From the IMG/VR virus record IMGVR_UViG_3300017963_000192, positions 1-64,000 of that record: a DNA stretch of 64,000 nucleotides. One strand, written 5' to 3'. A model generated the notes under the pieces. It worked only from the letters and a program-made list of their open reading frames with translations. It was not told where the DNA came from and made no database searches. Shown here piece by piece: positions 1 through 64,000 of this stretch; position 1 is the stretch's first letter, and each line of letters begins with the position of its first letter. The translations under genes and the position numbers were made by a program.

Positions 1-141
1 GACTTGATCTGAAAATCGAAACAGCGGACAACAGCACCTTTCCAAAACAGGTCTTAATATAAAAATCATACTTGACATTTAAAGATACTTACAGTAAAAT
101 TTATCCACAGCAGTAGTCCTGCTTCGGAAAGCTGCGGGACG
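1..141 (+). mobile_element. 3' part of an attC-like integron recombination site (start lies outside the window)
   Basis: Ends in hairpin GTCCTGC..GCGGGAC followed by core site G|TTGTGC at 141. Resembles long spirochaete-type attC ends (recalled, not searched). Confidence 0.55.
72..100 (+). promoter_or_regulatory. sigma70-type promoter pointing into the cassette
   Basis: TTGACA (72-77), 17-bp spacer, TAAAAT (95-100). Confidence 0.65.
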
Positions 142-170
142 TTGTGCGCAATTTCGAGCAAAAACTTAAA

Positions 171-193
171 AAGCCGCACGTCCTGTGCGGCTT
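171..193 (-). terminator. intrinsic terminator after vsr
   Basis: Perfect 9-bp stem AAGCCGCAC/GTGCGGCTT, followed by a T-rich run on the minus strand. Confidence 0.7.
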
Positions 194-572
194 ATTGATC
201 AAATATATTATCTAAAACCATTTTCTTCAATTTTTTTAATTTATTTTCATTTATTTCACATTCCCAAATAATTAAAACATTCCAACCAAGTTTTTTTAAT
301 TCTTTTTTATTTCTTTTATCTCTTTCAATATTTTTTTGAAATTTATCTTCCCAATATTTACTATTAGTGGCTGGCATTGATGCTCTTTTACAATTTTTAT
401 GCCTATGCCAAAAACAACCATGAACAAATATAATAGTATTATATTTTTTTAATACAATATCAGGTTTTCCTGGTAAATTTTCTACATTTATTCTAAACCT
501 AAAACCTTCGCCATGTAACCATTTCCTAACAAGTTTTTCCGGTGTTGTGTTTGAAGAAGGTACTTTTGACAT
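192..572 (-). CDS. vsr: very-short-patch repair endonuclease; natural start probably 607, out of frame at an A10 tract
   Basis: TTPEKLVRKWL, LPGKPDIV, IFVHGCFWHRH, GWNVLIIWEC motifs. Confidence 0.95.
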   Translation of the reverse strand: MSKVPSSNTTPEKLVRKWLHGEGFRFRINVENLPGKPDIVLKKYNTIIFVHGCFWHRHKNCKRASMPATNSKYWEDKFQKNIERDKRNKKELKKLGWNVLIIWECEINENKLKKLKKMVLDNIFDQ

Positions 573-609
573 AATTTCCCTTCTTTTTTTTTTGAAAATT
601 TATCCATTA

Positions 610-858
610 TTACTTAGTAAATTCTTTGTAAAGTAATACTGACCGTTTTAACTGTGATTTAACTGAAGGTGAAAGCTCTTTAAATTTGTCATTACTTGAG
701 ACATCAAATATTATTTTATCAATAGATTTATTAAAGTTTACATTAAATAAACTTGAAACACGTTTTAATCTTGATAAAACATCTCTTGCGGATTTAATTT
801 CAAACCCTTTTTCATCGATTAACCATTCTTGAAAATTTGATTTGTCTTTCTCATCCAT
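610..858 (-). CDS. small helical protein of the C5-MTase operon
   Basis: 82 aa, abuts both the MTase stop and the vsr start. Confidence 0.7.
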   Translation of the reverse strand: MDEKDKSNFQEWLIDEKGFEIKSARDVLSRLKRVSSLFNVNFNKSIDKIIFDVSSNDKFKELSPSVKSQLKRSVLLYKEFTK

Positions 859-1779
859 TTATTTTGCCTTTTTAAAAATTATTGTATTTTGCATATCTAT
901 ATATTCATTTATACACTTTGCAATAAATTCAGCCATTTTGACAGGTACTGCATTCCCTATCATTTGCTCTAATTCCGTTTTGCTACCTTCCCAATAAAAA
1001 TCTTTTGGAAATGTCTGAATTCTTGCTCTTTCAATAGTTGTTAAAGGCCTTAATTTGCTTGATTTTTTTATTGGGTCACCGGGATGTCCAGGATAACCTT
1101 TAGGGACAGGCCTATTTACACCTCGTATTGTTGGCGAAGGCTCATCAATTGAAAATATTCCCCTCCTATTGTAGTTCCTAGGATGACGATAAAAATATTC
1201 AATATCAAGTTCTTCTCCAAAATAATCTCTTACAGTCATAGGTTTTGTTGAGAGGTTGTTTTGTATTATTTCATCTAAAAATCCATCTTCTGCATTTTTA
1301 ACACCCACGCAGAAAAATCTTTTTCTTTTTTGTGGAACACCACAATAACTTGAATCAATAACCTTTTCTGTCAGCCCATAATACGATTCTTTAAATATTT
1401 TTCTAGCCTTTATATAACTATTACTCTTAACAATTCTATCCACATTTTCCATTACAAACCACTCTGGCTTGACCTCTTGAATTATCTTTGCAAAAGATAT
1501 AGTTAAATCAGCTCTATCGCCCTCTTTTCTCTTCCCGGCATGTGAAAAATCTTGACATGGAGGTCCACCAATGATTATAAAAGGTTTATGTTTTGAAATA
1601 ATTTTCGCAGAATTTTCATGATTCGATAAATCAATATCTGAAATATCATGTTTAAAGTTAGTTTTATATATATTTATTGCTTTTTCCCAGTTATCAAATG
1701 CATGAGCAACATTAAAACCTTCATTCATAAATCCCAAGGACATTCCACCACAGCCAGCAAAGATATCTATTGTTTTCAT
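859..1779 (-). CDS. C5-cytosine DNA methyltransferase, M.HgiDI-like (predicted GRCGYC)
   Basis: Motifs FAGCGG, GGPPCQDFS, ENV, QxRxR, GNAV. TRD YRHPRNYNRRGIFSIDEPSPTIRGVNRP resembles M.HgiDI from memory. Start set at MKTID. Confidence 0.92.
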   Translation of the reverse strand: MKTIDIFAGCGGMSLGFMNEGFNVAHAFDNWEKAINIYKTNFKHDISDIDLSNHENSAKIISKHKPFIIIGGPPCQDFSHAGKRKEGDRADLTISFAKIIQEVKPEWFVMENVDRIVKSNSYIKARKIFKESYYGLTEKVIDSSYCGVPQKRKRFFCVGVKNAEDGFLDEIIQNNLSTKPMTVRDYFGEELDIEYFYRHPRNYNRRGIFSIDEPSPTIRGVNRPVPKGYPGHPGDPIKKSSKLRPLTTIERARIQTFPKDFYWEGSKTELEQMIGNAVPVKMAEFIAKCINEYIDMQNTIIFKKAK

Positions 1780-1807
1780 ATATTTCTTCCGATATTTAAT
1801 ATATGAC

Positions 1808-1857
1808 ATAATAATCATATTACAACAATGACGTCAAGTATTTGACGCCTTTATTAT
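1808..1857. promoter_or_regulatory. divergent M/R promoter region containing two GRCGYC sites
   Basis: Minus-strand TTGACG(1837-1832)-18-TATTAT(1813-1808); GACGTC at 1830-1835; GACGCC at 1844-1849. Confidence 0.6.
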
Positions 1858-1878
1858 AAAATTTTGAGGTGTTTTTTT

Positions 1879-2928
1879 ATGCCAGAAGAACCTAGCCTTT
1901 ACGGAATAATTAATTCAAATCGAACAGGGGATGATCTTTGGGGAAAAAATCAATTTAATAGTTCATTCCCTGTTTCTTTGGCATGCTACATGAGAGACAA
2001 TGACATTAATGCTATATATTTATCTTTGAATGAAAATCTTGAAGTTGTTGCAAATGAACTACATTTTAATGAAGTTTTTAATACATCTTTAGACTCAAAT
2101 GATATATATTTTTCTTTTGAATCAAAATTTGATCCGTATCAAGTTTATTCGTACGATGATATTTCAGGAATTGATCTTGTTGTTAAAGATACTTCAGGCA
2201 ACTTTTTACAACCACTGGAAATTAAATTAACCGTAATACCTGATAATAGTACATATCAAAACAATGAAAGTGAATGGGGTTCAGAAATTGTAATTAGACC
2301 TCCTACTACAAAATATTGTGGCTTAGGCATGGTACATTCCTGTATAAATCAATTAGAGGAAATAAGAAATATATTTGAACCTGTTTGCCATGATGTAAGA
2401 CACTGGGACAGTATTCCCGAAATAAATTCAAAGATGGATGATTTTATTGATGCATTAAATATTTTTGAAAGTCAGTATATTCAATTTCAAAAACCATTAT
2501 TATTACAGCCAATATGGAAAACGCAAGGTAAAAGCCCTTTATTAGCAGAGAATGCATTTGATATTTTTGTATGGAGTGATTTTGCTTTAAGCAGACTTTT
2601 TATTGATGCTTCAAACAATAGAAATGATAATGTAACTCGCTTGATGAGAAGTACTGCTCGTTTAACAAGATTTCTTTATGAAATAAGTACACGTAGAATT
2701 ACTCATTTGAATCATATTTACACAGAAATGACATTCGGTCATCAAACTGATAAAGAATTTTCAGTGAATGGTTCAAAAACTGTTCCATATATGAATCATG
2801 TTAGACGTTTCAATCCCATATTACCCCAAAGTGTTCTTTCTAATATTATTCTTGGTGGTGGTGAAGAAAAATTAAGTCCTGAAAGAAGATTTGACCAAAC
2901 GATATACTATACAATTGCAAATAGATAG
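1879..2928 (+). CDS. type II restriction endonuclease, HindVP/HgiDI-like
   Basis: SNR..LWGKNQFNSSFP, EIKLTVIPD, QPIWKT and LSPERRFD motifs; SD GAGGTG at 1866; divergent from the C5 MTase. Confidence 0.8.
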   Translation: MPEEPSLYGIINSNRTGDDLWGKNQFNSSFPVSLACYMRDNDINAIYLSLNENLEVVANELHFNEVFNTSLDSNDIYFSFESKFDPYQVYSYDDISGIDLVVKDTSGNFLQPLEIKLTVIPDNSTYQNNESEWGSEIVIRPPTTKYCGLGMVHSCINQLEEIRNIFEPVCHDVRHWDSIPEINSKMDDFIDALNIFESQYIQFQKPLLLQPIWKTQGKSPLLAENAFDIFVWSDFALSRLFIDASNNRNDNVTRLMRSTARLTRFLYEISTRRITHLNHIYTEMTFGHQTDKEFSVNGSKTVPYMNHVRRFNPILPQSVLSNIILGGGEEKLSPERRFDQTIYYTIANR

Positions 2929-2991
2929 TTTTTCAATCAGCCTCCGCCCTCCTTGGCTCCGGCTGACTAAATGTAAGAAGCTCGAAACTGC

Positions 2992-3070
2992 GCACAACAC
3001 GGCGTAATGCGTTGCGCTCCCTGCGGTCGCTTGGGCTTCACCACATTTTCACCTCCGCTATCGCTACGGT
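2992..3070 (+). mobile_element. 5' part of an attC-like site, truncated
   Basis: Starts GCACAAC (R''), then GC-rich CGCTCCCTGCGGTCGCTTGGGCTTCACCACATTT. No matching R' found downstream. Confidence 0.55.
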
Positions 3071-3916
3071 ATAATTTGTTATAATTAATTCATTGCCAAT
3101 TTTTCTGGTACCATTTTTACAATTTGAAGTATTATATAACCATGAACGCTCATATATCTGTGCCCAGTTGTATAGATCTCTAATTTCAGGACAGTCATCA
3201 TATGATAAGCAGAAATAAAAACTTGTTTTTTTTAAAATATTTGCTAAGCGATGGTGATCATTTTCCACGAAAGATTTTTGATATGCTCGTTTTTGGTCTG
3301 CATGATAGTACGGTGGGTCTAAATATATCAATACACTTTTACCTTTTTGAGGAGTGTTTATAACATACTCAAAATCTAAACTAGTAAGCTCAACATTATG
3401 AAGTTTGTTGCCAGCATTTTCAATAAATTTACCCCAATTTTGAGGCGGAGAGCTTTTACCTTCTTTATAACCCCAAGCCGGCTTATGTATAATGCCTGAG
3501 TATGAGGTACGATTTAAATAATAAATTTTAAATGCGTTTTCAAGTAATGATTCCGGTGAAAAATTTTTTATTTCGGCATGCCTTTCTTTTGTAGCAATTT
3601 CTTTTGAAATTAACTTCTGAAGTTTATGACGATTATCATTGCAAGCAATAATATTATAAACATCTATTATATCTTTATCAATATCATTGAGCCAATTATA
3701 TTGTGATTTATTTTTCCCAAAAAAAATATTTCCACCACCTACAAACGGTTCTCTAAATTCGTCATGTGGGACACAATTAATGAAAGGTAGAATATATTTA
3801 AGAGCATAAAATTTACCCCCTGGATATCTAAAAGGTGATGCAACAAAATCGCTTGACTTAATGTAACTACCATCAGAATCAAATTCGATTATATTATTGT
3901 GAAATATTTTATTCAT
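3038..3916 (-). CDS. D12-class (Dam family) N6-adenine DNA methyltransferase
   Basis: RYPGGK, EPFVGGG, NDID, LNRTSYSG, YLDPPY, ELIITNY. Confidence 0.92.
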   Translation of the reverse strand: MNKIFHNNIIEFDSDGSYIKSSDFVASPFRYPGGKFYALKYILPFINCVPHDEFREPFVGGGNIFFGKNKSQYNWLNDIDKDIIDVYNIIACNDNRHKLQKLISKEIATKERHAEIKNFSPESLLENAFKIYYLNRTSYSGIIHKPAWGYKEGKSSPPQNWGKFIENAGNKLHNVELTSLDFEYVINTPQKGKSVLIYLDPPYYHADQKRAYQKSFVENDHHRLANILKKTSFYFCLSYDDCPEIRDLYNWAQIYERSWLYNTSNCKNGTRKIGNELIITNYTVAIAEVKMW

Positions 3917-3936
3917 GAAAAAGCCTGTTATCGTTA

Positions 3937-4740
3937 TTATATTTCATAATTGGTGATAATTAATTCAAAGCCTAATCTTCTTTTTCCCTTTTGAATATGT
4001 GAATTGTCAACTCTATAGAAAAAATTAGCCTCATGTATATTTGCCCATTTGTACATATCTCTTACTTCAGGAACATCATCATATGTTAAGAAAAAACTAT
4101 ATTTTGTTTCTTTTAATAGGGATAATAGTCTGTAGTGATCGTCAATGCTAAAACCATTCCTATAATGTTTGTTTTTTGGTGGAGAAAAATATGGAGGATC
4201 AACATATAATAAAACTTTTGAAGTATTAGTTTGCTTTTTAATTACTTTTTCAAAATCATAGTTTGTCAATTTAATATTTTCAAGTTTTTCACCACAAGGT
4301 ATGATTCTTTCATGCCATCTTTCAGGTGGTAAACTTCTTTTAGGTCTATAACCCCAAGCAGCTGAGGCAAGTTTGCCGCTAAATGATGTCCTATTTAAAT
4401 AATAATATTTGAATGCAATTTCCATTTCATTATTTGGGTTGAAATCATATATTTCTTTCCATCTTTCTTTTGATGCAATTTCTTGAGATAATTGATTGAT
4501 TAATTTTGTTCTTTTATTTGGATCGCTCATTATTTTAAAAGTAGTGATTAATTCATTATCAATATCATTGAGCCAATTTTGATTAGATTTAGGTTTATTG
4601 AAAAAAACAGAACCTCCACCTACAAACGGTTCTCTGTATTCTTCGTGTAAAATATTGCTCCAAAAAGGTCTTAAAATATTCAATGCATAATATTTTCCAC
4701 CAGGATATCTTAATGGTATTGGATGTCTTTTAAGTGTCAT
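3937..4740 (-). CDS. second D12-class N6-adenine DNA methyltransferase
   Basis: Same motifs with YVDPPY. Start set at MTLKRHP after SD AAAGGA; upstream TTGACA-16-TACATT. Confidence 0.92.
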   Translation of the reverse strand: MTLKRHPIPLRYPGGKYYALNILRPFWSNILHEEYREPFVGGGSVFFNKPKSNQNWLNDIDNELITTFKIMSDPNKRTKLINQLSQEIASKERWKEIYDFNPNNEMEIAFKYYYLNRTSFSGKLASAAWGYRPKRSLPPERWHERIIPCGEKLENIKLTNYDFEKVIKKQTNTSKVLLYVDPPYFSPPKNKHYRNGFSIDDHYRLLSLLKETKYSFFLTYDDVPEVRDMYKWANIHEANFFYRVDNSHIQKGKRRLGFELIITNYEI

Positions 4741-4811
4741 AATCTTATCCTTTTCAATACGTAACAAATGTATAGCTGTATGAAAAATTGTCAAGTAAAA
4801 AATTCCATTTA

Positions 4812-4988
4812 TTATAACATAACTACTTCTGAATACATACAGTTTTCTTTGCAAAACTTTGTTTGTTTTATTGTTTCATTGTTTTGTAAAGCTAACTCCT
4901 TTTTTGATATAGAACAATTAATAAAAATACATAATGATAAAATAATAATTTTTTTCCTTTTATTTTCCTTTACGATTTGTGTCTTCAT
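4812..4988 (-). CDS. 58-aa putative lipoprotein (not in the ORF track)
   Basis: Hand translation MKTQIVKENKRKKIIILSLCIFINCSISKK...: basic N-region, hydrophobic core, lipobox-like IFINC. Confidence 0.4.
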   Translation of the reverse strand: MKTQIVKENKRKKIIILSLCIFINCSISKKELALQNNETIKQTKFCKENCMYSEVVML

Positions 4989-4993
4989 TTTAT

Positions 4994-5263
4994 TTAATGT
5001 TTAAAGTCTTTTGTTTCATTTTTATTTAAAAGTTCACTAGATACTGCTATATAATTGAGAATAATATTAGCCATTGCTCCTCTATTGCTTTCACAAATTT
5101 TCATTAATTCTCCCATTAGTGAAAATACATCGTTTTTTATCATAGCTTCTTTTATTAAAGCCTCACCTTTTTCTATCTCTTCACCAGTAACATTTAAAGA
5201 TTCCAAAATTCTAAAATAGTTTTCCTCTTTTTTTGTTTTTATCCTATTGTTTTTATTCCCCAA
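4994..5263 (-). CDS. hypothetical phage protein
   Basis: Tightly packed minus-strand ORF. Confidence 0.55.
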   Translation of the reverse strand: MGNKNNRIKTKKEENYFRILESLNVTGEEIEKGEALIKEAMIKNDVFSLMGELMKICESNRGAMANIILNYIAVSSELLNKNETKDFKH

Positions 5264-5658
5264 GAAGTGCTTTCTTCATTTTCGTGGCGACATTTATCTG
5301 TATTCATATATTTACAATCAATAGGACGAGGCTCATTATCAATTGGTTTAAGGGGTTTCTTTTCATAGTCTTTAAATACAGATTCTAAAATATTGGTTAC
5401 TTTGTTGTAAATATAATGGCTACCTTCTCCGCATTTGAAATAATCCTCTATACATCTTTTTATTTTATCGTCTATTTCTCTTCTTACTATCATTTCTATT
5501 GTGCCATCTAGTCCACTAAGATTTTTAGCAAGTTCCTCCTTAACTCTTTGCTCTATGACTTCCCCTAATTCTGAACCATTTATTCCGAGATGATGTTTTA
5601 TTTCGTGAACCATATAGTCAAGTGTTAATGTTACAGTAGGTACTGCTCTAGCATCCAT
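5239..5658 (-). CDS. hypothetical phage protein
   Basis: Tightly packed minus-strand ORF. Confidence 0.6.
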   Translation of the reverse strand: MDARAVPTVTLTLDYMVHEIKHHLGINGSELGEVIEQRVKEELAKNLSGLDGTIEMIVRREIDDKIKRCIEDYFKCGEGSHYIYNKVTNILESVFKDYEKKPLKPIDNEPRPIDCKYMNTDKCRHENEESTSWGIKTIG

Positions 5659-5659
5659 A

Positions 5660-5935
5660 TTAAACCTCCTCTTTATATTTTTCTAATAGTTCTTTTTTTA
5701 TTCTTAATCCTTCTGTTCCAAAAGTGTGCTTTATGTTTTCATCTTTAGCACGTTCCAATAAAGCCATTAAAATATTTATATTTTCATCAAAAACTTTAGT
5801 GTGACGTTTGTATCTTTTAAAAGCCTCTTCACCCGCATCGGTAAGTATTCTTAAACAAGTATCACAAATATCGAGTCCATCATCTATTTCTTTTTCACAG
5901 TATTCACATACATTGAGTTCAATTATCTTTTTCAT
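5660..5935 (-). CDS. Zn-finger hypothetical protein
   Basis: CEYC..CDTC. Confidence 0.6.
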   Translation of the reverse strand: MKKIIELNVCEYCEKEIDDGLDICDTCLRILTDAGEEAFKRYKRHTKVFDENINILMALLERAKDENIKHTFGTEGLRIKKELLEKYKEEV

Positions 5936-6063
5936 TATCTTCCTCCATTTCTCTTTTTTGATTTAAAACACACTCAAAACAAAGATTAATTTTGTCTTTT
6001 CCGTAGGATCTTACTTTTTCTACACTTCCGCAACAATCACAAGTTTCTTTTTCTTTTTTCATA

Positions 6064-6645
6064 TCAACACCATACCCTACTTATCGGACTTTTCTCATAT
6101 GTAATCATAATTCTTGAATCTTTAGGTGGTTTTTTTGTTAAATGTAAAACATCTCCATTAGTAGTGCGAATCCCACCAAAACTAGAATCAATTATTTTAA
6201 ATTCATTTTCAGTTATAATACATCCATTAATATATACTGCTCTAACATTTTTAACAACGTATTCTAAATAATAATTACTACTTCTAAAAAATCCTGATCC
6301 AGTAGTGAATGTTTCGGTTCTTATTTCTTTTTTATTACCATCCTTATAACTATCCTTTTCAACACCATCACTAATTAATACACACCTTTCATTAGAAGTC
6401 CAAGATTTCTTTTTCTTCTTCTTTATATATTTGGGGCGACCACAATATTCACAAACATCGGAATTCAAACTATAAGGTGCTCCACAACTCTTGCATTCAG
6501 TAAGGTCATATTTCTCTTTAGATTCTTTATGTTGTACTTGGGCATCAACATAAGCCTTGTTTACTGCGGGGTATAATTCTGGAGGACTTAATTCAACAAA
6601 TCCCGTAGATGTTGAAAGAATTTTTAAAAGATCTGCTTGAGTCAT
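6064..6645 (-). CDS. Zn-ribbon hypothetical protein
   Basis: CKSCGA..CEYCG. Confidence 0.65.
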   Translation of the reverse strand: MTQADLLKILSTSTGFVELSPPELYPAVNKAYVDAQVQHKESKEKYDLTECKSCGAPYSLNSDVCEYCGRPKYIKKKKKKSWTSNERCVLISDGVEKDSYKDGNKKEIRTETFTTGSGFFRSSNYYLEYVVKNVRAVYINGCIITENEFKIIDSSFGGIRTTNGDVLHLTKKPPKDSRIMITYEKSPISRVWC

Positions 6646-6655
6646 TTTGTTCTCC

Positions 6656-7953
6656 TTAAATATCCGTAATTTTTCTATGATGTCTGTATTCTAGTTCTCT
6701 TTTTTTTATTTCGTCCTCATCTAAAATAATTCCTTGAAAAACTTTTTTAACTCGCCACCCATTTTCCCATTTACCATAATCATCTTTTATTTTTAACAAT
6801 TTATCTTGTTTAGCAAATTTTTCTGGTATCCAGGAAATTACATTTATTATTCCGTATTTACTCGTTTTTATTAATTTACATTGTTTATACTTCATCTTCT
6901 TCCTCATCATAAAATTCTAAAGCTTCTTTATAGCAATTGGGACAAAGACTATAACAATCACCGTGATAATCTTCGTAAGGAAAGAGGTGTTCTCCACAAA
7001 AATACCCCTCACAATGAAATTCTCCACTACCATGCATAGGCCCACATTTATACGCTAAACCTCTGTCAATCTTGTTATTGCATCCCTCATAGTCACATAC
7101 AGCTTCTATACCATATCCTATATCTCTTCCTTTAGAATCTTTTCCACAATAAGCCCAACCCATTATTTTATTCTCCAATTTAGAAATCTCGTATCCGAGA
7201 CGGTTATTAATCATCATCAAAGATAATTGTTTCTATTGGTTTTAATCTTAAACCATAATATGTTTTACATTTATTACATGTAACTTCTATTACAAGACTA
7301 TCGTTATCAATATACATAGATTCACCATCTAAAAACAAGTCAGTTGATCCACACCCACATTTGAATCCATTCTTCATATATGGCTCTAACCATTCATTAC
7401 TAGGCATTATGTATCTTTATCTCCTATTAATCTAAAAACATAATCTTTCTTTTGCACTTCTTTTTCAAGTGATTTTTCTAAATCAATTATTTCTTCTTCA
7501 AGACCATTAACATAAGAATCCTTTCTATGTATAATTTTAATTATCTCTTTTCTTGTATATCCTAATGATAGCAACAGTCTAAAAAAATCGTCCATTATTC
7601 GGGATAATGGTACTTTTTTATTTCTTTTTATACATATAGTTTTATTTTCATCTTCTATGATTATTTTCATATTATTCATCACTGTTTATAAATTTGTCTT
7701 TGTTCCATCTATCTCGATAGGATCCTATTTCGAATTTTTTAATAAAACCTTTAGGATCAAGATGTAATAGCATAGAATCAGCGTGTGTAACTTTAACGAC
7801 TTGTTCTAATTGATCTATTCTATTAAGAATATCTTCTTGTTTTTCCATTATTTGAATATTTTCAAAATGGATTTGAAGATGCTTTAAAATCAAGAGAGAC
7901 ACCATTATTGTTATTCCTAACATTAAAAAGAAGTAGCTTTTTACAGATGTCAT
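6656..7953 (-). CDS. five small overlapping phage ORFs (6656-6910, 6885-7220, 7207-7407, 7407-7682, 7672-7953)
   Basis: Overlapping stop/start codons; two are Cys-rich and one has a TM helix. Confidence 0.6.
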
Positions 7954-7954
7954 A

Positions 7955-8962
7955 TTAATTCTCCTCGTAGTATTTTATCCATTTTTTTATAGTTGCGTCT
8001 GAAACATTATACATCTTTGAAATAGCTTTTATACTATATCCAAAATTGATAAGTTCTTTAAGTTCGTTTCTGGATGCTGGTGGTATATTAAACATTTTTA
8101 GTTTGTTTTTGTATTTGATGTAATCTTTTATGGGTTCTATTTTTTCGTGATAATTGTCTGGTTTTTTTGTTATTTGATACTCATATTTTAATGCGTGATT
8201 TCCTGTTTTTGGAGGTGTTACATAATATGCACAAATCTCATTATGATTAATCATTTTCATAAAATCATTTTGTATTTTCATTATAATTTCATAAACTGCA
8301 TAATAACTGACATCAACTTCATCAGCAATTTCTTGACATGTTTTTGCACCAAACATGTATTCATCACAAACCTTTTTAGTTGTTTCTGTTTTGGCTCTTT
8401 TTTTATAATAATTTAGAATTCTCATCATATGTTTCATAATTTCTTTTGTTATGAAATACTCATGTACTGAATTCTTTCCACCATATTTCCTATCCCTTGC
8501 TTGAGAATTAGCTACCATACTAATAGGAGTTTTTTTTAAGTGAATAATTTCTGTCTTTATTTGAGAATATAAATTTTTCTTTACTTTTATATTGATAAAA
8601 TAAGGAAATGATGCCATTTTTGAGTCATATTCTATTAAACCTTTTTCAAATAAAATGTATGATTGTTGAAATAAATCTTTAATATCTATTCTATTAGAAT
8701 AGCGTCTACAATATTTTTCATATGTAATAGATGTTGCTCTTTTTAATAAGGGAAGAAATATTACTAATAGAATATTTTTGACATCACTATTTCCTTTTTT
8801 AACAAGCTCTACTAAATAATTAATGTTTTTACAAAGTACTACCATTTCTTTATCAGATTTATTCCTCTTTCTTGCTAAAGATAATGTTTCTATTACTAAT
8901 CTGTTATACTTCGTTAATTTATATATAGTTCTTTCTATTTCTTTTTTGCTATATTTTATCAT
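7955..8962 (-). CDS. sigma70-family RNA polymerase sigma factor with an extra C-terminal HTH
   Basis: Region 2-like DLFQQSYILFEKGLIEYD..SFPYFI; region 4-like KTCQEIADEVDVSYYAV; second HTH GYSIKAISKMYNVSDATIKKWI. Confidence 0.7.
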   Translation of the reverse strand: MIKYSKKEIERTIYKLTKYNRLVIETLSLARKRNKSDKEMVVLCKNINYLVELVKKGNSDVKNILLVIFLPLLKRATSITYEKYCRRYSNRIDIKDLFQQSYILFEKGLIEYDSKMASFPYFINIKVKKNLYSQIKTEIIHLKKTPISMVANSQARDRKYGGKNSVHEYFITKEIMKHMMRILNYYKKRAKTETTKKVCDEYMFGAKTCQEIADEVDVSYYAVYEIIMKIQNDFMKMINHNEICAYYVTPPKTGNHALKYEYQITKKPDNYHEKIEPIKDYIKYKNKLKMFNIPPASRNELKELINFGYSIKAISKMYNVSDATIKKWIKYYEEN

Positions 8963-9623
8963 TTATATCTTAATAAATTTTATTCTAATCAGTTTCATTT
9001 TCTTCAAAATTTCTACTACACATTACTGAATATGAATCTAAAGATAAAGATCTTAAAATCTCTTTTATCCTCTCATCCATAGCCTCAAGAGCACCATTAT
9101 CTAATTCTTCACTAGTTTTAATAGTAAATGTAAGTGTAACCATTTAATTCTCCTTTTTACAAGTACAGACATTTATAGACAAAGAATGATCTGACTCGCC
9201 TAAAACTATTTTATTATGTATGACACACATATGCCATTCGTGACCATTTTCACAAATTCTATCTGATCTAGGACACCTACAAGATATTTGATAAGGTGCG
9301 TTACAGATTGGACAATAATCAAAATTTTTCATGTCGTATCATTTTCTTCCTTTTCTTTTTGTTTAATAATTTCTTCAACAGCTTTTGTATAACCACATCC
9401 TTTATCTATAAATGATAAATAATGTTTCCATAATTTTTTAACCGACATTCTTTTTAATTGTTTTTCAGTATAAAATTTCACTTATTCTTTTTTCTTTTAT
9501 ATTTATAGCATACATCATCTTCTAATATTAATATTCCTTGACCATCTCCTTCCCGTTTAAAACAAATATTCTCTGGTGTTGCATATTTACAATTTTTACA
9601 GCAAGGTTTTTCTTTTTTGTCCA

Positions 9624-10073
9624 CTATTTTCTCCAATAAGCATAATGTTTCCTAATACAAAGATAGTCCATATTTTCTTCATTTTGTTTAGCTTCAACTT
9701 CGAAAATTATTTCTCTATAAGAAATCCAGAAAATATCTTTGAAAAATTGTAGCCAAGTTTTTTCTTTAGATTTACTTGGTATCATTTTAAATAAATTTAT
9801 AACATATCTTATTAAAAAATGACCTACATAAAGAATGTACCATAAAATAATGCCCCATTCTCGTGCTTGTGCAAAATGAATACATTCGTGATTTTCTATA
9901 ATGTTTCCATAATCAGTATTTAAATATTCTTGTTTTATTAGAAACAAGAATCCTAAATGAGATTGAGCACTTACACCACAGGCAGTTAAATACTTATCAG
10001 TTATGTCTCCAGATATTGTAATAAATTTCATCACAGCACCTCCTTGCTTAAAATTTCTACTGCTATTTGACAT
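9624..10073 (-). CDS. hypothetical protein with metallopeptidase-like HExxH
   Basis: IENHECIHFAQARE; hydrophobic segment. Confidence 0.55.
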   Translation of the reverse strand: MSNSSRNFKQGGAVMKFITISGDITDKYLTACGVSAQSHLGFLFLIKQEYLNTDYGNIIENHECIHFAQAREWGIILWYILYVGHFLIRYVINLFKMIPSKSKEKTWLQFFKDIFWISYREIIFEVEAKQNEENMDYLCIRKHYAYWRK

Positions 10074-10147
10074 ACTAATAGAAAAGTTAGTACATCAAAA
10101 AGATTTGCATTGTGTTCTGCAAATCATAACTAAATTTAAAACATGTT

Positions 10148-10342
10148 TTATCTTTGTTTTTCTTCGTATTCTCTTTGTTGTTCTTCTTCCATTCTTTCTC
10201 TTTCTTGTCGTTCATACTCTTGTTCCATCCATCTTCTATAATATCCATCTTTTCCGTGATCGATATCTCCATAACACATAGAACAAGTAGTAGAACCCTG
10301 ATCATCTGGTATCCAGGAACCACACATTACACAAGTAGCCAT
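10148..10342 (-). CDS. small Cys-rich hypothetical protein
   Basis: CVMCG..CSMC, SD GGGG upstream. Confidence 0.55.
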   Translation of the reverse strand: MATCVMCGSWIPDDQGSTTCSMCYGDIDHGKDGYYRRWMEQEYERQERERMEEEQQREYEEKQR

Positions 10343-10359
10343 TATTAAACCCCCTTAAA

Positions 10360-10884
10360 TTAAAAATAATCATCCTGTTTAAAATACCCATCAGGAAGAG
10401 CTTCTCTAAAATCATCTTTCCAAACTAAATTAAATTCTTTATTATACTTATCATAAAAATCGTGAGCTGACTTTGATCTACCTTTTCTATATAATGTTTT
10501 CCAATTGTTTGGTTCGCAAACATTAACGAGATAATGCATATTTGGTAAAGCTGGTAATTGTTCAGAATGATAAATCTTGAAAATATTAGCCAATGCATCT
10601 ATGTCAAAAGATGATTTAAATTCTATATCTATCCATAAATGTACATCTGGGTATTGCATACATTCTTCATAAATTGGTTGAAGATAAAGTTCTTGAAAGT
10701 CTCCACATTTTTTCTGCCATATTGAATGAGCAAGATAAAATTTATCGCAAGTATATATTAAATCAGCTTCAAAACAATTACAATCATGTTGAGTATAAGC
10801 ATCTACAAATGGTCTTAAACACCAATAATCATTATGTGAATTTTTAATAGGTATATCCAAAGGCATATTCTTTGTTAAAGACAT
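10360..10884 (-). CDS. PLC-like phosphodiesterase (AIM6-like), short
   Basis: SHNDY..RP, EADL, LAH, LYLQP motifs. Confidence 0.6.
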   Translation of the reverse strand: MSLTKNMPLDIPIKNSHNDYWCLRPFVDAYTQHDCNCFEADLIYTCDKFYLAHSIWQKKCGDFQELYLQPIYEECMQYPDVHLWIDIEFKSSFDIDALANIFKIYHSEQLPALPNMHYLVNVCEPNNWKTLYRKGRSKSAHDFYDKYNKEFNLVWKDDFREALPDGYFKQDDYF

Positions 10885-10899
10885 ATTTTATAACCCCCT

Positions 10900-11223
10900 T
10901 TATATTATGTCGTCTTCAGTCTCATAGATTTTAAAGTATCTATCCAATGTAGCAAGTTTTAAAATATTTAAAACATCATTTTGAATATTTACTAATGCGA
11001 ATTCCCCACCATGAGCTTTCATTTTTTTATTACCAGCAACTAACGCTCCTATTCCAGAAGAATCCATATAAGTTACTTTGCTTAAATCAACAAGCACATA
11101 TTTATGAGTTCCATCAGTAACAGTAAACATACTTTTCTTCAACTCACTTACATTGTATAAGTCAACTTCTCCTATAGGCTCTATGACTTTCCAGTCCATA
11201 TAATCCCTAAATGTTATTCTCAT
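10900..11223 (-). CDS. anti-sigma factor antagonist (STAS, RsbV/SpoIIAA-like)
   Basis: GEVDLYN, VDLSKVTYMDSSGIGALV with the phospho-acceptor Ser. Confidence 0.92.
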   Translation of the reverse strand: MRITFRDYMDWKVIEPIGEVDLYNVSELKKSMFTVTDGTHKYVLVDLSKVTYMDSSGIGALVAGNKKMKAHGGEFALVNIQNDVLNILKLATLDRYFKIYETEDDII

Positions 11224-11557
11224 AACATCCCCCTAATATATTTAACGCTTTCATATCATATTATTTAGCCAACTCTTTTTTTCTCCATTAATTCAACATC
11301 CCAAGCATTATTAGATATTGATTTTTCATCAACAATACAATCATGGTAAGTACAATTAAAACAATCCTCACAACAAACTTTTAAGTGTTGCCAAAGACAA
11401 TGTTTATCGTTACATACTAGGGTAGAATAACTATTTTTTTTAGTGAGCTTTCTACCACAAAATTTACAATTCATTTTTCCTTCTTCGAGACATTTTCTAA
11501 ACGTTTAACTCTCTTGTTTTAATTGTTCAAAGAGTCTTTTATCGCAGTTAATATCAT

Positions 11558-11965
11558 TTAGCACTCCTTTTTACCGTAATTAACCTTATAAAATAATGCC
11601 ATTTTTATAGCAGTATTTAAGGATTCTACAGAAAAAGGTTTAGATAAAAATCCACAAGGTTTTAGATTTTTAAATCTATCTACGGTTAATTTTTCTGGGA
11701 ATGCTGTTACAAAAATTATTGAAGTATCAATAATTTTTTGTATTTCTATTGCTGTTTCTACACCATCACGATTTCCTATAATTGAAATGTCCATAAGAAC
11801 AATGTTTGGTTCGTGTTTGATTGCTAAATCAATTGCATCTTCACAATTACTAGCAATTCCCACAACATTATAATTAAAACTGTCTAAAATAGCTTGTATA
11901 TTTAAAGCTATAATATTTTCATCTTCTACTACTAATATTTTTTTATGATTGTTTTCTCCATCCAT
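11558..11965 (-). CDS. stand-alone response-regulator receiver (CheY-like)
   Basis: ILVVEDE, LMDI (phospho-Asp), FVTA, SKPF. Confidence 0.92.
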   Translation of the reverse strand: MDGENNHKKILVVEDENIIALNIQAILDSFNYNVVGIASNCEDAIDLAIKHEPNIVLMDISIIGNRDGVETAIEIQKIIDTSIIFVTAFPEKLTVDRFKNLKPCGFLSKPFSVESLNTAIKMALFYKVNYGKKEC

Positions 11966-12309
11966 CTTGGTACCTCCTGTGTTTTATTTCACTCTCACTA
12001 TACCCTATTTGATATATATTGGTTAGAAAATGTCGAATATATTTAACTTGTTCAATTTCATTTTCTGAATTTTTTATCTTGTTTAATAATTCTTCAGATT
12101 TTTTATCAAAATTAATTGCCATATGACGGTTTTATCTCCTATTAACTATATACTTCCTATGAATTTGGAGAATCTTGTTCTTTTGATTCTCCGTAAGTTC
12201 ATAGTCTTGAGTATACACACTATTCATAAAATCAGATTCCCATTCATTAAGTTCGTCCGACTTCAAATTTATAATCCTTTCTATTATCGCATCAAAATCA
12301 TATCTCATA

Positions 12310-12534
12310 TTAACCTTTTTTACATTTATATCTTTCTACAGGACTAATAACAGCTTCTGCCCATTCTACTGTTTCTAAAAGAAAAAACCTCTCACCTGGT
12401 TTTTTCTTCGCAAGCTCCAACATGTCAGTAATAGCTTCATTCCTATCAGCATAAACTTTAGATGGGTTGTGGTCGCTACTGGTATTTCCTTTTTTTATCA
12501 TCCAAAATTTCATCTCAATAACCCTATCAAGCAT
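12310..12534 (-). CDS. hypothetical phage protein
   Basis: 74-aa minus-strand ORF. Confidence 0.5.
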   Translation of the reverse strand: MLDRVIEMKFWMIKKGNTSSDHNPSKVYADRNEAITDMLELAKKKPGERFFLLETVEWAEAVISPVERYKCKKG

Positions 12535-12651
12535 CTAATAAATATTACTATGCCATAGACTATTCCTACTGAACCAATAAGAACCAGTAGGAAAAATCCA
12601 GCAGATTCTACCCATTCAAAATTAAGTAGAGATTTTTTTCTATAAGCCATT

Positions 12652-13758
12652 CTATGATAGTTTATCCTTTATCTTTTTTGTCAAATCATTCATTCTTTTT
12701 TTAACTGTTTCTTGAGTTTTCTTTGCTTTTGGATATAAACCATCAACATAATCCTTTGCCAATTTCTTAACTTTTTTACTACCCTCTAATACTTTTGGTA
12801 ATTTAGGAAGATAAGATTTGTCCTCTTCTTTCATTAAATCTTTATAATTATTTACATTAGTTTTTTTCAAACGAGTATGCCTTCCTCTAACTTCTGAAAC
12901 TAATTTCTGAAGAAGTTCTTCATCCATCTCTTCAAGAGTATCCAATTCATACTCCGCATCGTCTTTTTTAATAGTATCAACAAACTTATCTAAAGTTAAG
13001 TCACAATACTCATCTATCCAATCAACTATAAAATAAAGTTTGTCTGGCATATATTCTTGAACACCAAAACAAATAGGATCTTTTTCTTTAATCTTTTCCT
13101 TATTTGTTTTTAGTTTCTTCTCTTTTTTCTTTGTGCCGTCAACATCTGTCTTTTCTTTATAGTTGAGATACAATACCCAGATTTCATCAAAAAGTTTAAG
13201 CTTTTTAAATCTATCTATTCTTTTTTTGACGTTTGTAGGTATAGGTCTATCATAATGCTCAATCTTACTAAAGCCTATTTCAACATCTTTAACCTTATCT
13301 CTATACTTGTTAACAACAGATTTATCAACGAAATATTCAACACCACAAACCCCAAGTTCTTGCTCTCTTACAATTATAGCAATCTTTCTAGACAATTCCT
13401 CGTACAATGCTGTTTGACCTAAATCTTTGGCTTGTACAACTAACTTTTGAAGTTTAAGCAGTCTTTCATTAAGAAGTCTCTGCTCTAATTTTGAGAGTTT
13501 AGATTTTACGAATTTAAAGTAAAGTCTTGGGTGTATGACTTTCTTATTGTTCACCTTTTCTTCTGCCATATCGAAATGAATCTGTGTTCCGACATCCGTT
13601 ATATAATTACTATATGTTGAAGATGTCCAGGCAATGATTGCAGCAGAAGAATTCTGAATATAAAAAGTATCTCCTGTACCAGCAGAAAGACCAGTAATAC
13701 TAGAAGTCCCAGTATCATAATAAGTACCTTGAGTACTATCAGTTGTTGCCCAAGCCAT
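12652..13758 (-). CDS. conserved large-phage hypothetical protein
   Basis: KDPICFG..LYFIVDWIDEYCDLTLD motif; S/T/G-rich N-terminus. Confidence 0.7.
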   Translation of the reverse strand: MAWATTDSTQGTYYDTGTSSITGLSAGTGDTFYIQNSSAAIIAWTSSTYSNYITDVGTQIHFDMAEEKVNNKKVIHPRLYFKFVKSKLSKLEQRLLNERLLKLQKLVVQAKDLGQTALYEELSRKIAIIVREQELGVCGVEYFVDKSVVNKYRDKVKDVEIGFSKIEHYDRPIPTNVKKRIDRFKKLKLFDEIWVLYLNYKEKTDVDGTKKKEKKLKTNKEKIKEKDPICFGVQEYMPDKLYFIVDWIDEYCDLTLDKFVDTIKKDDAEYELDTLEEMDEELLQKLVSEVRGRHTRLKKTNVNNYKDLMKEEDKSYLPKLPKVLEGSKKVKKLAKDYVDGLYPKAKKTQETVKKRMNDLTKKIKDKLS

Positions 13759-14360
13759 TATTTACCTCCTGGATTCAGATTAGCCAAGAAAAATCCAGAC
13801 ATAAGAAGTCCGAAATCATCTATTTCAATAAGAGATTTAAGAAGTTCTTCAATTTCTATTTTATTGGCAATTCTTATAGAAGTAATATGGGTATTAGAGA
13901 AGTAATTACTTGATTGTTCACCCTTCATAGAAACAGTTCGACCTTTCTCATCCTTAACCAATCTAGGTTTACCTAATTCAAACTCATTACCAACAGGATC
14001 AGATAAAGGTACTAAAACTATTCCGTGTTTGTAGGTAATATTATTTATTTTGCTTTTGCTCTCTGGAAGTTTCTCGTTAATTACTTCACTAATTATTTTC
14101 CTTACGTGTGGTTCTCTACAATCAAAACCAGCATTAGCAATTAATTTATCTAATTTTATTGCTTTATCGGAATATTTACTTTTCTTTTTTATCTTTTTTA
14201 TTTTTTCTCCTTTAGGATATAATTCATATTCCGCTCCCCATTCAACGGTTCTTTTATACAAAAGCTCTGCCATGTTCTTTATTTGAGTATTTTTAGATTT
14301 CTCCTTTTTAGGAGCAGTATTTTTTTTAGACTTTACAGTCTTTTTATCTTTGGTTGCCAT
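13758..14360 (-). CDS. Lys-rich hypothetical protein
   Basis: 200 aa, overlaps the next start codon. Confidence 0.65.
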   Translation of the reverse strand: MATKDKKTVKSKKNTAPKKEKSKNTQIKNMAELLYKRTVEWGAEYELYPKGEKIKKIKKKSKYSDKAIKLDKLIANAGFDCREPHVRKIISEVINEKLPESKSKINNITYKHGIVLVPLSDPVGNEFELGKPRLVKDEKGRTVSMKGEQSSNYFSNTHITSIRIANKIEIEELLKSLIEIDDFGLLMSGFFLANLNPGGK

Positions 14361-14379
14361 TGTAATGGTCCTCCCTTTT

Positions 14380-14589
14380 TTAATCTTTGTTTTTATCTAC
14401 ATAATATTGTATAGCCTTTTGTAAAAAATCGAAAGTTGTTGTGTCATACTTTCCAGTTAATTCCTTTAAAGTTTTTCTTAAAGTTTCCTTATCTTCATTT
14501 GAAGGGCAATTAATTGATAGAATCGACCTATTTTCTTTTGTATCCATATTTTCTCCATTTAAAAGGTAAGCATCATATATGTATGACAT
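14380..14589 (-). CDS. small putative ribbon-helix-helix regulator
   Basis: SILSINCP..TLRKTLKEL..TTFDFLQKAIQYYV pattern. Confidence 0.5.
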   Translation of the reverse strand: MSYIYDAYLLNGENMDTKENRSILSINCPSNEDKETLRKTLKELTGKYDTTTFDFLQKAIQYYVDKNKD

Positions 14590-14596
14590 ATATTAC

Positions 14597-14625
14597 AATA
14601 TAATAATGCCACATAATAAAATCAA
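14597..14625 (-). promoter_or_regulatory. sigma70-type promoter directly upstream of the 14589 ATG
   Basis: TTGATT-17-TATATT, then 7 nt to ATG. Confidence 0.5.
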
Positions 14626-14659
14626 TAACTTTTTTTATTAATAATAAAAAACTCTCTTT

Positions 14660-15253
14660 TTAAGAGAGTTTTTTTATGTTATACTTATTTGTTATGATAT
14701 AGTCTGATTTTGTTTTGCTTTCTATGAAGTCACTTATAACACCTGTAGCAAATCCTGTTACAAATGTTATAAATGGTACAGCCTCACGCATTTCACATAT
14801 ATCATCTTGTTCCTCTGGTATATCGTTAGGAACAGAATAATTTTCGTGCCAAATTATTTCTGCTGTATATTGAGGAGAAAATCCTATATGAAGAATATCA
14901 GGATTCCACCCATTTGCAGATTCAAAAAGTTTTCTTGATTCACTATTATCAAAACAATCAATCATAAGATGTTCTTCTTTAATATTTTTAAGATTTGCTA
15001 CGTGCTTTTTATGGGTCATTTTCATATCTAATGGAGAATATTTAAATTTCCTAAGATTAAGACCTAGTACACCTTGCATAGCAAGAACTTTTTTAATTCC
15101 AATATGAGGAATTAGGTATGCTTGTGTCATGATATTTCTTTCTTCAACTACATCATAATCTATACCCATAAATTCAATATTTGGGTATTTCTTTGCTAAT
15201 TGAAGTAATAGATTTGATCCTATAGCACCTAATCCAAATATATCTATCTTCAT
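14660..15253 (-). CDS. ThiF/MoeB/E1-like adenylyltransferase
   Basis: GLGAIGS, IDYDVVEERN..Q, IDCFDN..SR; single Cys in DDICE. Confidence 0.85.
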   Translation of the reverse strand: MKIDIFGLGAIGSNLLLQLAKKYPNIEFMGIDYDVVEERNIMTQAYLIPHIGIKKVLAMQGVLGLNLRKFKYSPLDMKMTHKKHVANLKNIKEEHLMIDCFDNSESRKLFESANGWNPDILHIGFSPQYTAEIIWHENYSVPNDIPEEQDDICEMREAVPFITFVTGFATGVISDFIESKTKSDYIITNKYNIKKLS

Positions 15254-15660
15254 TTCATCTCTCCATATGATAAATATTTTAAAAATAAGAGTTCGTTATG
15301 TAATAAACGTCTTTTAGCATCTTCCTCAATTTCAACATAGCCTTCTTTTTGTTGTGTAAACCATATCATTTTATAATATGTATTAAACATATCAATCTCA
15401 CTTGCTAAAAATGTTATCACATAAAAATTAATATCCATACCAAAAGCTAATCTTAAACCTTTCATACAGTTCTTGTCTGTTTCACTTAAAAATAATGAAT
15501 CAGTTGGATGTACATGATAAAAATGATACAAATCAGAGCAAAGAGAAGTGTTTTTACTGTATTTCCAAATACGCTCAAAATTAAATTCTACAGATGTAGG
15601 AGTTCCTCTACTGAAATCTATTATCTTGTCATTAAATATTGTTATAGATGATTCTATCAT
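15250..15660 (-). CDS. JAB/MPN metallo-isopeptidase-like protein
   Basis: FYHVHP-x5-LSETD (HxH..S..D). Confidence 0.7.
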   Translation of the reverse strand: MIESSITIFNDKIIDFSRGTPTSVEFNFERIWKYSKNTSLCSDLYHFYHVHPTDSLFLSETDKNCMKGLRLAFGMDINFYVITFLASEIDMFNTYYKMIWFTQQKEGYVEIEEDAKRRLLHNELLFLKYLSYGEMK

Positions 15661-15663
15661 TTT

Positions 15664-16257
15664 TTACCTCGATACTTTATGAATCCTTTTCGGTATATCA
15701 TATAAAGCATCTATTAATTCCTCGTTTGCTATTCTTACTTCATCGGTAAGATTTTCAGCAACTTTGTTATAGTAGTCACTATTTATCCAAGTAATATAAT
15801 CATCATTCCCTCTTTTCTTGTTGCACTTTTTACAAGCAGCAACAAGATTTTCTTCTATTGATAGTCCACCCTCTTCCCATAATATTAAGTGGTCAACAGT
15901 TAAAGGAACATCATCATTTCCACAATATCTACATCTATACCTATCCCTTTTAAAAACTTTCCAGGAGACTCCTTGGTCTATTTGACGAGCGGATTTTCTT
16001 ACAATAATCTTTTTTAGCCCGTTTTCATCTTCTGCTAATACTTCAGTCTCCATAATATCGGTTTGACGTATGAATTTTTTCCATTCCTCTAAATTCATAT
16101 TAAGAATCTTAAATTCATTTCCAGAAGTTTTTTCAAATTCACTTGGGAAGAAACAAAAATAATCACATCCATTTCCTGACCATATTGCCCCAGAAATTTG
16201 AATAGTATTACCTACATCTAAAATATTGATATCATCTAATGTAATTGCTTCATTCAT
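15664..16257 (-). CDS. HNH nuclease with N-terminal extension
   Basis: VFKRDRYRCRYCG..LTVDHL..GG..ENLVAACKKCN. Confidence 0.9.
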   Translation of the reverse strand: MNEAITLDDINILDVGNTIQISGAIWSGNGCDYFCFFPSEFEKTSGNEFKILNMNLEEWKKFIRQTDIMETEVLAEDENGLKKIIVRKSARQIDQGVSWKVFKRDRYRCRYCGNDDVPLTVDHLILWEEGGLSIEENLVAACKKCNKKRGNDDYITWINSDYYNKVAENLTDEVRIANEELIDALYDIPKRIHKVSR

Positions 16258-16533
16258 GTTTATTAATCTCCTTTAATATATGCATTAATTGTCCTCCGTC
16301 TTTTTCTATAAGAAGTTCATCTGAAGCGAGCAACATAACTCCTTGAGTCATATCTATATTTCCATTACATCAATCTATAACTCTTTCACGCATTATTCTA
16401 ATTTTTTCAAGATGTGTATACATATCAGAACTACATTTTTCTTCAACCATTTTAAAAAAGGTTTTTTTGATAGAATCTTTATTAGTCATATTGGTTGCAG
16501 GAATAAATCCACTGTTAAGAACAAGTACGTCAG

Positions 16534-16761
16534 TCATTTCTTTTTCCTCCTGTTTAATATTTTTTTAACCAATTCCCACACATCTTTGTCTCTATCGTGG
16601 TTCTTGATTATAACTTCCTCTTTACCATCTATGATTGCTCTGTAGTTACCAAAGTCTGGACGATGTTTACAATCTTTCGTATTGATTATTTCAATCGCTG
16701 CTATTTGTTCTTTTCTATACTCACTTCCGTGAGGATGGAATTCTACTATTATTTTTAACAT
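16534..16761 (-). CDS. hypothetical phage protein
   Basis: 75 aa, SD GGGG. Confidence 0.55.
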   Translation of the reverse strand: MLKIIVEFHPHGSEYRKEQIAAIEIINTKDCKHRPDFGNYRAIIDGKEEVIIKNHDRDKDVWELVKKILNRRKKK

Positions 16762-16844
16762 AATAACCCCCTTATGTTAAAAATTAACAATATTCTTAAC
16801 ATATTTAAGTTTGTGTCTCCGACATTGATGTCGGTCAGTTAATG

Positions 16845-17515
16845 CCTGCCCGAAGGGATTCGAACCTACATCTACCAACTTAGCATCCAGCATTATGTTT
16901 CCATAACCACCTTAAAGGCTTGCTGGCTGGACCATATCTTCATCATCACAGATGGAGGGCGTATGGCCTCTACGCATCCCAATTATCGATGGTTTGCTCG
17001 GAATTGTCGTGAAATCTTTTAAAGATTCTTACGATGTTCTCCGAGACAGCCCTCTCCAGTTCTATGGTTCTTTCATTCCTTAATGCATAGCTAAAAGATG
17101 TTCCGCACGATTTAGAACAAGCCCTAAATTTTTTACCAAATCTTGTAGAAAGTTTATTAAAGGGTAATTCAAATAACTTTTTACAATTAGGACATTTTAG
17201 TAATACCATCTTTTTACCTTGTTCTTTACTGCGGAGTTTGTTATGTTCTTTACTATTCATAACTTCAAGATTTTCTATTCTATTATCAAACCTATCTCCA
17301 TTTTTGTGATGCACTATTTCATTAGAATTGAGAAGTCTTTTTAAATGATTTTCAATTATTATTCTATGTAACAAAACATATCCATACTTGCTTGCATATG
17401 GATGATTCTTTACAACAGCATAAAGATAATCACCTTTATTGATAATCTTCTCAATTTTCCACATAGAACGCTCCTTATTTGAAGGATGGTGCTCATCCAC
17501 TTGAGCTACTAGGAC
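16845..17515 (-). tRNA. trnR: tRNA-Arg(UCU) split by a group I intron (exon 1 17515-17482, exon 2 16883-16845); 3' end does not match the 5' end
   Basis: Exon 1 GTCCTAG TA GCTC AAGTGGAT GAGC A CCATC CTT; exon 2 CTAA GTTGG TAGAT GTAGG TTCGAAT CCCTT CGGGCAG G; joined loop CT-TCT-AA; A20. Confidence 0.8.
16884..17481 (-). ncRNA. group I self-splicing intron (598 nt) with HNH ORF in L2
   Basis: P1 CUU/GAG; P2 GTTCTATG/CATAGAAC; P3 GAGGGC/GCCCTC; P4 CTCGGA/TCCGAG; P7 GGCCATA/TATGGTC with J8/7 AAGA; terminal G at 16884. Confidence 0.9.
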
Positions 17516-17776
17516 ATTATTTTCTTCAAATCTTTTTAATTGCTCTAATTTGTTTGCTAAATCTCTTTCCTCCTTAATTTTACGTAATCTATCTATTTTC
17601 GATTTTTTTATTTTATTTAAATAATCTGATTTTAATTTATGATGTTCTGGTAATTTTTGTAACCACAAACTAACAGAACTTTTAGATACATTTAACTCTT
17701 TTGCTATTTTATTAATAGTAAATCCTTGTTTTCTTAAATTAATAGCTTTATTTTTTTCTATTATCTTCTTTTTCAT
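16970..17776 (-). CDS. HTH + HNH homing endonuclease fusion; intron-internal HNH start at 17464 (MWKIEK, 164 aa)
   Basis: N-terminal HTH GFTINKIAKELNVSKSSVSLW; LLHR..VHHKNGDRFDNRIENL; C-terminal CPNC..CSKSC. Confidence 0.85.
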   Translation of the reverse strand: MKKKIIEKNKAINLRKQGFTINKIAKELNVSKSSVSLWLQKLPEHHKLKSDYLNKIKKSKIDRLRKIKEERDLANKLEQLKRFEENNVLVAQVDEHHPSNKERSMWKIEKIINKGDYLYAVVKNHPYASKYGYVLLHRIIIENHLKRLLNSNEIVHHKNGDRFDNRIENLEVMNSKEHNKLRSKEQGKKMVLLKCPNCKKLFELPFNKLSTRFGKKFRACSKSCGTSFSYALRNERTIELERAVSENIVRIFKRFHDNSEQTIDNWDA

Positions 17777-17794
17777 TTATTCCTCCAATAAATG

Positions 17795-17868
17795 TGACTC
17801 CACTGAGAATCGAACTCAGTACCTCGACCTTAAAAGGGTCTTGCTGCTACCAATTGAGCTATGGAGTC
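17795..17868 (-). tRNA. trnK: tRNA-Lys(UUU) copy 1
   Basis: Acceptor GACTCCA/TGGAGTC, loop CTTTTAA, T-arm CTGAG TTCGATT CTCAG. Confidence 0.85.
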
Positions 17869-17874
17869 ATTATG

Positions 17875-17949
17875 TGCCAAGGGGCAGAATCGAACTGCCG
17901 ACACACGGATTTTCAGTCCGCTGCTCTACCGAAATTGAGCTACCTTGAC
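17875..17949 (-). tRNA. trnF: tRNA-Phe(GAA)
   Basis: GCGGA CTGAAAA TCCGT; full cloverleaf. Confidence 0.92.
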
Positions 17950-17955
17950 ATAATG

Positions 17956-18453
17956 TTATCTTTCAAATTCTCCTATTATTTCATATTTATCCTTATCTAT
18001 TTTTATATTTTTCCTATAAAAGCGATAAAACATTCCATGTAGAAAATAAGGTCTAAGTTTGTGTTCTGTTATATGCCTGTCTATGGGACGCTTATTATTT
18101 TCATCATAATCTGTATGCGTTCCTACGTACTTTCTAAAGTATTCGTGTTGTCTATCAAGTTGTTTTAAAAGTTTTTCTGGTATTCTATACACTTTATAAA
18201 ACCACTGGTATTCGTAATCAAAGAGTTCACCCTCTTCAAACTCCCATCCTTCTCTTTCGCAAACTTGTCTCCACTCTTCTTTCTCTTCCTTATTAAACGG
18301 TATTTCATGTACAATTTCTTTATCAAATGCAAAATAAACTCTCTCTCCTTCCCACAACATAATTCCTGTTAATGGACCATCCCAGTAAGCTAGATGGTAC
18401 AGAAATCTCGTTTGTCCATTAGTTTCTTTTGTTAGTTCATCAAGAGTTTTCAT
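17956..18453 (-). CDS. hypothetical phage protein
   Basis: 165 aa; YWDGPLTG motif. Confidence 0.65.
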   Translation of the reverse strand: MKTLDELTKETNGQTRFLYHLAYWDGPLTGIMLWEGERVYFAFDKEIVHEIPFNKEEKEEWRQVCEREGWEFEEGELFDYEYQWFYKVYRIPEKLLKQLDRQHEYFRKYVGTHTDYDENNKRPIDRHITEHKLRPYFLHGMFYRFYRKNIKIDKDKYEIIGEFER

Positions 18454-18456
18454 TTT

Positions 18457-18756
18457 TTATCCTGCATATTTCATTTTATCTCTGTATTCCTCTAAAATAG
18501 AAATTAACTTTTCTACCCCTTTTTTCTTTAGTACAAAAGCATCCGAATACGGGGAACCATAGGTCAGTATTCTCCATATTTGCCTTAACCTATTTCTTAA
18601 ACTTGGTTTACCAGTTATATTCCCATATTGATAAACTGAAAAATACAATAGAGATGGTTTCCCTTCTATTTCGAAATCCTCATCAAGAACTATTTGAATA
18701 AGTTCTGTATGACAATCACATTCAATATATTTTGGTTCAAACATTTGACAACTCAT
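18457..18756 (-). CDS. hypothetical phage protein
   Basis: 99 aa; SD AAGGAGG. Confidence 0.65.
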   Translation of the reverse strand: MSCQMFEPKYIECDCHTELIQIVLDEDFEIEGKPSLLYFSVYQYGNITGKPSLRNRLRQIWRILTYGSPYSDAFVLKKKGVEKLISILEEYRDKMKYAG

Positions 18757-18774
18757 ATCTATAACCTCCTTATG

Positions 18775-18848
18775 TGCGTCCTCTGAGAATCGAACTCAGT
18801 ACCTCGACCTTAAAAGGGTCTTGCTGCTACCAATTGAGCTATGGACGC
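18775..18848 (-). tRNA. trnK: tRNA-Lys(UUU) copy 2 (different acceptor stem)
   Basis: Body identical to copy 1; acceptor GCGTCCA/AGGACGC. Confidence 0.8.
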
Positions 18849-19083
18849 TTTAATAATCTAATAGAAAAACTTAATTCAAACTTGATAAGTTTTAATTTCA
18901 AGACCCATCCTAAAGTTTTAGATTCTATCCAAGTTTCAATACCGATATTAAATATAAAATCTTTATAGATTCCAGCAAATAATAAAATGTGTTCTCCATC
19001 AATTAAAGGATTTCTTGTTTTGTATGTAAAGAATCTCTTACTTTTACATTTGTACCATATGTCATTCATATTAATCTCCTATT

Positions 19084-19156
19084 TCCGCTCGACCGGAATC
19101 GAACCGATTGCCTCTCAGTTATCAGCCGAGTGCTCTACCTATTGAGCTACGAGCGG
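19084..19156 (-). tRNA. trnI: tRNA-Ile(GAU)
   Basis: CTCGG CTGATAA CTGAG. Confidence 0.9.
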
Positions 19157-19335
19157 TTAAGCAACATATTTTATATTTTTTCTCAAATCATAAAATATTG
19201 CAAACTGTAACCATCTAAAACAACCTATTTTCCACCCGTATGTTTTGAGTTTAGGAATTACTTCAAATCTGTATAACAGTATCCCTGGTACAGTATTCTT
19301 TGCTAATCCAATATTAATTATCATAGTTCCTCCTT

Positions 19336-19411
19336 TGGCGAGAGTGGGAGTCGAACCCACAGATTACAGAGTTTTTGGGACTCCAGCCTTTTCCAATTTA
19401 GCCATCTCGCC
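19336..19411 (-). tRNA. trnL: atypical tRNA-Leu(CAA): C33, 7-nt variable region
   Basis: GGAGT CCCAAAA ACTCT; Leu-type D-arm; A73. Confidence 0.6.
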
Positions 19412-19769
19412 TTAATTTGTTTCTTTTTGCTTGGTATGATCTATGACCTTCTCTACAAAGATCACATCTACATCCATGAGCATATTTGCTATGTGTTCCA
19501 TGATTTTCTTTTTTAAGTAAATTATGATGATAGTCACTATGACATTTTCTACACCATACAACACATTTTTTTAATTCTTTTTCTCTTCTCTCTTCAGACC
19601 AAGACCATATTTTATGATCTTCCTTTTCCTTTGGATTTTTATGATGTAATTCCAACTTTTCTATCGAACCACATTTTTCACATACTTTGTCTTTAAAAAA
19701 TTCTAATCTTCTTTTCCTTACCCATAATTTAGCATATTCTCTTTGTTTGTTAACATCCTTATAAGACAT
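19398..19769 (-). CDS. free-standing HNH endonuclease
   Basis: CEKCGS..LELHHK..CVVWCRKCH; C-terminal HGT..Y..GCRCDLC. Confidence 0.85.
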   Translation of the reverse strand: MSYKDVNKQREYAKLWVRKRRLEFFKDKVCEKCGSIEKLELHHKNPKEKEDHKIWSWSEERREKELKKCVVWCRKCHSDYHHNLLKKENHGTHSKYAHGCRCDLCREGHRSYQAKRNKLRRDG

Positions 19770-19790
19770 ACTAATACTCCTTCAATTAAT

Positions 19791-19872
19791 TAGGAGCGAA
19801 GGGAGTTGAACCCTTACACCTTTCGGCATTGGAGCTTAAATCCAATGTGTCTACCAGTTCCACCACGCTCCC
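19791..19872 (-). tRNA. trnL: tRNA-Leu(UAA)
   Basis: TTGGA TTTAAGC TCCAA, long variable arm. Confidence 0.92.
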
Positions 19873-19877
19873 ATATG

Positions 19878-19956
19878 TGCCCCACCTCCGATTCGAACGG
19901 AGACGCTTACGCACAGGGCCTAAACCTGTTGACTAGACCAATTCGTCTAATGGGGC
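19878..19956 (-). tRNA. trnL: tRNA-Leu(UAG)
   Basis: ACAGG TTTAGGC CCTGT, variable arm GCGTAAGCGT. Confidence 0.88.
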
Positions 19957-20063
19957 TTACTTAATTTTAAAAGACCTCTACATTCAGGACATTGCCAAGA
20001 ATGTACAATATCAGTCATTATTTCAAAGACCTTTAAACATTTAAAACATACAAATCTTTTCAT
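19947..20063 (-). CDS. 38-aa Zn-ribbon peptide (not in the ORF track)
   Basis: MKRFVCFKC..WQCPECRG, SD GGAGAGG. Confidence 0.5.
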   Translation of the reverse strand: MKRFVCFKCLKVFEIMTDIVHSWQCPECRGLLKLSKPH

Positions 20064-20078
20064 ATACCTCTCCTTATT

Positions 20079-20154
20079 TCCCCATGACAGGATTCGAACC
20101 TGTAAAGATTTAGTCCCTCAAACTAACGCCTCTACCAGATCGGGCTACATGGGG
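20079..20154 (-). tRNA. trnL: tRNA-Leu(GAG) with 6-nt variable region
   Basis: TTAGT TTGAGGG ACTAA; acceptor CCCCATG/CATGGGG. Confidence 0.75.
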
Positions 20155-20160
20155 TTTTAT

Positions 20161-20553
20161 TTAATTTCTTATAACAACTTGCCTGCCAAACCATGTTTTA
20201 AGAGGGTCAAATCCTCCTTTTATTAAAGTTTCTACATAACCCTGACTTCTTCGTACTTCATCATATTCTTTTCTTTCTTGTTCTTCTCTGTCATTTAATT
20301 CTTGTTGTTCATCTTCCAATTCAACTTCTTTATATATCATATCGAGGTCCATTTCAACAATTTCATTTATTTCATAAAGTTCGGCGTGTTCAAGCTGATT
20401 ATCTCCAGTATAATATTCTTTAATAACTTTGATAAGTTCTACTTTAGCAGATTCTAGTGTTTTTGAATCCAAGTCAATAACATTAAGTCCACATCCTATT
20501 GTGTAATCACATCCTTCCGCTTCTTGAACTATGTGTGCCTTATAAACTTTCAT
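20161..20553 (-). CDS. hypothetical phage protein
   Basis: 130 aa, acidic. Confidence 0.6.
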   Translation of the reverse strand: MKVYKAHIVQEAEGCDYTIGCGLNVIDLDSKTLESAKVELIKVIKEYYTGDNQLEHAELYEINEIVEMDLDMIYKEVELEDEQQELNDREEQERKEYDEVRRSQGYVETLIKGGFDPLKTWFGRQVVIRN

Positions 20554-21251
20554 TTTATTTATCCCCCTTTCTATTCTCTCTTAACTCTATGCAAATAGAG
20601 CTATTACACTCTTCTCCAAAATTAACTTTGCAATCGCATACGCTACATCTCCAACCCTTAATATATTCATTTATTTCGAAAAATTCTAAATCTACACCTG
20701 TAGCTTTCATCTCTTACTTCCTTCAAATATATTTAATGACCTTCTAATGCCAATCTAATTAAATCCCCTTTAACTGTTTTCATTATACCTTCCTTATGGT
20801 TGAATCACTTCATCTTCTTTCAACTCTTTAATATCTTTATCGAATTCTCCATTAGCAAACTTTTGAAGCACTTCAAGATTATCAAGAACCGCTTTAACTT
20901 TATTCTTGCTGAGATTAAATCCACCTCTATAGAAATTCCCTTTAATCTTTACCATTGGAACTCCAGAGCCAAGTTTAGGAAGACCTTCCTTATCTTTTGG
21001 GACAAATTTGTAGAAGTGTTCGATGGTACTTGGTATTACTTCTTCGCCAGTTTCATCTTTTTCTAATTTAACTTTCTTCATTTCAATCTCCTTTTTTAAT
21101 TTTTTCTTTAAATTTTTCCAGTCTTTCTTTACTCTTTTTTTTAGCTTCTTCGCTTCTTTCTTTAAGAAGACCTTTCTTTGTAACATTAGATAGTATATAA
21201 TCTTGGATATCTATTTTATCTTTCTTCATCTTAATCTCCTTAATTTTAATG

Positions 21252-21324
21252 CGGGGCTGACGAGTTTTGATCTCGCTACCTCTTGCGTGACAGGCAAGCA
21301 CTCTCCCAATTGAGCTACAGCCAC
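21252..21324 (-). tRNA. trnD: tRNA-Asp(GUC), degenerate T-loop
   Basis: CTTGC CTGTCAC GCAAG; G73; T-loop ATCAAAA; 2:71 mismatch. Confidence 0.75.
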
Positions 21325-21360
21325 CATAAAAGTTATACCACAGCCCCATTATAAATTAGA

Positions 21361-21717
21361 TTATCTTTCATCTTTTTCCAAACCCAAGCATTGCTTTAAG
21401 TAAGCTGCTAAATCTGCATCTTCTTCATTAGCCTCTTCTTTGTATTCTTCTAGTAGTTCTATAATTCTTTCTTTTAATGATTGGAATTTGAATTCTTTCT
21501 TTTTGCCTGGTTCTAAATGAACATTATACCAGTTATCCCTCATTTTTGTAGCTTGGTCAAACGCATCTAAAGCATTTAATAGATACTCTGCTAAAATGTG
21601 GTCTGGTGTGTTACTGCCATTCTCTGCACTTGAAATATTAATTGCTTCCTTAATTTTCTCTCTTAAATCCATACATACCTCCCTTACTCCTTGTTCTTTT
21701 TTATAAATTTTATACAT
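21361..21717 (-). CDS. hypothetical phage protein
   Basis: NGSNTPDHILAEYL..RDNWY motif. Confidence 0.6.
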   Translation of the reverse strand: MYKIYKKEQGVREVCMDLREKIKEAINISSAENGSNTPDHILAEYLLNALDAFDQATKMRDNWYNVHLEPGKKKEFKFQSLKERIIELLEEYKEEANEEDADLAAYLKQCLGLEKDER

Positions 21718-22203
21718 TCTTGAAAACCTGCAACAAAGTATGATTGTTCAGTTGCAGTCATATTTAATTTATCACTTATCTTTATTGCAATGATTCCAGC
21801 TTCTTCTATATTTGGTAATAAATTATCTAACGTATCCATTTATCTTTACTCCTTTTGTGTATTGATATCCTTCATTTCATTTCTCTTTATAAGTTATTTT
21901 ATTTAAATATATCTTTTAATATTTAAATTTATACCTCTCATATTTATTAAAATCACAATAATATGCATCACCATCTTCCCATACCCACGTTTTTAGATGA
22001 TTACATTGCCCTTCCCCTTTTCTTACGATGCAACTCGTAGGACCAAGTATATTTAAGCAGAAATCTACTCCCATTATCACATCATATAAAGGGCAATAGG
22101 TAGGATGGGCTGATTTAGCATTTTCACTTGTTATCATAACAATTCTATTTATTTTACCAGTACCTTTACAATTAAGCATCTCCCTTACTCCTTGTTCTTT
22201 TTT
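21679..22203. repeat. 24-bp direct repeat containing two SD motifs (21679-21702, 22180-22203)
   Basis: Minus strand AAAAAAGAACAAGGAGTAAGGGAG, followed closely by ATG in both copies. Confidence 0.75.
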
Positions 22204-22476
22204 TATCTGGTCTTGTAACCAAAAATAGAGCTTATCTATGGTGAACTTTTCATTATAGAACGGAAGTGTTACTTCCCAATCAATCTTCTTTTCTGAAAGA
22301 TATTCAATCATATATCCAACAAGCATCCTTTCATCCAGTTCAATCTCCCCATAACTCCCCATTCCAGCTACAATAGATATCCCTTCTTCTGACAGTTCTA
22401 TTTGTTTGTATCCTTTAGTTTCTTCTCCATATATGGTGTTGTTGTTTTCTCTCATCCAATTCCAAAATTCTTTCAT
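21916..22476 (-). CDS. hypothetical protein, probably a fusion of two small genes
   Basis: Internal SD repeat and ATG at 22179 (MLNCKG..). Confidence 0.55.
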   Translation of the reverse strand: MKEFWNWMRENNNTIYGEETKGYKQIELSEEGISIVAGMGSYGEIELDERMLVGYMIEYLSEKKIDWEVTLPFYNEKFTIDKLYFWLQDQIKKEQGVREMLNCKGTGKINRIVMITSENAKSAHPTYCPLYDVIMGVDFCLNILGPTSCIVRKGEGQCNHLKTWVWEDGDAYYCDFNKYERYKFKY

Positions 22477-22505
22477 ACTCCCCCTCTACCGACAAACATA
22501 ATTAT

Positions 22506-22595
22506 TTGAACTAACATAGCCTAAAGGCTATGGATTCCTGATCTGAGCTTATTACATCTACACTCATATCTCTCAAACTGTTTCACAGTTTCGCT
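22506..22595 (-). mobile_element. orphan IS200/IS605 (tnpB)-type right end / omegaRNA-like remnant
   Basis: GGAATC CATAGCC TTTA GGCTATG T TAGTTCAA; upstream hairpin AAACTG TGAAA CAGTTT; no transposase or tnpB nearby. Confidence 0.6.
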
Positions 22596-22618
22596 TATTC
22601 TCCATAAGTTAAGTGAAA

Positions 22619-23293
22619 TTACTCGCTTAATTCTTCTATGCTATAAATTTCCATATCTTCATATTTATCAGGCTTCAACCCAGAAGATGTTAAAGCGTTC
22701 CATAAAGCTTCTGCTTCAATTTCTAATTCTTTTCTTGATGTACTTTCACTCTCAAAAATAAATCTGTATTCTTCTTGAGGTTCATCAACACGCATCAGTT
22801 CTTCAACTTCATCGTCTATTTTATAGCCCTTTCTCTCCAGCATTTCTGCTAAATCAGAAAGTTTACTAAAAAATTGTTTCATCGTTCCCGCAGTTTTCGT
22901 TACTTGTTCAGAGGTTAGCCCTAGTTCTTTTGCAATTTCTATTATTCTATTTCTATAAGGCTTGTATATTTCGTAGGCTTTTTTATATCTCTTTATCTTA
23001 TCTCTTAATTCTGTGTTTTCTTTAGAGAAATTGTCTATTATCTCGTTCTTTTCTTTTAATAACTCTTTGTATTTCTCTAATCTTTTCTTGCTTTTTAATT
23101 TACTCTCTTTATAACTTTCTTCTTTTATTTCTTCTATTTGTTTATAATGATTATCACAAATCTCTTTTATTTTATTTTCATAATATTCTCTTAACTCATC
23201 TTCTTTTTCTTTATAAATCTTCTCAACTTTTGTTTTTTGAGCACTTAAAATCTTATCAAGTTTTTCTTTAGTCATCCGATAAGTTTTCGACAT
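22619..23293 (-). CDS. coiled-coil hypothetical protein
   Basis: 224 aa, K/E-rich heptads; SD AAGGAG. Confidence 0.7.
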   Translation of the reverse strand: MSKTYRMTKEKLDKILSAQKTKVEKIYKEKEDELREYYENKIKEICDNHYKQIEEIKEESYKESKLKSKKRLEKYKELLKEKNEIIDNFSKENTELRDKIKRYKKAYEIYKPYRNRIIEIAKELGLTSEQVTKTAGTMKQFFSKLSDLAEMLERKGYKIDDEVEELMRVDEPQEEYRFIFESESTSRKELEIEAEALWNALTSSGLKPDKYEDMEIYSIEELSE

Positions 23294-23368
23294 ATTCTTA
23301 TCTCCTTAATATAACATTAATAATTATATAAAAATATGTCTCATTTAAAGTCAATAAAAAAATACAAT

Positions 23369-23439
23369 TTGCGGGTGACAGAATTGAACTGTCCTGGGCG
23401 GCTTATGAGACCGTTGAGTAACCACTACTCTAACCCGCA
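23369..23439 (-). tRNA. trnM: tRNA-Met(CAU), initiator-like
   Basis: ACGGT CTCATAA GCCGC; fMet-like GCGGG acceptor, A11:U24, TTCAA T-loop; lacks the 3 G-C anticodon pairs. Confidence 0.75.
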
Positions 23440-23442
23440 ATG

Positions 23443-23716
23443 TGTCAGTTTCTAATAGTGAGGATTCATCGGGTAGCTAATCCCTCCACCACACGTTCGG
23501 CTTCACTGACAAGCTCGGTTGCACAGAGGAGTCCTGTTTAGGACACTGGTGTCCGTCCTCTCTTTACCTATAAAGGGTTAATTTAAAAGTTTTTGATATC
23601 GCTGTGCCAACGATAAAAGAGTTATATAGTACCCTATTTCTCTTGAATATTCAATGACTCTAGTTGTCTCAGTTCCTTTCGGTCACTGTTTAGAATATTC
23701 TGCTATATAACCCAAG
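23443..23716 (-). ncRNA. unidentified multi-domain structured RNA
   Basis: Several long stems, a kink-turn motif and no ORF; see findings. Confidence 0.6.
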
Positions 23717-23719
23717 ATG

Positions 23720-23771
23720 AAGAGGCGGAAAGGATCGAAAACCCATTGTACTGCCATTGTACTACGCCTCT
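23720..23771 (-). pseudogene. internally deleted tRNA (Gln-like)
   Basis: Acceptor AGAGGCG/CGCCTCT and D-arm GTAC AATGGCA GTAC intact; anticodon-to-T-arm segment reduced to 19 nt. Confidence 0.65.
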
Positions 23772-23953
23772 ATATTATTTAATTTCTCAATAATTTCCTT
23801 TTTGTTTTCTACAATTACTTGTGATAATTTTAATATCCCATAAAAACCTAATCTGTCTAAATCATTATGGTAATTTCTATAAAGCTTGTCAAGAAATTTA
23901 GCGAATTCTTTGTCTTTATCGCTAAAGAAATACTCCCAATTTTGTTTACTCAT
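23762..23953 (-). CDS. hypothetical phage protein
   Basis: 63 aa, SD GGGGG. Confidence 0.55.
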   Translation of the reverse strand: MSKQNWEYFFSDKDKEFAKFLDKLYRNYHNDLDRLGFYGILKLSQVIVENKKEIIEKLNNIEA

Positions 23954-23967
23954 AAAAACCCCCTATT

Positions 23968-24040
23968 TGACGCTAGGGGGAGTTGAACCCGCCATTACAG
24001 AGTTGAAAGCCCTGTGGCCTAACCATTAGCCGATAGCGCC
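23968..24040 (-). tRNA. trnE: tRNA-Glu(UUC)
   Basis: CAGGG CTTTCAA CTCTG. Confidence 0.88.
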
Positions 24041-24045
24041 TTATG

Positions 24046-24117
24046 TGGAGCCGAGGGGAATCGAACCCTCGTCTTTTTGCTTGCAAAGCAAACGCCTTCC
24101 CAGTTGGCTACGACCCC
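24046..24117 (-). tRNA. trnA: tRNA-Ala(UGC)
   Basis: TTTGC TTTGCAA GCAAA; G3:U70. Confidence 0.92.
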
Positions 24118-24178
24118 ATAAATAATGTTATTGTTGAATTTAAGTCAATGAATTTTTTATAATTATTAATAAAAAATG

Positions 24179-24263
24179 TAGGTCAGGAGGGATTCGAACC
24201 CCCATCGGTTTTACCCTACACTTCATTAGCAGTGAAGCCTCTTACCAGTTAGAGTACCTTTCC
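24179..24263 (-). tRNA. trnS: tRNA-Ser(GCU) with non-matching 3' acceptor strand (chimera)
   Basis: CTTCA CTGCTAA TGAAG, long variable arm; 5' GGAAAGG vs 3' CTGACCT. Confidence 0.65.
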
Positions 24264-24267
24264 AAAA

Positions 24268-24368
24268 AGTTAACCCACAAAACAGCAATTGTCCACCATT
24301 TGTGGGTTAACTGTGATTTACATTTAACCTGTTCAAGAAATCCCCTGCCTTTAGGCGGGGGTAGTTCA
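24268..24368 (+). mobile_element. second orphan IS200/IS605-type right end (MITE-like)
   Basis: 14-bp hairpin 24268-24312, then GAAATC CCCTGCC TTTA GGCGGGG G TAGTTCA. Confidence 0.6.
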
Positions 24369-24766
24369 CTTATTATTAATTTTATTTCTTTTTTCTAAAG
24401 AGTATCTCAATCATCTTTGCAAATGCTTTTATTGTCGTTGTCCAAAGTTTCCAAATCATTTGGAATCCTTCTTTGTTTGCCATAATCGACCTCCAATTCA
24501 ATAGATGGTAATGAAGTAATTGCACTTTCTACATACATTTTTCCGTCCATTTTTTTGTACCAAATAGTTGTATTTAATCCTTTCCAATGTGTAGTAGTAA
24601 CTTTTGATTTTTTGAATTTTAGTCTTATTCTTTTTTTTAATGGTTGATTCTCTATCCATAATTTTGGATTCTTCCACCATTCATTAGGAACTACAAGTGC
24701 AATCATATATTTCCCCCATATAAGTAATTTATATGGGGGAGCAATATATGTAAAGTAAAATTTAAA

Positions 24767-25060
24767 TTACTTATTCTTTTTTAACATTACAAGAATAAGG
24801 GCGATAATTATAAGTTGCCATCCACCAGCTTTTAATACATTTGCAATAGCAGTTAGTATTATTTTAGCTTGATCGACAGTAAATCCTATAACTCCTACAG
24901 AACCTTTCAAAAGGATATCTGCAACTACTACGATAATTATTAGTAAAGTTACAGCACCTTTTGAAGTGCTTACTTGATTTGCAATCCCATCAATAAACTT
25001 TGTTAAAATATCAAGCAGTTTAGATGGAAGAGCTTTAAGTTTTACAAGAACCTCATTCAT
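24767..25060 (-). CDS. small membrane protein (holin-like)
   Basis: 2-3 hydrophobic helices, basic C-terminus. Confidence 0.55.
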   Translation of the reverse strand: MNEVLVKLKALPSKLLDILTKFIDGIANQVSTSKGAVTLLIIIVVVADILLKGSVGVIGFTVDQAKIILTAIANVLKAGGWQLIIIALILVMLKKNK

Positions 25061-25347
25061 TTTAAGACCTCCATTAAAATTTATATTCTTAAAAGAATCC
25101 TTATAATTAATCTAAAAGGTATAAAGATATCTAATAGAATCTCTTTTTTTTCTGAATACATTCCAGAAGAATATTCCAAATAAACTAATATTAAATAAAC
25201 GATGTACGCTATTAATATGGTCATTATTATATGTTTTGTGTTGAGTTTTGAAATCTGATTTTAGATTTCGAATTTTCATCTGTAGATAAATCTTTAGATG
25301 GTTTCATTTTGGATGTAAGTTAAATAATAACGAATATTCAACTTATT

Positions 25348-25878
25348 TTAAGGATATTCTGATAGTATTTCTTTTAATTCTTTAATAGTTTGATCAGCAG
25401 ATTTATGTAAAATTCCAGTCCCGCCAGACTCTTTCCAGGCATTGATGTTTTTATCTCTATCATCTATTAGGATGGTATTTTTATTTTTTATAAAATCTTC
25501 TTTTTTATTAGAGAAATTTACTTTAATATCTCCTATTTCTCTTCTTGCCCACGCTTTTTTATCTTCTTTACAATTCTTAACAGAATTTGCGGGTGTTGTT
25601 AATAATTCTACATCATAATCTTTTAAAAAATTCCATAATTTTTTACCATCTGGCATCCAATCCATGTTCAACCAATAATGGTCAGTTTCTTTATTTATGG
25701 TTTTCCATAGTGCTGGTTCGCCTTTCTTTTTAGAGTATTCTCTTGGATTTTCATAGCCTAAATCCATAAAAGCTTTTTCGAAATCGGTAAGCACTCCGTC
25801 CATATCCACGTAAATTTTTCGTCTCGTATCCGAGACTTTGATTAAATCATTAATAGTTTTCATATTTCTAAAGTTCAT
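25348..25878 (-). CDS. 5'(3')-deoxyribonucleotidase (HAD) with MNF tag
   Basis: IYVDMDGVLTDF, ILIDDR..N. Confidence 0.88.
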   Translation of the reverse strand: MNFRNMKTINDLIKVSDTRRKIYVDMDGVLTDFEKAFMDLGYENPREYSKKKGEPALWKTINKETDHYWLNMDWMPDGKKLWNFLKDYDVELLTTPANSVKNCKEDKKAWARREIGDIKVNFSNKKEDFIKNKNTILIDDRDKNINAWKESGGTGILHKSADQTIKELKEILSEYP

Positions 25879-25886
25879 ATTGCATC

Positions 25887-26198
25887 CTAATGAGCAGTCT
25901 CTGTTTTAATAATATAATTTCTTGTATCATACATATCTTCATCATCATTATACAAAGGATGAATTATATCATTATATTTAAGTTCTTCTTCAATAACATC
26001 GGACGGTTTTATAAATGATTGAAGTTCTGATCCGTATGACCTATCCTCATTTCTTAATTCGTGATGTAAAGATTTCCATGTGTATTCAAGAGAACCGCCT
26101 TCATCTATAAGCTCATTTTTATTATATAATCTATATATGTTATCGCTATAAGCTTTTTTAATTAATTTATCAATATTATTTATTGATATAAAATTCAT
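25887..26198 (-). CDS. hypothetical protein with MNF tag
   Basis: MNFISINNIDKLIKKA. Confidence 0.7.
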   Translation of the reverse strand: MNFISINNIDKLIKKAYSDNIYRLYNKNELIDEGGSLEYTWKSLHHELRNEDRSYGSELQSFIKPSDVIEEELKYNDIIHPLYNDDEDMYDTRNYIIKTETAH

Positions 26199-26199
26199 A

Positions 26200-26901
26200 T
26201 TAATCCTCTTCTATATAATACTCTGGATTTTCAACATCCCTTTTTTCTAATTTATGATCAAAAGTAGTATAGTATGGTTTAACTTCTTTTTCAAAAGGTA
26301 ATTCAATTTCACCGATTAAGTTCAAATATTTATCTAAAACTTTATTTTTAATTTCTCTTATCTCATTAGGAGTCATATCGTAAGTTCTAATAAAGGGTTC
26401 TCCGTATTCTTGTTCATAAGCCCATTCAAAGAGTTTATCTATATCTTGATATTTGAAATATATATCCATCCAACCTTTAGGATATTCTTCAACTTTACTA
26501 TTGTTAACAACACCCCCGAAGTATTCAATTAGGTAAATATAAAAAAATCTATTGGGGTCAAGTGAATCTGATTCTCTGCTTATAATATAATGAATAATTT
26601 CTTCTTCGTTTTCTCCCGCTTCTGATTTAAAAGCTTCAATTTCACTCTTAAATGCTTTAACAACTTCTGCATTTATCATAGATTCTGTAATATCGTCTTC
26701 TTTTGTTAAGCCGTACTGCGTTTTTAACATAAGAGGTGTCATACCCTTAGTATAGTAATCTTTCCAGGCATTTTTGAAATCGTTTTTGAATTTTTCATTA
26801 TTTAGTAACGATTCTATAGCGTTATTGAAATTAGAGATAGTTATTTTTTTATTACTCTTTTTTAATAATTCATTTATATTAATTATTTTTCTAAAATTCA
26901 T
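26200..26901 (-). CDS. hypothetical protein with MNF tag
   Basis: Start set at MNFRK (TAATG overlap with the upstream stop). Confidence 0.7.
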   Translation of the reverse strand: MNFRKIININELLKKSNKKITISNFNNAIESLLNNEKFKNDFKNAWKDYYTKGMTPLMLKTQYGLTKEDDITESMINAEVVKAFKSEIEAFKSEAGENEEEIIHYIISRESDSLDPNRFFYIYLIEYFGGVVNNSKVEEYPKGWMDIYFKYQDIDKLFEWAYEQEYGEPFIRTYDMTPNEIREIKNKVLDKYLNLIGEIELPFEKEVKPYYTTFDHKLEKRDVENPEYYIEED

Positions 26902-28613
26902 TATTCTCCCCAAATCTCATTAAGGATTTCATATATTAAATAAATTTGATCATCGTTAAATTTCCATCTTACATTTACGTTTTTATCTGCCCATTCCATT
27001 GGAGTATTTGTACCTTTTTCTTCACTCATAGCACACCAATCGGTACAATTATGTAAAAAAATTCCTGATGTGATTGCAAAGTTATGATGAACGTCAACTG
27101 TCATATCAAAAACATCTTTTTTTATGTCTTGTTTTTTTATGCTTATTATTTTATGGTTAACTGTATTATTTTTATGGGTTTTCATATGATTTCCTAAACC
27201 ACCAGAGTTTCCGCAAATTTTACCACAAACAGAACATTCTATTGGCGTAGTGGCGTTTTTAATAGATGTTTTTCTCATTTTTTCTTTGTATTTAGGGTTT
27301 TTCCAAATTTCTGAATTTCGGTTGGATTGTTTTTGTCTCCAATCAGGTATTACTTCGTGAAAACTTTTTATATGATTGGACAATGCTCCAACATTTCCAA
27401 AAATTTTACCACAATAATTACATTTTTTACTTTTTTTATTTAATTCAATCATATTTTTAGACGCTGTTTTTTTGTGTTTTTTTGATTTGTTGTAATTAGT
27501 TAAATTTTTTGGTCCAGTTGTTTTACCTATAATTCCAACTCTTGTTTTTTGTTTTTTTCTAAATGCAGGATTTTCCCATAATTTTTTAAGAACAGTACTT
27601 CCTACTTTTTTTTGTTTTTCAGAATGAATTTTGTAGTGGTTTTCTTTAGTCATTATTTCTAAATTAGAGGGGTCATTGTTTTTTTTATTATTTTCATCCA
27701 TAAAATTTTTATGGTGACAAACTAATTGGTTTGTTCCAAATTTTTTTGTATAATATTGATAACCACCAAAATACTCATCTACCATCATTCTATGTGTTAA
27801 CTTCCATTTATTGACATTTAAGTTGTATATTTGTTCATAACCATCTTTATCTTTCCTATATAGAGGCATAAGACTGTCTCCAACAACTAAATCTTTAACT
27901 TCTTTATAAGTACCATCTCTCATCATAAATTTGTGATTATCAGTACAATCTACATATAAATCGTTATCTAGCGTGATTCTATATACCGTTGCATTTTTTT
28001 TAGTTTTTCTTACACTATGCCCTTTTCCAGGTACTATTTTACCTTCTGTTGTACAAGAATATACCCAAAATTCTTTTTCATTTACTAAATCTTTTATTTG
28101 TGTCTCTTTTCCATTTAATAAGGAAATTTTAGTATCTCCTGTTAAACACATTTCAGCTATATCTAAATCTTCCATAGCAGTAGCATCTATAATCTCATCT
28201 GGTATTTCATCTCTGTTTTCTCTATTAATTTTACCTTTATTCTTACAATGAAATTCAGGGTGATGTCTATTATTATTAACGTGATGTTCTGTAGCATTGT
28301 TCATTAATTCTCTAACATCATCTGAAATATCAAAAGTGACGCCATCGTCTTTACACTTATAATCCCATGTTACTAAAATATAAGGTTCAAGTTCTGGATC
28401 TTTATATTTGCTTTGGTCGTGATCTTCCCCTCTTTCGATTATACCCTCAAATCTATTACCAAATCTATTGTGAATTCTTTTACAGTATTTCTTTGTTAAG
28501 TCAATATGGTTTTTAGTTCTTTTATCAAAGAAATCTTTCATACCTTGAGTAATATTAAGTCCCATTGCTTGTCTAATCAATTCGTTTATGCTATCTGCTA
28601 ATTTAAAATTCAT
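26901..28613 (-). CDS. DUF5662/HD-like protein with MNF tag, interrupted by an intein
   Basis: HDQSK, HH..NRHHPE, DIAEM|CTDW. Confidence 0.75.
   Translation of the reverse strand: MNFKLADSINELIRQAMGLNITQGMKDFFDKRTKNHIDLTKKYCKRIHNRFGNRFEGIIERGEDHDQSKYKDPELEPYILVTWDYKCKDDGVTFDISDDVRELMNNATEHHVNNNRHHPEFHCKNKGKINRENRDEIPDEIIDATAMEDLDIAEMCLTGDTKISLLNGKETQIKDLVNEKEFWVYSCTTEGKIVPGKGHSVRKTKKNATVYRITLDNDLYVDCTDNHKFMMRDGTYKEVKDLVVGDSLMPLYRKDKDGYEQIYNLNVNKWKLTHRMMVDEYFGGYQYYTKKFGTNQLVCHHKNFMDENNKKNNDPSNLEIMTKENHYKIHSEKQKKVGSTVLKKLWENPAFRKKQKTRVGIIGKTTGPKNLTNYNKSKKHKKTASKNMIELNKKSKKCNYCGKIFGNVGALSNHIKSFHEVIPDWRQKQSNRNSEIWKNPKYKEKMRKTSIKNATTPIECSVCGKICGNSGGLGNHMKTHKNNTVNHKIISIKKQDIKKDVFDMTVDVHHNFAITSGIFLHNCTDWCAMSEEKGTNTPMEWADKNVNVRWKFNDDQIYLIYEILNEIWGE
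27048..28148 (-). mobile_element. 367-aa intein with HNH domain and two C2H2 zinc fingers
   Basis: CLTGDT start; DMTVDVHHNF..LHN|C end; THR..VCHHKN..NN..NL. Confidence 0.92.
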
Positions 28614-28623
28614 CTAAAAATTC

Positions 28624-29136
28624 CTATATTTTATTAAATTTATCAAATAATCTTTTACCTTCTTCAGTTTGTGGTCCTATAATATGTATACTCGTTTTAT
28701 TTGTAATATCCATAGCAAATTGTATCATAGCTTCTCCTATACCCATATTTTGATATTCAGGATTAACCTCAATTGCATTAATACTCTCTCCCCATATTAT
28801 TAAAACGTTATGTTTTGTATATTTTGCTGTATTATAATCATCCCAAACAAACCAACCGATTATTTTATTTTCATTTAAATGTATTGTTTGTATTTTAGGT
28901 TTATTGACAAGTCTTTGCAAATAACATAATTCTCCATTAGGTAGTGTTAGTGGTCTAATATAATTATTTATTTCTTCATCTGATAATCCCCATTGCCTTT
29001 TTAATCTATTAACACTGTATTGATAATTGGGACTATCTTCGTATGTTTTTTGATTTTCTAAATATTCTTCTTCATCAAATTCTTCGGAAATTTTTCTAAA
29101 AAAACCATCTATGTTATTTACCTTTCTAAAGTTCAT
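28624..29136 (-). CDS. GNAT-fold acetyltransferase-like protein with MNF tag
   Basis: IEVNPEYQNMGIGEAM..QTEEG. Confidence 0.65.
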   Translation of the reverse strand: MNFRKVNNIDGFFRKISEEFDEEEYLENQKTYEDSPNYQYSVNRLKRQWGLSDEEINNYIRPLTLPNGELCYLQRLVNKPKIQTIHLNENKIIGWFVWDDYNTAKYTKHNVLIIWGESINAIEVNPEYQNMGIGEAMIQFAMDITNKTSIHIIGPQTEEGKRLFDKFNKI

Positions 29137-30132
29137 TTAAAAAACTCCCATCTTTGCTAAATCTTCATCCCATTCAGTAGTGTCTTTATTAGACAATTCG
29201 TCTAAAAGAAACTTATCAACATTATAATGTTCTTCTTCAATATAGTCAAGCATACTTCCTGTTTGATGTGACGTATTTAATGCTATATTAATAGTTACAA
29301 TTTTATCTTTAAGTGATTTATTTTTTAAGTTTTTAAGTTCGTAATCTATTTCTTCTATTGTTTCTCTTGTTTCTACAATTCCTTGCTGTTCCCAATAATC
29401 AAACCACAGAGGAAAAACTCTTTTCTCATAAAAATTTTTAATCATTTCTTGTATGTCGGGGTGTTCTTTTATTATTGGATCAAGATTTTCAGAATCAAAA
29501 TACCAATATGTGTCAATATATTCTTCTAATTCTTGAGGATTATCTAGATTTAAATTTTCAAGATATTCAATATTTTCTTTTGTGTTTTTATAAGATTCTT
29601 CGTCTTCTGTTTCTTTAAAATAATCCAACTCTTCATTTAGACTTTGAATAGTATATTCTATTTCTTCTTCAAAAATATTTTTGAAATATTTTAGATTGTC
29701 TAAAAAAAATTCTTTTTTAAAATCGTGCTGATCTTTTTCTCCTATTTCATCTAAATATCTGTAGTATTCGTCTTCAACCATATTTAAAGAAAATTCTTCA
29801 TCATGTGAATCTATTAATCTACTTCTAGCCCAAGTTTCGGCAGAGAGAAGAGCGTGTGTTTCTAACCACTTATCAAAGACTTTTAATAAATCTTCTCCAA
29901 CTTTATTCAATACTTTATTAAGATTGACTTCTATTATGGAGAGTATGTTATCTTTTCTTTTTGGGTTTATACCTAAAGATTGTTCGATTTTGTATTTCTT
30001 ATATTCCCATTCATATATAGTTTCTAGATTTTCTGCCATATCTTCAGATACATCTATACCTAAATTTGATGTTTCTATAAATTTAGATAATTTAATTAAA
30101 TCAAATATGTTTTTAATACTTTTAAAATTCAT
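29137..30132 (-). CDS. acidic hypothetical protein with MNF tag
   Basis: MNFKSIKNIFDLIKLS. Confidence 0.7.
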   Translation of the reverse strand: MNFKSIKNIFDLIKLSKFIETSNLGIDVSEDMAENLETIYEWEYKKYKIEQSLGINPKRKDNILSIIEVNLNKVLNKVGEDLLKVFDKWLETHALLSAETWARSRLIDSHDEEFSLNMVEDEYYRYLDEIGEKDQHDFKKEFFLDNLKYFKNIFEEEIEYTIQSLNEELDYFKETEDEESYKNTKENIEYLENLNLDNPQELEEYIDTYWYFDSENLDPIIKEHPDIQEMIKNFYEKRVFPLWFDYWEQQGIVETRETIEEIDYELKNLKNKSLKDKIVTINIALNTSHQTGSMLDYIEEEHYNVDKFLLDELSNKDTTEWDEDLAKMGVF

Positions 30133-30133
30133 A

Positions 30134-30574
30134 TTAAAACTTTTTTGTAAATCCTATTTTAGTTTCAAAGCTGTCATCAGAATGTAATCCATCTCTACAT
30201 ATTTTATAAGGTTTTCCTTTAATAGAAACATAAAAATCAACATCTTCAATTTTACCTTCATATTTTAGTTCGACTTTTGTTTCACCCATAATATCGTGGT
30301 CATCACCTTTAATTGCTTTTCCTATTTCGCCAAATTTTGGTTTTATTTTATAACTTAATTTTCCACCCTCTTCAAAGTCAAATGTTTGTTTATCTGGTCT
30401 ATATTTTTTACCATATCTTAAAACACGCCTACCAGTTTTTTTCAACCAGTTATATTTTTTATCTTCTTCCCATAATTCTCTATCAGATTTTTTAAATTCA
30501 TCCACCCTAAAATTAGGATCATATTTGCTTTCTTCTTCAAGATATTTTAGATTATCTTTTTTATTCTTACTCAT
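30134..30574 (-). CDS. hypothetical protein
   Basis: 146 aa, coupled to neighbours. Confidence 0.6.
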   Translation of the reverse strand: MSKNKKDNLKYLEEESKYDPNFRVDEFKKSDRELWEEDKKYNWLKKTGRRVLRYGKKYRPDKQTFDFEEGGKLSYKIKPKFGEIGKAIKGDDHDIMGETKVELKYEGKIEDVDFYVSIKGKPYKICRDGLHSDDSFETKIGFTKKF

Positions 30575-30588
30575 AGATTATTTTCCTA

Positions 30589-31377
30589 TTATAAAAATAG
30601 TCTTAAACTCACATCTACTATTGAGTCTGTAGAATTAACATTTACTGGTGGATTTGATGTATATTCTCTTCTAAATCCAATCTTAAATCCTATTCCGCTT
30701 TTCTTTGTCCATTTTAAATCAAGAAAATCAAAACTCAAAGATGTTTCAAGTATAAATCTATATTCAGAAAAATCGTACAAAGGAATGTAATAACAAAAGA
30801 ATTGATATTTGATTACTTTAAAAAAGAATATGTCTATTCTATATCTAAAAGAATGGACAAAAGTATTAACAACATTTCTTGTTTTATAATCTTCATATTG
30901 ATATGTTGGAGCATAACTAATATCCATTAATAAATAGGGGTTATTAAATATAATTAATTTAGGACCTATTCCAGTATTATTTCTGTATACGAGCTGTTCC
31001 ATTTCGCTGTATTTGTTAAATGAAAAGAAAAACAATTCAAATCTTTTATGTAGTAAATAGTCTAAGTTAACTTTTCCAAAACCTTCATTAGAATGTATTT
31101 CAGATCCATCTGATTTTTCTTTGCTATATGAAAAATTAAAAGATGTTTTGTACGTGAAAATACCATTAAAATACATTATGCTGGTACTACCACTTATCCC
31201 TATTGCGTCTATATTTCCAGTTTGGTTTTTAAAAGAAAAGTCAAGAGTGTAGAACCACTTTTTGTCATCTTTCTCTTTCTTTTTTAAAGGTTGGGTTGTC
31301 CATAGTATATTACCAATATTAGCAAATACAGGTAATGTGAATAACATTATTATTGTTAATAATATTAGTTTCTTCAT
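30589..31377 (-). CDS. outer-membrane beta-barrel (DUF481-like)
   Basis: Signal peptide MKKLILL..VFA; QTGN motif; alternating beta pattern; terminal SLRLFL. Confidence 0.7.
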   Translation of the reverse strand: MKKLILLTIIMLFTLPVFANIGNILWTTQPLKKKEKDDKKWFYTLDFSFKNQTGNIDAIGISGSTSIMYFNGIFTYKTSFNFSYSKEKSDGSEIHSNEGFGKVNLDYLLHKRFELFFFSFNKYSEMEQLVYRNNTGIGPKLIIFNNPYLLMDISYAPTYQYEDYKTRNVVNTFVHSFRYRIDIFFFKVIKYQFFCYYIPLYDFSEYRFILETSLSFDFLDLKWTKKSGIGFKIGFRREYTSNPPVNVNSTDSIVDVSLRLFL

Positions 31378-31458
31378 AGAATAACCCACTAACTCTTAAA
31401 ATGTATTTAAAAGATAAAAATTTTTTAAGAATTTTTAAGGTTAGTGGGTTACAAAATA

Positions 31459-32127
31459 TTAATTAACAATTTCTTTAGAATCTTCTTCTAGTTCGTTTTT
31501 TATGTGAACAACTGGTTCTTTTTTTGCGTCATCTTTTCCGTTTCCGTTAGTTTTATCTTCCAAACTCTCAAATTTTGGTAGTTGTGGGGTTATTAGATGG
31601 CTGGTATCATCAGCTTCTGTTAATCTAATATCCGTTAAAGGTAGAATCTTTTTAATTAACTCATCAGCCTCAACTTTAATAGTTAATAAAATATCTTTAG
31701 ATGCTTTAACTCTTCCAGAAGATTTAATTATTGTATCATGTTCATCAACAACAAGATTTGCATGTTTATAAATCTTCATAAACACAACATTAAATTTTTG
31801 TATTAAATCTAATATTAGATTTTGATTTGTTCTTAATCTTTCTCTTTCTCTTTCCGTTACAGACATACATTCTTTGCATTGTTTTGTTCTTCTAGCCTCA
31901 AGTATGTCATTTCTTTCAGCATAAACAGATCGCAATTTCTCTTCCATTCTTAAATTTTCTTCTGTAAGTTCGCCTATCCTTTTCGTTAAGTTAGTTATTT
32001 TTTTTGACAAGCTTGCAGTCGTATCGTCAACTCCTCTTGAATAACCTTCCACTCTTGCCAAAGATGTATCTTTTTTTAACAAAAAATGTAAATGAATCTT
32101 TTCTTTGACTTTTTTAAAAATATTCAT
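31459..32127 (-). CDS. coiled-coil hypothetical protein
   Basis: 222 aa. Confidence 0.65.
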   Translation of the reverse strand: MNIFKKVKEKIHLHFLLKKDTSLARVEGYSRGVDDTTASLSKKITNLTKRIGELTEENLRMEEKLRSVYAERNDILEARRTKQCKECMSVTERERERLRTNQNLILDLIQKFNVVFMKIYKHANLVVDEHDTIIKSSGRVKASKDILLTIKVEADELIKKILPLTDIRLTEADDTSHLITPQLPKFESLEDKTNGNGKDDAKKEPVVHIKNELEEDSKEIVN

Positions 32128-32142
32128 AGCTTTTCCTCCTTG

Positions 32143-32346
32143 CTATTTTGAAGAATATCCATTACTTGCGTTTCCGCAATTGCCTACGTTAACTGAAAAA
32201 GGTAATGCGGAATATTTCCTTCTGGCCATCTCTCCACACTTTTTACATTTTATTTGTGGAGGAAATGGCTCGTTTCTTAGTTCATAAGGTTTATGATGTG
32301 TAAAAATATCACCACATTCACAAACGTAATCTGCCATCATAAACAA
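32143..32346 (-). CDS. FmdB-like Zn-ribbon protein
   Basis: YVCECG..CKKCGEMARRKYS. Confidence 0.6.
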   Translation of the reverse strand: MFMMADYVCECGDIFTHHKPYELRNEPFPPQIKCKKCGEMARRKYSALPFSVNVGNCGNASNGYSSK

Positions 32347-32700
32347 TATCCCCAGTAATTTTAAATTCGAATATTTTTTACAACTTCTTTTACCAATTCT
32401 TCAGATATTGATATCAATTTTCTTGAAATTATTAGTATTATAGATAGGGCAAGCCAACCAAAAGGTAAAAGCATACTAGGAATTACAATAATCCAATATT
32501 CTTTAGGATTGCTATAATCATATTTAGTAAACCTATTAGTTAGTAGGTGCAATGTTTCAGGGAAAACAAAGTTAAATATATTTGGTAAATACCCGAAACA
32601 GAATAAAAAACTATTTCCTAAAAATTCTATCATAATCTTAAATTGTTATGTCCCTTATTAAAAAATTAATAATTTTTATCAAGCATTTTTTTATAATAAT

Positions 32701-33297
32701 CTAAAAATTAAGTGAAATTCCTCCCCCAAAGCTTCTAGTACCTTTGTATGAAACCCCACTATAAAAATGTACTCTTGTATTTCCTAATACCTTTTTAAAA
32801 GGTCTCCATGATATAGAACCTCCAGCAGAGTATACTCCGACATATAAATGTGCTCCTAATCCTTCAATTATATTAATTTTTAGTGGTTCTAAACTAAAAA
32901 ATTGGACTCCTATTTTAGGATCAACGTAGCTATTTCCTATTCCACTCTCTACCATTGCTGCCATACTTATTGTAAAGGGAAAGTATCTTATTTTTTCTTT
33001 TTTAGTTAACACTTCAAATTTAATTTCGTATATTAAAGGTTTATCTCCTTCTATTTGAAATTCGACCTTTTGTATTACAACCTTTGTTTCATCAATAATT
33101 TTATAATGTATTTTTGGTATTGTATTTATAAGATTGTTCCATCTTTTAGCTTGCCATCTTATTATTGCTTTATCTTTTTCTAGTCTTTTATATAATTCTT
33201 CAGCCTCTTTTATTGAAAAACACACGTCACCCGTATCTCCTTTAGTAGATGTAGCAAATATAATCAAAGCTAATAAAACAAATATAATCTTTTTCAT
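32701..33297 (-). CDS. exported protein in the lysis module (spanin-like?)
   Basis: Signal peptide; 4-nt overlap with the upstream TM gene. Confidence 0.45.
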   Translation of the reverse strand: MKKIIFVLLALIIFATSTKGDTGDVCFSIKEAEELYKRLEKDKAIIRWQAKRWNNLINTIPKIHYKIIDETKVVIQKVEFQIEGDKPLIYEIKFEVLTKKEKIRYFPFTISMAAMVESGIGNSYVDPKIGVQFFSLEPLKINIIEGLGAHLYVGVYSAGGSISWRPFKKVLGNTRVHFYSGVSYKGTRSFGGGISLNF

Positions 33298-33629
33298 TTT
33301 TTTGTTCCTTTAATATGTTTTTTAATCTTATTCTTTATCATTTCTTGTTTTTTAGTTATATCTATTATATCGGATTTGTGAGACGGGGTGGACGGTTTGG
33401 AGTTATGTTTAATATCTTTTTGTTTTATTTTTATTGGACTGTTGCCGAGAGTTTTTAAATAATCTGTAACCCCTGTCCATTTCAATAAAACCAAAAACAT
33501 TATTAGAATCCCTAAAACAATTACGATTCTAATTATCAAAGCAGCAGACCACTTAACATTATTGTTAAGTACTTTTAACCAGGGTTTCATCTCTTTATTT
33601 AAATCAAATTTCATATCATATCTCCTCAA
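33294..33629 (-). CDS. single-TM protein in the lysis module (i-spanin-like?)
   Basis: One TM helix, basic tail. Confidence 0.45.
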   Translation of the reverse strand: MRRYDMKFDLNKEMKPWLKVLNNNVKWSAALIIRIVIVLGILIMFLVLLKWTGVTDYLKTLGNSPIKIKQKDIKHNSKPSTPSHKSDIIDITKKQEMIKNKIKKHIKGTKK

Positions 33630-33634
33630 GAGTG

Positions 33635-33676
33635 AACTCCAGCAGACAATTCTTATACAAACTGTCTGCTGGAGTT
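33635..33676. terminator. perfect 14-bp hairpin between holin-like and spanin-like genes
   Basis: AACTCCAGCAGACA / TGTCTGCTGGAGTT; the T-run is on the plus strand only. Confidence 0.45.
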
Positions 33677-33776
33677 TTTGGTTGTGAGTTCATAGATTTT
33701 GATTTGAGGTGAGTGTAAGTGAGTCTAAATCAAAAACTTTTCATATTATCTATATATTTATATAATATCCTCCTAT

Positions 33777-34148
33777 TTACTTTACGTTACCGTTTGACCA
33801 TTTAGTTTTAAGGGATCTGAGTGCTCCTATAACAACTGGTATAGCTCCACATATTGTTGCAACCATTGTTGCAATTGGACCGGCTGAATTTTTTACGGAT
33901 TCTATAAACACGTGTGCTTTTTTAAGCTCTAGTTCAGTATTGGCTTTCAATATCATATCAAAGCCTTTCTGAAACTCGTTTACCATTATGAATATAACTA
34001 CTACACCCACAACTTCTAGAAGATACATCCATAATCTTGTTGTCTTACTTAGTATTGTCTCATCAATCCAATCGAATATTTTTCCTATCCATCTGAATTT
34101 AAAAATGACTTTTAATATTTCTTTTAATTTATCTTTTTTTATCGTCAT
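33777..34148 (-). CDS. holin-like membrane protein
   Basis: Two TM helices, directly downstream of the endolysin. Confidence 0.55.
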   Translation of the reverse strand: MTIKKDKLKEILKVIFKFRWIGKIFDWIDETILSKTTRLWMYLLEVVGVVVIFIMVNEFQKGFDMILKANTELELKKAHVFIESVKNSAGPIATMVATICGAIPVVIGALRSLKTKWSNGNVK

Positions 34149-34182
34149 TATATTATACCTCTTTTTAATATTATTTTTTTAA

Positions 34183-34839
34183 TTAACTTAATTTTCCTGA
34201 ATTTTCTTTTTTAATCTTTTTAGCTAACCATTTAACAGGATTAACGGTTTTACCATTAATTCGAACCTCGAAGTGAAGGTGTGCTCCCATACTATATCCG
34301 TAATTTCCTATATCTGCAACCTTGTCTCCAGCATTTAGTCTTTGACCAATGGCTATTACTGTAGGATCTACATGCTTGTAATGAAATGTTACAGTACTAT
34401 CATAAATGGATTGAAGAACAACATAAGGAGTCCAAGCTCTACCACTAGGAATCCCTCTTATATAAACAAATTTCCCAATTCTGTTATCCCATTTAAATTT
34501 AACCGGATATTCTATGTCTGGTCCACGATATTTAACTACTACACTATCTGTAACTGCAAAACATTCCGTATTACGTCCTGTATAGTCTGTTCCACTGTGC
34601 CATGAACGTTTAGCTCCTTTTGCAGGTAACTTTCTCCAACCATAGGATGATGTTACACGTTGAATCTGAACTGGATGGACATGGATTGGATCTTCAAAGA
34701 CTACTTTTTCTTCTTCTATTACAGGTCCTTTATATCTAACTACATCCTTCTCTGTTTCGGTATCATTATACCAATTTTGATTTTCATCTAGTTTGTCTTG
34801 TGGTAGAAAACTTGTTATTAAATCCAGTATAGCTTTCAT
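34183..34839 (-). CDS. M23 peptidase (putative endolysin)
   Basis: HSGTDY (HxxxD), GNYGYSMGAHLHFEV (HxH). Confidence 0.88.
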   Translation of the reverse strand: MKAILDLITSFLPQDKLDENQNWYNDTETEKDVVRYKGPVIEEEKVVFEDPIHVHPVQIQRVTSSYGWRKLPAKGAKRSWHSGTDYTGRNTECFAVTDSVVVKYRGPDIEYPVKFKWDNRIGKFVYIRGIPSGRAWTPYVVLQSIYDSTVTFHYKHVDPTVIAIGQRLNAGDKVADIGNYGYSMGAHLHFEVRINGKTVNPVKWLAKKIKKENSGKLS

Positions 34840-34883
34840 ATTATACTCTACTCTCCTATTTCATATAATTCTTAATATAATTC

Positions 34884-35177
34884 TTAATTGTATCCATATT
34901 GAACATCATCGGATTTATTTAACCAAATCCAAGACTCTAACTTTGTTTTCAAATCTTTCTCAGTTTCTATTTTTTCTAAAACTTCCCAACTAAAACTCTT
35001 CCAACCAAATTTTAATAAAGCATCGTATAGTTTTAAGTACATTGGAATATTTCTTCCATTAATGGCATTATTTCTATGAGCAAGTCTTTCTCTTATAAGA
35101 CAACATTCTGCTGTTCCTATAAAACATTTGCCATTGTTGTTGTTAATAGCCTTATAGATAATCATAAAAACCTCCAA
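34884..35177 (-). CDS. minimal GIY-YIG nuclease domain, degenerate
   Basis: IIYKA..GKCFIG..R..H, LE, GYN; no DNA-binding tail. Confidence 0.7.
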   Translation of the reverse strand: MEVFMIIYKAINNNNGKCFIGTAECCLIRERLAHRNNAINGRNIPMYLKLYDALLKFGWKSFSWEVLEKIETEKDLKTKLESWIWLNKSDDVQYGYN

Positions 35178-35300
35178 AGATGTTTAATTACACACTATCT
35201 ATAAACCTTCTCCTGCTTATATATTATTCCTATCCTTCAAAACTTCGATTCTGTGTTCTAGTTCTATAATATTATTAAAGGAAGCAGTGATTGACATTAT

Positions 35301-35465
35301 TTACAATCTCCTATCTATTTGTTCTATAGCATCTTCCAGCTCTGATATTCTTTGATATAAGTCTTTTAGAGCTTCTTTAGTATTATTATTGGAGACAGAT
35401 TCTATTGAATCTTTAATTTCTTTTTTTGTTTTTTGTTTTTTAACTATCTTTTCTTTTGCCATCAT
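35301..35465 (-). CDS. 54-aa coiled-coil peptide (not in the ORF track)
   Basis: ..NNNTKEALKDLYQRISELEDAIEQIDRRL*. Confidence 0.7.
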   Translation of the reverse strand: MMAKEKIVKKQKTKKEIKDSIESVSNNNTKEALKDLYQRISELEDAIEQIDRRL

Positions 35466-35472
35466 AAACTCC

Positions 35473-38400
35473 TTATATCATCTCAACCGCATCATCGAGA
35501 AGTCTTACATTAACACCTAAATCTACATAAGATGCCCCATCGTTTGGTTGTTTCATTGTTCTCGTAACATAATATTTATCATATGTTGGTTGATATTTGA
35601 TTATTACGTTTCCAGTACCTGTTGCTGGAGGAGTATCAAAGCTTACTCCAAAGTACCCTGTTGAGGTATTAACTGTTTCGTCATCATAATCTGTAGCATT
35701 TGATCCCCAGGTTAATGTATAATCATATGGTAACAACCAATTAGTTCCACCATCTACACTAAAAGAAACTGGAGTATATGCATGGTTATTTCCAGACAGC
35801 ACAAATTCTGTTGTAGAATCATCGCCATTAAATGTTTGGGTTTCTTCTATATCTACAGTTGAGCCTGCTGTTAATGTATAATCTCTTGTAACAGATGTCC
35901 AATCTGTGTGCCACATTGTTGCAACAGTTTCAATTTCACTTTGTGCAAGTTCCTCTATTAAGAAATATTGCTGTATTCTTATATAATCGTTACTTCCACC
36001 ATTATTTTCACCAGAATGTTCTACTTTGATTTTATATTCATGTGTAGCATCTGGCAATGTTATCCAACAAACATAATCATCATCTACTGATGCCTCAGCA
36101 TGATAGATGCTTATATTTTCCTCATCCCAATCAGGGACAACGGTACTTGTAGTAACATCAGTAACAGTAACTTTAACACCACCGCTATCATCATCTTTAA
36201 TAAAATGAATTCCAGCCCCTACATAACCTGTAATATTTTCCCATTCTAGATATCCTTCTGTTGTACCATCTCTGTTTAGAGTCATTACATTGCCAGTGCT
36301 TGTCCATGTAGCTGTAGCACCATCAGTGTAGGTTATGTTAGCATCTCCAGTAGATGTTACTGTAACAACTTCCGATTCTGGCAATATAGCATTTTGTATA
36401 TAATGTGCTTGTGAAGGATTATCACAATCAAATGTTTCTGATACATGTATGCACTGATCCATATTAGGAAAGTGGAATATTTGATTAGGAACAGAAGCAG
36501 TCTTTTCTACAAATGAAAGAATTCCATGTTCTGGTGAGTATCTAACTTGATACTCACCAGGATTTATAGTGCTATATGCTATTGGCATCCTTGTAAACAT
36601 TGGTCTTGTTTTTTCAGTTATACCTGCGGGTTCAGTTGAACCATCAAATCCCCCAGAAGTTTTCATATGAGTCCATTGGTTTCGGTAGTAGGTGTCAAGC
36701 TCATCTCTAAATCTTAACTTTTTGAAAATGTCGAATCCTTGAAAAGATGATGTCAATCTTGCCCCAAATGCTAAATCTTCATAATTGTCTATTGATGTAT
36801 ACTCATATGATGTGGCGACTTCAACATTCCATATGTTTTCCAAGGTTTCATTCTCAACATCAACTATTTGAATTCCTCCTTTTGCAGAACCATCTCCGTC
36901 AGTACCAACAATTAATTGATGCCTATCATCTCCGCTTATAGTTTTCCAGTAACGAGAGTTGGGAGAAATGTCCACAACAACCCCTCCACATAGGTCAGAA
37001 TCTACTTCCGTAACATCCGCTCCTTGATCTTCATTAATTTCCCAAACAGGAATATTGTAATATTTAATAGATCCATTTACGGCATAATCACCCATAAAAA
37101 GTGTCCCGCTTGGTGCTATCCACACAGCACGTGCTCCCATAGAAACATCATTCGCAAGATTGTTCCAAATTCTAACAGGAGTTCTGTTATTATTATTTTC
37201 GTCCCAATCTATTCTTAATAATTCAGTTCCTCCATCAGTTCCCACAGCCACAAAAGTAGCCGGATTAGCTCCTTTATAATCTGACGGATCATCCTGTATA
37301 AATGTGCGGGCATGAAATTTTCTTGCAACACTTGATATATTTAACTCTGCATTATATGTTCCAGCCCATCCATTAGCATCGTTTCTTTCTGTTAGAGTTC
37401 CATCATAATACTGCCCGCTATAAACAGCAGAATGGCATACTGTTGTTTTCCCTGATTGTAAATCAATAATCGTAAGATAATAGCCATTGGAACCGACAAA
37501 AATCATATCCTTTTCAATATATATTGCATATACTACGCATGCGACAACTGCTATGAGATTATTAATAGAGCCTTCTTTATAATGCTGAACTCTTATTTTA
37601 CTCGGATCTCTTCTAGGAAGTCCACTGCTAGAAACATCAGAAAGAAATTCGTCTAAATGAAGAATAGATATTCCATTATCTCCATATCCAACAGCCATAT
37701 AGTTCATATCTGGCACATCTCTAATATCTGAAAAATCTTCAGGATCAAAATATCTTTTAACTATCGGAGTAGAACACCATACACTATTTGAAAGTAATAT
37801 GTTGTCTGTACTTAAAAACGAATGGAGTTGCATAACGTCTGGATCTTCTAGGATTTTCATTCTAGATATGATACCTGATGTTAGTCTCATAGCTAGTAGA
37901 TCATTTCCACTTACTGTTATGCAAGATTGTCCATTTGTAGCAAATACAGGACTCATATCTTGATAAATATGTTTTACATACCAGGCACTTGATGTTGATA
38001 ATGTTTTATCTAATGCATATACTTTTGAAGGACTAGTATTAGCAGTATAATCGTTTACATATAATGTTCCATTATTATATCCCATCCCCATCCAAACATT
38101 TGTAGGAGCAGGTAAATCGTATGCCGATGCATCATATGAAGTGGTTCCATCAGCACTAAACTTAACAATTTTATCTGTATATCCACAACATGCATACACT
38201 ACATCGTCATCAGCGTCGTATGCAAGACCATATTTATAATTAGTTTTATCCGCAGAATATCCAGTAGCACTAACCTCTATTCCTGACCAGCTTCCTCCTA
38301 TGGATATTAATTTATCTGCCATATCCGTTACAAAATCTGATAAGTAACCATAATATATAGATACCCCTGATCCGTTAGCGAACATCAAGTAAATAGTATC

Positions 38401-40002
38401 TGTGGATTCTTTAAATGTTATACCATATAATCCAGCATAAGATGCACCACTTACCTCTGCATATTCATAGTCACCAGTTATTGTATCATATCTAAATATT
38501 GTACCAGAACCTCCATCTCCTGTCCAATAATATCTATCTCCCTCTACTCCAATAACATATGGACTAGCAGGAAGGTTACTAGGAGCATATGATGCGGGAT
38601 TTACTACTTGAACTATCTGATTCTCAGCCCATTTTGCATTTTTGAGTGATCTCTTTGCTAAGAAACTGCCACTATCACTACCATCAGCATTACTAACAAC
38701 TTCTAAAATATCTCCTTCTTTTGAAATAGCAATACCTTCTTTTGAAACATTGTCTCCCCTTGCATCAGTATCTCTAGTAACTTCAAATCTTCCTGAAACT
38801 TTAATAGCATCTGGTGTCCCAGTTGATGTACTACCACTAAAGTCACCGCTATATGACCCGCCACTTTCTGATACATCAAACTTAAATATAAATCTTTCAT
38901 TTGCTCCTTGCTCATTAAGTTTTACCCATAAATCATTTCCGTTTTTACACATCCCAACACTACTTTGAGCACTAGAACCAATAGAAACAATATAATCTAT
39001 TCTTACAGAACTTCTTGGATTTCCTGTTTCAAATGAACCTGCACCATCATCTGCGATTTCATAAAATTCTAATTCTAATTGATAATTAGGTGTTAACCCT
39101 GTATTATATATAAGCTTTGACACAGCAACATGAGTATCATTCCACACAGTACAATCTGTATAGTAATGACCATCTGCTCTTCTGTCTAATTGTTCACATA
39201 CATGGAAGTCTCCATTAGAATCCCACACTTCTTGCCAAGTCAGTGTACCACCATTTGGAGTATCATTTTTACCAAGTGTTCCATCAGAATTAATTGATAT
39301 CTTACCTAATCCTACTGTTGAAACACCACTACTATCGTTAGTTATAGTTATAAATAAGTTTGTTCCGTCTAGAGTAACATCTATTCCTGAACAAAAAATA
39401 TTACTTCCTATAGCAGTTATATACCATCTTCCAAGAACCTCAACTCTTCCATCTTTCATAGAAGATGATAATTTAACAATTTCACCGATAGCATTCGCAC
39501 CATTATTGCTCATTAACCAATAACAATCATTTACTGAATCGTATCTACTAATACAATGTTTATATGATTGCCCAACACCTTCTAAATTAAACTCATCAAC
39601 AACCTCTAGCATATAGGATTGTTTCTGATTTCTAAGAAAAGCATTTTTAAATATGGGATCTTCCTCTCTATTTTTCCAGTTATTATTCCAATCGGTATCG
39701 TCCATAACTTCAGCAGGTTTATTTGATGAAGTTTCAAAATCTGCTGTTTGAGATTCGTCAAAGAAACATTCAATTATATGATCAGATGATTGACTTCTTC
39801 TTTGCTGTAGATAAGAAGTTTCTATAGACATTTCTATAAGTTTAAGCTCAGTCGCATCTTGCCTATCTAATAAAGGATTAACCTTACTGTCTACATTAAC
39901 AGTAATACGATTCTCAACATACTCATTGACACTATCGATGAGATTATCTTGAATATCATCCCAATCTATAACGATTTTACTGGCTTTTGTAAGTTCTGAC
40001 AT
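35473..40002 (-). CDS. large tail fibre/receptor-binding protein (beta-rich)
   Basis: 1509 aa, D/S/G/Y/W-rich with propeller-like blades, in the tail module. Confidence 0.7.
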   Translation of the reverse strand: MSELTKASKIVIDWDDIQDNLIDSVNEYVENRITVNVDSKVNPLLDRQDATELKLIEMSIETSYLQQRRSQSSDHIIECFFDESQTADFETSSNKPAEVMDDTDWNNNWKNREEDPIFKNAFLRNQKQSYMLEVVDEFNLEGVGQSYKHCISRYDSVNDCYWLMSNNGANAIGEIVKLSSSMKDGRVEVLGRWYITAIGSNIFCSGIDVTLDGTNLFITITNDSSGVSTVGLGKISINSDGTLGKNDTPNGGTLTWQEVWDSNGDFHVCEQLDRRADGHYYTDCTVWNDTHVAVSKLIYNTGLTPNYQLELEFYEIADDGAGSFETGNPRSSVRIDYIVSIGSSAQSSVGMCKNGNDLWVKLNEQGANERFIFKFDVSESGGSYSGDFSGSTSTGTPDAIKVSGRFEVTRDTDARGDNVSKEGIAISKEGDILEVVSNADGSDSGSFLAKRSLKNAKWAENQIVQVVNPASYAPSNLPASPYVIGVEGDRYYWTGDGGSGTIFRYDTITGDYEYAEVSGASYAGLYGITFKESTDTIYLMFANGSGVSIYYGYLSDFVTDMADKLISIGGSWSGIEVSATGYSADKTNYKYGLAYDADDDVVYACCGYTDKIVKFSADGTTSYDASAYDLPAPTNVWMGMGYNNGTLYVNDYTANTSPSKVYALDKTLSTSSAWYVKHIYQDMSPVFATNGQSCITVSGNDLLAMRLTSGIISRMKILEDPDVMQLHSFLSTDNILLSNSVWCSTPIVKRYFDPEDFSDIRDVPDMNYMAVGYGDNGISILHLDEFLSDVSSSGLPRRDPSKIRVQHYKEGSINNLIAVVACVVYAIYIEKDMIFVGSNGYYLTIIDLQSGKTTVCHSAVYSGQYYDGTLTERNDANGWAGTYNAELNISSVARKFHARTFIQDDPSDYKGANPATFVAVGTDGGTELLRIDWDENNNNRTPVRIWNNLANDVSMGARAVWIAPSGTLFMGDYAVNGSIKYYNIPVWEINEDQGADVTEVDSDLCGGVVVDISPNSRYWKTISGDDRHQLIVGTDGDGSAKGGIQIVDVENETLENIWNVEVATSYEYTSIDNYEDLAFGARLTSSFQGFDIFKKLRFRDELDTYYRNQWTHMKTSGGFDGSTEPAGITEKTRPMFTRMPIAYSTINPGEYQVRYSPEHGILSFVEKTASVPNQIFHFPNMDQCIHVSETFDCDNPSQAHYIQNAILPESEVVTVTSTGDANITYTDGATATWTSTGNVMTLNRDGTTEGYLEWENITGYVGAGIHFIKDDDSGGVKVTVTDVTTSTVVPDWDEENISIYHAEASVDDDYVCWITLPDATHEYKIKVEHSGENNGGSNDYIRIQQYFLIEELAQSEIETVATMWHTDWTSVTRDYTLTAGSTVDIEETQTFNGDDSTTEFVLSGNNHAYTPVSFSVDGGTNWLLPYDYTLTWGSNATDYDDETVNTSTGYFGVSFDTPPATGTGNVIIKYQPTYDKYYVTRTMKQPNDGASYVDLGVNVRLLDDAVEMI

Positions 40003-40005
40003 TAT

Positions 40006-40131
40006 TTACAATCTCCTATCTATTTTTTCAACAGCAGCCTCAAGCTCTGCGATTCTCTCGAAAAGATTTTTTAATGCATTTTTTGTATTACTGTCTAAAA
40101 CGTTACTTGTTATTTTGGTTAAATCTGCCAT
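40006..40131 (-). CDS. 41-aa coiled-coil peptide, paralog of 35301-35465
   Basis: ..DSNTKNALKNLFERIAELEAAVEKIDRRL*. Confidence 0.7.
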   Translation of the reverse strand: MADLTKITSNVLDSNTKNALKNLFERIAELEAAVEKIDRRL

Positions 40132-40146
40132 ATTCTAAAACCTCTT

Positions 40147-43100
40147 CTATGTAACATATATTTCAATAGTATTAGCATCTATAATCTGAGTAAGTACTCC
40201 AATTTTAGTAAATAATAATGGTGCAGCATATCCAGGTGTTGCTCCATTAAGTTCAGTAGGATTAAGGAGTAATCCACTTGAATAATATAAATAAAGAGCA
40301 TCACCTACTGTCCAAGTTCCGTTTCCTACTGGTGATGTGCTTACTCTTACTAGACCTTTTGCACATATATTAACTGGATTAGGTCGTCCGAGTTTATTGA
40401 CTGTTGGAATACTATGACACACTCCTATAACACTATAGTATCTTGAACTTGATGCAGTCCCATAAGGGAATGCATCTATTCTGCCAGTACCTCCAGATTC
40501 TATACATGCTATATTACCAGGTAAGACTGCACCCGTACTAGTACTTTCCATAGTAAACAAAATACTTTCGTGTTGCATCTTCCTAAATTTATCTTCAACA
40601 CTTTCATTTTCACCATGAAGTAGTATGGATTTAGCATCCATATCTGTTGTCATGTCTTTAAGATTAAATTCTATTAGATAATCATTTGCATTATATCCAC
40701 TAGGAAATTTGACTCTACCAGTTCTAACATCAACACCTATATAAGTTTCATATTCCCAAGTACTCCAAATAGAATCATTTGATAAATCAACTCCCATTAT
40801 ATCTAACACACTTTGATCATATCTTCCACCAGCAGGATCACCATTTGCTAATCTTTCACTAACTATCGAAGTTCCAGAAGTATTTGTTATGTTTACTATA
40901 TCACTACTTTTGTATTTACCAACATAAGGTTTATACATCTCAACAAAGTTAATAGCATTAGTTGTTACTTGTGCTCTTATTTCTGGAGGATCACCGCTCG
41001 TTCTATCTACAACTAAAATGTGATAATGATATGTTTCTCCTATTGTTAAATCTACGTCTATTTCAAAGTAATTCCAATCAGCATCAGTAATGTTTGCGTA
41101 TAATATAGTAGCAGTATCCCCTACTTGTTCATTAGATGAATTGTGTATGTAAACCTCTAAAGATACCCATCCAGATTTTTTATCTGATACATAAAAACCA
41201 ACTCTTTGATGTTGCTCCGATGCAAGCAACGTTGCTGTCGGAGTAAAATAAACTATCGTTGCAGTATTAGGATCTTCATTTATTACAACAGTTTTATCTG
41301 TTACAAGTCTAATAGCACCACCTATAGTTAATGAATTATCTGCTCTACTAACAGGATAAACTTGTTCAACATCCCAATAATTTAAACTATGTCCAGTAGA
41401 TGTACAAAGTTCTTTTGCATCGTCTAAATAAATCTCTGCTTGTCTATTTGCACTAGGTTGAGTATAAAATTTAAATAATGTATCTCTATAATTAGTAACT
41501 TTATAAGGTTCCGTTTCAGGTCTTCCATATAATAATTCATACGCATAATAAGTATCAAGTTTTCCTACAAGAACACTATAAAGAGTAAGATAATCTCTAA
41601 CTTCATCTACTGTTATTCTTACCGTATGGTATCCTTCAGAGAATCCCTTTGTTACAAATATTGGATAGTACTCTATTGTATCTTTACTTGACAAATCTAT
41701 AGTATGATATTCAGATAATGCAAGTTCTCCATCAACAGCAGATTCTATTGCAGTAAACCCAATTAGATGATTAAATAAGTCTGCATAATCAAAATCCAAT
41801 GCTACAGTAGATGAAGAACCAGTTGCAGTATTAGTTACTTTTATATCTTTACCTGTTTCAGGAAACGTGTTTGAAACAAGTGTAACTGTAAAACCATCAG
41901 ATACAACAGCAGCGTGCATTAAATCTTTTAAATTAGAATATGTTGGATTAGTACTTCCAGTAGTTATTGCATAACTAGTTCCATTTACTTTAAAATGATA
42001 ACTAGTATTTGTTGCTAATCCACATGGATCAGTCTCTGTTATTTCTAAATCTAATTGTTGATAACCAGAAGTTGGTGGAGAATCAGTACCATCAACAGCA
42101 GTATCAAATGCTATAAATCCTGTTATACTATTAAACAAATCTCCAACATTTGTATCACAATGGTCAATATTAATATAAGAATCTAATCCTTCATAGAGAG
42201 CATCTGTAATTCGAATATCACCACCAGTAACTTCCGCACCAAACCCGCTCGCTCTAATAGCAATTTCCATTAAAGCTGCAACATTTGAATATGTTGGATT
42301 AGCTCCAGAATTTATTTGATAAGTTGTACCGTTAACTTTAAAACTATAATTGGTATTTAATATTAATCCAGATTGATTATTTGTATTTACAACAAGTCCT
42401 AATTCTTGATAACCTGCAACAGTATTAAATTCAACCGTTACGGTATTTTCCCAAGGAGTTTTATCTACAAGCATCCAAAATTCATCATTATCCAAACAAC
42501 TTATTGTCGTTGTTATTCTAGTACCCGAAGTTGTAGTTCTTACTGCATCTCTATCATTAATAATAGATTGTGTCCATTGCTCTCCACTTACATCGATTTC
42601 TCCAGATGAAGTGTAATAAGTTAGTTTTCCTACAGTTCTTCTTTTATCACTATAATCGTCACTTTGAATTTCAAGCAAATTTCTTACATATTGAGCAAAC
42701 GTTCTATTGTCCGTAATATCTGCTGATGATATAGATGTATAAAATGGTTTAACTTGTATTTGTGCTAACGGAATATATCTTTCACTTTGGAATGGTGGAA
42801 GTTCATAAACATCTTCAGTACCAGTAATTACTCGGATATCATTTCCTTCTCCAACTTCTACTAAATCATATCTTGTATAACCCCATTCATAATAACAATG
42901 AATTTCCTCTAAAGCAATACGAGATTCTATAGTAGGTGGTATTGTAATAATACCCCTATCATAATCTACTGTATAATCAATTCCTTCTCTAAATCCGTCA
43001 GGATAAGGTTCTCCAAATTTATCTGTTATTTTTAAATTACCTATATTTTGATATGTCAAAGTTACTGTACTTGGAAGAGCTGGTACGATATGAACTTCTC

Positions 43101-44109
43101 CATTTCTTGTTTCCCAATCACCTACTTGAAAAGTTGTTTGAGGTTCTAATTGGAGTGTTAATTCTTCTCCTTGAAGAACGTGTGATATATCTCCTTGAAC
43201 AAGTGCTTTACCACTTTGAACAACGACAGCTAACCCTGTGCTCGCCGGAATAACTTCCATTTCATCCCATTCACCTTGTATAATACCGTTACCGTGAAGT
43301 TTATTAGCGGCAGAATCTGCGTCTAATAATGAAATGTTAGTAGATTCATCCCAAGTGCTTGTTCCTTTTAAATCTTTTATAACTGTTCTAATATTGTTTA
43401 GATTATCTTCTAAGTTATCAGGTGTTCCAGAATAGTCATCATTAATTGTTTGAGATTCTTGGACATTTAATTGAGGAAGGGTAAAACCTTCTGTTGCAAT
43501 CATTTCTGTTTGAATAGAACCTTCTTGAATGAATGATCTTACATATGTTCTTCCATTTTCTGTTACTGTTTCTATAGCACTTGTTCCATTTGCTATAAAA
43601 CTTCCAAGACAGACATGTTGAGAAACTTCTTCAGATGAAAGTGCAGTAACTTCAGCTTGAGTATAAACTTTAACTTCCCATTTATCAATTTCTCTATCAT
43701 AGATAGTTTGATAATCATATAAGTCTATATTTCTTTTAACACCTTCTTCTACTGTTTCAGAAGATTTATTAAAAGTTCCCTGAACTCTATATAAACGAAC
43801 ATATACAAAATTCTCAACACCACTAGTAGAATCTGATGCCGCAATAGGATCTAAAATATCTTGAGTTTCTATTATGTCAGCATTTTCAGATATTAATCCG
43901 CCCCAACCCCCTTCGTGATAAATCATAACTTTGGTTGCATCTGTAGTACTGACTGCAAGATTAAAACCTTTGATTATTGCCGCAACTCCAGGATTTTGAA
44001 TAATTTGTCGATACAATTTTTTTAATTCATCTTCTGTTGTATCTTGAAGATATTCGTAATCCGTGCTATATAGATTTTGTATTTTACCTTCGAATAGTAT
44101 CTTATTCAT
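40147..44109 (-). CDS. large tail protein with internal tandem repeat
   Basis: 1320 aa; two ~110-aa repeats (GYQ..FKVNGT.Y..NPTYSN..DLFN..GF..AVDG). Confidence 0.7.
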   Translation of the reverse strand: MNKILFEGKIQNLYSTDYEYLQDTTEDELKKLYRQIIQNPGVAAIIKGFNLAVSTTDATKVMIYHEGGWGGLISENADIIETQDILDPIAASDSTSGVENFVYVRLYRVQGTFNKSSETVEEGVKRNIDLYDYQTIYDREIDKWEVKVYTQAEVTALSSEEVSQHVCLGSFIANGTSAIETVTENGRTYVRSFIQEGSIQTEMIATEGFTLPQLNVQESQTINDDYSGTPDNLEDNLNNIRTVIKDLKGTSTWDESTNISLLDADSAANKLHGNGIIQGEWDEMEVIPASTGLAVVVQSGKALVQGDISHVLQGEELTLQLEPQTTFQVGDWETRNGEVHIVPALPSTVTLTYQNIGNLKITDKFGEPYPDGFREGIDYTVDYDRGIITIPPTIESRIALEEIHCYYEWGYTRYDLVEVGEGNDIRVITGTEDVYELPPFQSERYIPLAQIQVKPFYTSISSADITDNRTFAQYVRNLLEIQSDDYSDKRRTVGKLTYYTSSGEIDVSGEQWTQSIINDRDAVRTTTSGTRITTTISCLDNDEFWMLVDKTPWENTVTVEFNTVAGYQELGLVVNTNNQSGLILNTNYSFKVNGTTYQINSGANPTYSNVAALMEIAIRASGFGAEVTGGDIRITDALYEGLDSYINIDHCDTNVGDLFNSITGFIAFDTAVDGTDSPPTSGYQQLDLEITETDPCGLATNTSYHFKVNGTSYAITTGSTNPTYSNLKDLMHAAVVSDGFTVTLVSNTFPETGKDIKVTNTATGSSSTVALDFDYADLFNHLIGFTAIESAVDGELALSEYHTIDLSSKDTIEYYPIFVTKGFSEGYHTVRITVDEVRDYLTLYSVLVGKLDTYYAYELLYGRPETEPYKVTNYRDTLFKFYTQPSANRQAEIYLDDAKELCTSTGHSLNYWDVEQVYPVSRADNSLTIGGAIRLVTDKTVVINEDPNTATIVYFTPTATLLASEQHQRVGFYVSDKKSGWVSLEVYIHNSSNEQVGDTATILYANITDADWNYFEIDVDLTIGETYHYHILVVDRTSGDPPEIRAQVTTNAINFVEMYKPYVGKYKSSDIVNITNTSGTSIVSERLANGDPAGGRYDQSVLDIMGVDLSNDSIWSTWEYETYIGVDVRTGRVKFPSGYNANDYLIEFNLKDMTTDMDAKSILLHGENESVEDKFRKMQHESILFTMESTSTGAVLPGNIACIESGGTGRIDAFPYGTASSSRYYSVIGVCHSIPTVNKLGRPNPVNICAKGLVRVSTSPVGNGTWTVGDALYLYYSSGLLLNPTELNGATPGYAAPLLFTKIGVLTQIIDANTIEIYVT

Positions 44110-44112
44110 AAT

Positions 44113-46398
44113 TTAAGTTCCTTCTATGTCTGTAAATACAGGAATATAATAAACACTTGTTCCTATATATATTTTTAACCATCCAGCACTGTCCGATGTT
44201 GTCCCTGCTTGAGTAAGACGTATTGTTCCTATACCTGTGTTTATAGATGTGTTTGTAGTATTTGTTAAAGTTATACCTCCCACTTCTCCAAAACCAACAT
44301 CATCATATACTAGTAATCCAGAAACACCAGTTACTCCAGTAGATGTAACTACTTCCAACGAAACTCCAGTAGAAGTAATTACTTCTAATGCAATACCTTC
44401 GTTACTACTTATGGATAAGTTTCCATCTAAAGAAATATCTCCACCATAAATATTGTCCGTGTCTAAATGTTCTCTTCGTATACTTCCAGTAGGAGGCTCT
44501 ATCACATTTAAATTTCTAATATGTAGGACTCTCACAACATTTCCAGCAACTAAAGGTGTTGCAAATATAAGCACATCATCGACTAACGAGAATGCTGTGT
44601 TATTTTGAAGAGCACCATCAATTGAAACAATTATAAAATCTTTTGATATTGGAGAATAGCTTAATGTAAATTGAGTCTCCCCTGTAGATGTTACTGTAAA
44701 TTCATCACTATCTAAACTTGCCCCAGGATGTGCAAACATATTATGAACATACTGTAATCTTACTTCTTCTCCACCGTATAATGGAGTCACAAACGTTACT
44801 GTTGTGCCGTTCCATGTATACGCTGCTTTACTTTGAAGAACACCATCAATTGATACTATTAGATAATCTTGGTGTATTGGTGTTTCTGTTAAAGTGAATG
44901 CTGTTTGACTTACTGTTGCTGTGTACTCATCAACTTGCATTGCTGCACCAATAGCGGGACGATACGGTATAACAAAAGCCTCATTAGTAGTAATGGCATA
45001 TAGCATCGGATTTGATATTTGAGGCTCTGTTGCCGTAACTTCACCAGCAGTAGTGTCTGATAAGTAGTACCAAGAATTAGGAGTATAACCTACCGTATAA
45101 GTTAAATCCTCAAAGTATCCACCTGAACTTATTAGAAAATTGTCAGCATCAAGTACTCTTATTACAACAAATTGTCCAAGAGTATTTGGATCATCTGCTT
45201 TAGCTTTTACATATCCATCTGGATCGACTGTAGAATCCCATCTTAAAATATCGCCTGGAATGAATCCGTGTGCAGTCATGCTAACACGGTGAGTTGTTCC
45301 ACCACCACCGCCTATAGATTCCCAATTTGCTATATCATCAACAAAGTTAGCTGTTGAAGTGTGTCCGGTAATACATTTATAAATACCGTCTTCATAATAA
45401 ACAACTTCACCAACAGTATAGGCTAAACTGCTTCCCCAAGGAAACACCAGACCTTTCGCAGTTAGTTTGTTATATACTACTAAATCACCTCCACCAGATG
45501 CACTACCAATAGAGGCATCTCCCTTATTAACAGAAAAACTACCTTCTTCAACAGTTAAATCATTTGTTATTACTGAATTATCATCTACTGTTAAAGATCC
45601 CCCAACATTTAAGTCCTCAATATTCATATTAGCAGTTACTGTTAAATCTGGAATAGTTAAAGCTCCAGTCATTGTATCTCCAGTAACATTTACATATCTA
45701 ATATCATTATATCCCCTATCTCCAACTTCATTATCAGTTGTGGGATCTGCTACATCTGTTATTGAATTTCCTTGTAAACTTATATCAGAACCAAATGTTG
45801 AAGCTCCTTGTATTTCGGCAGTACCTGTAACTTGAAGATTTACTATTGCCTGACTATCAAATCTGTCTTGTCTTGATATATCTATATCACTAACTTGTAT
45901 AGAACCACTAGCATAAAGTGTAGTATCGTATAAAACGTCACATAGAAGGACAGCATTTGTTGGTATTGTTGGTCGTACAGCACTTCCTATATTTGCTATC
46001 GTACCTTGAATAGTAGAAATATTATAGCTATTTTGATAATCTTTATAATAAACAACGTCATCAATGTCAGTATCTTGTTCAGATGTTTGATAAGTATATT
46101 CAACATAAGCTGTTACATATACTTCTTTTCCAGCAGTAGGGTCAACTGATGGTTTCATAAAAATATTAGTATTGGTAGGTACGTATATTCTTTCTCCAAG
46201 ATAGCTTCTTGCAATCAAATTTTGAAGTGTAATTGTATGTTCTAATGTTAAGTGTGGTTGAAATGTTCCGCCAGATATAATACCTTTTATATTACCATCT
46301 AAAGCTATCTCTCTCAAATTATATTCAATATAATCTTGAGCGAGATTATGCTCGCTTGCTACTACTTCTCTACCTTTACCAAATTGTCTTTTTCTCAT
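44113..46398 (-). CDS. tail fibre-like protein
   Basis: N-terminus similar to that of 40147-44109; CBM5/12-like W..Y..GEVVYY..Y.C..HTS; two FTL..P..LIVSIDG.LQ modules. Confidence 0.7.
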   Translation of the reverse strand: MRKRQFGKGREVVASEHNLAQDYIEYNLREIALDGNIKGIISGGTFQPHLTLEHTITLQNLIARSYLGERIYVPTNTNIFMKPSVDPTAGKEVYVTAYVEYTYQTSEQDTDIDDVVYYKDYQNSYNISTIQGTIANIGSAVRPTIPTNAVLLCDVLYDTTLYASGSIQVSDIDISRQDRFDSQAIVNLQVTGTAEIQGASTFGSDISLQGNSITDVADPTTDNEVGDRGYNDIRYVNVTGDTMTGALTIPDLTVTANMNIEDLNVGGSLTVDDNSVITNDLTVEEGSFSVNKGDASIGSASGGGDLVVYNKLTAKGLVFPWGSSLAYTVGEVVYYEDGIYKCITGHTSTANFVDDIANWESIGGGGGTTHRVSMTAHGFIPGDILRWDSTVDPDGYVKAKADDPNTLGQFVVIRVLDADNFLISSGGYFEDLTYTVGYTPNSWYYLSDTTAGEVTATEPQISNPMLYAITTNEAFVIPYRPAIGAAMQVDEYTATVSQTAFTLTETPIHQDYLIVSIDGVLQSKAAYTWNGTTVTFVTPLYGGEEVRLQYVHNMFAHPGASLDSDEFTVTSTGETQFTLSYSPISKDFIIVSIDGALQNNTAFSLVDDVLIFATPLVAGNVVRVLHIRNLNVIEPPTGSIRREHLDTDNIYGGDISLDGNLSISSNEGIALEVITSTGVSLEVVTSTGVTGVSGLLVYDDVGFGEVGGITLTNTTNTSINTGIGTIRLTQAGTTSDSAGWLKIYIGTSVYYIPVFTDIEGT

Positions 46399-46401
46399 AT
46401 C

Positions 46402-48591
46402 TTATGAATATACCTCGTTATTATCATAGTACGATTCATCATAAATAGCATAGTTTAAAGGGGGTTCTGATAAATCTATCTCTTCTCCTTCAGGATATAG
46501 AATTACTTTATCATCGTTAGCAAATATTACTCGGTACAATATCTCTGGAGGAATAAACTTTTCAAAAAGTAATAAAAGTCTCTCAATATTGTAATCTTCT
46601 ATAGTACTTGAACTTTTACCATATAAAATAATAACTAATGATGTGGATTTTTTAAGTCTCATAAATAGATTATTTATACTGTATTTATCATATAATATTA
46701 GATTTTCAGGCTTTTCTAAACTAGTATAATTGTATAATCTTGGATATATAGAAGTGTTCGGAGAAAACCCACCAATATCTACAAAAAAGTTTGTTTCAGT
46801 AGAAGTTAAAAAATACATATTATCTAAAGATGTCCCTCTATATATCTTATAAAAATCAGTATCAAAAGCATAATCCCACATTAAAACATTTACACCAGTA
46901 TAAACATTAGGCCACCATCTTCTATCCACTCTCAATGATTGAATATCTGTTTCCGCACCATCATTTGTACACGATGAAATCCCGTAATAATAATCATTTC
47001 TAGTTAATCCGGTTGATGTTGATGCAAAGATATAGGAGGTTCTATGGGTGTTATATAAGTCGTCTCTATAGTAAATATAATAATCATCAAAAGATTCGAG
47101 ATTGTTTTTAAAAGCATCTAATAATAATTCTAAACTCCTTTCATAAGACGCATATTCAAATGCTTTAAATACTTCAGAAGCTATAGCTCTAAATATTGTT
47201 TCACTTTCATCCCCTTGTTTATATAATTCAATTAATGGTGCATACATATCAACAAAAGAAGAATATCTCGCTTCAGAAATTGATACGTCTGTTTGAATAG
47301 CTTCAGCCTCTGTTTCAACCTCATCATATTGAACACCTAAAGAATAAAACCAAGAATAAAGATTAATTGTTCTTATACTGTACGGTGCTGATTGTCTTGA
47401 AAATTTTATATTATATTTATCCCTTGCTTGAAATGATACTAACGTTTCTCCTTTATTAAAAGAGTAATTTAAATCAAATTCCCCATAATTTCCTGTTGAA
47501 GTAGTAAAAGAGTAGATATCATTTATAAAAACATCTAATTTACTATTAGATACTCCTAAATATCCTTTTAAATTGTATGGTTGATCCTTAAAATAAGGAA
47601 TTGCGTATGCTGTTTTATCATAGTAATTAGAATCAATAAGAGCTGCTTTTAAAAGTTTCCATTGAGTTTGTTGTAAAACAGCATTATCGGAATTACCTGC
47701 CGATCTTAAATAAGGGTACGCTTGTAGAAAGTCAACAGTATATAAAAAGTATTTTACTTCTTCGCTTGTTTTAGAACCAGTTCCGTTTGATACAACTGTA
47801 TAAATGTATCTCGTATCCGAAACGTAAGTAGTATCAATGTAGCTATTAACAAATGAGTTTCCAACTAAAACAGAACTTGAAGTATCTTCTATGAAATATT
47901 GTAAATTATCCTCTAATATTGAATATTCCTCTGAATTATCACTTGCTTGAGTAACCTTATTAGAATCACTCATAACAAATTCGCCTTCAGTTGTTATTTC
48001 ACCAAACCATATACATCTTTTTATCCTATCTGTAATCCAAAAAGCTTTGCCAACTTCTAGGCTAGAATGAGTTAAAGTACCATCGTCATATGTAACATCA
48101 GAAAGTTGCGTTATATTTTTTCTATAAACAGAAAAGTCAACAAGAGATGAATTTCTTCCTGTACTAGTACTTAATTCATCCCAAGATAGCATTGCATCAT
48201 ATCCATCATATCTTATCATTAAATTTGACGGTTTTGTTGGAGCAATATAAGTAGAGATTACATCAGAATAATTAGACATGTCGTTAGCTACTGAAATGCC
48301 TATCATTTTGATGTAAATCATTCTTCCGTCAGATGCACCAGATGGAATTGAATATGTAAAATAAACAGTACTTCCAGATTCTGTAGTGTAATTGCTTTGG
48401 GTATCTCCTGGCTCATAATGAACAAAGTCTATTAAAAAAGAATCCTCTTCATAAGTAATATCATCATAGCTTTTATAAAGGTAATAACCGCCTATATCTC
48501 CAGTAGGTTTATCAAAAGAAATTACGATAGTTGTAGTTCCGTTCAATAAATCTTGAGAATATAGTGCAATGTTATTAATATCACCTATCAC
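46402..48591 (-). CDS. baseplate wedge-like structural protein
   Basis: FN3-like segments; C-terminal IERLL..FIPP; position in the tail module. Confidence 0.5.
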   Translation of the reverse strand: MIGDINNIALYSQDLLNGTTTIVISFDKPTGDIGGYYLYKSYDDITYEEDSFLIDFVHYEPGDTQSNYTTESGSTVYFTYSIPSGASDGRMIYIKMIGISVANDMSNYSDVISTYIAPTKPSNLMIRYDGYDAMLSWDELSTSTGRNSSLVDFSVYRKNITQLSDVTYDDGTLTHSSLEVGKAFWITDRIKRCIWFGEITTEGEFVMSDSNKVTQASDNSEEYSILEDNLQYFIEDTSSSVLVGNSFVNSYIDTTYVSDTRYIYTVVSNGTGSKTSEEVKYFLYTVDFLQAYPYLRSAGNSDNAVLQQTQWKLLKAALIDSNYYDKTAYAIPYFKDQPYNLKGYLGVSNSKLDVFINDIYSFTTSTGNYGEFDLNYSFNKGETLVSFQARDKYNIKFSRQSAPYSIRTINLYSWFYSLGVQYDEVETEAEAIQTDVSISEARYSSFVDMYAPLIELYKQGDESETIFRAIASEVFKAFEYASYERSLELLLDAFKNNLESFDDYYIYYRDDLYNTHRTSYIFASTSTGLTRNDYYYGISSCTNDGAETDIQSLRVDRRWWPNVYTGVNVLMWDYAFDTDFYKIYRGTSLDNMYFLTSTETNFFVDIGGFSPNTSIYPRLYNYTSLEKPENLILYDKYSINNLFMRLKKSTSLVIILYGKSSSTIEDYNIERLLLLFEKFIPPEILYRVIFANDDKVILYPEGEEIDLSEPPLNYAIYDESYYDNNEVYS

Positions 48592-49589
48592 CTTTTCTTT
48601 CTCCTCTTACGTCTTTTGCTTTTTGGCATTGCAAAAACATCTATCTTATCTATTTTATCTTTACAGTAATGGTATAAGCTATCTTTTAATTTCATATTTG
48701 GCATTCCTGTTAATATACCACCTTCAGTAGAATTGACAGCATCAACTTTTAGTTTTTTTATTAAATCTAAAAAACTATTTCTATAAAAAATGAATGTTTT
48801 ACTTGTCTTTACGAGGTTTCTATTAACGTCTTTTATTTCTGAATCAGACTTGATTTCCATAGCCTTTAATTTTTCTATATGTTCTATCTGTTCAGGACTT
48901 CCAGGTTCAAGAGTATCGTCATATATTTTTCTGTCTAAGAACCCATCACAATAAGCTTTTCCATCAGTATAAGCAAAATCGTATCCCATTAATATTACTT
49001 TACTTGGATTGAAATGAGATACTACCTGTAACATTGTTGCTCCTATAAAAAATCTATTAAAAATAGTTCCAAAAGCCCCAGTAGATTTTGTAAGTTTTTT
49101 CAAAGCATTCCCTTTACTTGAATTTGGTACATCGGCTTGATTAAAGAAAAATATTTTTCCTTTCCAACAATCAAGTATGTCTGGATGGGCTGATGTAGGA
49201 CATATTAGATTTATCTCCGATGTTTCCAAATCATTCCAAAATCTAACAAACATATCTGATGGGTCGATATTTACTACAAAATCTGGTTTAATATCATATT
49301 CTAATAGTTTATATAGTGTAACATCACACGATAAAATAATAACATTTTTTTCATATTTTTTAAGGATATTCACGTTTTTATCTAGTGACGGACCACCTAC
49401 TACAAGGACAAAAGGCTTATTCCTATAAGGCATTGTTCTCTGTAAAAAAGAGAAAGGTCTTGAATTTTCTGAAACAAAAATCTTACTATTTAGATTAGCT
49501 AAATAATTTTTTGTCCACTTTTCTATTATAGGATCATTTCTCGTTACAGTATTTTCTATTCTAACTTCTTTAATATTATTTAAATTCAT
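48588..49589 (-). CDS. Maf/DUF115 (MptE-like) putative nonulosonate transferase
   Basis: VVGGPSLDKN..ILSCD..L..IKPDFVVNID, ILMGYDFAY. Confidence 0.78.
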   Translation of the reverse strand: MNLNNIKEVRIENTVTRNDPIIEKWTKNYLANLNSKIFVSENSRPFSFLQRTMPYRNKPFVLVVGGPSLDKNVNILKKYEKNVIILSCDVTLYKLLEYDIKPDFVVNIDPSDMFVRFWNDLETSEINLICPTSAHPDILDCWKGKIFFFNQADVPNSSKGNALKKLTKSTGAFGTIFNRFFIGATMLQVVSHFNPSKVILMGYDFAYTDGKAYCDGFLDRKIYDDTLEPGSPEQIEHIEKLKAMEIKSDSEIKDVNRNLVKTSKTFIFYRNSFLDLIKKLKVDAVNSTEGGILTGMPNMKLKDSLYHYCKDKIDKIDVFAMPKSKRRKRRKKR

Positions 49590-49604
49590 TTAGTTTTATC
49601 TCCT

Positions 49605-51896
49605 TTAATTGTGTATAAATAAAGTCTTTGGTACTTTTGATATTGCCCCCCTTCCATAAATTTTTAACATTTCTTTTATAAATAACCAATCAGCTTCGTG
49701 AACCCTATGTTTCCATCCTATTTTACGAGCAATCGGTGTTCTTACCATAAAACAACCACAATCAATACTACCAAAAACTAAACGAGTATTTATAAGATTC
49801 CAATCCCAATAGTTATGAAGGCAGTTGCAGTACGCCCCAAGTACTTTACTATTGGTAAAAGGTAGTACCATATATTCCAAGAACTTTGGAATGTAATAAT
49901 TATCAGCACCAGTAAATACTATTAAATCACTCTTTTCAGATACTCTAGTCAATCCATAACTTCTGGGGGTATGACCAACATCGTTATATCTTTTATCTGT
50001 TTTCATTACTTTAATTTTGTTGCTGTGCTTTCTAAAATCATCTAACATTTCTTCTGTTTTTATAGACATTGGACCATCATGAATTAGTAATATTTCATAA
50101 TTAGGATACGTTTGGGAAAGAATTGAGGCTACAGCAACAGGATAACAATCATATATTGGAATTATAAAAGATACTAAACGGGATGTGTCTACAACATCAC
50201 TTTTTTTATTAGCTGATTCAAGTAATGCATTTCTCTGTTGTATGTTAGGTCTTTCTCCTCTAATTTGATTAATATTATTGCGTGTTTCATTACTTATTGC
50301 TGATATTATTTTATTATTATCCATACTTAATGCCGGATAAGAAAAAACAGGAGAAAGATTAAAATTGATATTGTAAAAAGGATCACCCTTTTTTAATATT
50401 TCAGAATGTCTTTGTAGCATATATCTCTTATCTTGTTGTTTTATTTCATTTCTTTCTCTTACTGAAATTATAGAACCTTTATTTTTACTTTCTTTGTGAG
50501 TTCCTCGACATAAAGGAGTAAACACATTATAATATCCTTTCTCGTACAATCTTAAACAAAAATCAACATCAGCAAAATCGATTATTAACTCTTTATCATT
50601 AAATTTATCAATCTCTTCATAAACACTTTTTTTAAACATCATACAAGCATCAGAAACAGAACTTACATTTTGAATATTTATGGCTCTGTTATAATATCCT
50701 GCATAAGAAGATGATTGATTTTTGTATGGGTATATAACTATTTCTGGACCTTTTACAAAATAATTTGTGTGTTGTATGGTATTATTTGGAAATAATAGTT
50801 TACCTCCAACAGCACCTACTTCTGATCTTTGAGAATGATCTAATAAACATTCAATCCAATTTTCATTGATAGGTTCGAAATCATCATGAGTTATTATTAT
50901 GTGTTCTCCTTGAGCAACGTCAACACCAGCATTTAGAAATTTCCCGTAGTTAAAACCTTCATTAGTATAAACTATTTTAGCTTTTCCACTAATTCTATTT
51001 AGCTTATTTTGAGTATCTTCAACATTGCTAACAACAATTAATTCAACATTTCTATAAGTTGATTTTATTAATATTTCTCTAATACATTTTTCTAAATTTA
51101 TTATGTTATCTTTATAAGGAATGATTATACTAACTATAGGATTGCCAATAACATCTCTTTTTAAAGAGTAGTTCCCAAAAGATTTGCCAAAGTCTACTGA
51201 ACCTCCACCATGTCTTCTTTTTAAAGCTGTTTCTATGCAACTTTTCCCTCTCTCCCATACTGCATTTTTAGAGGAATTGTCATGTGTTATAGAAGATTGA
51301 ACGATTCTCCATAGATATAAAACTTTTGAGATATGTGCTACTTTATCAGTTTTTTCAACAACTCTTAATAAGAAATCATGATCCTGTGCTCCATCATAAC
51401 CCCCTCTTAAACCTCCAGCTTGTTCATATAATTCCCTTTTTAACATTACAAAATGGCATATATAATTTTGAGATAATAGCATATCTGGAGAGAAGTCTGG
51501 TTTATAATGCACACCAGATAATTTTCCGTCCATTGACAACAAAGCCTCATCTGAATAAACCATATCAGAATTTGTTTCTCTTAAAGTTTTAACAGATAAT
51601 TCAAGGGCATCTGCGGTGAGTTCGTCATCACTATCTATAAATGCAATATATTCCCCTTTTGAAATCTCAAAAGCTCTTTGTGTAGCCTCGCCAATTCCTA
51701 CATTGGTAGGTAAATTAATTATTTTTATTTTAGGATGGTCAATTGAATTTAAGAAGTTTATAGTAGCATTGTCTGTAGAACCGTCATTTGTAATACACCA
51801 TTCCCATTCCTCATATGTCTGATTCTTTACGGATTCAAGACACATCGCTAACAAGGCTACGTTAGTGTTGTGTATTGGTGTTAAAATAGAAACCAT
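49605..51896 (-). CDS. three-domain GT2 glycosyltransferase
   Basis: Three xSIxxP..D..DxD repeats. Confidence 0.9.
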   Translation of the reverse strand: MVSILTPIHNTNVALLAMCLESVKNQTYEEWEWCITNDGSTDNATINFLNSIDHPKIKIINLPTNVGIGEATQRAFEISKGEYIAFIDSDDELTADALELSVKTLRETNSDMVYSDEALLSMDGKLSGVHYKPDFSPDMLLSQNYICHFVMLKRELYEQAGGLRGGYDGAQDHDFLLRVVEKTDKVAHISKVLYLWRIVQSSITHDNSSKNAVWERGKSCIETALKRRHGGGSVDFGKSFGNYSLKRDVIGNPIVSIIIPYKDNIINLEKCIREILIKSTYRNVELIVVSNVEDTQNKLNRISGKAKIVYTNEGFNYGKFLNAGVDVAQGEHIIITHDDFEPINENWIECLLDHSQRSEVGAVGGKLLFPNNTIQHTNYFVKGPEIVIYPYKNQSSSYAGYYNRAINIQNVSSVSDACMMFKKSVYEEIDKFNDKELIIDFADVDFCLRLYEKGYYNVFTPLCRGTHKESKNKGSIISVRERNEIKQQDKRYMLQRHSEILKKGDPFYNINFNLSPVFSYPALSMDNNKIISAISNETRNNINQIRGERPNIQQRNALLESANKKSDVVDTSRLVSFIIPIYDCYPVAVASILSQTYPNYEILLIHDGPMSIKTEEMLDDFRKHSNKIKVMKTDKRYNDVGHTPRSYGLTRVSEKSDLIVFTGADNYYIPKFLEYMVLPFTNSKVLGAYCNCLHNYWDWNLINTRLVFGSIDCGCFMVRTPIARKIGWKHRVHEADWLFIKEMLKIYGRGAISKVPKTLFIHN

Positions 51897-51898
51897 TA

Positions 51899-52333
51899 TT
51901 ATTCCTTTTTATATAAATTAATAATATCACTACAAATACCTGAACATTTTATGGTAGGAAAAGATATTCTTGATTCTTCTGGAAGAACGCATATAGATTT
52001 TTTTGTTAGACTTTTTCCTGGGAATGTCCAAATATATCCGTTTGATGTTAAGGTAACTTCATCAGTATCGTGAAAAAAACAAATCGTGTTTAATTCAAGA
52101 AGACGGTGTAACGCAATGCTGGTTTTTGCATGACACCATATCCTAGAATCTTTAAGAAAGTCTTCATCAATATCATATTCTGGTCTATCGTGTCCAAGGT
52201 AAAATGTTTTAGTATCATACCAAACATCTACCTCAACATTATATCCAATATCCAGAGCTTCTTTTATATAATCTGGATGATTTTCTCTATCAGATTTTCC
52301 GTTTATGTTTCCTCTATGGGCGATAAGTATCAT
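51899..52333 (-). CDS. GDPD/PI-PLC-like phosphodiesterase
   Basis: IAHRGN, VEVDVW, LGHD, WCHAK. Confidence 0.8.
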   Translation of the reverse strand: MILIAHRGNINGKSDRENHPDYIKEALDIGYNVEVDVWYDTKTFYLGHDRPEYDIDEDFLKDSRIWCHAKTSIALHRLLELNTICFFHDTDEVTLTSNGYIWTFPGKSLTKKSICVLPEESRISFPTIKCSGICSDIINLYKKE

Positions 52334-52904
52334 CTTTAGGCTCCAATATTAGAAATCCCTGGTGTCGGTAATCTTTAATAAAGTTGTGTGTATCAAAATA
52401 TTTATCATAAATAAATTCGTTTGACATTCTAAATCTATCAATGAAATCTTGTTCCCATTTAAGTTCGTAATCACCATCTTCATATAATTGAAGATCATCT
52501 ATTATAAAAACATCTTTACACTTTTTTCTTGTTTCATAAATTAAGTTGATTTCCCATTCTAAAGGGAATTTTAGATTAAATTCGATATTGTCATAATAGC
52601 TCCCTAATTGGAAATCAGCACCAGGAAAATGGGCATCAAGCCAAAATAAAATAGTATCATTTTTATCTGTTTCTTTAAGTATCTTTTTGAGACCATCGAT
52701 AGAAGTTGCATTAATTAGTTTAAGTCTGTTTGATGCAAATTTGTTTTTACACTCATTATATAGTTGAGTATGTATCTCGATAGAATAAAGTTTATCGAAC
52801 CTGTATTTCAAAGCGTGTTCTATTCCAGTTCCTTTTCCTGTTCCAGTTTCTACAAAGATATTACAATTATACTTTGATAAATCATGTAGATATAATTCAC
52901 CCAT
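52314..52904 (-). CDS. SAM methyltransferase-like protein
   Basis: FVETGTGKG, SIEI, FWLDAH, IIDD. Confidence 0.75.
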   Translation of the reverse strand: MGELYLHDLSKYNCNIFVETGTGKGTGIEHALKYRFDKLYSIEIHTQLYNECKNKFASNRLKLINATSIDGLKKILKETDKNDTILFWLDAHFPGADFQLGSYYDNIEFNLKFPLEWEINLIYETRKKCKDVFIIDDLQLYEDGDYELKWEQDFIDRFRMSNEFIYDKYFDTHNFIKDYRHQGFLILEPKDDTYRP

Positions 52905-53985
52905 CTAAATACTTATCCCCTATCACAGATGGTATTTTTACTACTGTTATTATAGCATCAGTAATTGCTTTAAAATCAGTTGAATCACCTGGTTCTAGAT
53001 AAATTATATCATCTTCTTTATATCTAATACCATCCATTTCAACCTCACCAGATACTATTACACTTATTTCAACTGCTACTTTATGAATATGTCTCGCCTC
53101 AATATCTTCAGCTTTGTATCTTTGAATACCAACTTCGAATTTGTTATTTATAAACAATGATGGTAGAAATGCACCTAAAATCCATCCTCTTGTAAAATCT
53201 TTGACATTATGTATTTTTTTTGTTTTTATTTTTTCCCATTTTCGTTTAAGATGATACGTATCGGTTGATTTTAATATATTTCCAAAATATTCTGCGTTTT
53301 TACCATACAACGACCATCTGTAGATTGATTTTTGTTTGTGTATTAATCCCTTTCCTATTTTATTTGGGTTTATTTCTTTAAAGATATGTCTTATCCATTC
53401 TAGTAAATTTTTTGTACCATTAAAATCTATTGCTACTTTCCCTCTACTATTTAATTTGATAGATCCATCACCGTCACAATAACCTTTAATATACGATAAT
53501 GTGTTAATACCTTCAATATTAGGTGGTTTTAATATTAATGATTTGTTATTGACAATATTAAAATTATTTTTCAGATCATCTATTATTTTACGGCATTTAA
53601 TTAACAATCTTACTTGATCACTTCCTTTTTTAATTTTTCTTTTTTTAATAAACCCATCATATTTTATAGATTTTTTAAAAGATAACAATAAATCCGAATC
53701 TTTTTCAGATATACTTATTTCTAAAGTTTTCCCATCTTTTCTTATATAACCATCAGCAGCGATAAAACCTGCCCAATACGAATTTTCTATGTTTGGTTTC
53801 TCAAAAAAACAAGTATCTAAATTATATATTCTATAAGGTTTGTATTCTAAACCTAACTCAACTATTTTAGTTCGTATAGATCGCCAACCTCTTTCTAATT
53901 TGTTAATTAAAAACAATCTGTCTTTCATATTATTCTTTTTAAGAAAGTCTATCTCAAAATTTGACCATCTTTTATATTTCCTCAC
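52897..53985 (-). CDS. LAGLIDADG homing endonuclease fused to a cupin
   Basis: YWAGFIAADG and YIKGYCDGDG; C-terminal DFTRGW..H.HKVA.E..GD..D. Confidence 0.85.
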   Translation of the reverse strand: MRKYKRWSNFEIDFLKKNNMKDRLFLINKLERGWRSIRTKIVELGLEYKPYRIYNLDTCFFEKPNIENSYWAGFIAADGYIRKDGKTLEISISEKDSDLLLSFKKSIKYDGFIKKRKIKKGSDQVRLLIKCRKIIDDLKNNFNIVNNKSLILKPPNIEGINTLSYIKGYCDGDGSIKLNSRGKVAIDFNGTKNLLEWIRHIFKEINPNKIGKGLIHKQKSIYRWSLYGKNAEYFGNILKSTDTYHLKRKWEKIKTKKIHNVKDFTRGWILGAFLPSLFINNKFEVGIQRYKAEDIEARHIHKVAVEISVIVSGEVEMDGIRYKEDDIIYLEPGDSTDFKAITDAIITVVKIPSVIGDKYLDG

Positions 53986-53986
53986 A

Positions 53987-54754
53987 TCAAACTCCTAATT
54001 CTAGATACTCCTCTAAATCTTCTGGTGTTCCTAGTCCATGCATAGCACAAGTTGGGACTGGGAAAGCCGCAACCTTTTTATTTTTTGGTATAATCAACTC
54101 GTTATATGTTGGGCAAACATAAAATTCGTTATTTACCCTTAAATTTTTATGTATCATTTCATCTGCTGCCCATACATAATCAGAGCCTTTGGCAAACCAA
54201 TACAATCCGATAGTTGCATACGTTGATATTGGTTCTTTTTCTCTAACTCTTATAACATTACCATCTTCATCTAGTTCAGCGTAAGACCACTTAGGATGTG
54301 TTGCGTGAAATACTGGAATCGCTCCATCTGATTTAGTTATTTCTATACTCTTCATAAATAAATCAATACTCCAATCTACTAATTGATCACTGTTTGCTAT
54401 TAGTAGTTGTGTATCATTATTTATTAAATCTCTCGCTTTTAAAACAGTACAAGCAGCTCCCTCGGTAATATAATCTATTTGTATTATGTCTGAAGATATG
54501 GCTACTTTTTTGCCATACGAATTTTCTATTGCCTCTCTTATTTTTACATCAAAATTAAATTGTTCGCAATGTTTCTTTTGAACAATAAAGATAAATCTCA
54601 TACCGTATTTTGCAAAATCCAAATTTTCTATAACTCTTTGTATCATTGGTTTGCCGTTTACTGGTATAAAAGGTTTCGGAACTTCATATCCAGCGTCTTT
54701 AAATCTTTTTCCTTCCCCCGCCATAGGAATGCAAATATTAATCGTTTTATTCAT
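53987..54754 (-). CDS. sugar-phosphate nucleotidyltransferase-like protein
   Basis: IPMAGEGKRF..PKP, EK..S..ATIGLY, NNEFYVCP, GLGTPEDL. Confidence 0.85.
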   Translation of the reverse strand: MNKTINICIPMAGEGKRFKDAGYEVPKPFIPVNGKPMIQRVIENLDFAKYGMRFIFIVQKKHCEQFNFDVKIREAIENSYGKKVAISSDIIQIDYITEGAACTVLKARDLINNDTQLLIANSDQLVDWSIDLFMKSIEITKSDGAIPVFHATHPKWSYAELDEDGNVIRVREKEPISTYATIGLYWFAKGSDYVWAADEMIHKNLRVNNEFYVCPTYNELIIPKNKKVAAFPVPTCAMHGLGTPEDLEEYLELGV

Positions 54755-54758
54755 ATCA

Positions 54759-55406
54759 TTACTCCTTTCTTATTTTCTCACAAAACCATAACGCTCTTTG
54801 TCCAGATTCCCAATGACCATTATTTTTTTCTTTCCAATCATAAACGTGTGGACCAGAATTACATGAATTATCCTTTATTCTTTTAAATTTAAAATTATAT
54901 GTATTTAATATATGTTCAATCATTCCTACAGACATTCTTGCTCCTACCCCATGAAGAGATTGATCGTATTCTTTTTGATTTTCATCAATGTAAGTTATAT
55001 CCGAGATGTTCCTACTATCAACAACTTCAGTTTCAAGTATTATATAATTACATAACATACATGTTTCTATTAAAAGTTTTGATGGATTTTTTAAATGATA
55101 AAGTACTCCCATATTTATTATAATATCAACATATTCAATATCAAGAGATTCAATATCAAAATCTTTTTTAATTGTTTTTATATTTTTAAAATTATTTTTA
55201 ATGTAGGAGACATTATCTTGTCTACCCTCAATACAAACAACATTAGCTCCTATTCCATTAAAATAATTTCCTACATCACCATGCCCTGCACCAAGTTCAA
55301 CAATTGATTTATCTTTAAAGAAATCAATAGTATAATGCTTTATTATTGCATTAATTCTTTTTTCTCTCCATTCTATATAATGCCCAATAAACTTATCTTG
55401 TTCCAT
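54759..55406 (-). CDS. class I SAM methyltransferase
   Basis: VELGAGHG, GVLYHL. Confidence 0.8.
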   Translation of the reverse strand: MEQDKFIGHYIEWREKRINAIIKHYTIDFFKDKSIVELGAGHGDVGNYFNGIGANVVCIEGRQDNVSYIKNNFKNIKTIKKDFDIESLDIEYVDIIINMGVLYHLKNPSKLLIETCMLCNYIILETEVVDSRNISDITYIDENQKEYDQSLHGVGARMSVGMIEHILNTYNFKFKRIKDNSCNSGPHVYDWKEKNNGHWESGQRALWFCEKIRKE

Positions 55407-56112
55407 AAATCCAAATCCATTTTGGGTGATGGTCTTCTACTGTTTCAGAAAATTCAGTACAGATGTATTTAAACCCTATATTTGCAAAATCTTCCATCAC
55501 CTCATTTATATTATCAACACGACAGTCAGCTCTCCCATTAGTAACGTCAGCATCATAAAAATCTTCGTAATAACCATATGTTGGAGTGTTATTAATTGAC
55601 ACTCCAAAAGCTAACTGAATACAAATGCTTCCACCATCCTTTAAGCTTTCATACATATTATCTAATATTTTTCTTCTAATCGAATAAGAAGGTATGTGTT
55701 GAAGACATATTACAGAATAACAAAAATCATACTTATCATTAAGTGGCACACTCGTTCCATCATTTTCAACAAGTATTCCATTGTAGTTATAACCTATATA
55801 ATCCTTAGCATTTTCTAAATTCTTTTTTGATATATCTACACCATCTACTCTATTAAAATGTGGTAACATCCTACGTATCTGTCTACCAGGTCCACAACCA
55901 TACTCATAACAAATATGATCAGGTTTAGGTTCATAGTGTTTAAACAACCAAGATTCATATGGAAACTTTTCTTGATGAGGAAAGTTTCCTACTATTGCGT
56001 CTATTATGCATACACCGTCTCCGTATTTACTATTGTTTGCATTTCCCTCGTACCAATCTTTTTGCATACTAGTGTATTTCTTTTCTTCTTCTGTTTGACT
56101 CATTTCAAACAC
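55393..56112 (-). CDS. class I SAM methyltransferase
   Basis: EYGCGPGR, GVDIS, ICLQHI. Confidence 0.85.
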   Translation of the reverse strand: MFEMSQTEEEKKYTSMQKDWYEGNANNSKYGDGVCIIDAIVGNFPHQEKFPYESWLFKHYEPKPDHICYEYGCGPGRQIRRMLPHFNRVDGVDISKKNLENAKDYIGYNYNGILVENDGTSVPLNDKYDFCYSVICLQHIPSYSIRRKILDNMYESLKDGGSICIQLAFGVSINNTPTYGYYEDFYDADVTNGRADCRVDNINEVMEDFANIGFKYICTEFSETVEDHHPKWIWIYGTR

Positions 56113-56740
56113 TCCTTTTGTCTAACGAATCAATTTTATTAATAACATTTTCTATTGTAACTTCTGTTGGGTCAGCTACCTCTAAAACATTAGCTCCAGA
56201 CATTCTAGCAGAGATTATCCCTTTTTCAGAATCTTCTACAATTAAGGTTTCATTTTTTTCTAGGTTTAATTTATTCATTGCCAAAGTATAACAGTAAGGA
56301 TTGGGTTTTGGTTTATCTTTGAATATTTCGTTACCAAGAACTAAATCCATATATTCAAGTTGTCCTGTTACTTTCAACGCTAGGTTTATAGTTTTTATTA
56401 TTGAATTAGAAACACAAGCCAATAAGTACCCTTTCTTTTTTAGAAATTTATGCAATTCAATCTTTTGTTCATCAATACTTAAATTGGTTTCTATTCTAAT
56501 AAAAGTTTTATCTTGTTTATAAGACCAAACTTTTTCAACATCATTGGGATGTATTATACCACGATTGACTAACATTGCTAATTTTGTTCTAGTAGGTAAA
56601 CCGTTATAGTATTTCCAAAACTCGTTCCCAACAACTTTATAGTCACAAACCTCCGCTAATGCATCATTAAAAGAATCTCGATGAACTTCTACTAATTCGC
56701 AAAGAACTCCATCCATATCGAATATAACACACTTAATCAT
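56105..56740 (-). CDS. HAD-family sugar phosphatase/mutase
   Basis: IFDMDGVL, KP.P, IVEDS..G. Confidence 0.88.
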   Translation of the reverse strand: MIKCVIFDMDGVLCELVEVHRDSFNDALAEVCDYKVVGNEFWKYYNGLPTRTKLAMLVNRGIIHPNDVEKVWSYKQDKTFIRIETNLSIDEQKIELHKFLKKKGYLLACVSNSIIKTINLALKVTGQLEYMDLVLGNEIFKDKPKPNPYCYTLAMNKLNLEKNETLIVEDSEKGIISARMSGANVLEVADPTEVTIENVINKIDSLDKRSV

Positions 56741-57404
56741 TTTTATTATATTCTATTCCATCACCATAATCATATGCATTTTTTGCTAAAATAAAAACAT
56801 CTCTACTAAAAGGTTCTCCTACATATTTTGACAACTCATCTCCCAAACACTGTTCTGTACAAAAATCATTTGTTACTTCTATGTTGTAAAATACCCTATT
56901 TCTAAAAGCAAATTCCCCATCAATTATAAAGAATTGGGGCATAAAGTCGCTTATACCCTCATATTGAAGTCTCCCTTCAACAACATCTGGCGGATTGTCT
57001 ATTGTTGCATGGAATCTCTGACCAATTGCTTGTGAAACACCTGCAACTTTTTTCTCTCTTATCATCCTTGTATAAAGTCTTTCCAATCCTAGTATGTCTG
57101 AAATGTAAGTATCACCTGTTAAAGCTACGACATATTTAAACTCATTAGGCTGTTCATATAAAATAGTGAAAGCACGATTATAGTTTCTTGTAACGGAATT
57201 TGCTGCTAATTTATATGGGTTAATAGTACCGCCTAAATTAGGGAAAACTTCGAACACGTCATATCCAGTAATTGTTTGACCAGAATCTGATTGGATAACA
57301 ATAACAAAACTGTCATCTCTGTAATGATGTTTAATCATATTAATGTTATGTTGCACAACATCTTTTTCATTATACATTGTTATACAAAAAGCTACTTTTT
57401 TCAC
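56733..57404 (-). CDS. glycosyltransferase-like protein
   Basis: FCITMYN.., ALTGD; cluster context. Confidence 0.5.
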   Translation of the reverse strand: MKKVAFCITMYNEKDVVQHNINMIKHHYRDDSFVIVIQSDSGQTITGYDVFEVFPNLGGTINPYKLAANSVTRNYNRAFTILYEQPNEFKYVVALTGDTYISDILGLERLYTRMIREKKVAGVSQAIGQRFHATIDNPPDVVEGRLQYEGISDFMPQFFIIDGEFAFRNRVFYNIEVTNDFCTEQCLGDELSKYVGEPFSRDVFILAKNAYDYGDGIEYNKND

Positions 57405-57414
57405 AAACGTCCCT

Positions 57415-58491
57415 CTACAAATACAAATTTGATAATAAATCTTTATTATCTTTAATCCACGCTATTATTTTTTCATATCCTTCTTCTAAAGTAATAGAAG
57501 GTTTCCACCCTAATACATTTTGAATTTTTCTGATGTCGGATATGTAAATACATTGATCAGATTTTCTTGGTTCTTGTATTTGTTTTGTTTTTAATTTTTT
57601 ATTATACATTTTTTCCATAAGATTGGTTGCTTCAATAAGAGACATTGTACATTCGTGACCACCACCAATATTAAAAACCTCTCCAGCAATTTTATCAATA
57701 TTATTTATCTCCATTTCAATCAACTTGCAAATGTCGTCTATGAACAAAACGTCTCTGACTTGTTTTCCTTTCCATCCAATATATGTTATAGGCAAATCAA
57801 ATTCTGTAGCTATTGCCCACCAAGCTACCCATCCTTGAGCGACTTTGCCCCACTGTCTTGAACCCGCCAAGCAGGAGAACCTGTTGACAACAGTTTTTAC
57901 ACCAAAGGCATCACTGTATTCTTGGCAAGCTAAGTCTGACATGACTTTACTCATACCATAGACGGAATGTTGTCCCCCATCTATACTAAACTCTTCTGAA
58001 AAACCAAATTTTGGATTCCAACCTTTAAAATCTAATTTTTTAGCCTGATCTTCCGTCATTTCATCCGCCCACTCATAACGAGTATCTGTTTCGTTCATTG
58101 GATATGCGTTTACTTTTTCACCGCTATAGACTTTGTTTGTTGACCAGAATATAACAGTAGCATTGTTTTCTCTTGCTATTTCTAACACGTTTACTAAACC
58201 CAACGTATTATTTGAGAAATCATAATAAGGATTGTCGTAACCATCTATAGCAGATGGTTGGGCACTACATTCACATATAGCATCTATGTTTTCAATTCCT
58301 ACAAAATCCTCTTTGCATCTTATATCTCCGTGTAAGAACTTTATACCTTTCTTTTTAAAATCGTTTAAGTTGTACTCAGCACCTCTTCTTACAAGATTGT
58401 CCATTGCAATTATTTCGTGACCTTTATCACGTAGATAGAAAGCCAAATTAGCTCCAATAAAACCTGCTCCACCAGTAATTAATATTTTCAT
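57415..58491 (-). CDS. NDP-sugar epimerase (CDP-paratose 2-epimerase-like SDR)
   Basis: TGGAGFIG, STNKVY, YGMSK, QWG..QGW, QVRD. Confidence 0.88.
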   Translation of the reverse strand: MKILITGGAGFIGANLAFYLRDKGHEIIAMDNLVRRGAEYNLNDFKKKGIKFLHGDIRCKEDFVGIENIDAICECSAQPSAIDGYDNPYYDFSNNTLGLVNVLEIARENNATVIFWSTNKVYSGEKVNAYPMNETDTRYEWADEMTEDQAKKLDFKGWNPKFGFSEEFSIDGGQHSVYGMSKVMSDLACQEYSDAFGVKTVVNRFSCLAGSRQWGKVAQGWVAWWAIATEFDLPITYIGWKGKQVRDVLFIDDICKLIEMEINNIDKIAGEVFNIGGGHECTMSLIEATNLMEKMYNKKLKTKQIQEPRKSDQCIYISDIRKIQNVLGWKPSITLEEGYEKIIAWIKDNKDLLSNLYL

Positions 58492-59057
58492 TTTATAACT
58501 CCTATTAATATTTTGTTAGCACACCCAAAAGGATTATCATAATAACCAGCAATCATATCTGGATCAAAATCCTGTTCCCATACGCTGAGTGATATTCTTT
58601 TCATAAAATATTTTTCATCTATTTTAAAATTCTCATTCATCATTTGTTCATCTAATATTTTATTAAATCCTAAAGGTATTGTGAATACAAATTCACCACC
58701 TTCCTTTAAAAGGTTTTGCTTTATATGGTGTACTGTTCTTATAACTTTAGTCTCATCCTTTTCTTCTGGAGGTTCATAACCTATATGCTCTAATGTTGAT
58801 ATGCTTACTATAAAATCATATTTACTAATAGAATGATAATTTATTATATCCTCATTAATACAATATTTAGCAGTATCGTATTTATCTACAATGTCGTGAT
58901 TTGATGAACAAAAATTTACCAATACATTACCTATCTCAAGAATGTTCTTTCCTTTATATTCACGTAAATACTCTTTAATTATAGGAATTTCTACTCTCCT
59001 ATCAGGATTTGGAGTATCAGCATATTCGTATTGTTTATTGTTAAATTTAAATATCAT
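58488..59057 (-). CDS. methyltransferase-like (DUF268-like) protein
   Basis: RRVEIP, LEIG, SISTLEHIG. Confidence 0.65.
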   Translation of the reverse strand: MIFKFNNKQYEYADTPNPDRRVEIPIIKEYLREYKGKNILEIGNVLVNFCSSNHDIVDKYDTAKYCINEDIINYHSISKYDFIVSISTLEHIGYEPPEEKDETKVIRTVHHIKQNLLKEGGEFVFTIPLGFNKILDEQMMNENFKIDEKYFMKRISLSVWEQDFDPDMIAGYYDNPFGCANKILIGVIK

Positions 59058-60010
59058 AACAACTTTTCATATTCCTCAACAATTCTATTAGCTATATTTT
59101 TATAAGACCATTTATCTAATGCAAACTGTCTTACTTCTTTTGACCTTTCCTCTAAAGATTCTGGATTGTCTTTGTATTTTCCAATACATTTATCTATATC
59201 TTCTTTAGTATTAACTACTTCAAATGGAAAGATGTCTGTTTGATGAAATTCTTTAAAGACTTGTTCAAAACAACCATCAGCACTTGTCATTGTTGGTATT
59301 CCGAGTGCTATGTTCTCTACTGTAGTCATTCCATGAAAACCTCTCCATAAAGCATCGAAACCCATAGTGCATTGTTTCTTTATCTCTATGATTCTTTTAT
59401 GAGGTACATCGGTAACGATATGATATTGAATAGCCATACCGTATTTACGCAAAGCCCATTTAAGCTCTTCGGTATTTTTATTATTACCACCACCAGTTGG
59501 AAAATGCCCTATGATTATTTGTTTTCTATCTATATCTGATGGTGTATAATCTTCTGATAATTCATTTACCACATCTGGTATATACACACAATCTTTATAT
59601 ATTTCAGTCGCTTGTGGTATAGAAGAAAATATTGCATTATATCCTGTATTTTCTCTTCTATTCCAAGTATCTTTTTTTTCAGCACGTTCACTCCATCTCC
59701 CCATAAAACTATTATAATCGTGAAATATTTTAACTTTATCTTTAACTAGTTCATTCCAATCAAAACTAAAATCGTGAGTGCTTATATAGTTATGGTCAGC
59801 AGAACAAAAATGAAGTATGTCAGATTCTTCTATTATACTAATAAATTCATCTTTATTATAATTTTCTGGACCTAAATCCAAATCATCATAAAATGTTTTT
59901 ACTGCTCTGAAATGTCTTGCATCCCAATCAGTATGCATATTAATAGCCTCTGCTTGCTTATAAGAACATCCCGCAGCATCCCAAGCCATATTAATAAAAA
60001 ATGTTTTCAT
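59054..60010 (-). CDS. GT-B fold glycosyltransferase
   Basis: GHFPT..K, HG..VE..ALG.P. Confidence 0.65.
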   Translation of the reverse strand: MKTFFINMAWDAAGCSYKQAEAINMHTDWDARHFRAVKTFYDDLDLGPENYNKDEFISIIEESDILHFCSADHNYISTHDFSFDWNELVKDKVKIFHDYNSFMGRWSERAEKKDTWNRRENTGYNAIFSSIPQATEIYKDCVYIPDVVNELSEDYTPSDIDRKQIIIGHFPTGGGNNKNTEELKWALRKYGMAIQYHIVTDVPHKRIIEIKKQCTMGFDALWRGFHGMTTVENIALGIPTMTSADGCFEQVFKEFHQTDIFPFEVVNTKEDIDKCIGKYKDNPESLEERSKEVRQFALDKWSYKNIANRIVEEYEKLL

Positions 60011-60900
60011 CCTAGTAACCCCTTAAATATTTCATATAGTTTTTCATTGAAATTTTCATAAGTTAAATTTATTACCTTATTCCTTCTTTTTAAATATTGA
60101 TTTTCTATATCTTTAAAGATTGCCATTAACGATGTTAGTGTTCCTGCGGAAAACATATATTCAATATTAAACTCTGGAATAAGTCCAACATCAGATGAAA
60201 TAATAGGAATACCACAAGACATAGCTTCAAGGGGTGCGACCGGTCCACCTTCCCACAAAGATGGAACTAAAAGATAATCTATTTTCTCATACAATACACG
60301 ATGTTCTACATTATGGTATTCCTCTGGAGTGTAATTGTAAGTCTCATACCTAATATTTTTTTCTTGTAATCGACTTATAACAGATTCCCACCCTCGTCCA
60401 CAGAAGATGAACTTGAAATTTTCAAGGTTTATTCCAGAGTCTACAAAATCTTCCATAAAGTGAAGCCCTTTACCTACAACTTCACCGTTTTGGAATATAC
60501 CGATAGATATCGTAGGCTTGAATTTGTGGACTTCAACAGGTGATGTTAGGTTAAAGTTCTTATCTTTTGGATAACCCATATCTAAGAATTGTTTTAAACT
60601 TCTTTTAGATTGATGAATCCAGGCATCTAGTTGTCTGAACTTATTAAAGTCGTGACCTATATCTATACTGTGACTTTCTGGACTGTTTTCGTGTATGTGT
60701 GTGACGTACCCAACATCTAAGGCGTTTGTTTTGTTGAAAGGAAGGAACGTGTTATAACAAACATAGAAATTAACATCAACATCATTTTTAGGTTCTAAAG
60801 ATATAGTTTGTTCCATTTCTGTTTTATTATATTCCACAATTTTATCTGACCAAAATTTCTTTATCCAATTACCTTCTGTTACTATATTAACTTTCATCAC
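60007..60900 (-). CDS. GT4 glycosyltransferase
   Basis: VPSLWEGGP..LEAMSCG.PIISSDVG. Confidence 0.88.
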   Translation of the reverse strand: MMKVNIVTEGNWIKKFWSDKIVEYNKTEMEQTISLEPKNDVDVNFYVCYNTFLPFNKTNALDVGYVTHIHENSPESHSIDIGHDFNKFRQLDAWIHQSKRSLKQFLDMGYPKDKNFNLTSPVEVHKFKPTISIGIFQNGEVVGKGLHFMEDFVDSGINLENFKFIFCGRGWESVISRLQEKNIRYETYNYTPEEYHNVEHRVLYEKIDYLLVPSLWEGGPVAPLEAMSCGIPIISSDVGLIPEFNIEYMFSAGTLTSLMAIFKDIENQYLKRRNKVINLTYENFNEKLYEIFKGLLG

Positions 60901-61573
60901 AATCTCCTAATTTTTCTATTAATGGATAAATCATTTTACCGTCTGGATGACCTTCATCACAATAATTGTAATGGTCAACTTCGGCTATTTCTTTTGATTC
61001 TTCTTCTAATACAGTAGCACCTAACTCTAACATATAATAATAAGAACCAATAGCAAAAGGATGTGCTATTGAAAGATTACGATATTTTACACTCTCTTCT
61101 ATAAATGAATCAAAATCTGGCATTACATCTTTGTTTATTTTTATTATTCTTATTTCTTGACCACTACCATTTAAACAATAATCATTTTCAGCATCAATTA
61201 ATGCTTTTAAATATTTTTCAGAACATATGCAATCTCCCTGGAATAGAAGAAAAGCCCCACCTTTTACTTCATCTAAACCTAATTTAAAAGAAACAAAAGG
61301 ATCGAAATCAACAAGTTGTGCCGTATCATTGTGTACAAATTTGACTTTTAGATTTTTTTCATCTATAAAATTTATAACTTTTTCTTTTTGATATCCAACA
61401 ACAACAATAATATTATCTATTCCAAATTTATTCAAAAGTTTTATATTTCTCTCTAAAATAACTTCACCATTGATATGGTGAAGACATTTAGGTTTGCCTC
61501 CAGTAGGAAACCCTGTCCAACTAACATTGGCAGTTATTCCTGCTACAAGAATTATTGCATATTTTGGTTTCAT
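60887..61573 (-). CDS. NTP transferase (LicC-like cytidylyltransferase)
   Basis: IILVAG..KPKCL..ILER..IIVVVGY. Confidence 0.75.
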   Translation of the reverse strand: MKPKYAIILVAGITANVSWTGFPTGGKPKCLHHINGEVILERNIKLLNKFGIDNIIVVVGYQKEKVINFIDEKNLKVKFVHNDTAQLVDFDPFVSFKLGLDEVKGGAFLLFQGDCICSEKYLKALIDAENDYCLNGSGQEIRIIKINKDVMPDFDSFIEESVKYRNLSIAHPFAIGSYYYMLELGATVLEEESKEIAEVDHYNYCDEGHPDGKMIYPLIEKLGDCDES

Positions 61574-62331
61574 TTAACACCACTAACAACAACGAATTTC
61601 CATCTCATAAAAACATCACCATCTTTTTCTTGTATCTTATATACTTTTTTAAATTCATCAGAAGCTTTTGTTGTATGTAAATTATAAATTTCTTCTATAT
61701 CATCTTCATATAAATCAGAATTATTTAACCAATTAAGAAGACTTACATCTTCCATTATAAAATATTTAATATGAACATCTTTAAATCCAGCATCTATGAA
61801 ATAATTAGACAATTCTTCTGCTGACATTATGTTTCTAACTGGTTCTTTTATTTTAAATATTTCTACATATTCATCTATTATATTATGAGAAAAAGGAACA
61901 CCCTCACAAATTAGCATTATTCCAGAATCATTAAGTATTTTATAACATGTTTTGAATACGTTTTCTAAATCATCTAAATGATGAAAACACATCCTAGAAT
62001 AAATAACATCAAATTTTATATAATCAAAATAGATTAACCCTTTCCCTGAACAATCAACTTTATGTAATTCAACATCCTTTGTATTTAAAAGATATTTACA
62101 TTTATTTAGCATTTCTTCACAATTATCAACACCATAATAATTATGTCTTTTATCAGTAGATTCTATTAATTGTTTTAGAACAATTCCAGTACCACATCCT
62201 ATATCCAAAAAGTTAAGTCTACCCAATGGTTTATTATCTATAATAGAATACAAAAAGAAACTTTCAAATTCTTTGTTTTTTATCCATTCCAACTTTTCAT
62301 AATTGGTTGATCTTACTTTCCAGTTAGTCAT
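61570..62331 (-). CDS. class I SAM methyltransferase
   Basis: LDIGCGTG, GVD, CFHHL. Confidence 0.85.
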   Translation of the reverse strand: MTNWKVRSTNYEKLEWIKNKEFESFFLYSIIDNKPLGRLNFLDIGCGTGIVLKQLIESTDKRHNYYGVDNCEEMLNKCKYLLNTKDVELHKVDCSGKGLIYFDYIKFDVIYSRMCFHHLDDLENVFKTCYKILNDSGIMLICEGVPFSHNIIDEYVEIFKIKEPVRNIMSAEELSNYFIDAGFKDVHIKYFIMEDVSLLNWLNNSDLYEDDIEEIYNLHTTKASDEFKKVYKIQEKDGDVFMRWKFVVVSGVK

Positions 62332-62907
62332 TTATCCTCTTGTTTCAGTAGTTGAATTATTAAAATCGTAATAATACAAAACTTTGTCTATTCTAACCTC
62401 ATTTTTTATATCTAAACAAGCTCGTTTGACCCAATCAATATCTTCACCATAATTCTTATCTATATATGTATGTTTCTTTGCTATAGAGGATTTCCAAACC
62501 ATTGTATGAGCGGGCTTACCTCTCCACTGATTTCCTGTTTGATTATATTCATAATTTATGCTATATTTAGAATAGGTTTGATTATCTTTATCTCCATCAA
62601 TTGTAGTTATACAATCAAACACAATACAATCCGCATCTGGATTTTTATTTATACAATCAAGGATACTAATTATATAATCATCTGCTATTCTATCATCATC
62701 ATCTACAAATGTTAAAAAATCTCCTTGTGCCAACTTCAATAATTCATTTCTTTTTTCACCAACAGTTCTCTTCTTGTTGTCATAAAATCCTATAATTTCA
62801 ACATCATCTCTATCTCTTATTTGTTTATTTATAGAATCAAGCAAATCTGGATAGAAGTTTCGTATCCGAGATGGAACTGTTGCGATAAGTATAGATAATT
62901 TAATCAT
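62332..62907 (-). CDS. GT2 glycosyltransferase
   Basis: LSILIAT..R, G.KRN, FVDDDD, GED. Confidence 0.85.
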   Translation of the reverse strand: MIKLSILIATVPSRIRNFYPDLLDSINKQIRDRDDVEIIGFYDNKKRTVGEKRNELLKLAQGDFLTFVDDDDRIADDYIISILDCINKNPDADCIVFDCITTIDGDKDNQTYSKYSINYEYNQTGNQWRGKPAHTMVWKSSIAKKHTYIDKNYGEDIDWVKRACLDIKNEVRIDKVLYYYDFNNSTTETRG

Positions 62908-63626
62908 TTTTTAAACAACTTCCCTGCTAAAGCATGAGCCTTGGCATCATATTCTTTTCCCATTCTTCCCTGAAAACCATAATCGCCATTGGTGGTTTGT
63001 TCTCCGTGTATTCTGTATGATGTCAAAACTTCTGGAACTTTATAGTATAAATAATACTGTGATATTCTAACAAGCATTTCGTAATCTTCGCAAGCGACAA
63101 ATTCCTCATTAAACATGCCAACTTTGTCAAATACGCTTTTATGAACCACCATATTACTCCACATCCCAAAGTAACTTCCTATAACAAATTGTTGTTGTTC
63201 CTCTAATGTGTTAAATACTGGTTCTACATAATGTGGATCACCTATTACATCATCTTCTCCAATAGTTTGCCAATCAGCATAAATAACCATTGCTTCAGGA
63301 TGTTCTTTAGCAAAAGCAACTTGCTTTTCTAATTTGTAAGATTTCCACATATCATCAGAACTTAATCCAGCCCACCAATCTCCAGTCATATTTCTAATTC
63401 CGGTATTTAGAGCACCGCAAGTTTTCTTGTTTTCCTGATGAATGATGGTTAGTCTTTCGTTCTTTTTAAATTCTTCTAAACAATCCAATGTTTCTTTTCT
63501 TGTAGAACCATCATCAACAACTATTATTTCATACGGCTTGTAGGACTGATTCAAAATACTGTTAATACTTTTTTCCAGAAAATCTGGACGAATATTGTAT
63601 ACTGGTGAAACTACTGATATTTTCAT
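62904..63626 (-). CDS. GT2 glycosyltransferase
   Basis: SVVSPVYN, VVDDGS, LSSDD, EDY. Confidence 0.9.
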   Translation of the reverse strand: MKISVVSPVYNIRPDFLEKSINSILNQSYKPYEIIVVDDGSTRKETLDCLEEFKKNERLTIIHQENKKTCGALNTGIRNMTGDWWAGLSSDDMWKSYKLEKQVAFAKEHPEAMVIYADWQTIGEDDVIGDPHYVEPVFNTLEEQQQFVIGSYFGMWSNMVVHKSVFDKVGMFNEEFVACEDYEMLVRISQYYLYYKVPEVLTSYRIHGEQTTNGDYGFQGRMGKEYDAKAHALAGKLFKK

Positions 63627-64000
63627 TATAAAAAATCCTCGTGTTTAATTTTTAATATTAGTTTATCCAATACAAAATTGTAATCATTATAGTAACATTT
63701 CACACACTGATTTCCATTAAAATATTTTTGTTTTTGATATATCTTTTTTAAATCTTGAATAGGCCCCATAGCCATACTATCACCACAACTTAAATCTGGT
63801 TCTTTTCTAGCATATTGCACACCGCAATTATGAAGAAGTATCCCAAATGAACTATAGAACATGTTTGTATTTTCAACTTGAATATCAAATAAGTCATCTG
63901 ACATTATTTTTTCAATTTTTTTAACTGGAACAAACATTAATCCATCTTTTTTATAAAACCCCAAAGCTCGTTTAGGACTTCGCCTAGTAACATCTAAATA
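63626..64000 (-). CDS. 3' end of an intein-containing radical SAM/SPASM-like protein (partial)
   Basis: Frame open to the window edge; FDIQV..LHN|CG intein end at 63827; CVKCYY. Confidence 0.7.
   Translation of the reverse strand, partial: YLDVTRRSPKRALGFYKKDGLMFVPVKKIEKIMSDDLFDIQVENTNMFYSSFGILLHNCGVQYARKEPDLSCGDSMAMGPIQDLKKIYQKQKYFNGNQCVKCYYNDYNFVLDKLILKIKHEDFL

Follow-up and report, generated by a model that had tools for sequence, protein, structure and literature searches.

A giant phage carries an exchangeable island of glycan-building genes within its baseplate operon

A giant phage from marine sediment carries 22 soluble sugar-making and sugar-attaching genes inside its tail-baseplate operon, and related phages keep the two enzymes which frame this island while swapping the genes between them. 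This suggests that the phage coats its own tail proteins with a variable glycan, much as bacteria vary their surface sugars. The window analysed here comprises the first 64 kb (64,000 nucleotides) of a 217.7-kb virus record (IMGVR_UViG_3300017963_000192). A literature search returned no published description of such an island.

Gene content and boundaries of the island

The initial annotation had described 19 co-oriented glycan-building genes coupled to the baseplate/tail operon, and this observation was confirmed, the island being in fact larger than reported. Open reading frame listing gave 18 complete minus-strand ORFs from 48588 to 63626 and a 19th, radical SAM, which runs off the end of the window. 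Of the 19 in-window junctions 13 overlap by 1-20 nt and none has a gap above 15 nt. In the complete record, however, the island continues 4.9 kb beyond the window, adding a GT2, a second SDR and a GT-B, so that it comprises 22 co-oriented minus-strand genes over 20.3 kb (48588 to genome 68885), in which 13 of 22 junctions overlap and no gap exceeds 76 nt. Promoter-like and terminator-like matches inside the island were not enriched over shuffled sequences. Altogether the island encodes 11 glycosyltransferase domains, two sugar-nucleotidyltransferases, two SDR dehydratase/epimerases, a HAD, a cupin, a radical SAM enzyme and 3-5 methyltransferases.

The last gene of the island (48588..49589, minus strand, as are all genes of the island and of the operon around it) encodes a short Maf-like glycosyltransferase of 333 aa with a polybasic C-terminal tail. 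It matched MptE-like/Maf PF01973 with an E value of 2.5e-33 and only the central region of PseD, while profile hits to the central domain of long Mafs were obtained at about E 1e-30. Its AF2 model (pLDDT 87) gave Maf 5mu5 as the top PDB fold match (E 2.6e-8), followed by archaeal HPPK (MptE-type) and then CMP-sugar sialyltransferases, and the family-invariant D109 aligned with catalytic E324 of 5mu5. In order of rising coordinates it is followed by a triple-domain GT2 of 763 aa (49605..51896; Glycos_transf_2, three stretches, E 3.6e-52), whose nearest solved relatives are the soluble two-domain chondroitin synthase and heparosan synthase. The 144-aa protein at 51899..52333 had been called a phosphodiesterase in the initial annotation, which was not confirmed, as it showed a GDPD-like N-terminal motif only, with no Pfam or NCBIfam hit, and matched phrog_34507, of unknown function; an orthologue with 55% identity lies in the cassette shared with a relative designated G002. 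The 196-aa protein at 52314..52904 is possibly a class-I methyltransferase, on the basis of a glycine-rich SAM-motif-like N-terminus and Erm hits at E ~0.003 only, and has a G002 orthologue at 62% identity. The cupin is real, but it forms only the C-terminal ~105 aa (aa 257-361) of ORF 52897..53985, where it is fused in frame to a LAGLIDADG homing endonuclease (aa ~37-254; LAGLIDADG_3, E 1.2e-8), a fusion which the initial annotation had missed. A PHROG endonuclease matched aa 37-254 and phrog_24762 aa 259-360, and while the cupin of G002 is a free-standing 106-aa ORF, no start codon is visible at the junction here.

Next come a sugar-1-phosphate nucleotidyltransferase of 255 aa (53987..54754; NTP_transferase, E 1.2e-13), whose best NCBIfam match was RmlA-like but below the cut-off, two SAM methyltransferases of 215 and 239 aa (54759..56112; Methyltransf_23, _11 and _25), and a HAD hydrolase or mutase of the beta-phosphoglucomutase family of 211 aa (56105..56740; HAD_2, E 2.8e-22; PGMB-YQAB subfamily, E 1.7e-19, below the cut-off). 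The 223-aa protein at 56733..57404 is a probable GT-A glycosyltransferase, supported only by a weak GT2 hit (E 0.009), and is conserved in G002 at 53% identity. It is followed by an SDR NDP-sugar 4,6-dehydratase/epimerase of 358 aa (57415..58491; Epimerase, E 4.7e-33; GDP_Man_Dehyd, E 1.5e-31), with a best NCBIfam match, below the cut-off, that was dTDP-glucose 4,6-dehydratase-like, and by a probable methyltransferase of 189 aa (58488..59057; weak Methyltransf_23 hit, E 3e-4). Two GT-B (GT1/GT4-type) glycosyltransferases of 318 and 297 aa (59054..60900; Glycos_transf_1, E 2.6e-5 and 2.1e-12), a second nucleotidyltransferase of 228 aa (60887..61573; NTP_transf_3, E 2.6e-8), a SAM methyltransferase of 253 aa (61570..62331; Methyltransf_23, E 2.9e-18) and two GT2 glycosyltransferases of 191 and 240 aa (62332..63626; Glycos_transf_2, E 8.9e-9 and 1e-30) complete the in-window set, together with the 3' end of the radical SAM gene (63626..64000).

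The full radical SAM gene (genome 63626-65707, 693 aa) carries an intein, also missed initially, which spans aa 259-627, whereas the intein-less orthologue in G002 is 319 aa; Radical_SAM, Intein_splicing and LAGLIDADG_3 hits were obtained. Beyond it lie a GT2 (65710-66486), an SDR (66500-67567; Epimerase hit) and the conserved GT-B frame gene (67644-68885). The 413-aa protein's own Atlas cluster (97% viral) has a GT4/GT1-like model with TM ~0.8. These are followed by Baseplate_J, gp6-like (68952-70412), and a gp25-like gene (70414-70860), so that the island lies inside the baseplate module rather than upstream of it. It had been set beforehand that export or polymerase genes lying upstream would speak for a surface polysaccharide locus; on examination, upstream were more soluble sugar genes and then Baseplate_J, not exporters. 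No ORF of the island has a multi-span hydrophobic profile, and the island has no membrane protein, priming transferase, flippase or polymerase. In all 217 kb we found no Bac_transf and no WecA-type primer, the only polytopic protein being of the YhhN family.

On the other side, a conserved 729-aa virion-module protein (46402..48591) lies immediately downstream, its GTG start overlapping the Maf-like stop by 4 nt. It is a candidate acceptor. It gave no Pfam, PHROG or PDB hit, only weak Atlas leads to P2 gpI and T4 gp7, and a poor AF2 model (pLDDT 56), but full-length orthologues at 34-49% identity occur in 8 of 10 clade loci. Three large fibre-like proteins of 761, 1320 and 1509 aa (35473..46398), also candidate acceptors, complete the operon. 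The 761-aa protein has tail-fibre PHROG hits and a CBM_5_12 hit just below the cut-off, and its N-terminus matches a relative's 507-aa protein that has a weak Phage_fiber_2 hit.

Conserved frame and exchanged cargo in related phages

We then compared ten related loci, two of them from complete 236-253-kb genomes. All ten keep gp25-like, Baseplate_J, GT-B, cargo and Maf-like genes, with the GT-B at one end and the short Maf-like transferase at the other, and in 6 loci the Maf-like gene directly precedes the 729-aa orthologue. The cargo in between, on the other hand, is replaced wholesale or shared between distant relatives. The related locus L014 has colinear orthologues of the Maf-like, 729-, 761- and 1320-aa proteins at 46-50% identity, yet none of its 10 upstream cargo ORFs matched those of the present phage at E 1e-8. 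The relative G001 has the closest core (Baseplate_J 62%, GT-B 64%, Maf-like 55%) and a different 6-kb cargo, while G002 has a distant core (28-46%) yet shares at least 17 cargo genes at 45-72% identity. Enzymes often evolve more slowly than structural proteins, which could explain part of this contrast in G002, and its cargo lies after the 729-aa gene rather than before it, so adjacency to that gene is not strict.

Furthermore, short Maf-like genes also sit beside capsid genes in two unrelated phage groups, often with a phage NeuB. In 51 more distant viral loci the Maf-like gene lies between a probable capsid gene and the SU10-type adaptor (about 30 loci) or directly upstream of a Mu-gpT-like capsid gene, and a NeuB homologue lies within 10 kb in 18 of the 51. 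Maf-like genes sit in virion modules in three unrelated phage groups.

Proposed function and comparison with known systems

The best explanation, which we hold with moderate confidence, is that the island is a self-contained, cytoplasmic, late-expressed glycosylation system for the phage's own tail-end proteins, i.e., the baseplate and fibre proteins encoded around it. What the analysis itself shows is the position of the island, the lack of membrane functions, the conserved frame with its swapped cargo, the Maf-like identity of the last enzyme and the recurrence of such genes beside virion genes; late expression, the activity of the enzymes, the donor, the acceptor and virion glycosylation as such are inferred, since no glycoprotein, transcript or virion proteome has been observed and no RNA run was listed. 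In this view, a beta-phosphoglucomutase-like HAD and two nucleotidyltransferases would make NDP-sugars from host sugar phosphates, which two SDR dehydratase/epimerases, a cupin, a radical SAM enzyme and 3-5 methyltransferases would tailor into deoxy and methylated sugars, although all steps of the pathway, including those below, rest on family-level annotation with hits below the curated equivalog cut-offs. Eleven glycosyltransferase domains, among them the three-domain GT2 which resembles lipid-independent polymerising synthases, would build the glycan directly on a soluble protein acceptor. The two transferases conserved across the clade, the GT-B next to Baseplate_J and the short Maf-like enzyme next to the 729-aa protein, would do the protein-proximal or capping steps, and the cargo between them would set the glycan type. 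The Maf-like enzyme has a predicted sialyltransferase-like fold and probably uses a CMP-activated ulosonic acid, which a lone KdsB/PseF-like cytidylyltransferase elsewhere in the genome (122588-123304) could supply from a host-made sugar; Maf enzymes O-glycosylate Ser/Thr and accept Kdo as well as nonulosonic acids (bioRxiv 10.1101/2020.06.03.131540). However, this donor is uncertain, as no NeuB is present in this clade and G001 lacks the cytidylyltransferase. As to the acceptor, no Ser/Thr-rich tail stood out in any protein, and a complex prediction of the Maf-like enzyme with the 729-aa protein gave no answer. Exchange of the cargo between phage lineages, in the way O-antigen or capsule loci are exchanged between bacteria, would give the virion variable glycan 'serotypes'.

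The interpretation offered initially was partly supported: of its two alternatives, a cytoplasmic pathway decorating virion proteins is the reading best supported by the comparative data, whereas remodelling of host flagellin or LPS is not supported. PF01973 and Maf homology, and the fact that characterised Mafs act on flagellin, might argue for modification of host flagellin, pilin or S-layer protein, but we consider this quite unlikely, because the phage protein is only the ~300-aa catalytic core and lacks the N- and C-terminal domains of the 550-660-aa flagellin Mafs, no flagellin gene, NeuB or other nonulosonic-acid synthesis gene was found nearby, and in three phage groups its constant neighbours are virion genes. 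It is also unlikely, though somewhat less so, that the island makes a capsule-like or other surface polymer on a host lipid acceptor and relies on host exporters, remodelling the infected cell surface for superinfection exclusion or receptor masking, for example. The resemblance of the three-domain GT2 to the chondroitin and heparosan synthases of ABC-dependent capsules, the KdsB-like cytidylyltransferase and the YhhN-family membrane protein speak for it, and a DUF481 protein, DUF481 being linked to outer membranes, hints at a diderm host. But no primer transferase, KpsC/S-type enzyme, ABC transporter, Wzx or Wzy was found in 217 kb, no membrane machinery for LPS or O-antigen work exists there, the frame genes are conserved next to virion genes across the clade, and in the late baseplate/fibre operon such remodelling would come too late to help.

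Glycosylation of phage DNA with a complex glycan as protection against restriction, as in hypermodified T-even-like phages, appears the least likely. Phage DNA glycosyltransferase sets are also diverse and exchangeable (as cited in PMC12619734), and one relative's cargo has a weak deaminase-like gene, but no ThyA-family dNMP hydroxymethylase is present in this record or in two complete relatives, and the island lies in the tail operon and not among replication genes. Eleven GT domains plus deoxysugar tailoring also far exceed the known DNA-sugar systems. It remains a doubtful possibility that the island is selfish or auxiliary cargo parked in a permissive gap of the structural operon, making a soluble product such as a nucleotide-sugar or small glycoside with no link to the virion. 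The intein and homing endonuclease, which are signs of mobile DNA, and the mosaic cargo favour this, while the two framing transferases are conserved at 45-64% identity together with the baseplate genes across the clade, both complete genomes examined have a cargo there, and eleven transferase domains imply a polymeric or oligomeric product on an acceptor.

Among known systems, the Maf (motility-associated factor) flagellin nonulosonic-acid O-glycosyltransferases, such as Magnetospirillum Maf (PDB 5mu5) and the Geobacillus and Clostridium Mafs, share with the phage protein the PF01973 catalytic domain, the sialyltransferase-like architecture, with 5mu5 as best fold match, and an invariant acidic residue equivalent to catalytic E324. 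The phage protein, at 333 aa against 550-660 aa, is the central domain only, and it is next to virion genes and not to flagellin or Pse/Leg/Neu genes. In the virion glycosylation of actinobacteriophages (Freeman et al. 2023, as cited in PMC12619734 and PMC11256854) phage-encoded glycosyltransferases likewise sit beside structural genes, with virion proteins as the proposed target. Those systems, however, are reported as a few GT genes acting on capsid and tail-tube subunits, while here 22 genes with their own nucleotide-sugar synthesis and tailoring, a Maf-like enzyme and hypervariable cargo are placed in the baseplate/fibre module. The autonomous glycosylation of giant eukaryotic viruses (chloroviruses, mimiviruses; review PMC4691112) is similar to the proposed phage system in its way of working, as virus-encoded sugar-nucleotide pathways, multi-domain soluble glycosyltransferases and methyltransferases decorate virion proteins without the host's membrane glycosylation route, but the virus realm and host domain differ, and here the island is framed by tail genes and exchanged as a cassette. 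Bacterial O-antigen and capsule loci similarly have conserved flanks enclosing hypervariable, laterally exchanged sugar-synthesis and transferase cargo, while the phage island has no initiating phosphoglycosyltransferase, flippase, polymerase or exporter, and no membrane protein at all.

Extent and position of the sugar-gene island

The window is bases 1-64000 of the 217,703-bp IMG/VR record analyzed here, which is linear, is rated 88% complete by CheckV, has a GC content of about 30% and carries nearly all of its genes on the minus strand. Transcription therefore runs from high to low coordinates, and the flagged region is thus the upstream part of a long operon which leaves the window at its right edge. 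The same DNA was found in a 111,658-bp twin contig, 100% identical, which was the only match returned by single-protein scans of IMG/VR, and the related loci were obtained with an alignment query. Among the sequencing runs listed for this sequence there was no RNA run, while DNA runs placed it in a sediment metagenome from 2018 and a seawater metagenome from 2021. Among cultured phages, a tblastn search with the Maf-like protein against 50,697 phage records found nothing, and Baseplate_J, the baseplate wedge protein, matched only Bacillus phage G (30% identity) and Virus Rctr197k (25% identity). Shine-Dalgarno-like sequences upstream of many starts hint at a bacterial host, possibly a diderm one in view of a DUF481 protein, DUF481 being an outer-membrane family. 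This protein lies just downstream of the fibre genes (30589-31389 and 33777-34839, minus strand), together with an M23 peptidase and a small two-span protein that may be a lysis pair. The window also holds a tRNA island of 13 genes (17794-24263, minus strand) for Lys x2, Phe, Ile, Leu x4, Asp, Met, Glu, Ala and Ser, to which Rfam adds one borderline extra tRNA match at 23720-23771.

The initial annotation had claimed 19 co-oriented sugar genes with overlapping stops and starts, and this observation held. We found 18 complete ORFs plus one truncated ORF between 48588 and 64000, all on the minus strand; 13 of the 19 in-window junctions overlap, no gap exceeds 15 nt, and the stop of the Maf-like gene overlaps the GTG start of the next gene by 4 nt. 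Pfam confirmed almost every label that had been proposed, namely a PF01973 Maf-like protein, a 763-aa protein with three GT2 stretches, further GT2 proteins, two GT-B proteins, an SDR dehydratase/epimerase, two nucleotidyltransferases, three solid and two weak methyltransferases, a HAD and a radical SAM enzyme. The proposed cupin is real, but it forms only the C-terminal third of ORF 52897-53985 (minus strand), where a LAGLIDADG homing endonuclease is fused in frame to the start of the cupin gene with no start codon visible at the junction, whereas in the complete relative G002 (236 kb) the cupin is a free 106-aa ORF. We considered whether this ORF contains an intein and rejected the idea, since the endonuclease part precedes the whole cupin and there is no N-extein. 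The proposed phosphodiesterase (51899-52333) rests on an N-terminal motif alone. Promoter-like and terminator-like matches were not enriched over shuffles. Every NCBIfam hit fell below the curated cut-off, and we therefore name no specific sugar.

Furthermore, reading past the window end through the whole record showed that the island continues with the rest of the radical SAM gene (63626-65707), a GT2 (65710-66486), a second SDR (66500-67567) and a 413-aa protein (67644-68885); the predicted structure of this last protein's own, 97%-viral, Atlas cluster matches GT4/GT1 models at TM about 0.8. The radical SAM gene carries a canonical intein with a LAGLIDADG endonuclease (aa 259-627, beginning with Cys, ending in His-Asn and followed by Cys), while the G002 orthologue is 319 aa and has no intein. 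A third selfish element lies outside the island at 26901-28613 (minus strand), where a DUF5662 protein is interrupted by an intein-splicing domain that also contains a C2H2 zinc finger. Immediately upstream of the island lie Baseplate_J (68952-70412; PHROG 'baseplate wedge subunit', E 2e-27) and a gp25-like sheath initiator. Downstream of the Maf-like gene lie a 729-aa protein with no recognisable family, a 761-aa protein with tail-fibre PHROG hits, two proteins of 1320 and 1509 aa, and the M23 peptidase and small two-span protein. The island is thus 22 genes and 20.3 kb, and it splits the otherwise canonical gp25 - gp6 - next-wedge-protein - fibre order of contractile tails, although the assignment of the 729-aa protein to the gpI/gp7 position rests on synteny and weak Atlas leads only. 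The structural model of the 729-aa protein was poor (pLDDT 56, pTM 0.32) and was not used for fold search, and profile searches with this protein against PDB and Pfam found nothing meaningful.

It had been set beforehand that export or polymerase genes upstream would speak against the initial annotation; none were seen there, and this check therefore did not refute it. A hydropathy scan found no multi-span ORF in the island, and both families of initiating phosphoglycosyltransferase (PF02397 and PF00953) are absent from the 217 kb, while the controls were detected. The only polytopic membrane protein in the whole record, which is 88% complete, is a YhhN-family protein (genome 100606-101256, minus strand; L003:17606-18256 in our numbering of loci). 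Similarly, PF00303, the ThyA family to which a dNMP hydroxymethylase for DNA base glycosylation of the T-even type would belong, is absent here and in two complete relatives.

The Maf-like protein and its predicted fold

The Maf-like gene (48588-49589, minus strand) encodes a protein of 333 aa with a PF01973 (MAF_flag10/MptE-like) catalytic domain (E 2.5e-33), which matches only the central part of PseD (positions 216-447 of 640). An AlphaFold model built on 22 homologues was confident (pLDDT 87, pTM 0.85), and its best PDB match was the Magnetospirillum Maf 5mu5 (E 2.6e-8, TM 0.51 by query), followed by archaeal HPPK (MptE) and then by the CMP-sugar sialyltransferases ST8SiaIII, CstII and Cst-I. 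A profile of the short family found 98 cluster representatives at E <= 1e-30, of which the top ~45 are 270-365 aa, and below them come canonical Mafs of 550-660 aa, which are hit at about E 1e-30 over their central ~270 aa and align only over their residues ~200-480. The acidic residue E324, which Sulzenbacher et al. found essential in 5mu5 (as quoted in bioRxiv 10.1101/2020.06.03.131540), aligns with D109, which is invariant in the family; the sequence alignment stops before the second essential residue, D415, for which the invariant D204 is only a candidate. The protein is therefore a Maf catalytic core without the flanking N- and C-terminal domains of flagellin Mafs, and we describe it, from sequence and predicted fold, as working like a Maf without filing it as a flagellin Maf. 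The possibility that it is an archaeal HPPK (MptE) was rejected, since it is longer than MptE, its best fold match is Maf, and it is invariably embedded among sugar and virion genes. The protein ends in a run of Lys and Arg residues (48588-48630, minus strand), and the family consensus keeps this basic tail, which might serve for nucleic-acid or acidic-protein binding, or for packaging.

The genomic company of this gene also differs from that of flagellin Mafs, as its neighbours are baseplate and fibre genes and no NeuB exists in the record or in two complete relatives. We found only a lone CTP_transf_3 cytidylyltransferase, KdsB/PseF-like (E 7e-29), at genome 122588-123304 (minus strand; locus L005:9588-10304), which sits among genes of unknown function 74 kb from the island. 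A counterpart exists in G002, which shares the cargo, but not in G001, the other complete relative (253 kb). Mafs can transfer Kdo as well, as shown in the same preprint (bioRxiv 10.1101/2020.06.03.131540). To look for a possible acceptor we scanned for Ser/Thr-rich tracts and found no outstanding candidate, structural proteins being generally 17-23% Ser+Thr against a genome mean of 11%. A complex prediction of the Maf-like protein with residues 1-660 of the 729-aa protein scored 0.00, a result which counts neither for nor against their interaction.

Related loci and other phage groups

The short Maf-like family has about 86 close members at 40-63% identity, nearly all metagenomic and several on contigs of 147-253 kb. 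We compared ten loci, in which ORFs were called mechanically, and found that they share a frame of a gp25-like gene, Baseplate_J, the 413-aa GT-B, a variable block of sugar genes and the Maf-like gene, with the 729-aa orthologue following directly in six loci. The variable block differs radically between loci, with RmlA-D-like genes, an aminotransferase and an ATP-grasp enzyme in one locus, asparagine-synthase-like, hexapeptide acetyltransferase and oxidoreductase genes in another, and TPP enzyme and several radical SAM genes in a third. Three comparisons with this record carry the argument. In the related locus L014 the orthologues of Maf, 729, 761 and 1320 are colinear and 46-50% identical, while none of its ten upstream cargo ORFs matches at E 1e-8. 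G001, which has terminal repeats, has the closest core (Baseplate_J 62%, GT-B 64%, 729 49%, Maf 55%) but a different 6-kb cargo. On the other hand, G002 has a distant core (28-46%) yet shares at least 17 cargo genes at 45-72%, and its cargo lies after the 729 gene. This pattern indicates cassette exchange on a conserved frame, as read from these identities rather than from a formal tree-incongruence test, and slower evolution of enzymes could explain part of the G002 contrast. In three relatives the conserved GT-B is duplicated and the second copy lies directly beside the 729-aa gene (L012:12423-13628, L017:12064-13287 and L074:12198-13439), which may link that transferase to that protein. At the end of G002 (L016:10904-14265), about 3.3 kb after the Maf-like gene has no sizeable ORF and no tRNA, up to the terminal repeat end of the genome.

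Fifty-one further IMG/VR loci carry more distant PF01973 genes, with labels that come from phmmer transfer plus three spot checks with Pfam. In about thirty of these the order is a P22/SU10-type portal, a 284-aa gene, a 307-aa gene, a 160-aa gene, the Maf-like gene, small connector-sized genes and then the SU10 adaptor, and in about a dozen one or two Maf-like genes lie directly upstream of a Mu-gpT-like major capsid gene. Eighteen of the 51 have a NeuB homologue within 10 kb, one of them at E 1.8e-78. In two other phage groups (loci L018-L067, e.g. L030:9899-10927, L025:9947-11790 and L019:3802-4857) distant Maf-like genes sit next to probable capsid genes, sometimes in tandem or twice per genome, and NeuB and B12-radical-SAM genes are often nearby. 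Three unrelated phage groups therefore place this enzyme inside virion modules, and this is the strongest indirect support for a virion acceptor.

Interpretation and comparison with known systems

Combined together, these results are best explained by late, cytoplasmic glycosylation of tail-end virion proteins, a reading which we consider somewhat more likely than not. In this view the two conserved transferases would handle the protein-proximal or capping steps and the cargo would set the glycan type. The analysis itself established the gene content at family level, the lack of membrane steps, the position in the operon, the conserved frame with its mosaic cargo and the Maf-like fold of the model, while everything functional is inferred from sequence, including the acceptor, the donor sugars, the transfer of a CMP-ulosonic acid to Ser/Thr, the covalent attachment of a glycan to virion proteins, the order of steps, their timing and the biological purpose. 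The interpretation given in the initial annotation, a cytoplasmic pathway decorating virion proteins or else remodelling host flagellin or LPS, was supported in part.

The other explanations are all unlikely on present evidence. A surface polymer exported by host machinery would require steps for which neither primer nor exporter was found, and the genes sit in the operon inferred to be late; against an unrelated parked cargo speak the framing transferases, which are conserved with the baseplate genes, and the presence of a cargo in both complete genomes examined. Modification of host flagellin, pilin or S-layer protein is less likely still, since the Maf-like protein lacks the flanking domains and its constant neighbours are virion genes, and DNA glycosylation is the least likely, as no hydroxymethylase is present here or in two complete relatives. 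A wider reading, possible but doubtful, is that short Maf-like transferases are a widespread, unrecognised class of phage virion O-glycosyltransferases occurring in the jumbo myovirus clade, in SU10/P22-portal podovirus-like phages and in phages with Mu-gpT-type capsids. In the jumbo clade they would anchor an O-antigen-like, laterally exchanged 'virion serotype locus', whose glycan would not merely shield the particle but would take part in host recognition or evasion at the baseplate.

If the interpretation of virion glycosylation holds, virion surfaces would have glycan 'serotypes' under diversifying selection, which would affect adsorption, stability and recognition by hosts or grazers, and the short Maf-like enzymes would be compact protein O-glycosyltransferases of biotechnological interest. 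Our literature searches, which covered open-access text only, found no description of a glycan island inside a baseplate module or of Maf-like virion enzymes. The known comparators are the autonomous glycosylation of giant viruses and the virion glycosylation of actinobacteriophages (Freeman et al. 2023, as cited in PMC12619734 and PMC11256854). With phage-encoded glycosyltransferases lying in the virion structural module, between Baseplate_J and the 729-aa and fibre genes and in the same frame in ten loci, the island resembles the latter. However, phage virion glycosylation is known from a handful of actinobacteriophages that carry a few transferase genes, whereas here a phage devotes about 9% of its genome to what appears, from family-level annotation, to be a complete sugar factory placed at the heart of the host-recognition machinery, and relatives treat it as a swappable cassette between fixed anchor enzymes. 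Capsid-adjacent Maf-like genes, often with a phage NeuB, occur in two other phage groups, so glycan-coated virions may be much more common in environmental phages than is recognised.
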